A stretch of DNA of 63,533 nt, filler included, from Reclinomonas americana ATCC 50394 (Eukaryota), in assembly GCA_048213135.1 (NCBI GenBank). It is 6 parts of 3 records of this genome, joined end to end, with 100 filler letters (N's around TTAATTAATTAA, not from the genome) between each part and the next. Parts side by side here need not be neighbours in the genome. Positions count along the whole stretch, not along the records: positions 1 to 14,182 come from PS015025.1; positions 14,283 to 22,439 come from PS015026.1; positions 22,540 to 43,796 come from PS015026.1; positions 43,897 to 54,762 come from PS015026.1; positions 54,863 to 61,481 come from PS015026.1; 1 more part is not named here. One strand, 5' to 3'. The translations under genes and the position numbers were made by a program. Position 1 is the stretch's first letter; every line of letters begins with the position of its first letter. Of this stretch, positions 1 through 63,533 are shown in pieces. Below the pieces are notes generated by a model. It ran no database searches and was not told where the DNA came from. It was given only the letters and a program-made list of their open reading frames with translations.

Positions 1-593
1 TTGCTCGTCGACACCAGCGGCACCGTCGGCGGAATCAGCTCCTACACACGCAGCGGAAAACAGTGAGCAAGAACGCCACCTCCTTTTGCTGCACAAAGCA
101 CACAGCACCTTGAGGGCCGACAAGAACTCCAACGATCCTTGCACGGGCACCGCGTGCACAATGAAATCGACGGCATCGAGTGCATCAGTGGCCGATGTGG
201 TCGCCGAGATGTTGCTCGGCAGCTTCACAGTGTCAAACGAGCGCGGGTTGCGGTTCTCCTCGTTGATGGTCTGACACACACACACACACACGTCATCATC
301 ATCCGCGACAGTCGATGCATCATCATCACTCCTCCTCCTCCTCTCGCACCTTGGCCTGCTCGTCGTGACGCACAAGCATGCGCACGCGGTGTCCGTTGAA
401 TGCCACCGCACAAGCCATGGCAGTGGCGTATGCACCGCCACCAAACACACACACATTGTGCACCACACTGGCAGCAGCAGCTGCTGATGCCGTGCTGTGT
501 GGATCCCCATGAGCGCAAGCGAGTGAGCGGACAGGTGAAGGAGGAGAGAGGAAAGAGGAGAGGAGAGGGGGAGAGCTTGACTTGCCTTGCCAT
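1..593 (-). CDS. gpsA: NAD(P)-dependent glycerol-3-phosphate dehydrogenase, 5' part (runs off the window)
   Basis: Exons 593-586, 494-350, 270-109 and 41-1 splice in frame to MASTAS..VCVFGGGAYATAMACAVAFNGHRVRML..TINEENRNPRSFDTVKLPSNISATTSATDALDAVDFIVHAVPVQ..LVSTS, matching the GpsA Rossmann-fold motifs. Intron 1 is GC-AG. Confidence 0.9.
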
Positions 594-1058
594 CGTGATC
601 AAAGTGCAATCGAAATTGTGTCGCTGATCGCGATCACACGCTCGTCACACTGGCCTCTTGCCACACGACTGGTGTGCCTCAGCGGAGGATCGTGTGTTCC
701 TTTCCATCGCAGCTGCTGAGCAAACTGCTGCCCGAAACTTCATCCATCCGATTCTTCCCTCTTTCACAGTGCACATCACCGCATCCTTCACCCCTCTGCT
801 CCCAGTGCGAGATCCACAACGGCGGCGTCAAGAAACACAGCAGTTCACTCATGCATTCACGAAACGCACCCGCTTGTGTAGGCTGGTTATTGGACTTTGG
901 CCTACAGCGCGCGCGCGCCATTTCGATGGCAAACCCTTCTCGCGCGGGATTTGTGGCAAACCCCAAAATAGTGCATTTCACCCGTTTTTTCTATCTCTCT
1001 CTGAGCGCTGACAACCTCCGTCTCCCTCTCACAACTCTCTCCACCCAACTGAATCGCA
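594..1058. promoter_or_regulatory. Bidirectional promoter between G3PDH and histone H3, with an E2F-like element
   Basis: Divergent ATGs at 593(-) and 1059(+). Contains ATTGG (reverse CCAAT) at ~889, GCGCGCCATTT at 913-923 and TCGCGCGGGATTT at ~940-952. Confidence 0.45.
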
Positions 1059-2113
<1,055 letters not shown>

Positions 2114-2330
2114 ACAACCTAAGCCCCCGCTGCCATTTCCCCCCCTTTGAGTTGTTGTGCACGCTGACGTGCGCACACTCGAAACCCTTCCCAATGGCGT
2201 GTCTACACGCCAAAACACCCCCACTTGGCCTCCAAAAGACCATTTTCTTATGTTCAATCATGATCGTCATCATCATCCTCATCCTCTTCGTCTTGTTCCT
2301 CTCTCTCCTCTCTTGCACAATGTCTCTGTG

Positions 2331-3018
2331 CTACACACATGAGCAAGACCACCTACAACTAACAGCGACCACAAGTGAAGGCACCTTCAACACTCGCGCA
2401 ATGAGCGCCACATCGTCATCACCTCTGTCGTCGTCGTCGTGCTCCACCGATCGTCTCTTCTTCGCTCTTCTCTCTCCCTGTCCGTCTTCCTCCAGTTGCT
2501 CCACCGTCTCTCGGATCACGGCAGCAGCAGAGGACACCACGCATGACTCGGTGAGCTGCGGATTGTCGCGCAGTGCGGCCGATAATCTCCACAGTCGCTG
2601 CCCTCACGACTCAGACAGGAGGAGAGTGGAAGGCGACGACGACGACAATGATCACACCTCTACAGCAGCACGTCGCGCCTTTGCCCGCAACAACTCGCGC
2701 TCCATGCGATGCACCTGCACGCGCAATGCACCGATCTCACCAGAATCTTCTTCTTCTTCCTCCTCCTCGCCACCCGCCTCCTCCTCCACATGCTGCGCCA
2801 CTCGCTGCAGCATGTCGTCACTGAACCGCGCTGCACATGCACGCTCCACGTGCTGGTGCACTGCACCGGACTGATCGTCAGTGTGTGAACAACTGGCCAT
2901 CGAGCGCGCGCACGCAACAGGCGTCCTCTGCGTGTCGCACGTCGCCCGCACTGCCCGTGACATGCTGCAGTGCGTACCGCTGCAGAAGCACGCGACGGGC
3001 CTCGCACAGCGCGTCCAT
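2331..3018 (-). CDS. Hypothetical small acidic/coiled-coil protein
   Basis: Exons 3018-2919, 2860-2658 and 2597-~2331 splice in frame (MDALCEARRVLLQRY...EEEAGGEEEEEEEDSGEIGALRVQVHRMERELLRAKARR). The 3' end is uncertain. Confidence 0.55.
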
Positions 3019-3106
3019 GGAAAGCAAGAGCGAGCATTATTGTCACACACACTTCTTTTGTGGCTGCGTGACACGCGTGCACACACACGCACACACACGA
3101 GTGGTC

Positions 3107-6100
3107 ATGGAGGGCGACTACTCCGACCTGGTGTTGCCAGTCGCGCCACTGGTGGCGCTCTTTGGCAAGCCAGGCCTGAGTTCGAGTGTGGCCATGGCGC
3201 TCTCCTCCTACGCACACCCGGCCTCTGCAGCTGCTGGCGCCTCCTCGTCGCCACAGCTAATGGTCTCAGGCAGTGGCCTCATGTCGTCCTCCTCAGTGTC
3301 ACTGATGAGTGCGGCACACACGGCGTCGGAGGCACTGGATGCGGCCTCGTCTTCGTCGTCCTCTGCCACTGCAGCCTCGTCGTCGTCGTCGCTGCTGGCG
3401 CGACCACCGCGCTTCTATTTTCGCTCGCTGGAGGTGTCAGATACTCTGCCGTACAGAAAGGAGGTGATTTTTGATTGACGATTCTCAAACACAACACTCG
3501 CTAACACTCCCACCCGCACACTCGTGCACACTCGCAGCCGAAGCGCGTGTATGAGGCACCGTTGCATGGACGCGGCATTCTCAAGCGCGGCTGGTTGAGA
3601 AAACGACTGGTGAGAGCGTGGCATTGACTCGCTTGTGTGTGTGTGTCAGATGACTGATCACACTTGCTGTCGCACCAGCAACTGGAGCCGGCGGTGATTG
3701 CCGTGGTCACCGACGTGGACCGCAACTCATTTGTGCCGCGTGAGGCCGAGCTCGTGCAGCATGTGAGCACGCTGAAGGCGCGGCATGCCAATCGACCCAA
3801 CTTGCTGCTGTGCGTGGTGTTTGTGTACACGGGCGAGTTTGCCGACATCAAGACGTACGTCAATGCGTTCCGTCGCAAGGTCTGTGTCGCCCCCTCCCCC
3901 TACCGTTGCGTGAGCNNNNNNNNNNNNNNNNNNNNNNNNNNNNNNNNNNNNNNNNNNNNNNNNNNNNNNNNNNNNNNNNNNNNNNNNNNNNNNNNNNNNN
4001 NNNNNNNNNNNNNNNNNNNNNNNNNNNNNNNNNNNNNNNNNNNNNNNNNNNNNNNNNNNNNNNNNNNNNNNNNNNNNNNNNNNNNNNNNNNNNNNNNNNN
4101 NNNNNNNNNNNNNNNNNNNNNNNNNNNNNNNNNNNNNNNNNNNNNNNNNNNNNNNNNNNNNNNNNNNNNNNNNNNNNNNNNNNNNNNNNNNNNNNNNNNN
4201 NNNNNNNNNNNNNNNNNNNNNNNNNNNNNNNNNNNNNNNNNNNNNNNNNNNNNNNNNNNNNNNNNNNNNNNNNNNNNNNNNNNNNNNNNNNNNNNNNNNN
4301 NNNNNNNNNNNNNNNNNNNNNNNNNNNNNNNNNNNNNNNNNNNNNNNNNNNNNNNNNNNNNNNNNNNNNNNNNNNNNNNNNNNNNNNNNNNNNNNNNNNN
4401 NNNNNNNNNNNNNNNNNNNNNNNNNNNNNNNNNNNNNNNNNNNNNNNNNNNNNNNNNNNNNNNNNCCTGCCCATTGCGCGCCAGACACGTCCACAGCTTG
4501 AAGGCGATCCACTCGGAGCACGAGGCCACCTCCAACACGGGATAGCGCTGCTCGGTGGCCATCTGCTTCACAAAGTCATAGGCGTACGTGTAGTTCTTGA
4601 TGGCCGTCTGCAGGTCCATGCGCAGCTCGGCGAGGAAACCCATTTTGAAGCGATGCCTTGTGAGCACGTTGTTGAGACGCGCCTTGGTGAGGTCGCTTCT
4701 GAACTTCTTCAGGCGCTTCGTCTCGTTCTTCGAGTACGACGTCACCGCGTCGGTGAAGGCGCGATCCAGCTTGCGCAGCTCATTGGGATCCGACGCGTCC
4801 AGTCGAAGCCACACGCAGCGCTCCTTGGCCAAGTCGACCTGCACGCGTCGACGCATGTGACACACCACNNNNNNNNNNNNNNNNNNNNTGCGTGTGGAGG
4901 TAGAGCGAAGACAACTGTGTGTGAGTGCGTTTTCCAACCATCTTTTCCCCCACTTCATTGCGCAGGTGGAGCAAGCGCTGAACTTGTTCCGTTCGCAAAT
5001 GCGTTGGTACAAGACGCTGGTGTTCCCGCGACCGCTGCGATTTGTGCAATTGTCGCGCATTGCTTCGCAGTACGAGCTGATGAATCGCACCATCCTCTCG
5101 CTGCCGAAGCAAGCCCGCATCTCGTACGATCGGTATCAGCAGAGTGTGTTTTACTTGCAGGTGAGATTGAGATGGGGAGTGAGGAGGTTGCTGTTGTTGC
5201 GACGTGTTGGCTAACTCGTGCGCTCGCCTCCAGGCCATTGCCAACTACCGCCGCAAGCACCGTGACGAGTTCATGCAGCTGGAGCGCGACTACCACGCTA
5301 GCCTGTCGTACTACATTGCCAGCAGTTCGCCGTACCACGCCTGCGAGGTCAAGGTCGGCATCTACACCGGCCAGTACTTTATCGTGTCGAACGACCCACT
5401 CTCGCTCCGTTGCGTCCATTGGGGAAAATATTTCTCGTGTGTGTGCTGCGTCTGTCGTCCGAGCTGAACCGTCGATGCGTTGTGCAGGCGATGAGCCGTT
5501 CTCGGTGGCCGTCAACGACCACATGCATGTGCTGCTGAATCACATGCTGGAAATGGATTTCTCCCAGCGCGTGCTGCGCGCTCTGAACGACGCCTACGAG
5601 GCACTAAAGGCGCGCACCACTGGACGAGTGCTGTACAGCATTGCATGCGGAGTGGCGGATGAGCACTTTCTGAAGGGCAATTTTGCCGAGGCCAAGACGT
5701 TGCGTGACATTCTTTGGTTTCGCCCAGCTGCTCCTCCTCGTGTTTGCTGAATTTTTTCGTCGCTTGCACAGTCTGTACGACCAAGTGGTTCCGCTGTACA
5801 GACGAGAGAAATTCTTCTCGATTCTGCGCCGACTGTTGCTGCGTGTGAAGCGATGTACCGAGGTGCTGGAGGAGCCGCAAGATTATCTCGCCACGTTGTT
5901 GGATCTCGTCAGCGACAGTTGCGTCTGTTGACTGTGCGTTGTTGTCGCGGCGGCGCGCAGAGTGGACTGACATGCACTCTTGCTCTTGTCGTGACAGCCG
6001 AGTTGGCGGATGGTGACGAGCGTCTGCGCTATTTGAACGAGTTGTTGCAGGCGGTGCGTGACGAGAGAAAGAGAGAGAGAGAGGAGAGAGTGAGGAATGT

Positions 6101-9100
6101 GTGGTGGATCGCTGATCGGGTTTTGGTGTATATGTATGTGTGTGCCACAGACGGACGAGATCCCACAAGTGCCGCGCTACTTGCCGCCGTTTGTGGCCGT
6201 GAATCACATCAAGGCATTCGACATGTCGCATGGCTTCGGTTTCGGTATGCTGATTGCCGTTCTCTCTTTGTTGTTTACCACGCTCTCACACTCTCCTCCA
6301 CCGTACAGTGGACTGCCTGTTCGGTTTCGACCGCTCCTCGTTGTACATTGAGCAGTCGACATCGTTCCGCGTGATGCTGCGTGTCCGTGCACCCACCGAG
6401 GTGTTCTTCTCCAAGCTGCAGGTGCGCTGCGCGTCACAGCCTCCACTCGCTTCGCTTGTATCATTTTCGGGCTCAATCGCGGGAGTCGCACGCAGATCTT
6501 CTTCACCTTTGACGAGTACAACCTGACGCTCACCGACTCCAAGCGACTGCAAGTGGAGCGCTCATACAAGCGGAGCGCTGCAGCGTCGCCAGTGCAGAGC
6601 GTCGTGCTGCCACTCCCGGCCGACGGCAGCGGTGCGACTTTGCATTTCTCCTTTGTTCGTCATCCTTCTCGCTTATCATTGCCTCATCTGCGCATTGGTG
6701 CTCACGCCTGCAGCGCCCACCTCGCCGCTGGAGCAACCGGCGTCAGAGCCATCCGACATGCATCTGTCGGCGCTGGCGCTCGAGTCGATGGACATGGACG
6801 ACACGCAGGAAGTCGATCTCACCGAAGAGGCCGAGAACGACACCGAGCTGGTGGAGCATTCCATGCTGACCGATGTTGCCGCCGCCACCGCCGCCGCCGC
6901 AGCCGCAACAGCTGCAGGAGCGGGCTCGGCTGTGGTGGCTGCTGGCGAGGCGCCGATCATTGAGCTCACCGAGGGCAACACATTCGAACCGGAGCCGTAT
7001 GTTGGCGAGGACAGTGCGCTTCGCCGGCGATCGCGTGGTAACAGTGTGCGTGCCGACTTGCTCGATGCCGCCATGCATGCCAGCCACCAGGAGGCATTGC
7101 TGTCGTCTGGCGACACCGAGTCGTACTCGTCACCTCTGGTGGCCACTCCGTCTCCACGTGCGTTCATTCGCCCCGACGCGCTGACCGCTTGTCAAAATTG
7201 TTGCGCTCATCTCATGCATCTCATTTGTGTGGCAGATCCTTTTGTGGGAGCTGTGGGACAATCGGCGTCCGAGGCCACACTCACTGCCTCGTCCACCGCA
7301 ACGACTCCTGCAACGTCGAGTGCCCCGATGATCGTGCCGACATTGTCGGTGAATGGTGCGGGAGACATCGATGTGAAGATGCACGTGCACGGCCGTGCGC
7401 CGCACAGCTTCGACAGCGAGTCCGAGTACCAGTCAAGTGATGCCGCACACAGCGTGGACTCTTCCGAGGTAAGCCAGCTGCAGCAGCATGGTCGACCCTT
7501 GTATTGCGAAGCTCACACATGACTCAGGCGGGGGCTCTGGACACGACCGGTGCGTCGTTTGACGGTGCCGAAGACTTCCCTGTTGGTGCGCAGTCACCGA
7601 CAGGGTCAGCGGCGCATGCAACGCCTGCACGTGCAGCGTCGGGCATGTCCAATGCTGTGGATTTCCCACTCTCCGCCACGCCACCGCGCTCCGATCCGCT
7701 GGCCTCGAGCGAAGATTTCCCACTGTCGCTCAGTCCTCCGGCTGCTGCTGCTGCACCGGTGGCCGCCGCCCGCGGTCTGTCGTCACCCATGGCGGATGCC
7801 GAAGATTTCCCCCTGTCGAGCACGCCGCCCAAGTCGGCCGCGCCAACGGTGACGGTGGCTCCTGCGCCCGCCAATGCTCCAGCCGCACAAGCTGTCGCAG
7901 CGCGCAACAGCGATTCCAGTCACTTGGCAGCCACGGCATCTGCCGCACCAGTGGATGGTGTGTGTGCTTCCATGTGGTGATACGTCTGTTGTGCCGACAG
8001 CCGCGCTGATTCTGTTGTTTCGCTTGGGGGTGCAGATGACGGTGCGATGGAGGTGCCGGAGGACGAGTTGATGCTGAGACCCGGCGAAATCAAGTCATTC
8101 GTCTTTCCGTTCACCTCGCATAGCGTTCGCACTGTGCAGGTCCGTGTGCGCCTCATTTGCGCTGGGAGAGTGAGTGTGTCTGTCCTTAACAATGGATCTT
8201 CACTGCAGTGCTTTGGTGTGGTTCTCGAGCTCGGCACCGATCCGATGCACGCCTTGCGTCTGCAGTGGTCGTCACCGAATCCAGTGTTCCAGGCCCACGA
8301 AATCAAAAAGGCCGCCGGGTCAGTGAAATGTCAGTCGTTCGCATCAAGCCGTCGCAGTCGCTCACGTTGCTCGCTTTGCTGTGCAGTCTCTTGCGGTTCT
8401 CTCAGCGCATTCGGTGAGTGTTTCATCCTGTTTGTTGGTGTCGATATTCGTGTCACTGACCGCATGAGTGTAGTGTCTTGCCGCCGGTGGCCCAAGCATC
8501 GCTGTCGGTGCACAACTACCCGCCTGTTCTCGTCAACGAGCTGTGCCAAATGGGTTGGTGCCCCACTTCTCCAGCAATAATGCTCTTCTGGTTCCTGATC
8601 GGTGCACGATTCTCGCGCAGTGCTGGTCATCGAGTCAAACGAGGATGACATTGTGCGCGGCGAGGTGACCATTTCGGCCAGTCCCGAGGTGGAGGTGTTT
8701 GACTCGGACTCGCCATCGGCGCCACCGCACAAGGTGATTGCCATTGGCGACATTCGTCCACGCACTCGACTGCAGCGCTCGTTCTGGGTGCGCGCCAGCC
8801 GCTCGGAGAATCACACGCTGGAGATTGACGTGCGTGCATCTGCGAGTGCGCGTGCCCTATTACAGCTGTTCATGATGGGGGTTCTTGTTGCAGTTTGTGT
8901 ACTCCACCAAGCTGTTCGAGAACTTGCGCGTGCGCGCCACACAGCGCGTGCTTGTGGATGTGCCATTTGAGGTTGGCTTTGTGTGCTCTCAGGCGAACTC
9001 CACGGCCGATCGACAATCGCGTGTGCCCGAGAAGTCCGACTATGGTGCGTCTCTCTCTCTGTGGGGAGATGATCTGCTCTCCTGGTTTCTGTCATGATCT

Positions 9101-9918
9101 TGACCTCCCGCACACAGAGTCGACCGTGTACGACCGCAGCCGCCCGCTCATGCTGTTTGTCAAGCTGCGCAATCGCATGCTGTACGGCGTGAGTGTGACG
9201 CACGTCGGTGTGCAACAAGTATCCGGGGCCACCACCACTCCCGTGGCCGTGTTGCCGGGTGGCCGCTCTCTACGTTTCGTGTCTATATATTTTTGATTCG
9301 ATGACATTCGCACGTCACGTCTGACTTATGTGAATGACAGTGGTTCGACCTGATGATTGCGCATCCATGACGCTGGTGGTCGACTGCTCGCAGTCGGCTG
9401 AGGCCCTGCAGCGACTTGGCTCGCTGGTGTTGAAGTGCCAACGGTGACTTTACTTCGTGACAGAGAGCGTGTGTTTCGGCAGCTGAATCTGTTTTGTAGT
9501 GCGCCCGATGGTGTTGCACACCCATCGACTCAATCCGAGGATCAGACTGGTGAGGGTTGGACGGAGTGTGGATCCTGTCTCTCTCTTTCTCTTTCTCTCT
9601 CTCTCTCTCTCTCTCACCTGTCTGCCTGGCAACTGCAGTCGATGACGGCGAGCCGTTCACGTACTCGGTGGAGCTGCCGACAGTGCACCTCGAGCGACCA
9701 ACGATTCACGTTGCACTAGGTTCGTACGTGTGCTTGTGTCTTTATGTGTGTATGTGGACCACATGCTGACCGGCGGCGGCACAGATCACCCGAGCGAGCT
9801 GTACGTGGGACAACCGTTCAAGCTCAGCGTGCGTGTCGACAACGACATTGACGAGCCGTCATGGCTGGTGCTCGATGTCGATGCCAGCACCTTCTTCCTG
9901 GTCTCCGGCACCAAGCGG
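3107..9918 (+). CDS. TRAPPC11: Trafficking protein particle complex subunit 11, main body (~20 exons)
   Basis: PLVALFG and GILKRGWLRKRLQLEPAVIAV match the TRAPPC11 N-terminus. One exon (4466-4868 contig) and the last exons (11489-11850) lie on mis-oriented contigs. Long Ser/Ala/Pro-rich insert at ~6700-8000. Confidence 0.88.
4467..4838 (-). CDS. TRAPPC11: TRAPPC11 internal exon on an inverted contig
   Basis: Encodes TRHRFKMGFLAELRMDLQTAIKNYTYAY, the TRAPPC11 RHxFKxxFxxE motif. Flipping the contig creates the donor CAG|gtgcgt with base 4889. Confidence 0.88.
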
Positions 9919-10124
9919 GTACGTGTGGCATGTGGCATCACGAATGTCTCGGATTTTCTCACGAACNNNNNNNNNNNNNNNNNNNNNNNNNNNNNNNNNN
10001 NNNNNNNNNNNNNNNNNNNNNNNNNNNNNNNNNNNNNNNNNNNNNNNNNNNNNNNNNNNNNNNNNNNNNNNNNNNNNNNNNNNNNNNCCTTTATGCCATC
10101 CCGCTGACCTTTTCTCTCACGCAG

Positions 10125-11450
10125 GACGCCGATGTGGAGTCGACTCGAAGGTCCAGAAGGGGCAAGGGCAAGCCGAACTATGTGTTGGAGGCGCGTGCAC
10201 TAAAGGCAGCTGCCATCAAGGCTTCGCGGCAAGAGGAGGAGTTGGAGGTGGAAGCCGACGAGTCCGATGACTCTCTGAGCAGTGTCGCCTCGGATGGTGC
10301 GTCTCTCGTGTGATTGACGCAACTCGCATGTGGCGCTCATTGTTGCGGGTGACAGATTTCATGCCATTTGATGTCAAGGCCGCCACCAAGGCCAAGATTG
10401 CCCGCCGGTTATCCAAGGAGTCGGCGGAAGCGGCCAAGGAGGAGGAGAAGAAGAAGAAGAAGGAGAAGACGAAGAAGGCGACCGTTGTCAATGGCAAGGG
10501 CAAGCAGGCTGTGGCGGAGGAAGATGCGGAGGAAGACGAGGATGAAGATGAGCACGAGGTGGAGGACGAGGAGGACGACGAAGACGCCGAGATGGACGCT
10601 GAATTCAAAGATGATGATGACGACGACGACCAGTTTGACGATGAGGAAGGCGAAGATGAGGAAGAGGAAGACGAGGAGATGGCAGCCGGGGACGATGGCG
10701 AAGACCATGGCGATACCGTTAGCAACGGTGCCAGTGCTGCCTCGGAGGGTGTTCGGGTGCGTGCTACTCGACCCTGTTGCCGAGTGAATCACTTGATGCT
10801 CACCCCTCGTCCTCCACAGCTGTTGACACCTCGCGATTTTGCTCTCCTCAAGAGGCTACGACTCCGCCGCGATATGGAACGCGTGGGTGGCAAGCGTGGC
10901 AACAGCGAGATCGAGGGAGAGGGCGCCTCCTTGTCGACGTGCGTCTCGCTTTGGTATTCTTTGCATTTGTCGTCGGAGTACTGACTTGTGTGACACGGAG
11001 CAGTTTCTCACGAGGAACGGAGACCGTGAACCCCGATTCGCTGGAGACGGCTGCCAAGCGACGAAAGACTAAGGAGGAACGCATGGCTCTGCTGGCAGTT
11101 TCGTTACCTTGCATGGTCCTTCCTCTACGTGTTTTTTTCTCATGTGATTTGGTGGTCACAGGAATCCCGCGAAGGCCGCGAGAGCTACGGCTCCAAGAAG
11201 CGATGGCGCGTGCGTGGCAGCTTGACCAACAAGGAAAAGGTCAAGAACAAGCCCTTCATGCAGCTGCGCAACAGCCGCACCGTGCGCGCCAAGCTGCGCA
11301 TGTCTATCGGCGAACGTGCGGTGCGTGTGTTCTTTGCAAAGGCTTCTTGCACTTTTGTCTCCCATCTTTCTCACTCTCGCGTTCAACATGCAGGCCAAGC
11401 GTGTCGAGAGCGAGCGCAAGCAGTCCAAGTTCCAGCAGAAAGTCAAGTAA
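10125..11450 (+). CDS. SDA1: SDA1 (ribosome biogenesis), C-terminal exons on an inverted contig
   Basis: Acidic tract followed by LLTPRDFALLKRLR, KRRKTKEERMA and GSLTNKEKVKNKPFMQLR, the SDA1 C-terminal motifs. Stop at 11448-11450. Confidence 0.88.
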
Positions 11451-11488
11451 TGATGGTAAAAACGAGTGCGATTCGATGGGCGGATTTA

Positions 11489-11822
11489 TCATTGACGGTG
11501 ACCGATCTCGGCATCGGGCTGTGCGGGGAACACAAAGACGGCACGCTTGCCACCGAGAGCGCGTGCAGAGCTGAATACTGGGAACAGAGTGCCAGCATTG
11601 GCGGCCACGGTCTCTGTCTCACAAGAACGAGAGATGAAATGAGAAGTGGATGAGCCAACAAACGAGAGCGAGTGCACGCAACTCGGCGATCCCGGCAGCG
11701 GTGGTGTGACGTGTGAGCGCACAAACACCGTCACCGCCGGCAGCTGGCAAAAGCCTGGTACGATCGGAATGAGCGTGAGCGTCTGCGTGCAGCTGGACAT
11801 GGGGACCATGTGCCAGCGACGC
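11489..11822 (-). CDS. TRAPPC11: TRAPPC11 terminal exons on an inverted contig
   Basis: TLTLIPIVPGFCQLPAVTV...AVFVFP is a typical TRAPPC11 C-terminus and follows FLVSGTKR|gt at 9918 once contig 10088-11850 is flipped. Confidence 0.75.
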
Positions 11823-12201
11823 TGCGGGGGAGGAATCGAAAAAAGGCAAANNNNNNNNNNNNNNNNNNNNNNNNNNNNNNNNNNNNNNNNNNNNNNNNNN
11901 NNNNNNNNNNNNNNNNNNNNNNNNNNNNNNNNNNNNNNNNNNNNNNNNNNNNNNNNNNNNNNNNNNNNNNNNNNNNNNNNNNNNNNNNNNNNNNNNNNNN
12001 NNNNNNNNNNNNNNNNNNNNNNNNNNNNNNNNNNNNNNNNNNNNNNNNNNNNNNNNNNNNNNNNNNNNNNNNNNNNNNNNNNNNNNNNNNNNNNNNNNNN
12101 NNNNNNNNNNNNNNNNNNNNNNNNNNNNNNNNNNNNNNNNNNNNNNNNNNNNNNNNNNNNNNNNNNNNCACACTCAAGTCTTGCAACAGCAATCAACGCA
12201 C

Positions 12202-14150
12202 ATCATCCGAGTGAACAACGTCCACCCAGCCTTCATCCTCCTCATCACCGTCCATGTCCTCATCCGAGAACCCATCAGCATCGTCGCCATCATGCATACC
12301 GTGCTCTGTGTAGAATACCAGTCAGTCAGTGAGAGCGTGAGGTAAACTTCTCTGCTCCACTGCATACGCACCAGCCTTGTACTTCTCCAGCAGTTGAATG
12401 TCGTCCAGCAGCGACGAGCTTGCCTGTGCAGTGGAGCCGTACACTGGCTGCTTCTCGAGATCAACATCACGTCCCTGTCCGCACAAAATCGTCAGCGAAA
12501 AGGCACCGGTGGAAAACGAGACCTGGTGGTCGACACGCACCCGATCTTTGCGTTGCAAAAGTGACGGATTGACGGTGCGGAAGAGCTGCAGCAACGACCT
12601 CGCCGCCATCACCACGCCTTTGTTCTTGTAGTTGCGGTAGCCGACGAGATCTTGCAGCAGCACGGCCTCCATGACCAAGGGCTGGCGGGCGGAGATTTCA
12701 CGAATCGTATTCAACCTGCTCCACAGTCAGTTCTCTGCACAGCGCACGCACAACGCTGTCCCATGCACAATTGACAAACCCCAATGCAATGACTTCGGGC
12801 ATGTTGCGGTCCACGACAAACTGGTTGGCAATCGTTTGCACCAACGGTAGCAGCGTGTCGGAGGGCACCAGCGAGTGCGTGGCCTGCACGGTGCACGCCA
12901 TCAACTTGGTGACATCTGCGCGTGGAGTGAGGGAGAGCGGCAAACTATAAACGCACACACAGACACGCACGCAACGTTCTTGTGACGGCGAGAGGTACTT
13001 TTGCAGGGTGGAATAGAACGGCAAGAGGATCAACTCGTGGCTGCCAATGAGACGCGAGATCAGATCCAGGTACAGCAGGCGCACTTCGAAGCCGTCTTTG
13101 CTGCTCTTCAGGCGACCAAACAGCTTCTCCGCAAACTCTGTGTGTGTGTGCGTACAGTGAGCAGTGCGCGAGTCACACAAGAACTCGGTGCAGGCACGCG
13201 ACGAAACTCTGCGGATCATGCAGCAGCTGGATGGCCGACTGATTCACCGTCGGAGCCTTGACCTGGCGAGCACGGCGCTTGACCTGTCATGCAGAAAAAA
13301 ACTTTGAATCACACGCGACAAGCTACCTTTCTCTCTCTCTTTCTCTCCACACCACACAAACACACCTGCCCCATGGCACGCCGCAGCCGCGACTCCTTCT
13401 TACGCGTCATCTTCGAGCCGACACTGAACGAGCGCATCACATCGGCAATGGCCGCGCCGCTGTTGACCTTGCTCGGCTCATCATCGTCGTCATCATCGCT
13501 GCCGTCGTGCTCCTTGTGCTGCGCGGCCGCATCGGACGAGCCGAGGAAGAAGTGCAGCGCAGCCACCGTCACACGCGCATGCGCCGAGAAGCACGCATCG
13601 CTAATGACCGCCACCGATCGCTCATCACACCACACTTGCCGCTTCCACAGCTCCAACACGATGCGCAGGCACGTGTGCGCCTGCTGCGGATGATCCTCCT
13701 CCATCACTCGGAAAAACGGGGCTTGCAGCGCGCGGTTCAGTCGCGTGTCTTTCGAGTGGTGATTGATGCGGCTAATGTCGCTGACAATGTGCGCGTGCAC
13801 CTGCTTGCGCACGTTCTTGTCGCTGAGCTTGAACAGCGGCAGAATGACTGGCGTGCGCACGTGAGACTAGAAAGAGAAATGAGAGAGAGGCCTGGGGAGC
13901 ACGAAACTCGGCAGGATCGTCTCCAGACTCATCATCTTGCGATTGCGCAGCATGAGGAGGTTGGTGACCACAGCGCGGCGTGTTGAGCCACACATCAAGT
14001 CGGCCTTGTCTGTCAGCAGCTTGTACAGCTGAGGCCGAGAATGATGAGTCCATGAGTGAAGAGAGAGAGAGAGAGAGAGAGAGCGAGACAAGTGCGCACC
14101 ATCTCTGGCAACTTGGCGGCCCACTCGTGCTTCTGAAAGTGCGGCGCCAT
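12202..14150 (-). CDS. SDA1: SDA1, N-terminal and central exons (5' end lost in the gap)
   Basis: LRNRKMM, LELWKRQVWCDERSVAVI, AIQLLHDPQKFAEKLF, LNTIREISARQPLVM and [31 protein letters not shown] are hallmark SDA1 motifs. Confidence 0.92.
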
Positions 14151-14226
14151 CTGTTCCCCACAAAAGAGAGTGTGAGTGAGTGNNNNNNNNNNNNNNNNNN
14201 NNNNNNNNNNNNNNNNNNNNNNNNNN

Positions 14227-14238
14227 TTAATTAATTAA
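14227..14238. other. Artificial scaffold linker TTAATTAATTAA (also at 22484, 43841, 54807, 61526)
   Basis: Six-frame-stop palindrome flanked by ~44 N at five places. Confidence 0.97.
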
Positions 14239-14282
14239 NNNNNNNNNNNNNNNNNNNNNNNNNNNNNNNNNNNNNNNNNNNN

Positions 14283-17200
14283 CATTGCGACTGGCGGCAC
14301 GGCGACGGTGACGGGCGTGCTGATGGCCGGAAGTTTGACGACAGCCGGCACGATTGATGTGACTGGCGCGGCATCGGTGGGCAGCCTGGCGAGTGCTAAC
14401 GCAGTGAGTGCTGCCGGCCTGGTGACGGGTGGCGGCGGGTTCACGACAAGTGGCGCCGTGGTCGCTGGCGGTCTGGTGACGGCGGGCAACCTGACGACAG
14501 GTGGCACTGTGCAGGCGGCTGGTGTGATCACTGGCGGCAGTGTGACGACCGTGGGGTCGCTGCAGAGCGGCTCGGTGAGCACGTCGGGCCTGGTGAGCGG
14601 CGGCAGCATTGCGACTGGCGGCACGGCAACGGTGACGGGCCTGATGACTGCCGGCGGTTTCACGACGGCTGGCACGATTCAAGCGGTCGGTGTCATCACT
14701 GGCGGCAGTGTGACGACCGCGGGCAGTTTGCAAGGACTGACGATGAGTGTATCGGGCGTTATCAATGGTGGCAGTCTGAATACGGTCGGCACGGTTGTCA
14801 GCACTGGTTCCCTGACAGCCGGAAGTGTGACGACCGGCGGCGTGGTGACAGCCACCGGCCTAANNNNNNNNNNNNNNNNNNNNNNNNNNNNNNNNNNNNN
14901 NNNNNNNNNNNNNNNNNNNNNNNNNNNNNNNNNNNNNNNNNNNNNNNNNNNNNNNNNNNTCACGGGTGGCAGTGTGACGACGGCGGGATCGTTGCAGAGC
15001 GGCAGCGTGAGCTCCAACGGTCTAATGTCGGGCGGCAGTCTGTCGACGGCAGGAACGCTGGTGAGCGCTCTCTCGGCGACAGTGGGCAGTTTGACAACTG
15101 GCGGTTCCATGTCGGCCGCCGGGCAAGTGACGGGTGGCAGTTTTTCGACAAGCGGCTTGATCTTGGCGACGGGAACAATTGTGACGCAAAGCGATGTGTT
15201 TGCGAGTGGGCGAGTGGCGGCCGTGGGGTTGGTGCAAGGCGGCAGCTTGTCGACGGCTGGCCAAGTGCTGTCGGTGGGTGATATGATAAGTGGCGGCAAT
15301 GTGTCTGCCAGTGGAGCCGTACGAGGCGGCAGTATGAGCACGAGTGGTGGTGTGATTGGCGGAAGCATGTCGACGTCGGGCACCGTGAGTGCGCAGGGTG
15401 TGATGAGCGGCGGCAGTCTGACGACTATTGGCACGATTGTGGCGGGAGGACTGGTTAGTGGAGCCAGTCTGAGCACCACGGGTACCGTGGTGGCTGGCGG
15501 CGCACTTCGTGCTGCCACCATCACGTCGTCAGCTGACGTGACCACCGCCACCATTGTCGCCTCCGGACTTGTAAGTGGTGGTAGCTTTGTGACGTCTGGC
15601 ACCGCTGCAGTGACGGGTTTGCTGTCGGGTGGCAGTCTCAGCACTGCCGGCACAGCTGTGGTTGCCAGTGTGCTTACTGCCGGCAGCGTAACGTCGGCTG
15701 GTGCCATCACGGGTGATTCACTTTCGGCTGCAGGCATTGTCTCAGGCGGCAGCATGACAACCAACGGCACTGGCGTGATTGGTCGTACTCTCAACGTTGG
15801 TGGCGTGCTGACTGCTGCAAGTGACCTGTCTGTGACCGGCGGTAGTGGGGCCAAATTCACTGGGCCCGTGTCGGTCGACGGTGGCACCACCTTTGGTGGC
15901 CGTGTGGACATGAATAACGTGGTCAATGTGACTGGAGCGGTCACGCTGTCCAACACTGTGAATTCCTCCAGTCGCATCACCGCCAGCTCTCTGACATCAA
16001 CCGGAAACGTGGATTCGCTGTCGTTGAATGTCGCTGCGGCGGCTACTGTGGGCACAACGCTCACAGCGGCTGCAGTGACTAGCACAGGCGCAATATCGGC
16101 CTCTGGTACTGTGTCTGGCTCTTCGTTGTCCACGAGCGGTTCTTTGTCGGCGGGCGGTGCGCTTATGGTGGGCAGTGTTACTACTGGCGGGGCGATTTCC
16201 GCTGCCGGTGTCATCACTGGTGGGAGCGCGGTGGTCAACGGCGCCATTTCCGCTGCTGGCACGATTTCCACTAGCAGTTTGACGACCGCCGGTGCCATCA
16301 ATGCTGCTGGTGCACTGCTTGCCGGCAGTTTGTCTACCGGTGGCACGCTGAATGTAGGTGGCGTGATTACGGGCGGCAGTGTTACAACGCAGGGCTCCCT
16401 CGCAGGCTCCTCTGTCAGCACGGCCGGTGTGATTTCCGGAGGCAGCATTACTACTGGTGGATCACTGGCAGTGGGCAGCCTGACGGCTGCCACCAGTGTG
16501 TCCGCTGCCGGTCTGATTGCTGCCGCCGGCGGTGTGCAAACCGTCGGCGCTGTGAGCGCCGCCGGTCAGCTGTCTGCAGGCAGCATGTCGACCGCGGGCA
16601 CCTTGATTGTTGGTGATGTCATCACGGGCGGTTCGTTGACGACCACCGGCAGCGTTCAAGGCCTCACCGCCAGTGCCTCGGGCCTCGTGAGCGGTGGCAG
16701 TTTCGCCACGCAAGGCACCATAATTGCCACCGGTGTAATTCTCGGTGGCAGCCTCACTACGGCTGGTAGTATTGCTGCTGCCGGCTCTCTGTCGGCTCGC
16801 GATGCCACTCTTGTTGGTTTCGTCGCCGCCAGTGGCATTGTCAGCGGCGGCAGTCTGTCGACCACTGGCACGCTGACTGTGACACAGTCTATCACTGCCG
16901 GCTCGTTGTCGACCTNNNNNNNNNNNNNNNNNNNNNNNNNNNNNNNNNNNNNNNNNNNNNNNNNNNNNNNNNNNNNNNNNNNNNNNNNNNNNNNNNNNNN
17001 NNNNNNNNNNNNNNNNNNNNNNNNNNNNNNNNNNNNNNNNNNNNNNNNNNNNNNNNNNNNNNNNNNNNNNNNNNNNNNNNNNNNNNNNNNNNNNNNNNNN
17101 NNNNNNNNNNNNNNNNNNNNNNNNNNNNNNNNNNNNNNNNNNNNNNNNNNNNNNNNNNNNNNNNNNNNNNNNNNNNNNNNNNNNNNNNNNNNNNNNNNNN

Positions 17201-20200
17201 NNNNNNNNNNNNNNNNNNNNNNNNNNNNNNNNNNNNNNNNNNNNNNNNNNNNNNNNNNNNNNNNNNNNNNNNNNNNNNNNNNNNNNNNNNNNNNNNNNNN
17301 NNNNNNNNNNNNNNNNNNNNNNNNNNNNCGGGGCCGGTTCAAGCCTTGTCGCTTAGCGTTTCGGGCCTCGTGAACGGCGGGTCGATAGCCACCAACGGCA
17401 CACTGCAAGTCACGGGACAGATTTCCGGAGGCAGTATCACGAGCAGTGGCACGCTTTCGGTTGCCGGGGTGGTGACTGTTGGAAGCCTAACAACGACTGG
17501 ATCGCTCATTGGCACATCGATCAGCGCGGCTGGCCTTTTGTCAGCCGGCAGTCTCACCACGACTGGTGACCTGCTGGCAGCCGGGAACATGTCGGTCAAC
17601 AATGGCACTGTCCGCGGTGCTCTCAGCAGCAGCGGGTTGATCACTAGCGGTGGGCTCTCTACGGCCGGCACGGTGATCGCCGCGGGCATGATGATGGGTG
17701 GCAACTTGAGCACCGCCGGCACCATTGGTGCCGCCGGTCCCATTACCGTCGGTGGTGTGACCACGGCAGGCGTCGTGCAGGCAACTGGTGTAATCAGCGG
17801 CGGCAGCTTGTCAACCACCGGACGCCTGGATGTCACGGGCATTCTGTCGGCCGGAAGTATAACGTCGGCTGGCATTGTTTCTGGTGCTTCGCTGAGTAGT
17901 GCCGGACTGGTTATCGGCGGTTCGCTCAGCACGACCGGCACTGCAGTGATCAGCGGTCTTGCGACGGCCGGCAGCATTGTGTCGCTGAGCACAATCGATG
18001 CCAGTGGACTGGTCTCTGGTGGCAGCTTCAGCTCGGGCGGCTCCGTGCGTGCCGCATCTGTTACTGCAAGCGGTCCTGTAGTGGCGAATTCGGTCACCGG
18101 CACCTTGTCGGTTCAGTCTTCCGGGGTGATCACTGCCGGCAGCTTCACCACTAGCGGCGCCGTGGACGTGGCAGGTCGTGTCACCGCTGGCAGCATGTCG
18201 TCCTCGGGTACCGTTACTGTGGCCGGTCTTGTCAGTGCCGGAAGCCTGTCCACCACTGGCTCTCTGGTGGTTGTCGATGTAATTAGCACTGCCGGTGGGC
18301 TTTCAACAACGTCCACTGTCAGTGCTGCTGGTGTTATTACTGGCGGCAGCGTCACCACTGGCGGCTCCGTGTTGGCGTCCTCGATTAGTACCGCTGGCAT
18401 TGTCAACAGCGGTTCATTCACAACGGCAGGCACTATTTCGGCCACCGGTCTCATGTCTGGCGGCAGTTTGTCGACCAATGGCAACCTCACAGTGGCCGCT
18501 ACCATCTCTGGCAACCAGATGACGCTTTCGTCGACGGCCAGTGTAACTGGTCTTATCACTGGCGGCAGCGTGACCACTGGCGGTACTGTGAGTGCCGCCG
18601 GTGTAATCATTGGCGGTAGTTTCTCCACCAGTGGCACGCTTGCTGTGGTTGGTCTCATCACTGGTGGGAACATCACAACAGCTGGCACTGTCAACGCCAA
18701 TGGCGTTATTGTGGGCGGCAGCTTCTCGAGTGCCGGCACCGCGATCATTGGTGGTGTAGTTACCGTCGGCAGCATTTCTACGGCTGGCACAGCCACTGTT
18801 GCTGGTCTGGTCACCGGTGGCAGCTTGACAACTGCCGGCACAATTTCTGGTACTGGTCTGTTGACAGCGGGCAGTGTCACCACAGCGGGTTCAGTTGCCG
18901 CGCTGTCTGTCAGTGCGTCGGGTGTGATTGCTGCTGGCAGCTTGACCACGCAGGGATCGATTGTCGTTGGTGGAGTGATGCAGAGTGGCTCGGCGTTGGT
19001 GAACGGAGCAGTCAGCGCCGCCGGTTCCATCACTGCCACTGGTGGTGTGATTAGTGGTGCAGTATCGATCAGCGGCCTCCTCACTGGCGGCAGCTTCACG
19101 ACCACCGGTAGTCTGACGGCTGCCAATGTGATTGTCGGTGGCAGCTTCACCGCCAGTGGCAGTCTCTGGGCATCGACTGTGAGCACTGCCGGTCTCGTGG
19201 CGGGCGGCAGTCTCTCAACAAGCGGCGNNNNNNNNNNNNNNNNNNNNNNNNNNNNNNNNNNNNNNNNNNNNNNNNNNNNNNNNNNNNNNNNNNNNNNNNN
19301 NNNNNNNNNNNNNNNNNNNNNNNNNNNNNNNNNNNNNNNNNNNNNNNNNNNNNNNNNNNNNNNNNNNNNNNNNNNNNNNNNNNNNNNNNNNNNNNNNNNN
19401 NNNNNNNNNNNNNNNNNNNNNNNNNNNNNNNNNNNNNNNNNNNNNNNNNNNNNNNNNNNNNNNNNNNNNNNNNNNNNNNNNNNNNNNNNNNNNNNNNNNN
19501 NNNNNNNNNNNNNNNNNNNNNNNNNNNNNNNNNNNNNNNNNNNNNNNNNNNNNNNNNNNNNNNNNNNNNNNNNNNNNNNNNNNNNNNNNNNNNNNNNNNN
19601 NNNNNNNNNNNNNNNNNNNNNNNNNNNNNNNCCATGATGGCGGTGACGACGCGATCCGACACCATAACAACCTCTGGCTCGGTGCTGGTGGGCACTGACG
19701 TCACCGCCGCCACCGTGGTGGCAGGCGCCGGCGGTGTCAACACAACGACACTGTCGGCCTCTGGTAACGCCACTCTTGCTCTCAACGCCACCGTCGGCAA
19801 CAGGCTCACTGTCTCCGGCGTCACCACCCTGAACTCTGACGTCACAGTGGCCGGTCTGGCCACTCTCAGCAACGGCATTGTGGTTGGCAACGACTCCAGT
19901 TTCACCAAGCGTGTCACGTTTGTCGATCAGGTCACGTTTAGCAACTCCATTGTCGCCGCCAACTCGGTGACTGTCGTCGGCAGCGTGGTTGCTGGCAATG
20001 TGACATCAAACTCCAATGTCTCGGCTGTTTCCATTACTGCCCTGCAGGGAATCACGAGCAACACGTTGACAACAGGCGCGTTGACGACATCGTCCATCAC
20101 ATCGACCGGACCGCTTTCGGCAACGTCGTTGTCGACTGCAGGCACTCTGANNNNNNNNNNNNNNNNNNNNNNNNNNNNNNNNNNNNNNNNNNNNNNNNNN

Positions 20201-23200
20201 NNNNNNNNNNNNNNNNNNNNNNNNNNNNNNNNNNNNNNNNNNNNNNNNNNNNNNNNNNNNNNNNNNNNNNNNNNNNNNNNNNNNNNNNNNNNNNNNNNNN
20301 NNNNNNNNNNNNNNNNNNNNNNNNNNNNNNNNNNNNNNNNNNNNNNNNNNNNNNNNNNNNNNNNNNNNNNNNNNNNNNNNNNNNNNNNNNNNNNNNNNNN
20401 NNNNNNNNNNNNNNNNNNNNNNNNNNNNNNNNNNNNNNNNNNNNNNNNNNNNNNNNNNNNNNNNNNNNNNNNNNNNNNNNNNNNNNNNNNNNNNNNNNNN
20501 NNNNNNNNNNNNNNNNNNNNNNNNNNNNNNNNNNNNNNNNNNNNNNNNNNNNNNNNNNNNNNNNNNNNNNNNNNNNNNNNNNNNNNNNNNNNNNNNNNNN
20601 NCGTCCACCAGTATCCTTGTGGGTGGAAGTGTTTCTGCACTCGGTTCGCTCACAGTTGGCGGCGCGGCGCAAATGTCTTCGGCATCCGTCACCAACAACG
20701 CCTCGTTTGGCGGCAACATCACGGTGACGGGTCTCATCACGGGAGCCAGTTTGTCGGTGGCTGGCCAGATTACAACATCGGCGGTCGTGACTGGCGGCAG
20801 TTTCTCCACGGCCGGAAATCTCTTCGTGCTTGGGCTCATTGATGGTGGCAGTCTGTCGACTGCCGGAACTCTTGTCACGGGCGGTCTGATCAGTGGCGCC
20901 AATCTGAGCACCGCCGGCACTGTCTCCGCGGCTGGTGCCATTGTGAGTCTCACCTCCGTCAGTACAGTGGGGGCTGTCCAAGCGAATGCGGTTTCCACAG
21001 TCGGTCTCATCTCGGCCGGTAGCCTAACAACCGCGGGTTCCATTGCGGCACTGGGTACCGTGATTGGCGGAAGTTTTTCTACTGCTGGCACGTTGGCGGC
21101 AGCCGGCTCGCTGACTAGTGGTAGTGTCGTGACCAGTGGCACGGTTTCGGCTGCTGGTGCGCTCACTGCCGGCAGCCTGCTGTCCAACGGCACAATTAGC
21201 GCACCTGGCCTCATTTCTGGCGGCAGTGTGACCACGGGTGGTTCGCTGCTGGCGGGCAGTATTAGTACGGCTGGATCGCTTGTTGCTGCCACTCTGACAA
21301 GTGGAGGCGCATTCTCATCGGCCGGCCTCATTTCTGGTACTGGCGTCAACACTGGTGGCGTCGTGTCGGCCGGCTCTGTCATTGTGAGCAGCACGGTGAC
21401 TGCAACGGGCAGTCTCACCTCGCTCAGTGTGAGCTCGTCAGGCGTCATCAGTGGCGGCAGTCTGTCAACATCGGGACTCCTGAATGGCGGCACGATTAGT
21501 GCGCAATCAGCAGTGCTCAGCAGCGACGCAATCAGCGCAGCCGGCACAATCACTGGCAATGTGATTACCGCGCAAGGTGCCGTTCTTGGCAACTCTGTCA
21601 GCGCCTCCGGGTTCGTCAGCGGTGGTAGCTTCACCACTGGTGGCACCATTGGCGCAGTCGGCGTCATCACCGGTGGGAGCGTTACCACGGCCGGCACATT
21701 GCAAGGTCGTACCATGAGTGCGTCGGGCGTGGTGGCCGGTGGCAGTCTGACCACCGACGGCACGCTAACGGTGCTGGCTAACGCCACAGTCGGCACGCTC
21801 GTCAGTGGTGGTACTGTGAGTGCGGCAGGTGTCGTCAGTGGCGGCAGTGTAACCACTGGTGGCACGCTGCTGGCGGCGCTGATGAGCGCGTCGGGGATGG
21901 TGAGCGGCGGCAGCCTCAGCAGCAACGGTACGCTGGTGGTTGGCAGCGGTGTGACGGCCGGCAGTGTGACGACGGCCGGCACCATTGCGGCCACCAACAG
22001 TGTGACTGGCGGCTCGTTTGTGACTGGTGGCACCGTGTCGGCTGCAGGCCTGATCACTGGCGGCAGTGTGACGACCGTCGGGTCACTGCAGAGCGGCTCT
22101 GTGAGCACGTCTGGCCTGGTGAGTGGCGGCAGCATTGCGACTGGCGGTACGGCGACGGTGACGGGCCTTATGACTGCCGGCAGTTTGACGACGGCTGGCA
22201 CGATTGGCGCGACTGGCGCAGCATCGGTGGGCAGCCTGGCGAGTGCGAGCTCGGTGAGCGCCGCCGGCCTGGTGACGGGCGGCGGCGGGTTCACGACGAG
22301 TGGCGCTGTGGTCGCTGGCGGTCTGGTGACGGCGGGCAACCTGACGACAGGCGGCACTGTGCAGGCAGCTGGTGTGATTACGGGCGGCAGTGTGACGACC
22401 GTGGGGTCAGTGCAGAGCAGTTCGATGAGCACGTTTGGCNNNNNNNNNNNNNNNNNNNNNNNNNNNNNNNNNNNNNNNNNNNNTTAATTAATTAANNNNN
22501 NNNNNNNNNNNNNNNNNNNNNNNNNNNNNNNNNNNNNNNGTGACGGCGGGCAACCTGACGACAGGCGGCACTGTGCAGGCAGCTGGTGTGATTACGGGCG
22601 GCAGTGTGACGACCGTGGGGTCAGTGCAGAGCAGTTCGATGAGCACGTTTGGCCTGGTAAGTGCCGGCAGCATTGCGACTGGCGGCACTGCGACGGTGAC
22701 GGGCCTGATGACCGCCGGCAGTTTGACGACGGCTGGCACGATTGGTGCCACCGGCGCAGCATCGGTGGGCAGCCTGGCGAGTGCGAGCTCGGTGAGTGCT
22801 GCCGGCCTGGTGACGGGCGGCGGCGGGTTCACGACGAGTGGCGCCGTGGTCGCTGGCGGTCTGGTGACGGCGGGTAACCTGACGACAGGCGGCATTGTGC
22901 AAGCGGCTGGTGTGATCACTGGCGGCAGTGTGACGACCGTGGGGTCGCTGCAGAGCGGCTCGGTGAGCACGTCGGGCCTGGTGAGCGGCGGCAGCATTGC
23001 GACTGGCGGCACGGCAACGGTGACGGGCCTGATGACTGCCGGCGGTTTCACGACGGCTGGCACGATTCAAGCGGTCGGTGTCATTACTGGCGGCAGTGTG
23101 ACGACCGCGGGCAGTTTGCAAGGACTGACGGTGAGTTCGTCTGGACAGCTTAGTGGTGGTACGCTGAGCACCAGCGGCGCACTGTTCAGCGGCGGTGCGT

Positions 23201-26200
23201 TGACAGCCGGAAGTGTGACGACCGGCGGCGTGGTGACAGCCACCGGCCTAATCACGGGTGGCAGTGTGACGACGGCGGGATCGTTGCAGAGCGGCAGCGT
23301 GAGCTCCAACGGTCTAATGTCGGGCGGCAGTCTGTCGACGGCAGGAACGCTGGTGAGCGCTCTCTCGGCGACAGTGGGCAGTTTGATAACTGGCGGTTCC
23401 ATGTCGGCCGCCGGGCAAGTGACGGGTGGCAGTTTTTCGACAAGCGGCTTGATCTTGGCGACGGGAACAATTGTGACGCAAAGCGATGTGTTTGCGAGTG
23501 GGCGAGTGGCGGCCGTGGGGCTGGTGCAAGGCGGCAGCTTGTCGACGGCTGGCCAAGTGCTGTCGGTGGGTGATATGATAAGTGGCGGCAATGTGTCTGC
23601 CAGTGGAGCCGTACGAGGCGGCAGTATGAGCACGAGTGGTGGTGTGATTGGCGGAAGCATGTCGACGTCGGGCACCGTGAGTGCGCAGGGTGTGATGAGC
23701 GGCGGCAGTCTGACGACTATTGGCACGATTGTGGCGGGAGGACTGGTTAGTGGAGCCAGTCTGAGCACCACGGGTACCGTGGTGGCTGCCGGCACTGTGT
23801 ACGGCAGCAGCTTCACGACCGACGGAGCGCTGACTGTGGGTACGATCATTCGCGGTACATCTGTGACCGCAACCGGAAGCATTGTGGCGCTGAGTGCGTC
23901 CACCTCTGGCACCATTGCTGGTGGCAGCTTGTTCACTGACGGCGCGCTCGATGCTGGCGGTGTGGCCACATTGCGAAGCTTGTCGGTAGGCACCACAGCC
24001 AGTATTACTGGTCTGGTCACCTGCGGGTCATTCACTTCTTCCGGCCCCATGTTCGGCTTCAGTGTGAGCTCCGCTGGCATGGTGACTGCCGGCTCATTCA
24101 CCACCTCGGGTCAGGTGCTGGCACTTGGTGACGTTGTCTCCAGTGGCACGGTGCGAGGCGGTTCTCTGTCGAGTGCATCTGCCGCCACCGTGGTCGGCTT
24201 GATCACCGTCGGCAATCTCACGACTGCTGGTTCGGTGCAAGCGGCACTCACTGTCAGTGGCGCAGCACTGAGCTCGTCGGGCACCGTTACTGCCAGTAGC
24301 CTGGTCTCCGGTGCCACACTCTCCACGAGCGGCCTGGTGATCTCTACGGGCATGGTTGCTGGCGGCAGTGTGACGGCCAGCGGTGGCGTGTACGGCAATC
24401 TGGTGAGCACGGCTGGCGCGATCACCGGAGCCTCGTTCTCCTCCACTGGCAACGTTATCGTCACGGGCGTCATTGCGAGTAGCTCGCTGTCGTCTTCGTC
24501 TGCCTTGCTGGCCAATGGGCTCATCGCCGGCGGTAGCATCTCCAGCGGCGGCAGCATCTTCAGTTCGCTTTCTGTCTCGGCGGTTGGCATGATTGCCGGC
24601 AGCGATCTGTCCACGGCCGGCACGGTTATGGCCGCCGGTCTCGTCAGCGGAAACAGCTTGTCATCGTCTGGCTCGATCACGGCTGCCGCGTCTGTCAGCT
24701 CGACCACACTGCAGACGTCGGCAGCGGCCACGATCGGTACCACACTCACCGCTGTGCAGGTGATTGCGACCGGCAGCGTTAGTGCTGCCGGCGGTGTGGT
24801 GTCGGGTGGTAGTATGTCGTCATTTGGTGCCATTCTCGGTGGCAATGTCAGCACGGCAGGAATCATTACGGGCACGAGCTTGACGAGTTCTGGATCGCTT
24901 ACTGCTGGAGGCACAGTGTCTGGCGCGCAGCTTATCAGCTCATCTTCGGTCAGCGCCGCCGGCTTGTTGACTGTCGGCAGCCTGACAACCGCCGGTCGCA
25001 TTCTGGCCGGCGACACCGTGACCGCCGCCAACATTGTTTCGGGCGGCTCAATGAGCGCTGCCGGCACGCTGAACGCCGGCAGCACTGTACTGAACGGAAC
25101 GCTGCTGGTTAGCGGTCAAATTACTGGAAGTACTTCCATGTCTGCCGCCGGCATTGTACAGGGCTCACAACTCACCACGGCTGGCCTCGTGGCCGGCTCC
25201 GGCCTGTCCACCAATGGCTCCGTGTTTGCTGGCGGTGATGTGAATGCGACGCGTGTGCTGACGAGCGGGCCAATGGTTGCCGGCGGTACGTTGACTGCCG
25301 CCGGGCTGACAACCAGCGGCAACGTGCAAGCGTCCAGCATTTCCGGTTCCTCGGTATTGGCGTCTGGTACCATCAGTAGCGCAGGCACCATGACGGCGTC
25401 TGCGCGGATGACAGCCGGTGAGCTGTCGTCCTCTGGTAACATCTGGGCCCTCACAGGCACCATCGGTGGCAACAGCCTCACCGCGGTGGGCGCCATCACG
25501 GCTGCAAGTCTCAGTGTCTCCGGTAGTATCACCACTGGTGCGGCATTCTCGACTAGCGGTACCATTAGTGCTGGCGGTCTCGTGAGTGGAGGCAGCATCA
25601 CTGCTGGCGGTATTATTATTGGCAGCAGCTTTAGCACGGCGGGGTCGGCCACTATTACCGGCCCGCTGACTGCCGAGACTTTGACTGTCAATGTGTCGGT
25701 GTCGGCGTCTGGCCTCGTCACTGGTGCCACGCTGTCGACAAGTGGAGCGCTGTTTGCCGGTACCGCCGCCACTGTGGGATCGCTCAGCACAGCCGGTTCC
25801 GTTCAAGGCGCGATTCTCTCATCGGCCGGCGTTGTCACTGGCGGTAGCTTCAGCTCTGCCGGCACTCTCGTGTCTGGCTCCAACATCAGCACCAGTGGCG
25901 CTCTGATCAGCGGTGTGAGTGTGAGCACCGCCGGACAACTCGTCGCCAACACAGTGTCCACTGTCAACGGCTCCACGATCGGCGGTACACTGTCGGCTGC
26001 TGCGCTTGTCACGGGGGGCTCTCTCACCGTGACGGGTGTGATCTCGGGAGGCAGTGTAACGACTGTCGGATCGCTACAGAGCAGCTCGGTGAGCACGTTT
26101 GGCCTGGTGAGTGCCGGCAGCATTGCGACTGGCGGCACAGCGACGGTGACGGGCCAGATGACTGCTGGCAGCTTCGAGACGGCTGGCACGATTGGTGCCG

Positions 26201-26770
26201 CCGGCGCGGCATCGGTGGGCAGCCTGGCGAGTGCCAACGCAGTGAGTGCTGCCGGCCTGGTCACGGGCGGTGGCGGATTCACGACGAGTGGCACCGTGGT
26301 CGCTGGCGGTCTGGTGACGGCGGGCAACATGACGACAGGCGGCACAGTGCAGGCAGCTGGTGTGATTACGGGCGGCAGTGTGACAACTGTGGGGTCGCTG
26401 CAGAGCGGCTCTGTGAGCACTTCGGGCCTGGTGAGCGGCGGCAGTTTTGCGACTGGCGGCACGGCGACTGTGACGGGCGCGGTGATGGCCGGCAGTTTCA
26501 CGACGGCTGGCAAGATTGATGCCGCCGGCACGGCGACAGTTGGCGGTCTCGCCACTGCGGGAGTGGTTAGCTCTGTCGGCCTGATAGTCGGCGTTGGAGG
26601 CATCACCACGAGCGGCACGGTCGCAGCTGGCGGTCTGGTGACGGCGGGCAACTTTACGACGAGCGGCACCTTACAGGTGGCCGGTATTATCACTGGTGGC
26701 AACGTGACGACCGCGGGCGGCGTGCAAAGCCTGACTGTGAGCTCGTCGGGTGTGGTGAGCGGCGGCACTC
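14283..26770 (+). repeat. Intragenic 324-bp (108-aa) repeat units and a ~1.1-kb near-identical duplication
   Basis: Unit starting cattgcgactggcgg occurs at 14283, 22133, 22671 and 26121, with partial or degenerate copies at 14607, 22995 and ~26445. Block 14283-15496 matches 22671-23788. Confidence 0.9.
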
Positions 26771-28893
26771 TGTCGACGGCCGGTCTGCTGCAGGTGGCAG
26801 GTGCGGCGATTCTGGGAAGTGTGTCGACGGCCGGAACGATCAGCTCTGCTGGCCTCATCACCGGCGGCAATATGACGACTGCTGGTTTCGTGCAAGGATT
26901 TGCAGTGAGTTCATCGGGGCTGATCAGTGGCGGAACACTGAGCACCGCCGGGTCTATTTTGGCCGGTGGTGTTGTTTCCTCCACTGGCGTTTCGACGGGC
27001 TTTGTCAATGCAAGTGGCCTCGTCTCGGGAGGTGGCCTGTCGACGTCGGGCTTGACGCAAAGTGCCAGCATCACGGCCACTGGTCTCATTGCCGCCAGCA
27101 GCTTCTCCACCACCGGTACCATGATTAGTGGCGGCCTGCTGACGGCGCTGAGTGGCATCTCTAGCGCCGGCAATGTGCAGGTTGGAACCCTTAACAGCAC
27201 CAGCAATATCTCCACGGGCGGCTTCCTGTCAGTTGGCCTGAGCGCCAATGTAGCTGGCGCGCTTACGGTCGGCAATGTCAGCACCAACAGTCTGGCAGTT
27301 AGTGGCTCTGCGACGGCGGGTTCGATCTCTTCTGCCGGCTTCTTGCTGCTTGGCGGCAACGCCTCTGTGGGCACGCTGAGCAGTGCGGGCGACATGACTG
27401 TGTCCGGTGTCATTGTGGGCGGCAGCCTGTCGACGGCTGGCTCACTGACGGCCTCGACGCTTACAGTCAATCAGCTGAATCTGACGACTTCTGCCGTGAG
27501 CACCAGCGGCCTTGTGACCAGTGGCAGCTTCACCACGGCCGGCTTTGTTCTGGCCGCCGGCCTCGTGTCTGGCGGCTCGTTGACGACATCGGGTCTGGTC
27601 GTCGGCGGCAGTGTGAGTGCCTCTGGCCTGGTCAGCGCCGTGCGCTTGGCCGTTGGTACCGACGGCGCTTCCGTCAATGGCGGATTCACTGCGAATGGTG
27701 AGTTGATTGTGTTTGAGTGGAGGGAGAGAGGGGAGAAGGAGGAGTAGGAGGATGCATGTACGAAGGGCGGAGGCAGTGACTTGAGATTTTGAATGTTGAC
27801 TCATTCTCGTGTTCATGCAGCTGCGGCCACGTTTAACAATCTGATCAATGTGGAGAGTCTGCTTCGCTTGCGGTCGACTNNNNNNNNNNNNNNNNNNNNN
27901 NNNNNNNNNNNNNNNNNNNNNNNNNNNNNNNNNNNNNNNNNNNNNNNNNNNNNNNNNNNNNNNNNNNNNNNNNNNNNNNNNNNNNNNNNNNNNNNNNNNN
28001 NNNNNNNNNNNNNNNNNNNNNNNNNNNNNNNNNNNNNNNNNNNNNNNNNNNNNNNNNNNNNNNNNNNNNNNNNNNNNNNNNNNNNNNNNNNNNNNNNNNN
28101 NNNNNNNNNACGGGCTCAGTCTCGGCCGTCAACTCGTATGGCATTATGCAGTACATTGAGGCGCCGGGCAATGGTGCCAGCGACCAGCTGTGGCTGCGCA
28201 CCAAGAACGTGTACATTGAGCTGACGAACGTGCGTATGGCGGGCTCTGCAACTTGTCGTTGTTGATGTCGTTGCTCACAATCCAATGCTTTGTGTGTGTG
28301 TGTGTATGTGTATGCGCAGAGCGGAGCATCGCAGCCGTCCGATCGCCAACTCAAGCACAACGTGCAGCCCATTCAGGGCGCTCTCGACAAGGTTCTGCAG
28401 CTGGGCGGGTGGACATTTGAGTGGAATGATGTGCGTGACCGGGAGGAGAAGACAGCGCAGAGTTGCAATCGCTGACCCTGTGCTGATTGCGTGTTTTATT
28501 GTGTTTTTAGTTGGCCATCAAGGCAGGCATGAAGGCTGGTACTCGGTCACTCGGTTTCATCGCCCAGGAATTCGAGCAGCACTTCCCCGACCTGGTCGTT
28601 CATCAGCAGCGCCCAGATGGATCGGTGCGTGTTTCCGTCCCACGCTTCGTCGGTCATTGCCCACACTTGCTCACTTGTTGTTGTTGTCACAGATGATCCG
28701 CCGTGTTTCATATGGTCCATTCGTTGCGGTGCTGGTCGAGGCCATCAAGGAGCAGCAGCACGTAATTGAGCGGCAAGAGGACGAGCTGCAGCGACTGAAG
28801 GAGTCCATGTCCACACAGATGGCCGCAATGCAGCAGCAGCTGAATCAGTTGCAAGCACAGCTGCAGCTTGTGTTGCAGCAGCGACTTCAATAG
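14283..28893 (+). CDS. Giant Gly/Ser/Thr/Ala/Val beta-repeat fibre protein with C-terminal Peptidase S74 (intramolecular chaperone, ICA) domain and coiled coil; 5' end missing
   Basis: The frame is continuous across all N-gaps if they are removed and the 114-bp overlap (22326-22439 = 22540-22653) is merged. Giant exon ends at 27697, then exons 27821-28229, 28320-28430, 28511-28624 and 28693-28893 encode SDRQLKHNVQPIQGALDKVLQLGGWTFEWND..RSLGFIAQEFEQHFPDLV..VSYGPFVAVLVEAIKEQQHVIERQEDELQRLK. Confidence 0.9.
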
Positions 28894-28949
28894 TGAACGT
28901 CGATGTATGATGATGAGTAGGACACGCTCACCTCAATCAATCAAGAATC

Positions 28950-29280
28950 ATGAGTGGAAGACAAGCCAAGCCCGTGCATCCCCGCAGCCGTAACGCGCGG
29001 TACATCTCCTCCCAAGTGCACCACCAGCAGAAGCTCAAGAAGCAGAGACACAAGCGTGATGTGAGCACGTCTGTCAGAGGTGCGTGTGTGTGTGAATCTG
29101 CACATGTCCGTGCATGCACGACCTCTGCCCACAACCTCGGCCTCCCTCCCGTGTGTGCGACGCACAGCCGACAAGTTCCTGTGGCTTCAGCAAGTACTTG
29201 CTGCCGAGTTCCCCAACTCGATGACCTACGGCGACGCCCGCGCAATGCTGCCAAGGTCTGAATGCTCTCTGTCTCCCTCT

Positions 29281-29311
<31 letters not shown>

Positions 29312-29947
29312 GATGTGGAAGAGTGGAGTCCAGATACATTGCCCGCCACGACGATGAGATTGCGGAGCTGGAGGAGAAGCGACGAGGCCGTCTGCCGCTC
29401 ACTGCACGCGAGTCACTGTTGCGGGAGCAGAAGCGTGCAGAGGAGGCAGCGTGCATGCGACGAGACTTTGGTGCGCAGTGTGTGTCTCTTCGAGTATGTC
29501 GATCTCCGCCGCTGAAGTGTGTGTGCGATTGCAGAGTTCCCCGATGTGTTCTCCAAGGCTCGCCTGCGCGACTTTCTGTTGCGTCTCTTTCGTTGTCGTT
29601 GTTGTTGGTCCCCTGATCTCTGGTGGCTGACGTGTGGGTGGAGAGCAGGCTGTGGGACGGGAAGCCGACCAAGGTCGAATCGTTCAAGGTGATCAAAATG
29701 GGCTTCGCGGCCGCCGACGATGGCACCGACGACGACGACGATGCCGACGGGGAAGCTGCTGGTGAAAAGACGCCGATTGCGTCGGTGTGTGTCTCTGTGT
29801 CTGTGTATACGTGCGCGATGGCGCCTCGTCTGTCTGTGTGCTGACCGTGTGCTGCAGTCGGCGACATTGTCTCTGAGTGGCACCGATCCGAACAAGCCGA
29901 GTCCGTTTGGGAGCAGGAAGATGGAGGTGACAGCCGCTGCTGAGTGA
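28950..29947 (+). CDS. TMA16: Translation machinery-associated protein 16
   Basis: VHPRSRNARYISSQVHHQQKLKKQR, DKFLWLQQ, YIARHDDEIAELEEKRR and LWDG match the Tma16 pattern. Multi-exon. Confidence 0.8.
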
Positions 29948-29997
29948 AGACGCAAGGCAACCACAGTACGCGATAAGACGATGAGGGTGTGTGGTCT

Positions 29998-31911
29998 TCA
30001 TTTTGATCCGCGGCGTTGTGCTGCCGCCAAGGCCTGCGCCATGAGCTCGTTCAACACGCGTTCCACGTCCGCCACATCGTCCACGGCCGTTTGGTCTTTC
30101 TTCGGCAGCAGGGTGAAGGTCTCCGGGCACTTGGGTCGGACCTGGTACTTGCGCAGATGCGCCGGTTGCAGGAGTCGCGTGTCGGGAGCCTGCGTTGAGG
30201 ATTGTGAGGGGGAAAGTCACTACCTTCAGCAGCGGGATCGCTGCAGAACGCACAGAGTTCGGCTCGGAGAATGCCGGATCGCGGTTGCCGTCCAGGTAAC
30301 GCACAAACACGCTGGCCCACTCGAGGAAGCGGATACGCCGCTCGGCTGTCGCGTTCTGCAACGCAGTGACCAATCCGACTTGTCGCACCTCGGCGAAGAA
30401 ATCCTGCGCCAAGAGGATCGCACTGAGCAACGATCCATCACTGGGAATCGGTTCTCGCAAACACACACCTGCGTCAATGGCGGCTTGAAAAGAGGCGCCT
30501 GGAACGTGCGAGTGGTCATGTAGCCGTGCGGCGAGAACAGCGGCAGCATGGCCCAGCCGGCCGATTCGAACTTGTCCAGCTGTGCGACGTTTTAAGAGAC
30601 ACAACTGCAGCAGCGCAGGCGACTCGAGAAAAGGGCTCACTCACCGTCGGCGCAAAAGCAAACACCTCGATCACCACAATGCCCTTGGGGTCAAACGGAA
30701 TCTCCTCAAAGCGCTGTGCATCCGCCCCCAGCAGTGAGGGTCTTGTCTCTCTCTCTCTCACGTTTGTTGTCAAGTAACAAGGCACACACTTACCCACGGC
30801 GAGTCGAGGAATCCGGGATGACGCTGCGGAGCACTCCAATCGGGCGACGTCGTGAATGCCTGAATGGCAGTGGGCGAGCCGTACGGATGCGCGGCCGTGT
30901 CGAGGGTCATGAGGGCTTTGAAGTGCAAGCTCTTTGGCATATTCTGCAAGCCATCCACGGCGACCTGCCACGTCGACGTGCGCGGTCAGCACGACGATCA
31001 CACAAGAGCAAGCGCGCCGGCGCCACGCAACACTGAAACCGGCTGTTGGGTTGTACCGAGCGATAAAGGTGGGATCGAGCAGCGTCGTTGGCTGCCCTGT
31101 TCCCAGCGACTCACGGATCCAACCGTCCACCGCCCGCGTGTCGTCCTGCATCATTGAGAGAAATAGATGTCACCATGACGCTCCTGACACTCTCGAGTCC
31201 AGGCGCCACCGCACCTTGTCAATGCCGCTGTTCATGATTCCGACCAGTGCACGCAACGGTTTGTCGACGCGCAGCAGCCGCTTCTTGTACAAGAGGCGCT
31301 CGTGCGGCTGCGGCTCACACAGTGTCGAATCGTAGGCTCCAGAACGATAGTTGGGAGACGGCACCGCCAAGCCTAACCGGGGGAGGGGGCGGGGGTGAGA
31401 GCGAAGCAGGATGAGCGACGACTGCGACAGCCACGTACCCCTCGATACCCATTCCTCGCGTGGCACCAGTGTGCGCGACAGTACGCGTCCAGGCTCGTTG
31501 TTGATGAAGCCGCGTGGAGCTACGAGAACTCGCAGCAGTATCGAGCACGTCGGCACTCTGCAGGACGACACAGAATGAGGAGACAAAGCACTATCAGCAG
31601 TAGATACGGCGACACACCGCTCTTTGCCGTGAGCCGAGGCAGCGGAGATGGGTCCCTGGTTCGGCGACCCCATGTACACCGGCAGCTGGTACAGGCCAGC
31701 GCGAAGAAGACCAGTGTCCGTAAACAACTCAAATACACTGAATCCGACAACCTGCGATGCAAGCACGGTGAGTCACGTGCACATGCACTCTCGGGCGACA
31801 GCGCCCGACTCACCCGCAGTTGTCTTCCAAACAATTCAATTGTGTCAATCTGTACATATAATACACCGTCGCGAGGTACAGTGCCCCGCAGACCGAGATA
31901 GCCCTGCATAT

Positions 31912-31946
<35 letters not shown>

Positions 31947-33866
31947 AGAGAGAGATGTTATGCAATCGACTTGGAGGGAGAGCCAGCAAACGAAAACGAA
32001 CATCATAGGCAGGCGAATACGAGTCGCCGTCGACACTGGCACACGCATCCGTGTAGCCCACTGGCGTCCAGTCTGGCTTGTACATGCGGATTTGTACCTG
32101 CACGCCAACACCACGCAACGTAAGAATGCAGGGGGCTCTCCCATCGCCGCATTGCGACACAATCACAGACGGACCTTGGAGATTGTGCAACTGTCGGGCA
32201 GATACCGAGCACCGTCCACATAAATGTCGACGCCGTCGTCGTCTTGGACACGCACACCTAATCGTGGAGCATCAGCCACAAAATTCTACCCACACACACA
32301 CAATCTCCCTCTCTCTCGCGCACCAATCTGCTGCAAATCGACTTTCCGGAATGCTTTGCGTGGCACACCCTCCACGTCCTCGGCCAGATCGTCTCCCTCG
32401 GGCAGCGCATCGCACACTCGCGGTGGATGCTCCTCCCGGAATATCTGCGCCCAGACATCATTGTCATTATTCACAGGTCACGACATATCTGCATGACACG
32501 CCCGGCCGCCATACCACAAGTTCCACTTGCGGGTCGGTCGCCGACGGTTCACTGCCTGCCATGCGCTGCTGCTGAATCGTGACCATGCTCAGTAGCACGT
32601 TGCGCGAGCTGCACACACATGACATGACAGGGTGTGGTGAGCAGATGGTCACCGCAGCATGGGTGCGGGGCATACATTCAACCAACCTGCCACCGCCACC
32701 ACCGACCATGTCGGGCCGACGTCCGGGCACCAGCGGCAGGTGAACGGGGCCCGCATTGAGCACTGCATTCGAACACAGTCACCTACAGTTGATCACTGCG
32801 CCGACGAGACAAACAGGTCGACGTACCCTGGGCTCCTGTTGCTGGATCAGCAACCAGAAGAGACATGGCGGCCCAGCCCACTGGCACCACCTCCTCGTCG
32901 ACAGAGGAGATGCTGGAGGCTGACTTGGGTCGTCCCTCGCTGTCACGCTGGGAGGGAAGCGATCACACACTGGCAGCACGNNNNNNNNNNNNNNNNNNNN
33001 NNNNNNNNNNNNNNNNNNNNNNNNNNNNNNNNNNNNNNNNNNNNNNNNNNNNNNNNNNNNNNNNNNNNNNNNNNNNNNNNNNNNNNNNNNNNNNNNNNNN
33101 NNNNNNNNNNNNNNNNNNNNNNNNNNNNNNNNNNNNNNNNNNNNNNNNNNNNNNNNNNNNNNNNNNNNNNNNNNNNNNNNNNNNNNNGCCTCGAGAACTT
33201 CGACCAGCAGTTCAGCCGTGGACAACAGCCGGGCATCGTGGAAAATGGTGCGCTCTTCAAAACTGTACAAACCGCGCGACCACGACATCTGCCCCAGAGT
33301 TCGTGAGAGATGAGTGCACACCTTTCGTATCTTGAGGGACACTTACATCGCGTACACGAGTGCGCCACGTGTACGGCAGGCCCTGGTCATTCTTCAGCAC
33401 ACGCCGACTAGACACGAGGCTAAACTTTACAAAGACACGCTCGGAGCCAAACAGCTCCTTGCAGGCGACACACAAGACGCCGACTCTGCACACGAGCACA
33501 CATCAGCATGAGAGATATGGGCATGTGCGCGCGTGTCTCTATCTTTGCATAGCAGCATGCCGCAACGATGATACAAGTGTCGCCGCCGGTGTGGCAAGTC
33601 GAGCGGCCGCCGACGAAGGCACCAGCATTCGTGACGACTCAGCGGTTTGAGGAACTGCGAAATGGCGCATGTCAGGTCGATGATGACTCTCTGCGGCAAC
33701 AATGCTGTCGACACTCCACCTGTCAGTGGTGTTACTTCTCGCGAAATAAGCACCGACGGTCGATGAGCTGAGCCAGGGGGCTCCGCAGGTGGCGGTGGAG
33801 ACCGCGGGAGTTGCTGTTGCGAGTATGCCATTTTAAGTCAGCACATACTAACCAGTAGCGGTACGT

Positions 33867-33899
<33 letters not shown>

Positions 33900-36800
33900 C
33901 GCACCCGAGGCACTGGATCTGGGGACGGTGCGACGTCCAGAGGAGCGTACGCCGGGTGCAACTGATAGTGTGGTCGCATGCTGACATTCGTCGGCAGCTT
34001 GAACTGGTCGTTGCTGTCGACGGCGTGCAGCACACGATAGCACAATTCGACACGGGGCACACTGCACATGCGCGCGTGAGATGCCAGCGCATGGAAAAGA
34101 GTCGGACATGATGGTGATGTACCGTGTGGAGGCACTGTCGATCGACGTCACATCAGAGGCGGGAACCACCGGCGCAAAATACAGCGGTGCTTTCCAGTAG
34201 CCGGTGAGCAGTTGAGGCACGTCACCGCCAGCGAAAATGTCCAGCGCGGCCCATCCCACCGACTGCACGAGTGACAGGCGCGTGAGGACTCGACAGGCGT
34301 GACGGAGAGCAGAAAAACGAACTCGTGTCACTCACCTTGGTCTTGTGTGGCTCTCTTGGTCCGCGGCCGTGTTGCACAATGATCGACACCTCACAGATCA
34401 CATACATCGTCGGCGATGCGGTCGTCTGGAGTCGCGAGAATGAACAGTCAGCAGTCTCTTTGGAGCAGCAGGAGGAGAGCAACAGTGGTGATGCAACCTT
34501 TGGGAACTGGCGCTCCTCTTGAATGATGCCGTGCTGGAAGGACATGCCGCCCGACGTGGTGAAACAAGGTGGCATGGCCTTGGGTCTGGTGACGGCATTC
34601 GCGCCGTCAAACACAGCGTACGCCACTTGGATCTCGTCCGCGTGCTTTGGCAGGTTGAAGATGAAATCCCTGACCACAATCAATCGCAACTGGTGAGATT
34701 GAGTCAGCGACAACACCACAGTGGCGACGCGCCACTCACCAGATAATGGAGAAGCCTTCGTCGTAGTTGTACAAACGACGGGGAATATCGACAGCGTCCA
34801 CCGGCACAGTTGTGCTCGCCAGCTGCACTTTGGTACGGGCCTGTGGGATTGCGAGTGGGGTGAGCCGACAGAACCGGCAACAGAATGCAAGCGGAGCGAC
34901 TGACCTCCTCCAGCGCATGCATTTGCTCTTCGTGCCACTTTTCGCGCTCGCGTTTCTCCAGCTCCGCTTTGCGTTTTTGGTCGGCCTCCTTGCGCAGCGC
35001 TGTCAACTTGTCCTCGTAACTGAGGCGGTCGATTTCGTATTTCAAGCGCGTGATCTCACGAATGTGTTGCATCCGCAATTCGTACAGCTGAGGGTCGGTG
35101 CGTTCTGCAGTTGCGACAGCGTGTCGAGTGAGTGACACGTGAACGGGGATGAGCAAAACAATATCTACATCGCACACGCACTGATGCGACGGAGCTCGCG
35201 CTCATACTCTTGCTCCTCGTCGTCCATGCTGCGCTGAAGCGGTCAGTGCGGCCATCATCGAAGCACGCACACGCAGTCGACGCAACTCGGCTGTCTTGGG
35301 CCTCCTCTCGTCTCTTCCCGCAGCACCAGCGGCACCACCAGCTCCGCCGCCACCACCCGCGCCTCCGCCACCGCCCATGTTTTCGATTTTCGATGCCAAC
35401 TCGGCCAATTGCCGCTCGAACACTGGTACCGCGAGGTGAGTGCGCTGATAGGGTGGGGAGACACGACGGAGGGGCCATGAACACGCAACATCGGTCGGAG
35501 CCGCTCTGCGGTGCGGCAATCTGTGCCAAGTCGCGTTGCAGGCGTTGGTTCTGATGCACAGCAACGAATGGAGTTGGCATTGATTATTGGAAAAAGCAAG
35601 TGAGAGAGACAAGTGCGAATACCTCCATCTCGTTCTGCTGAATGAGTTCATTGGTGGCCGCAATCTGTTGCTGTAGTTGTGCCAGCACCGGATTCTGGAA
35701 GGCGATGAAGAGAGACGTGTCAGTCGACGTTCTATGAGGTCGGAAGAAACCACATGCGCCCATTCCCCACCATTGGCATGCCGTAGGGCGCTTGCATGCC
35801 CATCGCGCCGTACGGTGGTGCGCCGGGATGGTGCGGCATGCCGGGGACCATCATGCCATACGGCTGCTCCATGTAGGCAGGCAGCGGAACCATACCCGGG
35901 TGCTGACCAGGATGGACAGGAAACATACCCGGAGCGCCCCCGTTCGGGAACTGCCCGGCCCGAGTCGGTGTGGTGTCGCCAGCGTGGAACACTGGTGGTG
36001 ACGGCGGGATGTCGTGCATGTCGATATGACGCGGCACGCCCTGAATATCCTGGATGGCATTACGAAGCGACTCCATTTCCCTGAGGATTTGTTGCAACAC
36101 CGATGTCTCGGCTGTCCACACACGCACAAGGCGCGATAAGAATTGCGCAGCGAAGAGAGGGGCACCGGAGGGTGATCAGAGCAATCTACTTTACCTCCAG
36201 CACCAGCACCAACTGCGATCGAATCGGCGCCGTGATTTGATCGCAGCGGTGGTCTGCGCAGAATGTGGCGGAACAAATTTCAGTGACACGATGAGAGGCA
36301 TGCAATCCATCGCCTAAGTTACCTTGAGGAGGAGAGACGTGGAGTGGCTCCACGACCGCTACTGTCGGCAGGCTGCACGAGCGGTGAGCCGATGAAAAGT
36401 TACAGCCGCTGCACAGTGGGGATCGACGACGCACCTTTCTGCTGGCTGCAGTCGTACCTGTTCGCTGCTTCTGCAACATTTCCACCTGCTGGCTGATCTG
36501 CTGGCTCTGTTGCACGAGGCGACGGCGCTCGGCGGCCACCGAGTCATCCTCGTGGTCTTGCTCTGCAGTCAAAATGCGATGAGTCGGGGAGGTGGTGCCA
36601 GTGGAGCGACAAATGCCAACCGCGCAACTGTCGGCCAGCTCCTTGAGCAGCAGTTGGCTCTCGGAGCGCAGCGTTCCCAACTGGTGCATGATGCGCGTGT
36701 ACGTCTGGTGACTGACACCAGCCGCAGAGCTCACCAACCGATCGACCTCTGTTGCAACACAAGAGCGAGTGAGTGTGTGCGTGCAGATCGCGATTTGTTC

Positions 36801-38841
36801 ATGCAATCGCGACAACGAGCGACACCTTCGGCAGTGGTCAGTCGCTGAGCGCGCGTCGACGGTGACGCGGCGTCTGCCAACAGTGGATCCTACAGTGCAC
36901 ACGAGAAGTGAGTGCATCTCGTGTCTTCAACAGCCGCTCCGAGGGAGTCACTCACATCGCCAAACATGTCGACCTGCTGCTGCCGAGAAAGTCGCGACTG
37001 CTGACGCCTCAAATCATCCACACGTTGCTCCATTTTCTGATACTGCGCGCAGACGAGTGAATATTTACAAAAAGGCACAGACATTTCGGTCCGCCAATAC
37101 CTCTTCCTCCAGCTGCGGGATGCGGGCACCGGGCTTGGTTAGGATTCGTGGTGACAGCATGGATCCGGGAGCGTTGGGTCGCGCCACCGTCTGCAGCGTC
37201 TCCGCAATCACCTCCTTCTCATGTCCAAGTCTACCACAGCACACCGAATGAGAGACACGTTATTGCAGCGATAGAGACGGTCACCTCACAGCGTACCGTT
37301 CCAAGGCGATGCGGTGCTTGGCGATGCGATCCGCTCGTCGTGTGGCGATCTCATGAATCGCCTCCTGGGTGCTCATATGCTTCTGCGCTGTCGGTCCCAT
37401 GCCGCCTTCACGTCGGGCGTTCTGCTCACGCGTGGTCTCCAACAGGTGTCGCTCCAGCTGCTCAACATCACGCTTCAGCGCCTCCTCTCGGTGCACGAGC
37501 TCCTCGCGCTCGCGGACCAGCGCATCCATGGCTCTCTTTTGCTCCTCTGTGGCCGCTCGCAGTCCCTCGCTTTCCATATCCTACGCACACAAACACGCAC
37601 GCACTCGCAACGTCACCGAGGTGTGTCGCGAGATGCTGTGCCCGTGGATCACAACGCACCTCGATCTCACGGCGCACTCGTTCGCGCTCCATTCGCGCCT
37701 CCAGCTCCACCCGTCGCGCCTTTTCCAGCTGATCCAGCGCCTCTTGTAACCTGTGCTCCTCCTACACGAGCGACACCATGGTGAACGGTGATGCACGTCG
37801 CGGACAAGCATCACAGTCGGGCACACACCTCCAGCTCCTCAGCCTTGATCCTGTCGACGTCCGATCGCCTTTTATCCAACTCCTGCAGTCGCTCCTGATT
37901 CAGCTCCTGCTTGTACTTGCGCTCCAGCTGCAGCATATCCGCCGGGTGCATCTGCAAGTGCTCCCGTACCTCCTGCAACGACTATGCCACCCGCACTCCA
38001 CGATCAGTCGGACAACCCACCAGCTTCTTGATCATGAAAGTGTGAGTGTGCGTCTCACCATGGTGCCGACAGTGGCCGCCAGTGTGCCACCGACTCCACC
38101 CGAGGTCACATAGTCCTTCACGTCACGAAACCGCACGGCCTTTTTCGAAACATTGCCATGCTGCTGCTCTTCCTCCATCAACCGACTCACGATGGTCGGA
38201 TCCGCATACATGCTGTTGTCGCAAAACTAACACAGAAGAGCAGAGAGAGAGGTGAGACAACGAATTGGTGTCCGTACACTGTCGCCTCACACACCTTCTC
38301 CTGGTGCTTGGCCAGNNNNNNNNNNNNNNNNNNNNNNNNNNNNNNNNNNNNNNNNNNNNNNNNNNNNNNNNNNNNNNNNNNNNNNNNNNNNNNNNNNNNN
38401 NNNNNNNNNNNNNNNNNNNNNNNNNNNNNNNNNNNNNNNNNNNNNNNNNNNNNNNNNNNNNNNNNNNNNNNNNNNNNNNNNNNNNNNNNNNNNNNNNNNN
38501 NNNNNNNNNNNNNNNNNNNNNNNNNNNNNNNNNNNNNNNNNNNNNNNNNNNNNNNNNNNNNNNNNNNNNNNNNNNNNNNNNNNNNNNNNNNNNNNNNNNN
38601 NNNNNNNNNNNNNNNNNNNNNNNNNNNNNNNNNNNNNNNNNNNNNNNNNNNNNNNNNNNNNNNNNNNNNNCAGCTTGGCACTGTCGAATCGCATGCGACA
38701 TTTCCTGCGTGTGCAGATATGAGTGGCGATCGTGTTGATCTCACACACATGAGAACACACACACCGACACTCGTACGCCGGAGTGCCGATGGGAGGGATC
38801 GGCGAGGCCGAGAGCGAGGACGACGCACTCGGTGTCGACAT
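29998..38841 (-). CDS. CCDC17: CCDC17-like protein (N-terminal C2HC zinc finger, coiled coils, C2-like domains); ~30+ exons
   Basis: Spliced N-terminus YECRKCRMRFDSAKLLAKHQEKFC, long coiled coils, YNYDEGFSIIWDFIFNLP, SVGWAALDIF..LLTGYWKAPL, GLYQLPVYMGSP and YNPTAGFSVAVDG. Confidence 0.72.
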
Positions 38842-39090
38842 TCGTGATATGATTGAGCGCGCCAATTTGACATGAGTCATCATTCCCGCCGCGTACGGTC
38901 AGTTTCCAGCTCAGCAACTCCCGCGCGCGCGTATCATCACTCTGTGTGCGAGTGCAAGTGCGTGGCGTGTTATTGTGAAAGGCAGGTTGGTGGCGGGCTC
39001 GTTTCGCGTGCGTGTGTGCACTATTTCAGTATCCAACTTGGAAAGAGCAGTGTGTGTGCGTGGGGAGCCGTTTCCGCCGCGCAAACCCAG

Positions 39091-42000
39091 ATGTCAGCCA
39101 AAGCTGCTCAGCGCCCTCGCTCCAGTGGCGCCAACCGGTCGATGGATGTGCACAGTCCGACCGCCTCAATAGCCTCGTCAAGCAACTTGCTCGGTGTGTC
39201 GTCGTCGGCGGCCAATCCGAGTGGATCTCCGACTGCCGCCGCCGCTGGCAAGAAACGCTGGCAGCGCGCGCATCCACTCGAAGGCGACGGTGCTGTTCCC
39301 AACCTGTTCCAGTACCTGTGGAAGAAGAACCGTGATGTTGCGTTTTCTTGTGAGCTCTGTGTGTGCGACGATGGTGATGATGATGAACGCATTTGGGTAG
39401 TTGGAAAGTTGCGCGCATGTCAAGGTACCCGACACGATCATCTACGAGCACAACTATCCGCGCTCGTGGTTCTGCTACGACACCAAGGGCCGCGAATTCA
39501 AACGCAAGGCCGGCAAGGAGCTGGAGGTCGACACGATTGCGGCAGCGTTTCGACAGTCGGACACCTCTTGTGATATTGTGGCCAAGTATGTGGCCAGCGA
39601 TGGCACAGGTTTGTTGATGGACAGGGAGGAAAAGAGGGGGGAAGAATGTCCTTCAACTCATCTGCGCGAGTGCAGAGTCCGGGACCACGGTCGAGTTCTT
39701 TGACGAGGCCCGTCTTGGTGAGCAATTCGTGTCGTGCAGAAATCACTCTCTCCCTGTGCTCACGAGGTTCTGCAGACGAGTTTTTGGCCGGCGGCAAGGA
39801 GAAGCACGCACAGGGGTTCCTGCAGCGATTCATACCGCCCAAGGGCGATCACAATAGTTGCGTACAGCATTCTTCACCGTCCGTTTCTTGATGCTCACAC
39901 GCCTGTGCTTCTCGCAGCCGTGATTCAAGCCATCTGGTCACCTCACGTGTGCATGGTCGAGCGCCGTACAAACCTCCACAAGTTGTACGACCGACGACTG
40001 TCACCGTTCCAGCGCGCTGTCACCTACGAGGGTCAAATGTACAACAGCTCCGAAGGTGAAGTGGCAGACCGCACAGCCTCGGGGAAGCTGCATGCAGCAA
40101 CTGACTGGCTGGTGTATGCATACGGAGCAGTGTTCTGTGCACCGGCCATGATCCAACAAGTCAAGATCGTGTGCAACAGCATCACCGAGCACATTGCTCA
40201 GGTGGAGCACGTCAATGTGAGTCGCATGGTTCTCTACTTTATGGTCGACAAGCAGGATGTTCTGTGGCTCCTTGGTTCCAGCAGCCTGCGATTGGAGGTC
40301 AAGGTCTGTTTGTCTTCTGGCACCGATCGAGTCCGCGTNNNNNNNNNNNNNNNNNNNNNNNNNNNNNNNNNNNNNNNNNNNNNNNNNNNNNNNNNNNNNN
40401 NNNNNNNNNNNNNNNNNNNNNNNNNNNNNNNNNNNNNNNNNNNNNNNNNNNNNNNNNNNNNNNNNNNNNNNNNNNNNNNNNNNNNNNNNNNNNNNNNNNN
40501 NNNNNNNNNNNNNNNNNNNNNNNNNNNNNNNNNNNNNNNNNNNNNNNNNNNNNNNNNNNNNNNNNNNNNNNNNNNNNNNNNNNNNNNNNNNNNNNNNNNN
40601 NNNNNNNNNNNNNNNNNNNNNNNNNNNNNNNNNNNNNNNNNNNNNNNNNNNNNNNNNNNNNNNNNNNNNNNNNNNNNNNNNNNNNNNNNNNNNNNNNNNN
40701 NNNNNNNNNNNNNNNNNNNNNNNNNNNNNNNNNNNNNNNNNNNNNNNNNNNNNNNNNNNNNNNNNNNNNNNNNNNNNNNNNNNNNNNNNNNNNNNNNNNN
40801 NNNNNNNNNNNNNNNNNNNNNNNNNNNNNNNNNNNNNNNNNNNNNNNNNNNNNNNNNNNNNNNNNNNNNNNNNNNNNNNNNNNNNNNNNNNNNNNNNNNN
40901 NNNNNNNNNNNNNNNNNNNNNNNNNNNNNNNNNNNNNNNNNNNNNACCGCGCGACTGAAGACCACCCCTGCTCAGTGAGCAAGCGCTCGATCTCGCGACG
41001 AATGTGCGTGAGGCGGGCCGTCATGGCCCCGACGGTCGGTGACGACGACTGCCGCATCACCACTTGATTTGGCACCTCCGGATTGAGGTGCGCGTCGGCC
41101 CGCTCTAGGGCAAGGCCGAGATGGCTACTGTACGGTTGCAGCTCAATCGGCAACTGGAAGGTGAATGGCATTCGCGAGTGCAGGAAGTGACTGTAGGCCT
41201 CGTACGCCAGCCGTTCCTGTGATGGTGAGCCGACAAGTGAGTTGTCTCTCTCTCTCTCTCATTCGGGTGCCGGAAGCAAGCAGCCGTACCAGTACAGCCA
41301 CCACTTGTGCGTGCTCTTCACGCAGATGCCGCTCCTTTTCTTCATCGTCCGCGTCAAAGTCCACGCTGTGCGCAAAGGAGACTGTCGCCGAGGGCGCAGT
41401 GAGACACAGCACCAGGAGCGATCGTTTGGCGTCAAGCGCACATGTGGATCAGACCTTCGGCAGCGTGGAAGCGCTTCTTGGGCGAAGCCGCCGACTCCAT
41501 GTCGACGGCAGCCGAGCTGTTGCTGCGTGCATGCCCTCGACTGGGGGGTGGCGAGGTGGCAATGAGCTCTGCGGAGCGTGGTGGTTTGCGACGGCAGCCG
41601 GCAAGCACCGCCTCCAGTGACAACTCGCAGTAGCGACCCACTACCAAAGCATTCATGTCAGGTCGACTGCGCAGCTCATGTGACCGCAATCAGAGAGACG
41701 CAACAGCACGGCATTCCACAGCTGGGGCACGAATCGGGAGTTTTGCCGTCGGATGGTGTCGGATCGGCACCGAGCTGCTTCGAGGTGTTGCTGGAGTCCA
41801 CGGCCATGTACTTGGGCGAGAGGTTGAGTGGCAGGGGAACCGAGTCGCCGCCCTGCATGCACGATTTCAGTGGCGGCNNNNNNNNNNNNNNNNNNNNNNN
41901 NNNNNNNNNNNNNNNNNNNNNNNNNNNNNNNNNNNNNNNNNNNNNNNNNNNNNNNNNNNNNNNNNNNNNNNNNNNNNNNNNNNNNNNNNNNNNNNNNNNN

Positions 42001-43430
42001 NNNNNNNNNNNNNNNNNNNNNNNNNNNNNNNNNNNNNNNNNNNNNNNNNNNNNNNNNNNNNNNNNNNNNNNNNNNNNNNNNNNNNNNNNNNNNNNNNNNN
42101 NNNNNNNNNNNNNNNNNNNNNNNNNNNNNNNNNNNNNNNNNNNNNNNNNNNNNNNNNNNNNNNNNNNNNNNNNNNNNNNNNNNNNNNNNNNNNNNNNNNN
42201 NNNNNNNNNNNNNNNNNNNNNNNNNNNNNNNNNNNNNNNNNNNNNNNNNNNNNNNNNNNNNNNNNNNNNNNNNNNNNNNNNNNNNNNNNNNNNNNNNNNN
42301 NNNNNNNNNNNNNNNNNNNNNNNNNNNNNNNNNNNNNNNNNNNNNNNNNNNNNNNNNNNNNNNNNNNNNNNNNNNNNNNNNNNNNNNNNNNNNNNNNNNN
42401 NNNNNNNNNNNNNNNNNNNNNNNNNNNNNNNNNNNNNNNNNNNNNNNNNNNNNNNNNNNNNNNCCATTGTTCGTCGATCGCCAAAGGTCTGAGTTGCTCG
42501 GGGAAGCGAGGGGTGGGTCGAGTGACGTCTCACGCAGTCGCAACAGCAATCGCCGCCTCGTCGGCCTTCTGCCGCATCACCCGCCTCGGCGATACAGCGT
42601 CCCGGCACATCGCACAGTGAGAGCAGCGCTGGTGGCGGTGCCGGTGGTAGCGGCAGTGCACCGCATCGAAGTGCGTCGCCAGCTGGCGAGGAGAGCGACG
42701 AAGTGCCGACGATTCTGCGATCGCTTGCGCCAGAAATGACACGCGAAGAGTACCTCGCGTTGGTGGCACAACCGCCGGCCGTCAATCGCTACATTGAGGT
42801 GTGCGAGGCTTGCTTCCTGCGGTACAACTTTGACGACAGGTAACGCAGTCAATCAAGTGCTTCTGCTTCCTCGCCGCCCGCTCTTGTCTTACTCATGAAT
42901 CGATCAGCATCGACCTGCGTTCGACTCCCGACGAGGCGACGGCACACGGAACCAAGACGATGAAGGTGTGTTGCACTCACTCTCCCTGTTGCCCTTGTCT
43001 CTCCGAGTCCACGAGCTCACCTTTTCTCATCACACAGGATCACCACTCGCACACACGGCTGTCGCCAGCACGAGGATCCAGCGACTGGGGCGACGACAGC
43101 ACACACTCAATGTCGAGCATGAGTTTCGGCAGCCCGGCTCGTCGCCGATTGCCGACTCCTGGAGCCGCCATTGTGGACATGGTAAGCTCGTAACTTGTAT
43201 TTCCGCGATACACCGACCACCGTCGAGCTCACACACGCTTGACTCGTGCGCGCACACAGGCCGAAGAAACGTGGCACATGATGGAGTCCACTCCGGCCCT
43301 GGAGGATCCACCTGTACGCGCCCTGCGGAGCGTGGTTATTCCCGCTCCTGCACCCGACAATGTCGACGGCGCCGCCGCCCACCGCCACGACGAAGAAGAG
43401 GACGATGCGTTCGAGGCCGATGAAGACTAG
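39091..43430 (+). CDS. Conserved hypothetical protein (possibly flagellar); middle exons on inverted contig 40946-41877
   Basis: [94 protein letters not shown]. The flipped contig joins in frame (EQGWSSVAR-SIVRRSPK). Function is not established. Confidence 0.7.
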
Positions 43431-43602
43431 ATTGTGGGGGGAAGGAAGAGGAGTCGGCCGCAATCTCCCACCCGTATTCACACACCAAAAAAAGAAAAGA
43501 GAGGAGGCGCAAGTAAAATGGTGCCATCAAACATCCGCATCTTCACTCTCTGCGAGTAACCGCGCGTAGCCACACACGCACAGTGACTGACTCTCTTTGC
43601 GT

Positions 43603-43681
43603 TTACGTGAACTTGGCTTGCGAAAAGTCCATCTCGGGATGCTGCACGACTCCACACAGGTGAGCAGGCTGTTGAAAAAGG

Positions 43682-43768
<87 letters not shown>

Positions 43769-44525
43769 GAGACGAGTACGTACGTACGTACGTACGNNNN
43801 NNNNNNNNNNNNNNNNNNNNNNNNNNNNNNNNNNNNNNNNTTAATTAATTAANNNNNNNNNNNNNNNNNNNNNNNNNNNNNNNNNNNNNNNNNNNNCGTG
43901 CACCAGCATGAGCACGACGATCACCATACGCATTGGTGGTGGCGGATCAGACAACTGCTCACCGACGGACCACAAGCAATCGTCCGGCAACACGGCGCGT
44001 GTCAACTCAGCCTGCTCACACACACACACACGTGTCAACAAAACATGACACGCGCTCTCCCTCCCTCTTCTCACTCAACATCGACTATTGGCGGGCGTCC
44101 CTTCAGTCCCGCACGCAGTCTCTTGCTCTCAATGTCGACCGTCACATCACGACCACGCGTTCCCTGCGGCACAGCAATCTCCACCACCACATCCGACAAT
44201 GTCTGCGTCCACACATAGTGATCCGTGTGCCCGCCATTGTTCACCGGAACTGTGTGCGTGTGCGTGCGAGTGAGAGCAATGACGCAACATGTTCGCACGC
44301 GCACACAACAGACACGCTCTCTTCTACATACACACGTGTGTGTGTGTGCATGTTCATGTGCGACACGTGTCTTGTGTGCGTGCAGTGTGTGCTGACGCAA
44401 CTCTGCTTTCCGGCCTCCTCCTCGTCCTCGGCCTCCTCTGTCTTCTTGGTGGCTGGCACCGTGGGGATGCGGTCCTCCTCCTCCTCCTCGTCAGTCACTT
44501 CCTCAACACGCGGACGGCTGGCCAT
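43603..44525 (-). CDS. NUDC: Nuclear distribution protein C (CS/p23 domain); middle exons lost at the linker gap
   Basis: NGGHTDHYVWTQTLSDVVVEIAVPQG, DDCLWSV and the terminal HPEMDFSQAKFT*. Confidence 0.9.
43686..43766. repeat. (GA)n microsatellite followed by (GTAC)n, in a NudC intron
   Basis: About 40 perfect GA units directly visible, next to a scaffold break. Confidence 0.95.
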
Positions 44526-44597
44526 GACACTCAATCAAAAGTTAAAAGTGATTGTCGATGACGTCAACACTGGTATTGTCACCCACCGTCGCCTCAC

Positions 44598-47500
44598 ATG
44601 GATGTGCAGCTGCCACCACGACCCAAACGCAGCAGAAAGGCGTGCACATGATCGCTCTTTTTCTCCTCACACACTCGCACTCTCTGTCTCACACTCGTGC
44701 ACAATGACAGCTCTCCGATGTGCTTCGCCAAGTGCCGCAGTTGCCGAAAGACGGCCGTCTGCTCCTCAATGTCAAGGAGCTGGGCACACTTGACGACATT
44801 TCAGCGGTATGTGTCTGTGTTTGTGTGTGTGACACTCTCTCTCCCCCGTCTGTCATCGATGATCATGCATTTCGATCATATCAGTTCCCGCGCGAGTTTC
44901 GCGCCGTGCGATGGCTCGGCATGTCGCAGAATTTGCTGACATCGCTGCAGGGCATCGAGCAGGTGCACTGGTCACCCTTTGCTGTGCGTGTCTGTCTGTT
45001 TGTGTGGTTCTCATCGCTCGTCGCAGTTTTCGCGCGTCGAGTCGCTGAGCTTGTCGTTCAATCAGTTGTCTGACTGGGCGGAGCTCGATCGCATCCCAAC
45101 GCGCGCCACCCTCAAGCGCATGTCGTTGGAGGGCAATCCGTTGTCGTCGCACCCCGATTGTTGCGTCTGTTGTGCCGACTGTGTCACAGGTCGATCACAC
45201 ACGCTCAAAAATCCTGCGCAGATCGCTACATTGTCATTGGCATCTTCCCGCAGCTGGTGGAGCTCGACGGCAAGCCCGTGTCGGCGGTGGAGCGAGCGGC
45301 GCTCGGTATGTCTCGCTCATTTTGCACGCTACTTGTGTGCGCGGCGCTCCGTTTGCCCATCCGCGGATTGTTGAACAGAGGACGGAGTGGCGTTGCAGCG
45401 CGAGTTCTTGGGCTGGTGGCGCGAGCGATCGAATGGTACGCGTGTGGCGTGCATGGCTAACAACGAGTGGTGCATCAGCTCACTCTGTTCCGCTTCTCTT
45501 CTCGCATGGCAGAGCTCATCTTTCTCAGTCAGTACTTTGTCAAGACGGTGGTGTGTCTGGAGCTTCTCGATCGCTTCAACCCGTTCAAGATCGCCGGTGA
45601 CATTAGCGCCTACTTGCCGCCGCCGCTGGAGATGAACGATGCACACATTGCGGTAGGAGTTGTGCTCGTTCTCGTTTCATGCTTTGCTGCCTCTCACATG
45701 GCGCCAACAGCACGGAAAACTGGCGGCAGCCATTACTCCTGGGCAGGTTCTCGAGTTTGTGCGCACGCACGGCGGAGTGCATGCGCGCAGCTTGGGAGGC
45801 GTCATCACTTCGCGTGATGTACTGCATGCCATGGAGCACGAATCGTTCCCGTCGCTGACGCCTGCCGAGTCACTGCAAGAGTTTGAGGTCGGCGAGAACT
45901 CGATGGACGAACGTGGTTTGACAGCTGACCCCTCTCTCTGCACACACACACACAGGGTAAGATTCGCACTCTGCGCGCGTACCCAGAGAACGGAATGGCC
46001 ATGTCGGTGGCCTTTCGCGGTCGTCCTACCGTGCAGTGGCCACTGCCGTTGATGGAGTCGGCGGCGGGTGTGCACAGTCGACCGAGTGCTGACGAGGTGA
46101 CGCCGATTCTGCACATTGGCGATCGGCGGTTCATGCATGCTACGCTCGCCGCTGCTCGGAATCTGCACGCGCGACTCATCCATGCGCGAGGCCTGGTGGA
46201 GGAGCATCACCGGCGACACGAAGAGAAAGTGGTCTGTATGTTTTCATTTGGATGAGTGATGTGCGTAGTCCACTCACTCTCTTGGTACAGCAAGCCGATC
46301 TGCGTCGGCGCACAGTGCACCAGCTTCCCTTTCAGTGTGGCGTCTGCAAGGCTGTCACTGATCGGCACACAGAAGGCATGTGTGTGTGTCATAGGGGGAG
46401 AGAGACAGAGTTTTTAACTCTTGATTCGCAGTCGTTCTTGGTCAACAACTTGGTACCGACGACTCGCAGCACGTGTTCAATGTCAGTCGAGAGGACGAGG
46501 CGTACGCAGTGCCGACGCTCGTGACTTGCTCGTGCGACTGTGTGGAGATACGGTATGCTCTTTCGCAGTCCTCTGTTTATTTCCACCCGACCTCATCGCG
46601 CGCACGCGCAGGAACTATCGTCACACACTGGAGCAGTATGAGCAAAAGATGGAACTGTGCGAGTTGTTGATGAGAGCCAAGGGTTCGTGCATCATCCGTG
46701 AGGCTCCAGTGGCGCCGTCGGTTTGTTGACACTCGCCTGCGCAGGCATCCGACATGAGACCATCGCCGCGGAGAAGCGATCCGTTGCCGAGGTGCTCACT
46801 CAGCAGTTGCAAGAGCAGCAACTGCATTGCGTCGAGTTGGAGCGCACATGTGCAGACCTGGAGGCAGAAATCAGTCGACTGCGCGCACAAGTGCAACAGC
46901 TGCAGGATGTTGATGTGCGTTGGATGCGGGGAAGTAAGGGCGGTAATTTTCGTCTTGTCCTCACCACTCGCACATCTCGCAGTCGTTGAAAGAGACGGCG
47001 CACAAACGTGCACTGGCACAGAGCGCAGCTGTGATTGAAGACGCCAAGGCGCAGCTGCGGCAAGTGGCGCGTGACAGTGTCGCGAGTTGTGTGGTGCACC
47101 TCCTTGCTGTGCTCTCTCGTGCACCACCGCTCACATTCTTCGTGATGTGTGTGCAGAGCGACTGGACAGTCCTCCGCGACGCTCTCCGCCAGCCGACAGC
47201 GTCCGAGAGGCCTCCAAGCGTCCACTGTCGCAAGCGAGTGCTGCTCCGCGTGCTGCCTGGGAGTCGCCACCGCGAACTCCACCACGCAGTCGGCTGCTGG
47301 GCGGCGAGCAGTCGTCCACGTTTATGCTGTCACCATCCGAGTACGATGGTTGCGTCTCCAGTCGCCTATTTCACACTGTGTGGTTTCCGTTGCTGAGCAA
47401 CAATACAGGAAGTGGCATTGGAGGCTACCGACCTCCGCCAGCGTCGTCCGGTGGCGCTGTGGGATCGCGGCTCCTCGAGCGGGAGCTGTTGGGCGAGACG

Positions 47501-48794
47501 TCGTCGAGTCCGGTGGCCAAACTGGATTTGATGATGAGCGACCTGAAGCAGAGAAGGCGCGCCGCGCTGCTGGCCATTGAACCGCATCCAGCCACTCAGC
47601 GCGTGCGCGAGGCCAAGGCCGACCGCTTGCGCAATCGACAGTTGCAGCAGAGATTTCTTCGCTTCTGGCGTGCGCAATTGTACAAGTCTGGCGGGCGCTG
47701 GCGCAAGGCAGTGGTGCGCTCCACCGTCGTCGTGACCGCAGCGTGCAGTGGGAGCGAAACTTAACCTCCTCTTCTCTCTCTCCATCACCCACAGCAACAC
47801 GAGCGAGGGAGGCGGCTGCGCAAGACCTTCAAGATGTGGCTCGATGCTTGCCGACTGCGACGATTATTGTCGGTGCTGAAGCGGTCAGTGGGGGTCCGCG
47901 AGAATGGGTGTTTTGTGCGGGAAAGAGGAGAAGCTCACTAAACTTGCAGGGTGCATCGGCTGAAACTGCTTCGACGTTCGTTTGCTCGCTGGCGGGGGCA
48001 CACCTCGTTCTCCATGTCGTCGACTGCGTCAGCTCGCTCTCTCCCGTCGTCAAGGTTGCGTTTGTGTTTCTTTTCATGTCCACCCTCTGCCGTTCATGTG
48101 AATGACCGCGTGGAGTACAGGATCGAGTCGTTGATATCGCATTCACCACCCGTGCGGCAGCCGAGGCCAGACGATCGTCTGCTGGCCAGCTCTCCCTCCA
48201 GTTGCGCATCGTACACTCTCCTCTGCGTACTTGTGATTCGTTGCACTGATGTTTGAATGATTGGAGCAGGTGGGCGAGCAAGGCGATCACGGTCGGTGCA
48301 GTCGACCGCCAGCGACATGTGGGCATCGGCTCCGCGACACACCAGTCCACAGTCGCACACGCGCTCTACGAGACCGACAGGCGGCAGACATTTGGTTCTG
48401 CAACCTGGCGACAAGCCCGACAATCTGCTGCTGGCCGCCGAGGATGCCGCTCATCGCTACACACCTCGTTGCGTGCACTCAGTAGACTGCGGAGACGCAA
48501 CGGGGTGTGCGCGCCTAACCTTTCATGAAATATACAGAAACCACGGCTACGCAGCGCACGCAGACTCCGGAGCGCAGCAGGCAGGCGCTGTACCAGGTGC
48601 CGTACGATCAGACACGTTTGGCGATCCCGGATATGCAGCCGTTGCGCCTTGAGGAATCGGCACGCCGTTCACTGCGACCACCGTCGTCGAGGTTAAGCAA
48701 GGGCAGCAGCAGTAGCAGCAGTGGTACCGGCGGAGGAGGAAGCAAGGTGATGCAGAAGACACGTTCTTTTTGTGTCTTCCGACTATCCAGCTGA
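44598..48794 (+). CDS. SDS22-like LRR + LRRcap protein with coiled coil and Trp/Arg-rich (Sfi1-like) C-terminal region
   Basis: LGMSQNLLTSLQGIEQFSRVESLSLSFNQL..LEGNPLSSHPDYRYIVIGIFPQLVELDGKPVS, later QRFLRFWR and RRSFARWR. First and last exons are uncertain. Confidence 0.72.
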
Positions 48795-48901
48795 ATTGTG
48801 TTTGTGTACGCACCTGCAGAGTCTGGGCGATTTCGTTCGACGACCAACGCCACCGAGATGATAATCATAATGGACACCACACTAATCAGCGAAAGAGAAA
48901 T

Positions 48902-50347
48902 CTATGCGGCCCGTCTACTGATGCGCAAAAGCGCTGGATAACATCGCTCAGTGTCGTACGCCGCCGCTGTCTCATCTCCCGCCTCCTTGCGCTCCAGCAA
49001 CTGTCGATGCAGCGCAACGAGATCCTCATCAAAGTCGTGCTCCACCTCCACCGCAAACGCAGCTCCCGCACCCGTCGTCGTCGTGAACTCCAGCAGCCGT
49101 TCCAGGAAGAGCTCTCGTGTGCCATCGCGACTCGGTGCATACATCCATGCCTCCCCGCTGACCGACAGCAGTGCGTCCAGCGTCTTCAACAAGTCCGCAT
49201 GGTAGTCGCGGAAGAACAGGCTGCGTGGGAGAGATCAAGTCAGCTACTGTGTGCGCTGATTCATGCAGAGACACACAAATCGCACCAGTCGGCACACAAA
49301 ATCAGGTCAAACGCATGGAGGTGCTCCGGTGGTGGCTCGTCTTGCCACGGCAGTGTCGCACAGGTGCACTGTACCGCGCGTCACCACCGATGTTGGCACA
49401 CGAGACGGCAAAGAGCGTGTATGCAAAAACGCAACTTCGGTGCTTCCAAACTGGTGCGCATTGGCGGCGAGGTTGAGCTGCATGGCTGCAGGACCATGTT
49501 GAAGAGAGAAGGAAGAGAGAACAGAGGGCAGAGCAGCAGCCGCAACTCTCCAACACTCGCGGGTTGCCGTCGGTCAAGTGCACCGAACGCGCGTCAGAGA
49601 CAACTGCACTGACGACACCGGCCAAAGCCACGCCAGCGCCCAACTCGCACACACGTTTGTCGCTGTCCATGTGTGCGGCGTGAGGGCTTGTGGTTGAGAA
49701 GGAGGAGGCAGGGGGCATGGAGGCAAACCTCAGCAGATCTGCGTGCTTTTCAATGTAAAACGCCATTACTTCCTCCGATGGCCACAAGCCTGCGATCGCG
49801 TGGCATGTGAGTGGGTTGGCAATGCAAGCGAGAAGAGGGGAAAGCGACACTGACCAACGTTGCCGGTGTTGTCCACGCCGGAAGCAGACGACACGACGAA
49901 ATCGGAGACGGTTACCGACTTGCGCTCACTTGTGTGTGACAACAGGAGTGAGCGACGACCAGCGACAGTGGACACAAACAACGCGAGAGACGACCAAGAC
50001 TGAACTGCAGAACAATGTGTGCGCCACACTGCAGCGACACGCACGATGCGTGAAAGCGCGCTGGTTCCAGAGACTCGGCTGACAATGGGGCACAGATGGT
50101 GAGGGACACAATGAGGGTACTCTCTCTCTCTCTCTCCCCATCACACTCACTCACCAGGCTCGACTGGATACAACTGGTACGAGCGGAAACGATCTGCATT
50201 TTGCGAGTGAGCATGGATGCGCGCGTGTGTGGGAGAGGAACAGCGATGATGGTTCACACCTTCGCTGGCGGCATCGCGGGTGTTGGTCTTGCGTCCACGC
50301 GTCACAAACGAGCGCAGTCGTGCCCATCGCTGCTTTGCATCGCTCAT
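48902..50347 (-). CDS. CAMKMT: Calmodulin-lysine N-methyltransferase
   Basis: AKQRWARLR, GVDNTGNVGLWPSEEVMAFY, KRVCELGAG..VHLTDGN and CYPALLRI. Confidence 0.9.
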
Positions 50348-50508
50348 CCCACGCGGGAACGACAGACAACTTCAAAGGACGAAGGATGACTGACTTTCTT
50401 TTCTCGCAGCGACGTCAGTCAGGCTTTCTTCATGGCGATGTGTGTGCCTCAGCAGCTTGACATCATCATCATCATCAACACCGACAAGAAAGAATGCGAT
50501 TACATTTA

Positions 50509-52091
50509 TCACCGGCGAGATTCGTCGTCGCTCCTGTGCGCCGACACTGCTGCACCTGCCAATGCCAACTAATGAGTGCAAGCCAGGCCGACAACGTGCG
50601 GGACAACACGCAACTTGCAGTGGCGGGCGGTAACCTGCGCTGCTCAACGGTGGTCGACGGGCGGGGGACGGCGCTGTGGACTGCACACACAGCAAGACGT
50701 AAAGATCACAAAGAAACCGACGCAGACGTTTGCCCGCCACGCAACACTCGGGCATCAGCTCAATGTTGGTCTCACTCAGTGGCTCCAACGGTGGCGGCGG
50801 CTCAAACTCGTCCAGTTCTCTGTGTGCACGCATTGCGCGTGTCAGTGAGCGAATAGTTATCGTCGAATGCAGTGCGCCGCAACCGTGAATGTGTCGCGCT
50901 GCCGGTGTTTCGGTGCTTGGGACTGCTGGTCGGAGTCGAGTGCGCGCTGTTGCTGCGTGACCGCTGTGCATCTGTGGGAATCGAGTGTCGGTCGCAAGAG
51001 AGGCTGCCACACGCACGCGCACACAGACAGACAACGCACAGGGAAGCGATGCGGCTGCTTGTGCCACCTCGCTGTCCACCGACGCCACTCCTGCACCGAC
51101 ATAATGAGCGATCAACGCAAAACACACACACACAACTGAGCCAGCAGCACGAACCCAGCGCCAGACTCGACCGACGACCACTTGGCGGACCCTCACGCGA
51201 CGATGGATGCAGGTCGCGGGCGGCTCGCGAGAACGGCACCGCGTTGCGCTTGTTGCGCTCCGTGTCCCCGGCCAGCTTCGACTTGTACGGCATGGTCTCC
51301 ACCCGAGCCCTGCGTGTGTTATTCATGAGGCGCTTCTCACACCTTCGTTCGTGCGCATGCACACACGAACCCAATCAGCTCGCCCAATATCCACAACAGC
51401 AAGAAGCCGACCACCAGACCGAGCCACCACGAGCCGCTGGTGGGGAATCCACGCATGGCGAAACACATGACAATCAAGTGCAGAATCACCAGCGTGAACG
51501 CGTAATCAAAGGTCTGCGCACGCCACACACGAGCGAGTGAGTGAGGGAGTAAGGAAGACACGAGCATCCGCCTTGTGCGCAATGCACACCGTATTCGATC
51601 GCTGCTGCACCACGGAGAACGGCAACGACATGAAGACCAGCGCCAGCACCAAGCACGCTGTGTTGATTCGCCCCCGAAACGTGGTAAACGAGAACTCGGG
51701 CGAGTAAAACACCTGTGTCACAAAGTACAGCTCCTGGAACACGGCATCGATGGCCACCACCAGCGCAAAGTACAGCGCATAGAAGAACGCCTAATGCGCC
51801 GATCGATTCAGCATGCAATCACACTTGCTGCTCAAGATCGCATTCCTCACCTGGAAGAGTACAATGCGCAGAATGGTCTTGCCCACATCCAACTCGAGAA
51901 TCTCATCCGACTTGCGCCGCGTCTCCGCAATGCCAATCACCAACAGCATGAGACCGATCAGACCTGTGCCAGTGTGCGCATGAGCATTGAATGTGATGCT
52001 CGGGGGGAGACACACGCACACACACACCAAAGCACACGGGAAACATCCACGGTGCGTCATCATTGAGCGCATCCAGTGTTGTCACCGACAT
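50509..52091 (-). CDS. SYS1/TMEM244-family integral membrane protein with C-terminal extension
   Basis: ILRIVLFQAFFYALYF..TFDYAFTLVILHLIVMCFAMRGFPTSGSWWLGL matches the family D(Y/F)xxTxxxxH..FP...WW pattern. The 3' end is approximate. Confidence 0.72.
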
Positions 52092-52137
52092 TGATAAAAA
52101 AGCAGTCGTAGGACACACACAGCGTCGTTCGTCTCTC

Positions 52138-54640
52138 ATGGGTGAGAGCACACGCGTCGCCACTCACTGCTGTCTGACTCTCATGTGCTCTCTCTCTCTC
52201 TCTCTCTCTCATACGCAGGTAACCTGTGCAGTCGACTGTGCGGATCGCGATCGTCGTCTGCATCGGCGCCCAGTCGACGACGATCGTTTCTGGGAGTGGC
52301 CGGTGATGGCGGTGAGGGACGCGAGTTGAGTCCTGTGCAGCGACGTCGACGCGGAGGCAGCGGCAGTGCTGCGGGCGATGATGATGATGACGAGTCGTCA
52401 AGTGCGTCTGTTTGACTGGTGTGATATTTGTGCGTTGTTGTTGACTGTGTTGTTTGTGCAGGTGATCAGGGTGCGACTGTGTTTTGCAGTGCGTGTGTGT
52501 GTGTATGAGTGTGTTCTCATGTGTGCTTGCGCAGTGATGCATATGCAGCGGGATGATGTGGAAGACATTCGCCGGGAAACGCTTGGTGTGTCTCTGTCTG
52601 TCTGTGATCGAACGCGTGTTTGAGTGTTGCTCATCAGTTCGCGTTCACAGTGGCGATGCAGGTTACAAAGATCCGCAGTCAGGTCATGCATCGCTTGCCA
52701 GTGGAGCCGACTCGTTTCGCATGGATTTCGTCTTCATTTGCATGCATGTGATTGCTTTGCTGGCTGTCTAACTTGTGCTTTGTGTGTGGATAGCGGACGG
52801 CGAGCTGTTGCGGCTTGGTCGCGTCCAGCACGACCACTGTGAGTGGCTCGTCAAGATCGTCGGCGGGTCGTCGATATACAAGATGATCGAGGTGCAGGGT
52901 GAGTAATTTGGACAAGATCGATTGTTGGCGATTGCTTTTTCGGTGCTCACGCTTCGCCACACAGACAACGCCGCTGGTGATGCGCTGATTGATGCGCTGG
53001 CCGACATTGTGCCTCTGTGCGCGGGCATCAAGAGTCTGCGAGTCAGCGGTGAGTAGATTGGCTTGCTTGTGATCACGTCGCCCCAACTGATCTGCGATGC
53101 TCGACAGGGCGAGGCGCCGGCGATCGGTCACTTCGACGGCTAGCGGGCGCCCTGGAACGCAACCCGACAGTGGAAACGTGCACCGTGTCTCGTTGCGTGA
53201 ACACTCACACCTGGCAAAGAACCAAGCGTATTCACGCATCTTTTTCTTCGTTCCCCCGTGGCCAGAGTCGAATGCGAGCGATGCCACCGTTGTCGCCTTT
53301 GGTCGAGTCTTGGCCACACATCCAGCTCTTGTCAGCGTCAGCCTTAAGGGTTCGTGGTTGATACAGGAGAGTGTGTGTTCCTCCCATGAATTAAACAGTG
53401 GTATCTCCTGCAGACAACACGGCAGTGACTCCGGCGAGTGCGCCGGCGCTGCTGGATGCTCTGCTCGGTAATCCGCGATTGGAGACTGTCAACTTTAAGA
53501 GTTGTGTCTCGGCGTCGGTACAGTCGACAGTGCCAACTTGTTGGTCGCTTATTTTGGTGTGTCACACAGGAGCAAGCTCGAGTCCCCTGCCGCTGCAGTA
53601 CACGCCGCCGGTGGCCGACGAACTTCGGCGGGTGGCCGACGCCGTGTGGGCGCATCCACGACTCAAATTCTTTATGGGACACCAGCTCACGATGCTGGCA
53701 CAAATGGCCAACGAGCCTACTCTGACGTTGCTTCGTTGCGTTCTCCTCTGTGTGCGGTGACCGGAGCAAAATAGTTGCCTGTGTGCTCATCTCTCTCTCC
53801 TTGGCAGGTGCATGCGACGATTTGGATCTGGCGCTGATTAGTTCGCGCATGGCGCAAGGCGAGGCGCAGACCAAGTCTGTGAAGCTGTCCGGTGAGCCTA
53901 ATGTGCAACGAGATGGCATGGTGGTCGTGAGAGCTTATTATTACTGGTGCAGGTCCACTCACCGACGCCGGTCTGGAGCTGCTGGGTTCCGCGTTGCGCG
54001 CCGTCACCACTCTGTTCCTCATCAGTTTTGTGCACCAGCGCTGCTTGATATCATCCTCTTCCTTCTCCCTGTGCTAAATAATGCGTGTATGTGCGACAGC
54101 GTGCGGCATCTCGAGTGGCGGACTGCGTGCGGTGGTCGCTCATCAAGTACGGCTGCAGACGCTGCGAGATTTGTGCATTCACGGTGTGCCGCGATGCGCT
54201 GTTTGTGCTTTCGATGATGCTGGTGTCTCACACATTCAATGTGCGTGCAGACTGCCCGGACGTTGGCGATGCCGGTGCGGAGGCCATTGCGCAACTCATT
54301 AGCGAATCAAGTGCATTCTCGCGACTGCAATTATCGGGTGTGCACACCCAGATCGCCTCTTGATGTTTGCGAGTGGGCTGCTCACGTTGCTTGCGCATGG
54401 CAGGATGTGGCATTGGCGACCGAGGTGCACGGGCTCTCGCACATGCTGTGGCGTCATCGACGTCGCAGGTGACGCATGTGGATCTGTCGAGTTGCGTTCT
54501 ATTCTGTCGTGCTTTCACCGTCTCTTCTCCTGACGTTGTGTGGGCGACAGGCAACCAAATCACTGTTATTGGCATGGGTGAGTGGCAGCAGACCACAAAG
54601 AGTGACCCGGATACGCTGGAGTGGCTGGGGCTGGCGGGTG
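52138..54640 (+). CDS. RNI-like LRR protein with predicted N-myristoylation/palmitoylation motif (3' end in the gap)
   Basis: ATG G|intron|GT AAC gives MGNLCSRLCG. LRRs DVGDAGAEAIAQLI, GCGIGDRGARALAHAV and VDLSSNQITVIG. Confidence 0.7.
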
Positions 54641-55020
54641 AGTTGATAGAGGGGGAAGGGAGAGAAGGGGGAAGGGAGAAGGGGAAGGGGGGAAGGGAGG
54701 AAGGGGGAAGGGGAAGAGGAAGGAGAGGGGGGAAGGGAAGGGGGAGGGAAGGGGGGGGCGAANNNNNNNNNNNNNNNNNNNNNNNNNNNNNNNNNNNNNN
54801 NNNNNNTTAATTAATTAANNNNNNNNNNNNNNNNNNNNNNNNNNNNNNNNNNNNNNNNNNNNTCCACAACTGGAGAGACACACTCTCTCTCGCTCACATG
54901 CATGCACACTCACCAGCATGTGCGACATGGTCGACGCGGTGTGCTTGTGTTGAAAGTGACAGTGGTGCTGGCTCGCGCGTCACAGAACTGTCCCGAGCCA
55001 TATAACACAACGATTCCTTC

Positions 55021-58000
55021 ATGCTTCGCGCGGTGGCGTCGCGCGTGCACGACATCTTCACGTCGTCGCTATCGACGGTGTTCCAGCGCGGCTCGTCCTC
55101 TGCATCGACCGCGTCCACAACCGCGACATCGCAGCGCGCCATCACCGCCACCCCCAGCAAACCGATCGCGCCTGCTGCTCCCTCTCCACCTCCACCACCA
55201 CCTGCGCCTTCACCATCGTCCTCCTCCTCGCTATGGAGTCGATTGTGCTCGCTGGTGGCGCGCTGGCGGTGGCGATCTGACAGTGAGATGGCCAGCACAG
55301 AAACCACCATCGCCACCGTCGTCGTCGCAGAACCGGCATCGCCTGTGCGCAAGGTGGCCACTGCGGCAACGAACCGCGTGCGCGCACTCCTCTTGCGCCC
55401 CTCTGCCGGTGAGTGTGAAGAGTGTGTGTGTGAAGATTTTTTGTCAGTTTTCAGCGCGCCGAATCTCGGAATGTTCATTTTCGCGCGCGCGACTCCATCT
55501 CTCACACGTGTGTGTGTCTCGTTTGACGTGCAGCGGTCGGTTCCGTGGTCCAGCCGGTGCCGGCGGTGACTCCGGTGTTACCCACCGCCACGTCATCGGC
55601 GTCGTGGTTTTTGCGACGCCTGTTTCTCTTTTTACCGGGCGGAGGAGGTGGAGGTGGAGGTGGTGGCGCATGGTCTTCATCGATGTCTGACAAGACGACT
55701 GTCGTCAGTCAACAACAACAACAACAGCAACCGGTAGCGATGCCGGTGCCGTTGAACGCGTCGCCGGCGCGATCCACCGGTGGACTTCATGTTTCCGTTG
55801 CGTTTCTTTCACTCGGTCTACAGTGGTTTTTCCGCGTTCATTTGTTGTTGACTGTGGAATGGTGCTCGCAGTGGCGCTACGTGTTGGACGGAACGCGTAC
55901 CATGTTTTCTGGTGCTTACGGGCTGCTGCCGTCGGTGGCTGGTCCTGTGCGGAATGTTGCGTCTTGTTGTGTTTTGGTCCCGAGTCGCGTATGTGTGTAA
56001 ACCAACATGTGTTCGTGCGTGGTTAGTTGATGCGTCTATCGGAGCCAGTGGTGTACGCGCGCTCGTTCCCACACACGCGGTCATTGTTCCGCGATCTGGA
56101 TATCGATTGGTTGCATCCACCGCGCATGTTGAGTGCAGTGTCGATCGCGACCGTGTGTATTGTTGGTCACCACTAACACGCACCACTGAGCAGGTTGGTG
56201 TTTGTGGGCAAGCGTCCGCTGCAGGGCGAGTTCCACTACATTCGCTCCGGTACGCCACTCGCCGTGTGTGACGAGGTGTTTGTGACTGCTGACGCTTCTT
56301 TCCGCCCAGTGCTGCGATTTGTCAATGCGGAACATGTCGGCGTCAAGCTGATTGGTGCGTCCCCCTCGTCGCCTGACCAACGCACTGCACGTGATGTATT
56401 CTTAATTCAAGCTGTCTCGCGTGCAGTGTTCGATCGCTCCGTCTTTGGCTGGCGATCATCGCGCGTGCTGTACTTTGACTTNNNNNNNNNNNNNNNNNNN
56501 NNNNNNNNNNNNNNNNNNNNNNNNNNNNNNNNNNNNNNNNNNNNNNNNNNNNNNNNNNNNNNNNNNNNNNNNNNNNNNNNNNNNNNNNNNNNNNNNNNNN
56601 NNNNNNNNNNNNNNNNNNNNNNNNNNNNNNNNNNNNNNNNNNNNNNNNNNNNNNNNNNNNNNNNNNNNNNNNNNNNNNNNNNNNNNNNNNNNNNNNNNNN
56701 NNNNNNNNNNNNNNNNNNNNNNNNNNNNNNNNNNNNNNNNNNNNNNNNNNNNNNNNNACCGCGGCGACAGGTAATGCCGCAGCCAGCCAATGTATCCGCC
56801 ACCCAGTGCATCGGTGCGCTCGCGACGCGCCGCCAGCTGTCGTTCCTGCACGAAGGCGAGCATCTGCTCCACCGACGCGCGACCATGCTGACGCGTCGCA
56901 TTGCGCACAAACGAGGCGATGAATCCCGGCGCAATCTCATCACCCGTCAAAACTGCAGAGTCCACACACAGTGAGTGAGCAGAGAAGAGAGAGAGAGAGA
57001 GAGAGAGAGCAACGCAACACTCCACAAGAGCCGACGAGTAATCGCGGCAGTCGTTGCGGCCGAGACTGTACACTCCCGAGGTCTTCATGTAGGTGCTGTT
57101 GAAACGCTTGACATCGTTCAACGTGCGGTTCGGTCTTGCCGCGCCCACAAATGCCCACTCCTCGGGTTCCAGACGATTCTGTTGTGCGCCACAATGCCAG
57201 TGTCAACGCAAGAAGAAAAACATAAGAAGCGCACAGGCTGGGGGCAAGCGGAGGTCACCTCTTGCACTTTGGCCATCACATCACCGGCGAGCTTGCTGAA
57301 ATCGCCAGCCAGTGCCGGGAGGNNNNNNNNNNNNNNNNNNNNNNNNNNNNNNNNNNNNNNNNNNNNNNNNNNNNNNNNNNNNNNNNNNNNNNNNNNNNNN
57401 NNNNNNNNNNNNNNNNNNNNNNNNNNNNNNNNNNNNNNNNNNNNNNNNNNNNNNNNNNNNNNNNNNNNNNNNNNNNNNNNNNNNNNNNNNNNNNNNNNNN
57501 NNNNNNNNNNNNNNNNNNNNNNNNNNNNNNNNNNNNNNNNNNNNNNNNNNNNNNNNNNNNNNNNNNNNNNNNNNNNNNNNNNNNNNNNNNNNNNNNNNNN
57601 NNNNNNNNNNNNNNNNNNNNNNNNNNNNNNNNNNNNNNNNNNNNNNNNNNNNNNNNNNNNNNNNNNNNNNNNNNNNNNNNNNNNNNNNNNNNNNNNNNNN
57701 NNNNNNNNNNNNNNNNNNNNNNNNNNNNNNNNNNNNNNNNNNNNNNNNNNNNNNNNNNNNNNNNNNNNNNNNNNNNNNNNNNNNNNNNNNNNNNNNNNNN
57801 NNNNNNNNNNNNNNNNNNNNNNNNNNNNNNNNNNNNNNNNNNNNNNNNNNNNNNNNNNNNNNNNNNNNNNNNNNNNNNNNNNNNNNNNNNNNNNNNNNNN
57901 NNNNNNNNNNNNNNNNNNNNNNNNNNNNNNNNNNNNNNNNNNNNNNNNNNNNNNNNNNNNNNNNNNNNNNNNNNNNNNNNNNNNNNNNNNNNNNNNNNNN

Positions 58001-58147
58001 NNNNNNNNNNNNNNNNNNNNNNNNNNNNNNNNNNNNNNNNNNNNNNNNNNNNNNNNNNNNNNNNNNNNNNNNNNNNNNNNNNNNNNNNNNNNNNNNNNNN
58101 NNNNNNNNNNNNNNNNNNNNNNNNNNNNNNNNNNNNCGTGGTACTAG
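55021..58147 (+). CDS. Permuted papain-like (NlpC/P60, PPPDE/LRAT-like) protein; penultimate exons on inverted contig 56758-57322
   Basis: KRPL..EHVGVKL..LYFD-FLP (across the flipped junction)..WAFVG..FNSTY..YSLGRNDCRDYSSALVEFLTG..LSPR-SWY* (58137-58147). His-before-Cys order. Confidence 0.6.
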
Positions 58148-58951
58148 GCTGTGGGATGTGTATTATGTGTGTTCATGTGTGTGTGTGATATCGACCGGTC
58201 GCGTTTCTGCCGAGATTGCGACAGTGTGGTGCTTCTGTATGTGTTTCGTTAGGTTTGTTTTGCGTTCGTCTAAAGTCATGTTGTGTTACTCTCTTCCTTT
58301 TCTCTCTGTCTATGTCTCATTCTGTTAGACCGTGTGGTGTGTGTCTGTGTGTGTGTGTGTTTGCTTGCACAAAAGCTGTAGATTTTTTAAGGATTGTATA
58401 GATGGCCACGGTTTAGGAATGTTGGGTGAACTCACTATTCACTGTGCGAGAAGAGATGGGTACTGTTGGCCATGGACAATGAGTGAGACATCAGATGTCG
58501 TGTTGGCGGACACGGCATGTTCGGATTTTTCTGACAGGTTCACAGAAGTGATGGATATGCCACGAACTTGCGGGCATGTACGCGTTGCGATTTGTTCGCG
58601 CAGTACTGGTCTGGCTGCTGGCTTCAGGAGACAAGTGTGCTGTTGCTGGAACCGGTCTTGTAGGTCTCTGCCACGCGGCGACCGTATCGTGAAACTGTAA
58701 TGTTGGCGGATGTCGATGAGACATTGCACAATGCTCACATTGCAGCAACGGGAGGCGGACGACATCGAGTCTGACGTCTAGTTGGCGCGTTTTTGGATGA
58801 TTTAAGCCGGCGGATGTCGTGTTTTTACTCATTCTTTTTTTCTTGCCTTCCAGGAGCAGAGACCAAGTCCACAAGACAAGGTTTGCCGAGTTGTTTCTGG
58901 TCATTATCTGTGCCCTCCTTCCTTTTCCCTCACCTTTTCCACACGCAGACC

Positions 58952-60730
58952 ATGAGTGCTGCTGATCAACAGGTGACGTTTGTTCCAATGCGGTACGGAT
59001 TGCAGGTTGGCGTGGGAATCGACCAGCTGTCAGGCGCACCCAAGGCCGTGGCGTTTCGCAGCGTGGCGGCGCCGTCTGAGCTCGAAGACAGGGCGCACCA
59101 GGGCTCGCTGCCGTTGGATGAGAAGAGGAAGATCTCGTCACACCACGAGTATGCCGAGTGCATGACGAAGTCGTTCTCTGGCTCGTTCGAGTGCTGGGGC
59201 GGATCCGGTAGCGCCGCGTACGACAGCATGAAGTCGGCGACTGTCACGGAGGACTCGATGGTGCTCGTGCGTTCTCGACGATGGGTCCACTCGTGCAACA
59301 TGCTCTCGATCGACCAGCAGCAAGCGTTGGAGTTGACCCCCGAGGCCGCCATAGTGCTCGCCGACCCTGAACGAGCACGGCGACACGAGTTCACCACTAC
59401 CTACGGTACCGGTTTCATCGCCGGCTACTTGACGATCTCGGAGGTCTTTGCCGGTGCTCAGATCAAGTTCACCAGTCGCGAGAAGAAGGAATCCATCAGT
59501 GCGCGACTGGAGGCGAGCTGGAACGCGCTCGGCTGCAGCGGCGAGGTGGCCGGCAGCTTCTCGAAAGACGTTCGCGAGCTGAACCAGGAGATTATCTTCC
59601 ATGGTTTCGCGAGTGGCGATGGCCTGCCAGGCGGCGTTGATTTGGCCGTGGACCGGATGGAGAGGTACATTACGGACATGACCAGAGCTGGAGACGAACC
59701 TCTCGGAGCTGGGCGGGCGTCCATTGCAATCGTGGTGCCATACTCGAGACTGGCAGCCTTCCAGGCCGCCCTGCAGCAGGGCGGCCCAAACCGCGAACAG
59801 CTCTGCCGGATGATTGACGGGCGACTCCTGGAGCAGACCAACAGACTGTACTACCGCCTGGAGCAGCTGGTCAACAACATTCGCGAGCTTATCCGTGATC
59901 GTCCTCGCGAATACGACGCCCTGCGTGTGGTGGAGAGGGACGTGGAGCGTGTCATTGCCGACCTGCGTTCGCGTCTCACCGAGGACAACTTTGCAACGTT
60001 GTCTGCTGCCGACCCGATTTTCGAAGCACCTCGTCAGTTGCAGGCGCAGTTGAACGCCGCACTGGCACCGCCGCCACCACCACCGCGCCATCGTCGATGG
60101 GGATTCAAGGCCGAGCCGTTTGATGCCAGCTGCATGACGGTGCTCAAGGTCGAATGCGACGGACCGCTTGAACCGTTCGTCGGCGTGCAGTTGCAGGCGC
60201 CGGCTCCGGATCGTGATGGGGCGGCGGCACACTACCACCAGATTGAAGTCACTGGCGAACGCGCCGTGTTCCGCACCGCTCTCTTCAACGTCGTCAAGCA
60301 AATCCGAGTGTGGAGAGTCTCAGGCAAGGCTGATTTGACGCTTGCCGTGTGCTCTCACGGCGCACTTCGTCGCCCGGGTGACTGGGGTGTGGATCCAGCG
60401 GAGCCCGACGCATTCCTGTTCAGGATGCCGAGAGTTGGCGACAGCGACGACATCGACACCGGCGGAGTGGTGCACGTGGAGATCGCAGGCGACATCGATG
60501 TGGCGAAGGCCATGGAGGTCGTCACCATCAACGGCGCCGCCATGCGGCTGGCGTGCCTCAAGGTCCACGGCAACTGCCTCGAGTACCGAACTGCGTTGTA
60601 CAACTGCTTCGAGCACTTGTTTGTCGACACGCACTCCGACCTGCCGCCGCGCATCTTGGAGAGCGGCTTTGTCCACACTTCTGGTGCGGGTGCACCGCAA
60701 CGCTGGGTCGTGTATGAGAAGCAGCTGTAA
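58952..60730 (+). CDS. MACPF/CDC-like pore-forming protein with coiled coil, polyproline linker and tandem duplicated C-terminal domain
   Basis: Uninterrupted 1.78-kb exon with YGLQVGVGID, LELTPEA..EFTTTYGTGFIAGYLT and IKFTSREKKESISARLEAS. An upstream 27-nt exon at 58854-58880 is in phase. Confidence 0.65.
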   Translation: MSAADQQVTFVPMRYGLQVGVGIDQLSGAPKAVAFRSVAAPSELEDRAHQGSLPLDEKRKISSHHEYAECMTKSFSGSFECWGGSGSAAYDSMKSATVTEDSMVLVRSRRWVHSCNMLSIDQQQALELTPEAAIVLADPERARRHEFTTTYGTGFIAGYLTISEVFAGAQIKFTSREKKESISARLEASWNALGCSGEVAGSFSKDVRELNQEIIFHGFASGDGLPGGVDLAVDRMERYITDMTRAGDEPLGAGRASIAIVVPYSRLAAFQAALQQGGPNREQLCRMIDGRLLEQTNRLYYRLEQLVNNIRELIRDRPREYDALRVVERDVERVIADLRSRLTEDNFATLSAADPIFEAPRQLQAQLNAALAPPPPPPRHRRWGFKAEPFDASCMTVLKVECDGPLEPFVGVQLQAPAPDRDGAAAHYHQIEVTGERAVFRTALFNVVKQIRVWRVSGKADLTLAVCSHGALRRPGDWGVDPAEPDAFLFRMPRVGDSDDIDTGGVVHVEIAGDIDVAKAMEVVTINGAAMRLACLKVHGNCLEYRTALYNCFEHLFVDTHSDLPPRILESGFVHTSGAGAPQRWVVYEKQL

Positions 60731-60930
60731 TAAGTGATGATCATGAAGTGTTTCATGTGTTCGTGATTGCACCTCCGGATCCACGAAAGTAGTACCACAG
60801 TCAAGCAGCAGCAAACCGAGTCCTATTGCTCATCCAACATCATGTCAGCGTCAGCAACGGTGGCGTTTCCTCTGCTCCTGCAACGTTCACAACGAAATTG
60901 CGCGCCATTTCGTGATCGATCAATCACACA

Positions 60931-61481
60931 ATGTTTGCTCATCGACGAGCCTTCTTCACCGCCGACGTCCCTGCTCGCATCTCTGATGCGTGGGGTGCGT
61001 AGCCTTCCCCCCCTTCTATCTCTCTCGCTCTCTCCGCATCAGTCGTTCACTTTCCTCTCCGCATCAGTGTCCAAGGGTGGCGACCGAGTGAGCAATGCCG
61101 CTGTCGCCTCCCTCGTGTTTGCCGCCAGTGATAACGAGCTACGCAGTGAGCCACTCAAGCAGTTTCGCTCTCTCCATTCTCTCACTTCAATGCTGTGTGT
61201 GCGTCTCTCTCACACGTTCTCTCGCACTTTCACCACAGACTCGTCGAGCAGGAGTCTTGTGTGGTCTTCAACGCCACGTGGGTGGAGGATGCGATTCTGC
61301 GAACAGAGAGCGCTGGTGCCGGTGGGGGAGTGCGGTTTCCGCCACTCGGCAGCTACATCATTCCGTATCGCGGCGACGGCAATGCCTGGTCGCGTTACAA
61401 TCCTGGGGATCCGCAGGTGGCGCAGGATTTGGCCGACGACCGTGTGCGACGTGCCAAGCAGGTAGCTGAGCTGGAGAAGAA
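60931..61481 (+). CDS. TERB2-like BRCT-domain protein (3' end at the gap)
   Basis: Exons 60931-60994, 61068-61161 and 61239- give MFAHRRAFFTADVPARISDAWVSKGGDRVSNAAVASLVFA..VVFNATWVEDAI..PLGSYIIP. Confidence 0.65.
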
Positions 61482-61614
61482 NNNNNNNNNNNNNNNNNNN
61501 NNNNNNNNNNNNNNNNNNNNNNNNNTTAATTAATTAANNNNNNNNNNNNNNNNNNNNNNNNNNNNNNNNNNNNNNNNNNNNGCCGCGGACGGGAGAATGG
61601 CTGAGAACGTGCAG

Positions 61615-63533: not shown

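Follow-up and report, generated by a model that had tools for sequence, protein, structure and literature searches.

N/GTTGCGT, a common second 5' splice-site signal among predicted introns of a Reclinomonas americana genomic window

The introns predicted in the window, which is the whole 63,533-nt stretch of GC-rich Reclinomonas americana ATCC 50394 DNA that was analysed (assembly GCA_048213135.1), have two donor signals. As modelled, N/GTTGCGT (the slash marks the exon-intron boundary) is a real and common second signal beside the main class G/GTGCGT, and is used by about one intron in six. The class is abundant beyond independent position frequencies, resembles the remaining introns in its 3' features, and yields proteins free of gaps at most of the junctions compared with homologues. 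A/GTTTCGT and GTTGAGT are its relatives. Compared with the main-class heptamer, GTTGCGT has the second base changed and is cleaved one base upstream.

All intron calls are computational predictions. They were made with a donor-blind gene model, which requires only GT..AG and scores coding potential, acceptor, branch, length, and the intron content that follows the initial 8 nt. The window itself served as training material for its models of coding potential, length, branch, and acceptor. Introns of at most 130 nt with both flanking exon scores of at least 5 constitute the high-confidence set. The real sequence gave 217 predicted and 65 high-confidence introns, compared with 35 and 2 for a reversed-sequence decoy. 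GTTGCG is the commonest donor hexamer in the high-confidence set, being observed 12 times in 65 against 0.60 expected from independent position frequencies (binomial p 1e-12). Its share is hence 18% of these introns, and 14% (24/167) of all donor-blind predictions on assigned strands. The sequence-only reading had estimated 10-20% of introns, which agrees with these computational calls. Among the 7863 GT-hexamers on both strands, GTTGCG occurs 74 times, and 26 of the 74 are predicted donors, whereas the proportion for GT sites overall is 217/7863. GTTGCGT is also biased toward the sense strand (27 sense, 3 antisense in the 38.7 kb with assigned gene strand). The donor-blind enrichment, the decoy, and the homology described below indicate that GTTGCG marks a genuine and major class of predicted introns in the window.

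The sequence-only reading had listed 21 GTTGCG donors. All 21 have the string on the strand given, 18 have T at +7 (exceptions 33566, 37611, and 49546), and 19 have a last exon base other than G, as it had claimed (exceptions 47349 and 48055). Seventeen were predicted donor-blind, ten of them with high confidence (Table 1). Those at 33566, 48055, and 55956 were predicted only by a donor-aware model, whose support is circular. The site at 37611 was rejected as a donor: it lies inside a standard intron, 31 nt before the acceptor, and its use would leave a 31-nt intron, while the G/GTGCGT donor of the standard intron joins two in-frame coiled-coil exons (..RREIE and DMESEG..). Among the related donors, GTTTCG at 11098, 13207, and 61162 is high-confidence, and GTTTCG at 52714 and GTTGTG at 53501 are predicted with weak flanks. 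Further GTTGCG members, two of which are high-confidence, and one further GTTTCG donor were found beyond the list.

Table 1. Predicted introns and candidate sites of the GTTGCG class and its relatives. HC, high-confidence; DB, predicted donor-blind; DA, predicted only by the donor-aware model; new, beyond the list of the sequence-only reading; LRR, leucine-rich-repeat. In the text, sites are named by donor position.
Position	Strand	Donor sequence	Length (nt)	Phase	Call	Remarks
2861..2918	-	GTTGCGTG	58	1	HC	
5409..5487	+	GTTGCGTC	79	1	HC	TRAPPC11-like gene
5699..5771	+	GTTGCGTG	73	2	HC	TRAPPC11-like gene
5918..5997	+	GTTGCGTC	80	1	HC	
11098..11161	+	GTTTCGTT	64	0	HC	GTTTCG; SDA1 C-terminal part
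11614..11682	-	GTTGCGTG	69	1	DB	candidate; weak, flanking exon scores near zero
12716..12779	-	g/GTTTGTCA	64	2	HC	GTTTGT; SDA1; Pfam profile 332-335 contiguous
12916..12975	-	GTTGCGTG	60	1	HC	SDA1
13138..13207	-	GTTTCGTC	70	1	HC	GTTTCG; SDA1 (HDPQ-K-FAEKLF)
13848..13907	-	GTTTCGTG	60	1	HC	new; GTTTCG; SDA1; Pfam profile 58-62 contiguous
29578..29648	+	GTTGCGTC	71	2	HC	new; TMA16-like gene
30965..31031	-	GTTGCGTG	67	0	DB	outside high-confidence set
33484..33566	-	GTTGCGGC			DA	candidate; ambiguous local gene structure
35229..35286	-	GTTGCGTC	58	2	DB	new
35423..35489	-	GTTGCGTG	67	1	DB	low flank scores
36563..36628	-	GTTGCGCG	66	1	HC	new
37581..37659	-	gag/GTGCGTTG ... GTAG			HC	standard intron containing the 37611 string
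39337..39400	+	GTTGCGTT	64	0	HC	TAG acceptor
39857..39917	+	GTTGCGTA	61	1	HC	
44250..44401	-	GTTGCGTC	83 or 152, by acceptor		DB	donor upstream of CS-domain exon
45160..45221	+	GTTGCGTC	62	1	HC	end of LRR region
47349..47408	+	GTTGCGTC	60	1	HC	-1 is G
48055..48120	+	GTTGCGTT			DA	candidate; flanks of low coding score
48201..48269	+	GTTGCGCA	69	1	DB	new; low flank scores
48468..48537	+	GTTGCGTG	70	1	DB	low flank scores
49369..49435	-	GTTGCGTT	67	0	DB	new; Methyltransf_16 gene
49486..49546	-	GTTGCGGC	61	1	DB	Methyltransf_16 gene; upstream exon has the Pfam match
52714..52793	+	GTTTCGCA	80	1	DB	weak flanks
53192..53265	+	GTTGCGTG	74	1	DB	new; between two 84-nt repeat exons
53501..53569	+	a/GTTGTGTC	69	1	DB	repeat-unit boundary after 87-nt repeat exon
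53735..53807	+	GTTGCGTT	73	1	DB	new; LRR gene; followed by 84-nt unit exon
54491..54550	+	GTTGCGTT	60	1	DB	VDLS-S-NQI
55956..56026	+	GTTGCGTC			DA	candidate
56953..57018	-	GTTGCGTT	66	1	HC	
61162..61238	+	GTTTCGCT	77	2	HC	GTTTCG

Homologous proteins were compared across the junctions. Homology is gap-free at four of the six GTTGCG junctions tested (5699, 12975, 39337, and 39857), and also at the relatives 11098, 13207, and 13907 (GTTTCG) and 12779 (GTTTGT). In SDA1, positions 288, 289, and 290 of the Pfam SDA1_HEAT profile run contiguously across the 12975 junction with exactly one residue at the junction, and a standard GTGCGT 5 nt downstream is out of frame. The 11098 junction is gap-free against homologue P0001. 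At 13207, one of the conserved-motif examples of the sequence-only reading (HDPQ-K-FAEKLF), the spacing of the homologues is matched with exactly one residue there, and the donor outscores a GTCGCG alternative in 7/7 homologues. Of 33 homologues, 31 align better with the donor at 5699 than with a GTTTCG that lies in phase 18 nt further downstream. The 39337 junction (..KKNRD/LESC..) is gap-free against P0008 (..KEDQN LESC..), and at 39857 the window and P0008 alike have ten residues between LQR and V.QAIWSP, the donor scoring 105 against 32 for a GTACAG alternative. The 152-nt version of the intron at 44401 joins an exon with a Pfam CS domain. For HPD-Y-RYIVI, a second motif example, homology reaches both exon edges. 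At 45160, the upstream exon matches solved LRR proteins to residue 43 of 44, and the downstream exon matches a dynein light chain 1 from residue 1. The third example, VDLS-S-NQI (54491), is at a repeat boundary, where the junction restores the repeat spacing, and all three examples are borne out. The donors at 53192, 53735, and 54491 all lie at repeat-unit boundaries of a leucine-rich-repeat gene in which each unit corresponds to one 84-nt exon. Donors of the c/GTTGCG and g/GTGAGT types occupy the same unit boundary and phase in this gene: the 53192 intron has the repeat position and phase of its g/GTGAGT neighbours, and the exon units align in register.

The two classes do not differ (all p > 0.1) in intron length (65 nt in the GTTGCG class, 71 nt in the others), in GC content, in acceptor score, or in the branch, which has the motif CT[CG]A[CT] and lies 20 nt from the acceptor. 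On the exon side, G is at -1 in 1 of 16 GTTGCG and GTTTCG donors versus 36 of 49 ordinary donors in the high-confidence set (p 2e-6). The loss of -1G claimed earlier thus stands as a lost preference, but not as a depletion below background (2/26 versus 17.7% at all GTT sites, p 0.3). At -1, GTTGCG donors have A10 C6 G2 T8 (n=26), a composition close to that of the G-poor -2 position in ordinary donors (A14 C14 G3 T13, n=44). GTTTCG donors have A at -1 in 4/4 high-confidence cases, while GTTGCG donors have it in only 10/26; a shifted register should favour A at this position. GT[A/C/G]GCG donors are absent among the 65 high-confidence introns, which would be explained by a pairing U at +3 rather than by a generic bulge. 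Phase 1 accounts for 17/24 GTTGCG introns versus 38/118 introns with another +3 base, and for 14/21 versus 31/108 when the repeat gene is left out. This phase-1 excess is predicted by no register model.

The sequence pattern fits a displacement by one base, which the sequence-only reading had proposed as a U1/U6 register shift or variant snRNAs. We give about an even chance to the reading that the introns of the class belong to the ordinary U2-type GT-AG kind and carry a second, distinct donor whose box is read one base displaced. The main-class box (T)GCGT, at +2 to +6 of G/GTGCGT, would be moved to +3 to +7, and the exon-side G would become dispensable. The RNA that recognises the main class, U1 at first and U6 at a later stage, would bind the displaced box, either by a true +1 shift, with G+1 opposite C9 and U+3 opposite A7 of U1, or with a U looped out at +2/+3, and cleavage would still be fixed at GU. 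We infer both the reading RNA and the register, and lean slightly toward the shift over the bulge. The window has no Rfam hits to U1 and U6 genes. In nearest-neighbour modelling of the duplex with a textbook U1, the GTTGCG class averages -0.76 kcal/mol, near zero in every register, compared with -4.4 kcal/mol for GTGCG donors and -5.9 kcal/mol for the rest. A simple shift on ordinary U1 is hence a weak explanation by itself, and as modelled it does not by itself explain the strong conservation of the heptamer.

In a different account, a dedicated or altered snRNA would read the class, being either a U1 with a 5' end that differs from the textbook one at positions 5-6, so that +4C and +3G pair, or a second U1 complementary to GUUGCGU. 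The register would then be an ordinary one or, if unusual, at least stable. We consider this account unlikely, at somewhat more than one chance in five. When the 256 variants of U1 positions 4-7 are ordered by how well they fit the 65 donors, the textbook 5' end comes 101st. The best variant, with G and C at 5-6, gives -6.3 kcal/mol with the GTTGCG class, -12.3 with GTGCG donors, and -7.3 with the remaining donors. Moreover, +4 is C in 24/44 standard donors, a mismatch to textbook U1, and the GTTGCGT heptamer is tighter than that of the main class (T at +7 in 22/26 versus T at +6 in 19/44). The U1 5' end is, to our knowledge, near-invariant across eukaryotes. Even the best variant pairs via a shift, a bulge, or an unpaired G+1 (7, 3, and 6 of 16), so a changed U1 would add to the register idea rather than replace it. 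Humans have variant U1 snRNAs, according to the consulted part of the literature, but GC-rich green algae likewise favour AG/GTGCGT in the consulted part of PMC3879977.

An origin relic is improbable, at around one chance in ten. The motif would come from an intron-generating element or an insertion context with its own GTTGCGT end, and recognition would merely tolerate it. Such a relic would account both for the lack of a preference for -1G and for the surplus of phase-1 introns, and the consulted part of PMC3879977 describes intron-generating repeat elements with typical donor sites in picoalgae. However, no element body is seen: when 22 GTTGCG introns are aligned, conservation is confined to positions 1-7 and the final CAG, and mean column identity is 31%. 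Both donor types occur at homologous boundaries of the repeat gene, which favours a switch of donor type in introns already present over independent insertions, and a relic leaves the reading of the donor unexplained.

It is very unlikely that splicing in fact uses GC-AG sites three bases further downstream (NGTT/GCGT) or other nearby sites, with the class a by-product of frame-based modelling. A 3-nt shift preserves the frame, so frame arguments alone do not decide the matter, and the comparison of GT with GC(+3) in 33 homologues is mixed at 5409 (better 10, equal 11, worse 12) and 5918 (13, 9, and 11). The GT donor nevertheless outscores GC(+3) at 12975 (7/7 homologues), 39337 (87 versus 76), 39857 (105 versus 100), and 5699 (28/33). 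The contiguous Pfam profile at 12975 with its single junction residue, the repeat exons of exactly 84 nt if GT is used, and the GTTTCG relatives without GC at +4/+5 argue in the same direction, as do the enrichment from a donor-blind model and the clean decoy. GCGTNN with T at -1 is, in addition, a poor GC-type donor. Least credible of all is splicing by a distinct system akin to the minor spliceosome, with a 5' box that has diverged: a long and tightly conserved 5' box in the intron, the lack of an exon-side G, and a phase-1 excess are U12-type traits, but GTTGCGT is unlike the U12-type box, branch motif, branch-acceptor distance, acceptor, and intron length are those of the main class, and within a single gene the two donor types replace each other at homologous positions.

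Among known systems, U12-type introns share with the class a bias against phase 0, a long conserved 5' box within the intron, and the lack of an exon-side G; the class is not U12-type, as its 5' motif differs and it has the same branch and acceptor features as the main class. Introner elements also have a shared typical donor and short uniform length, but an internal sequence common to GTTGCG introns is absent and membership was rejected. The main class of the window, with its G/GTGCGT donor and CTGAC/CTCAC branch, resembles Micromonas canonical introns, which have an AG/GTGCGT donor and an NCTGAC branch (PMC3879977, consulted part). That part makes no mention of a GTTGCGT class for Micromonas introns, and gives a branch-acceptor distance of 43-52 bp in picoalgae, compared with about 20 nt in the window.

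Like human shifted-register sites, the class has a GT donor with consensus-like bases one position deeper into the intron. Roca and Krainer reportedly showed the shifted register in human genes in 2009 with suppressor U1s; in the window, the register is deduced from sequence patterns only. At the human sites, every base pair with U1 moves by one position and cleavage stays at GU (consulted parts of PMC4856993 and PMC9311317). Experiments in human cells have established both the shifted and the +2/+3-bulged register, as given in the consulted part of PMC4856993, which supports the register proposal. Human 5' splice sites read in a bulge +2/+3 or an asymmetric-loop register (Roca 2012; Tan 2016; PMC4856993, same part) offer a second likeness, with GUU... 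donors, one U looped out, downstream pairs as in the consensus, and a longer 5' splice site (+7 and beyond). These human bulge sites are a small minority, with 68 (+2/+3) and 51 (+3) among 10,248 predicted non-canonical sites in that part of PMC4856993. The bulge register retains the -1G pair, whereas the GTTGCG class has no -1G preference. Human shifted-register sites are isolated and atypical, whereas the window has a discrete class of 14-18% of predicted introns with a near-invariant heptamer. A donor with its recognition box one base deeper had until now been described only as a human rarity.

Pfam searches on long ORFs of the window identified GPD, histone H3, SDA1, TMA16, a CS-domain protein, Methyltransf_16, SYS1, and LRR proteins. 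As the exons are short and few genes were found in this way, we developed a gene finder of the generalised hidden Markov type. The model is donor-blind, taking any GT as a donor and any AG as an acceptor. A three-periodic Markov model scores the exons; intron scores combine matrices for acceptor and branch with a length prior and a composition term that ignores the first 8 intron bases. All components were trained iteratively on the window itself (57 kb). Early versions overran true donors to later in-phase GTs, as Pfam coordinates revealed for SYS1 (51559 instead of 51589), and the overrun ended once intron content and length were modelled. The final model recovers seven of nine check junctions, both misses (12541 and 12372) being standard GTGCGT donors. 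It predicts 217 introns on the two strands of the real sequence, 65 of which pass a strict filter with arbitrary thresholds (intron of ≤130 nt and both flanking exon scores ≥5). The reversed sequence, a decoy that measures spurious introns and not misplaced boundaries, yields 35 predicted introns, including two strict ones. All results are based on DNA, protein homology, and statistics.

The window has 63,533 bases, is GC-rich, and includes 6,235 N in 26 runs. Five gaps each consist of 44 N, the linker TTAATTAATTAA, and another 44 N, and the linker carries a stop in each of the six frames. It follows that the window was strung together artificially from at least six separate scaffolds, and adjacency across the gaps is meaningless. 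Three small contigs between N runs appear inverted with respect to their neighbours. Residues ~185-280 of a TRAPPC11-like protein are encoded on the minus strand, immediately ahead of further exons of this gene on the plus strand, SDA1 has its C-terminus on the plus strand and its N-terminus on the minus strand, and a gene resembling the protein homologue P0008 has its middle on the minus strand and its flanking parts on the plus strand. A Gly/Thr/Ser/Ala/Val-rich repeat region is open in several frames on both strands and extends across two scaffolds. The Pfam scan of stop-free predicted exons found no match in any exon of the large minus-strand gene, whose C-terminal half may resemble a C2-domain protein of the ciliary transition zone. 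Runs of (TG)n, (CA)n, and (CT)n abound in the introns, and of all GT-heptamers GTGTGTG occurs most often (132 times).

Coordinates of features in the window (a slash marks an exon-intron boundary or separates profile positions)
Position	Strand	Feature	Detail
4466-4868		Small contig	
4494-4853	-	Exon of TRAPPC11-like gene	
10088-11850		Small contig	
12779		SDA1 junction, GTTTGT donor	SDA1_HEAT profile positions 332-335 across junction
12975		SDA1 junction, GTTGCG donor	SDA1_HEAT profile positions 288/289/290 across junction
13907		SDA1 junction, GTTTCG donor	SDA1_HEAT profile positions 58/60/61-62 across junction
14183-14282		Linker gap	
14239-27744	+	Gly/Thr/Ser/Ala/Val-rich repeat region	Very long ORFs (at most 1,751 codons), on to about 28650
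22440-22539		Linker gap	
28511-28648		Weak Peptidase_S74 intramolecular chaperone domain match	Downstream of the Gly/Thr/Ser/Ala/Val-rich frames
30027-38300	-	Large gene	About 40 predicted exons, long coiled-coil N-terminal half
37581-37659		Intron with gag/GTGCGT donor	
40946-41877		Small contig	
43797-43896		Linker gap	
52965-54029	+	RNI-like leucine-rich-repeat gene	One 84-nt exon per 28-residue repeat
54763-54862		Linker gap	
61482-61581		Linker gap	

Among the 65 strict introns, GTTGCG is the most frequent donor hexamer (12), followed by GTGCGT (10), GTGCGC (5), and GTTTCG (4). The sequence-only reading had proposed that GTTGCG marks a major intron class, and its abundance indeed exceeds what independent positions would give, with 12/65 observed against 0.60 expected when the base frequencies of these 65 are taken position by position (binomial p 1e-12). 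The hexamer makes up 74 of the 7,863 GT-hexamers in the window, and 26 of these 74 are predicted donors, compared with 217 of 7,863 GT sites overall. Across the 38.7 kb with an assigned gene strand, sense:antisense counts are 27:3 for GTTGCGT, 25:2 for GTTTCG, and 54:19 for GTGCGT, on a strand map that depends partly on the same coding model as the intron calls. Of the 167 strand-assigned donor-blind introns of ≤130 nt, 24 (14%) start with GTTGCG and 49 have T at +3. In this organism, gene finders trained with one donor matrix will get between a sixth and a quarter of introns wrong.

The individual donors named by the sequence-only reading stood in part. GTTGCG is present on the named strand at all 21 of its sites, the last exon base is non-G at 19 of them as claimed, and T comes next at 18. 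As donors, 17 of the 21 are predicted by the donor-blind model and 10 belong to the strict set. The donor at 37611 was rejected, as it falls within an intron with a standard donor that joins two coiled-coil exons in frame. Three sites (33566, 48055, and 55956) are called only when a two-component donor matrix is added, which makes the evidence for them circular, and the gene structure surrounding 33566 is ambiguous. With this matrix, 25 of the 26 sites named, GTTGCG and relatives together, are called.

We then inspected the donor signature of the T class, whose donors have an extra T at +3. Positions +3 to +7 match the standard consensus at +2 to +6, and the +1G replaces the -1G. The -1G occurs in only one of the 16 strict GTTGCG and GTTTCG donors, compared with 36 of the 49 others (p 2e-6). 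Depletion below background was rejected, because G precedes 2/26 GTTGCG donors against 17.7% of all GTT sites (p 0.3). The -1G is thus rare relative to standard donors and not significantly below the GTT background, which means that the preference is lost and not reversed. The GTTGCG profile at -1 (A10 C6 G2 T8) resembles the standard-donor profile at -2 (A14 C14 G3 T13), and T is found at +7 in 22/26 GTTGCG donors, compared with T at +6 in 19/44 standard donors. Relatives obey the same rule, with GTTTCGT beside GTTCGT and GTTGAGT beside GTGAGT. U is the sole extra base seen, as no strict donor (0/65) has A, C, or G before GCG (GT(A/C/G)GCG). Moving the recognition helix by one base would produce such a pattern.

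An unexpected feature of GTTGCG introns is their phase. In the strict set 9/12 are phase 1, compared with 12/49 (p 0.002); with assigned strands the counts are 17/24 and, for introns without T at +3, 38/118. Leaving out the RNI-like repeat gene gives 14/21 and 31/108. The excess is predicted by no register model. In the repeat gene itself, all introns are phase 1 and lie at one repeat position, and the exon translations align in register. Donors alternate at this homologous boundary, which carries g/GTGAGT, c/GTTGCG (53192 and 53735), g/GTTCGT, a/GTTGTG, and a/GTTGCG (54491).

Homologues or profiles give a gap-free protein with restored frame at eight T-class junctions. Those of SDA1 were checked against seven homologues (26-46% identity) and the Pfam SDA1_HEAT profile, and each of the split codons at 13907, 12975, and 12779 is exactly one profile residue. 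At 13207, a junction that the sequence-only reading considered fixed by the motif HDPQ-K-FAEKLF, the SDA1 homologues agree in having exactly one residue between HDPQ and F/L-A-E. There is no gap at 11098 relative to the protein homologue P0001, and P0008, the sole homologue at 39337 and 39857, aligns gap-free across both. At 45160, homology of the upstream exon to solved LRR proteins reaches residue 43/44, and that of the downstream exon begins at residue 1. The read-through ORF that surrounds 57018 had no match in a PDB search, and metagenome contigs contained no relatives of the SDA1 exon or a 592-aa exon.

The alternative that these introns are GC-AG introns starting 3 nt downstream was weighed by its fit to homologues and rejected. 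For the minus-strand exon of the TRAPPC11-like gene, a word-based homologue search gave no match and an exhaustive HMMER search gave 76 relatives; 33 relatives of at least 900 aa were used for the donor tests. The 5699 donor outscores the GC donor in 28/33 homologues, and an in-phase GTTTCG 18 nt downstream in 31/33. The GC donor also fits more poorly at 12975 (7/7 homologues), 39337, and 39857. The sites 5409 and 5918 are in variable stretches, where the 33 homologues favour neither the GT nor the GC donor. At 12975, the use of a standard GTGCGT 5 nt downstream was rejected, as it breaks the frame and leads into a stop codon.

Apart from the donor, the 16 strict GTTGCG and GTTTCG introns do not differ from the other 49. 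The median length is 65 nt in the T class and 71 nt in the others (p 0.11), the branch-to-acceptor distance is 20 nt in both (p 0.82), and branch score (p 0.52), acceptor score (p 0.78), and GC content (p 0.87) are alike. The T-class branch motifs CTCAC, CTGAC, and CTCAT are those of the others, and CT[CG]A[CT] lies ~20 nt upstream of CAG in both classes. Hence, the T-class introns are ordinary U2-type introns at the 3' end. They fit the U2-type GT-AG class, with GT and AG ends (which the model requires), a restored frame, and a branch site as in the others. U12-type introns, those of the minor spliceosome, are marked by a 5' box of their own and by a branch box that is tightly conserved and lies near the 3' end. 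The T-class 5' motif is presumably unlike that 5' box, and a U12-type class was rejected because branch motif and distance are identical to those of the main class. Nor are these introns copies of an introner-like repeat element, since in an alignment of 22 GTTGCG introns conservation is confined to bases 1-7 and the final CAG, with a mean column identity of 31%.

An Rfam gathering scan of the window returned no RNA genes, snRNAs included. Pairing is described for an assumed U1 with unmodified bases, which makes the output a prediction and not a result. Donor positions -3 to +9 were paired with the textbook U1 5' end as printed in PMC4856993. The predicted mean free energies are -0.76 kcal/mol for GUUGCG, -1.6 for GUUUCG, -4.4 for GUGCG, and -5.9 for other donors. 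For 8/12 GTTGCG donors the best duplex is a partial shifted or 3'-part pairing, for 1/12 it is canonical, and for 1/12 it has a +2/+3 bulge. A bulge of this kind would retain the pairs G+1:C8 and U+2:A7, loop out one U, and let pairing resume downstream. These near-zero energies would make a displaced register on ordinary U1 thermodynamically feeble. Textbook U1 ranks 101st among the 256 variants of positions 4-7 by fit to the 65 donors, and C at +4, present in 24/44 standard donors, is a mismatch to its 5' end. The best variant, with G and C at positions 5-6, is predicted to reach -6.3 kcal/mol for both T classes together, -12.3 for GUGCG, and -7.3 for others, pairing the 16 T-class donors by a shift in seven, a bulge in three, and with G+1 unpaired in six. 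For human U1, a shifted register and a +2/+3 bulge have both been demonstrated (PMC4856993 and PMC9311317).

Tentatively, and with considerable doubt, we suggest that U1, or one of two U1 species, has a 5' end altered so as to pair with the GCGU box, and that the spliceosome accepts this box at either of two distances from the point of cleavage. In consequence, 15-30% of introns (GTTGCGT, GTTTCGT, and GTTGAGT) would be one base off register, devoid of exon-side contact, and marked by a phase-1 preference. The U6 ACAGAGA box pairs with about +4 to +6. For U6, too, the box would come one base late, and the catalytic stage may likewise require a base to be looped out.

The U1 5' end ranks among the most conserved RNA sequences. 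In humans, U1 registers other than the canonical one are known at a small minority of splice sites and were demonstrated minigene by minigene. A genome with one-base-displaced donors in one of six introns would be a natural large-sample system for studying what fixes the cleavage site once the recognition helix has moved and how U6 accommodates an extra base, and would show whether the U1 5' end can co-evolve with donors. Open-access literature searched by motif and concept describes no organism with a GTTGCGT-type donor class. The main class here (G/GTGCGT with a CTGAC branch) is similar to the canonical introns described for GC-rich picoalgae (PMC3879977). The T class resembles human shifted or bulged 5' splice sites, which are a small minority; PMC4856993 has bulge rows of 68 (+2/+3) and 51 (+3) among 10,248 predicted non-canonical sites. 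In the +2/+3 bulge register the -1G is expected to contribute, whereas the T class here has no -1G preference.
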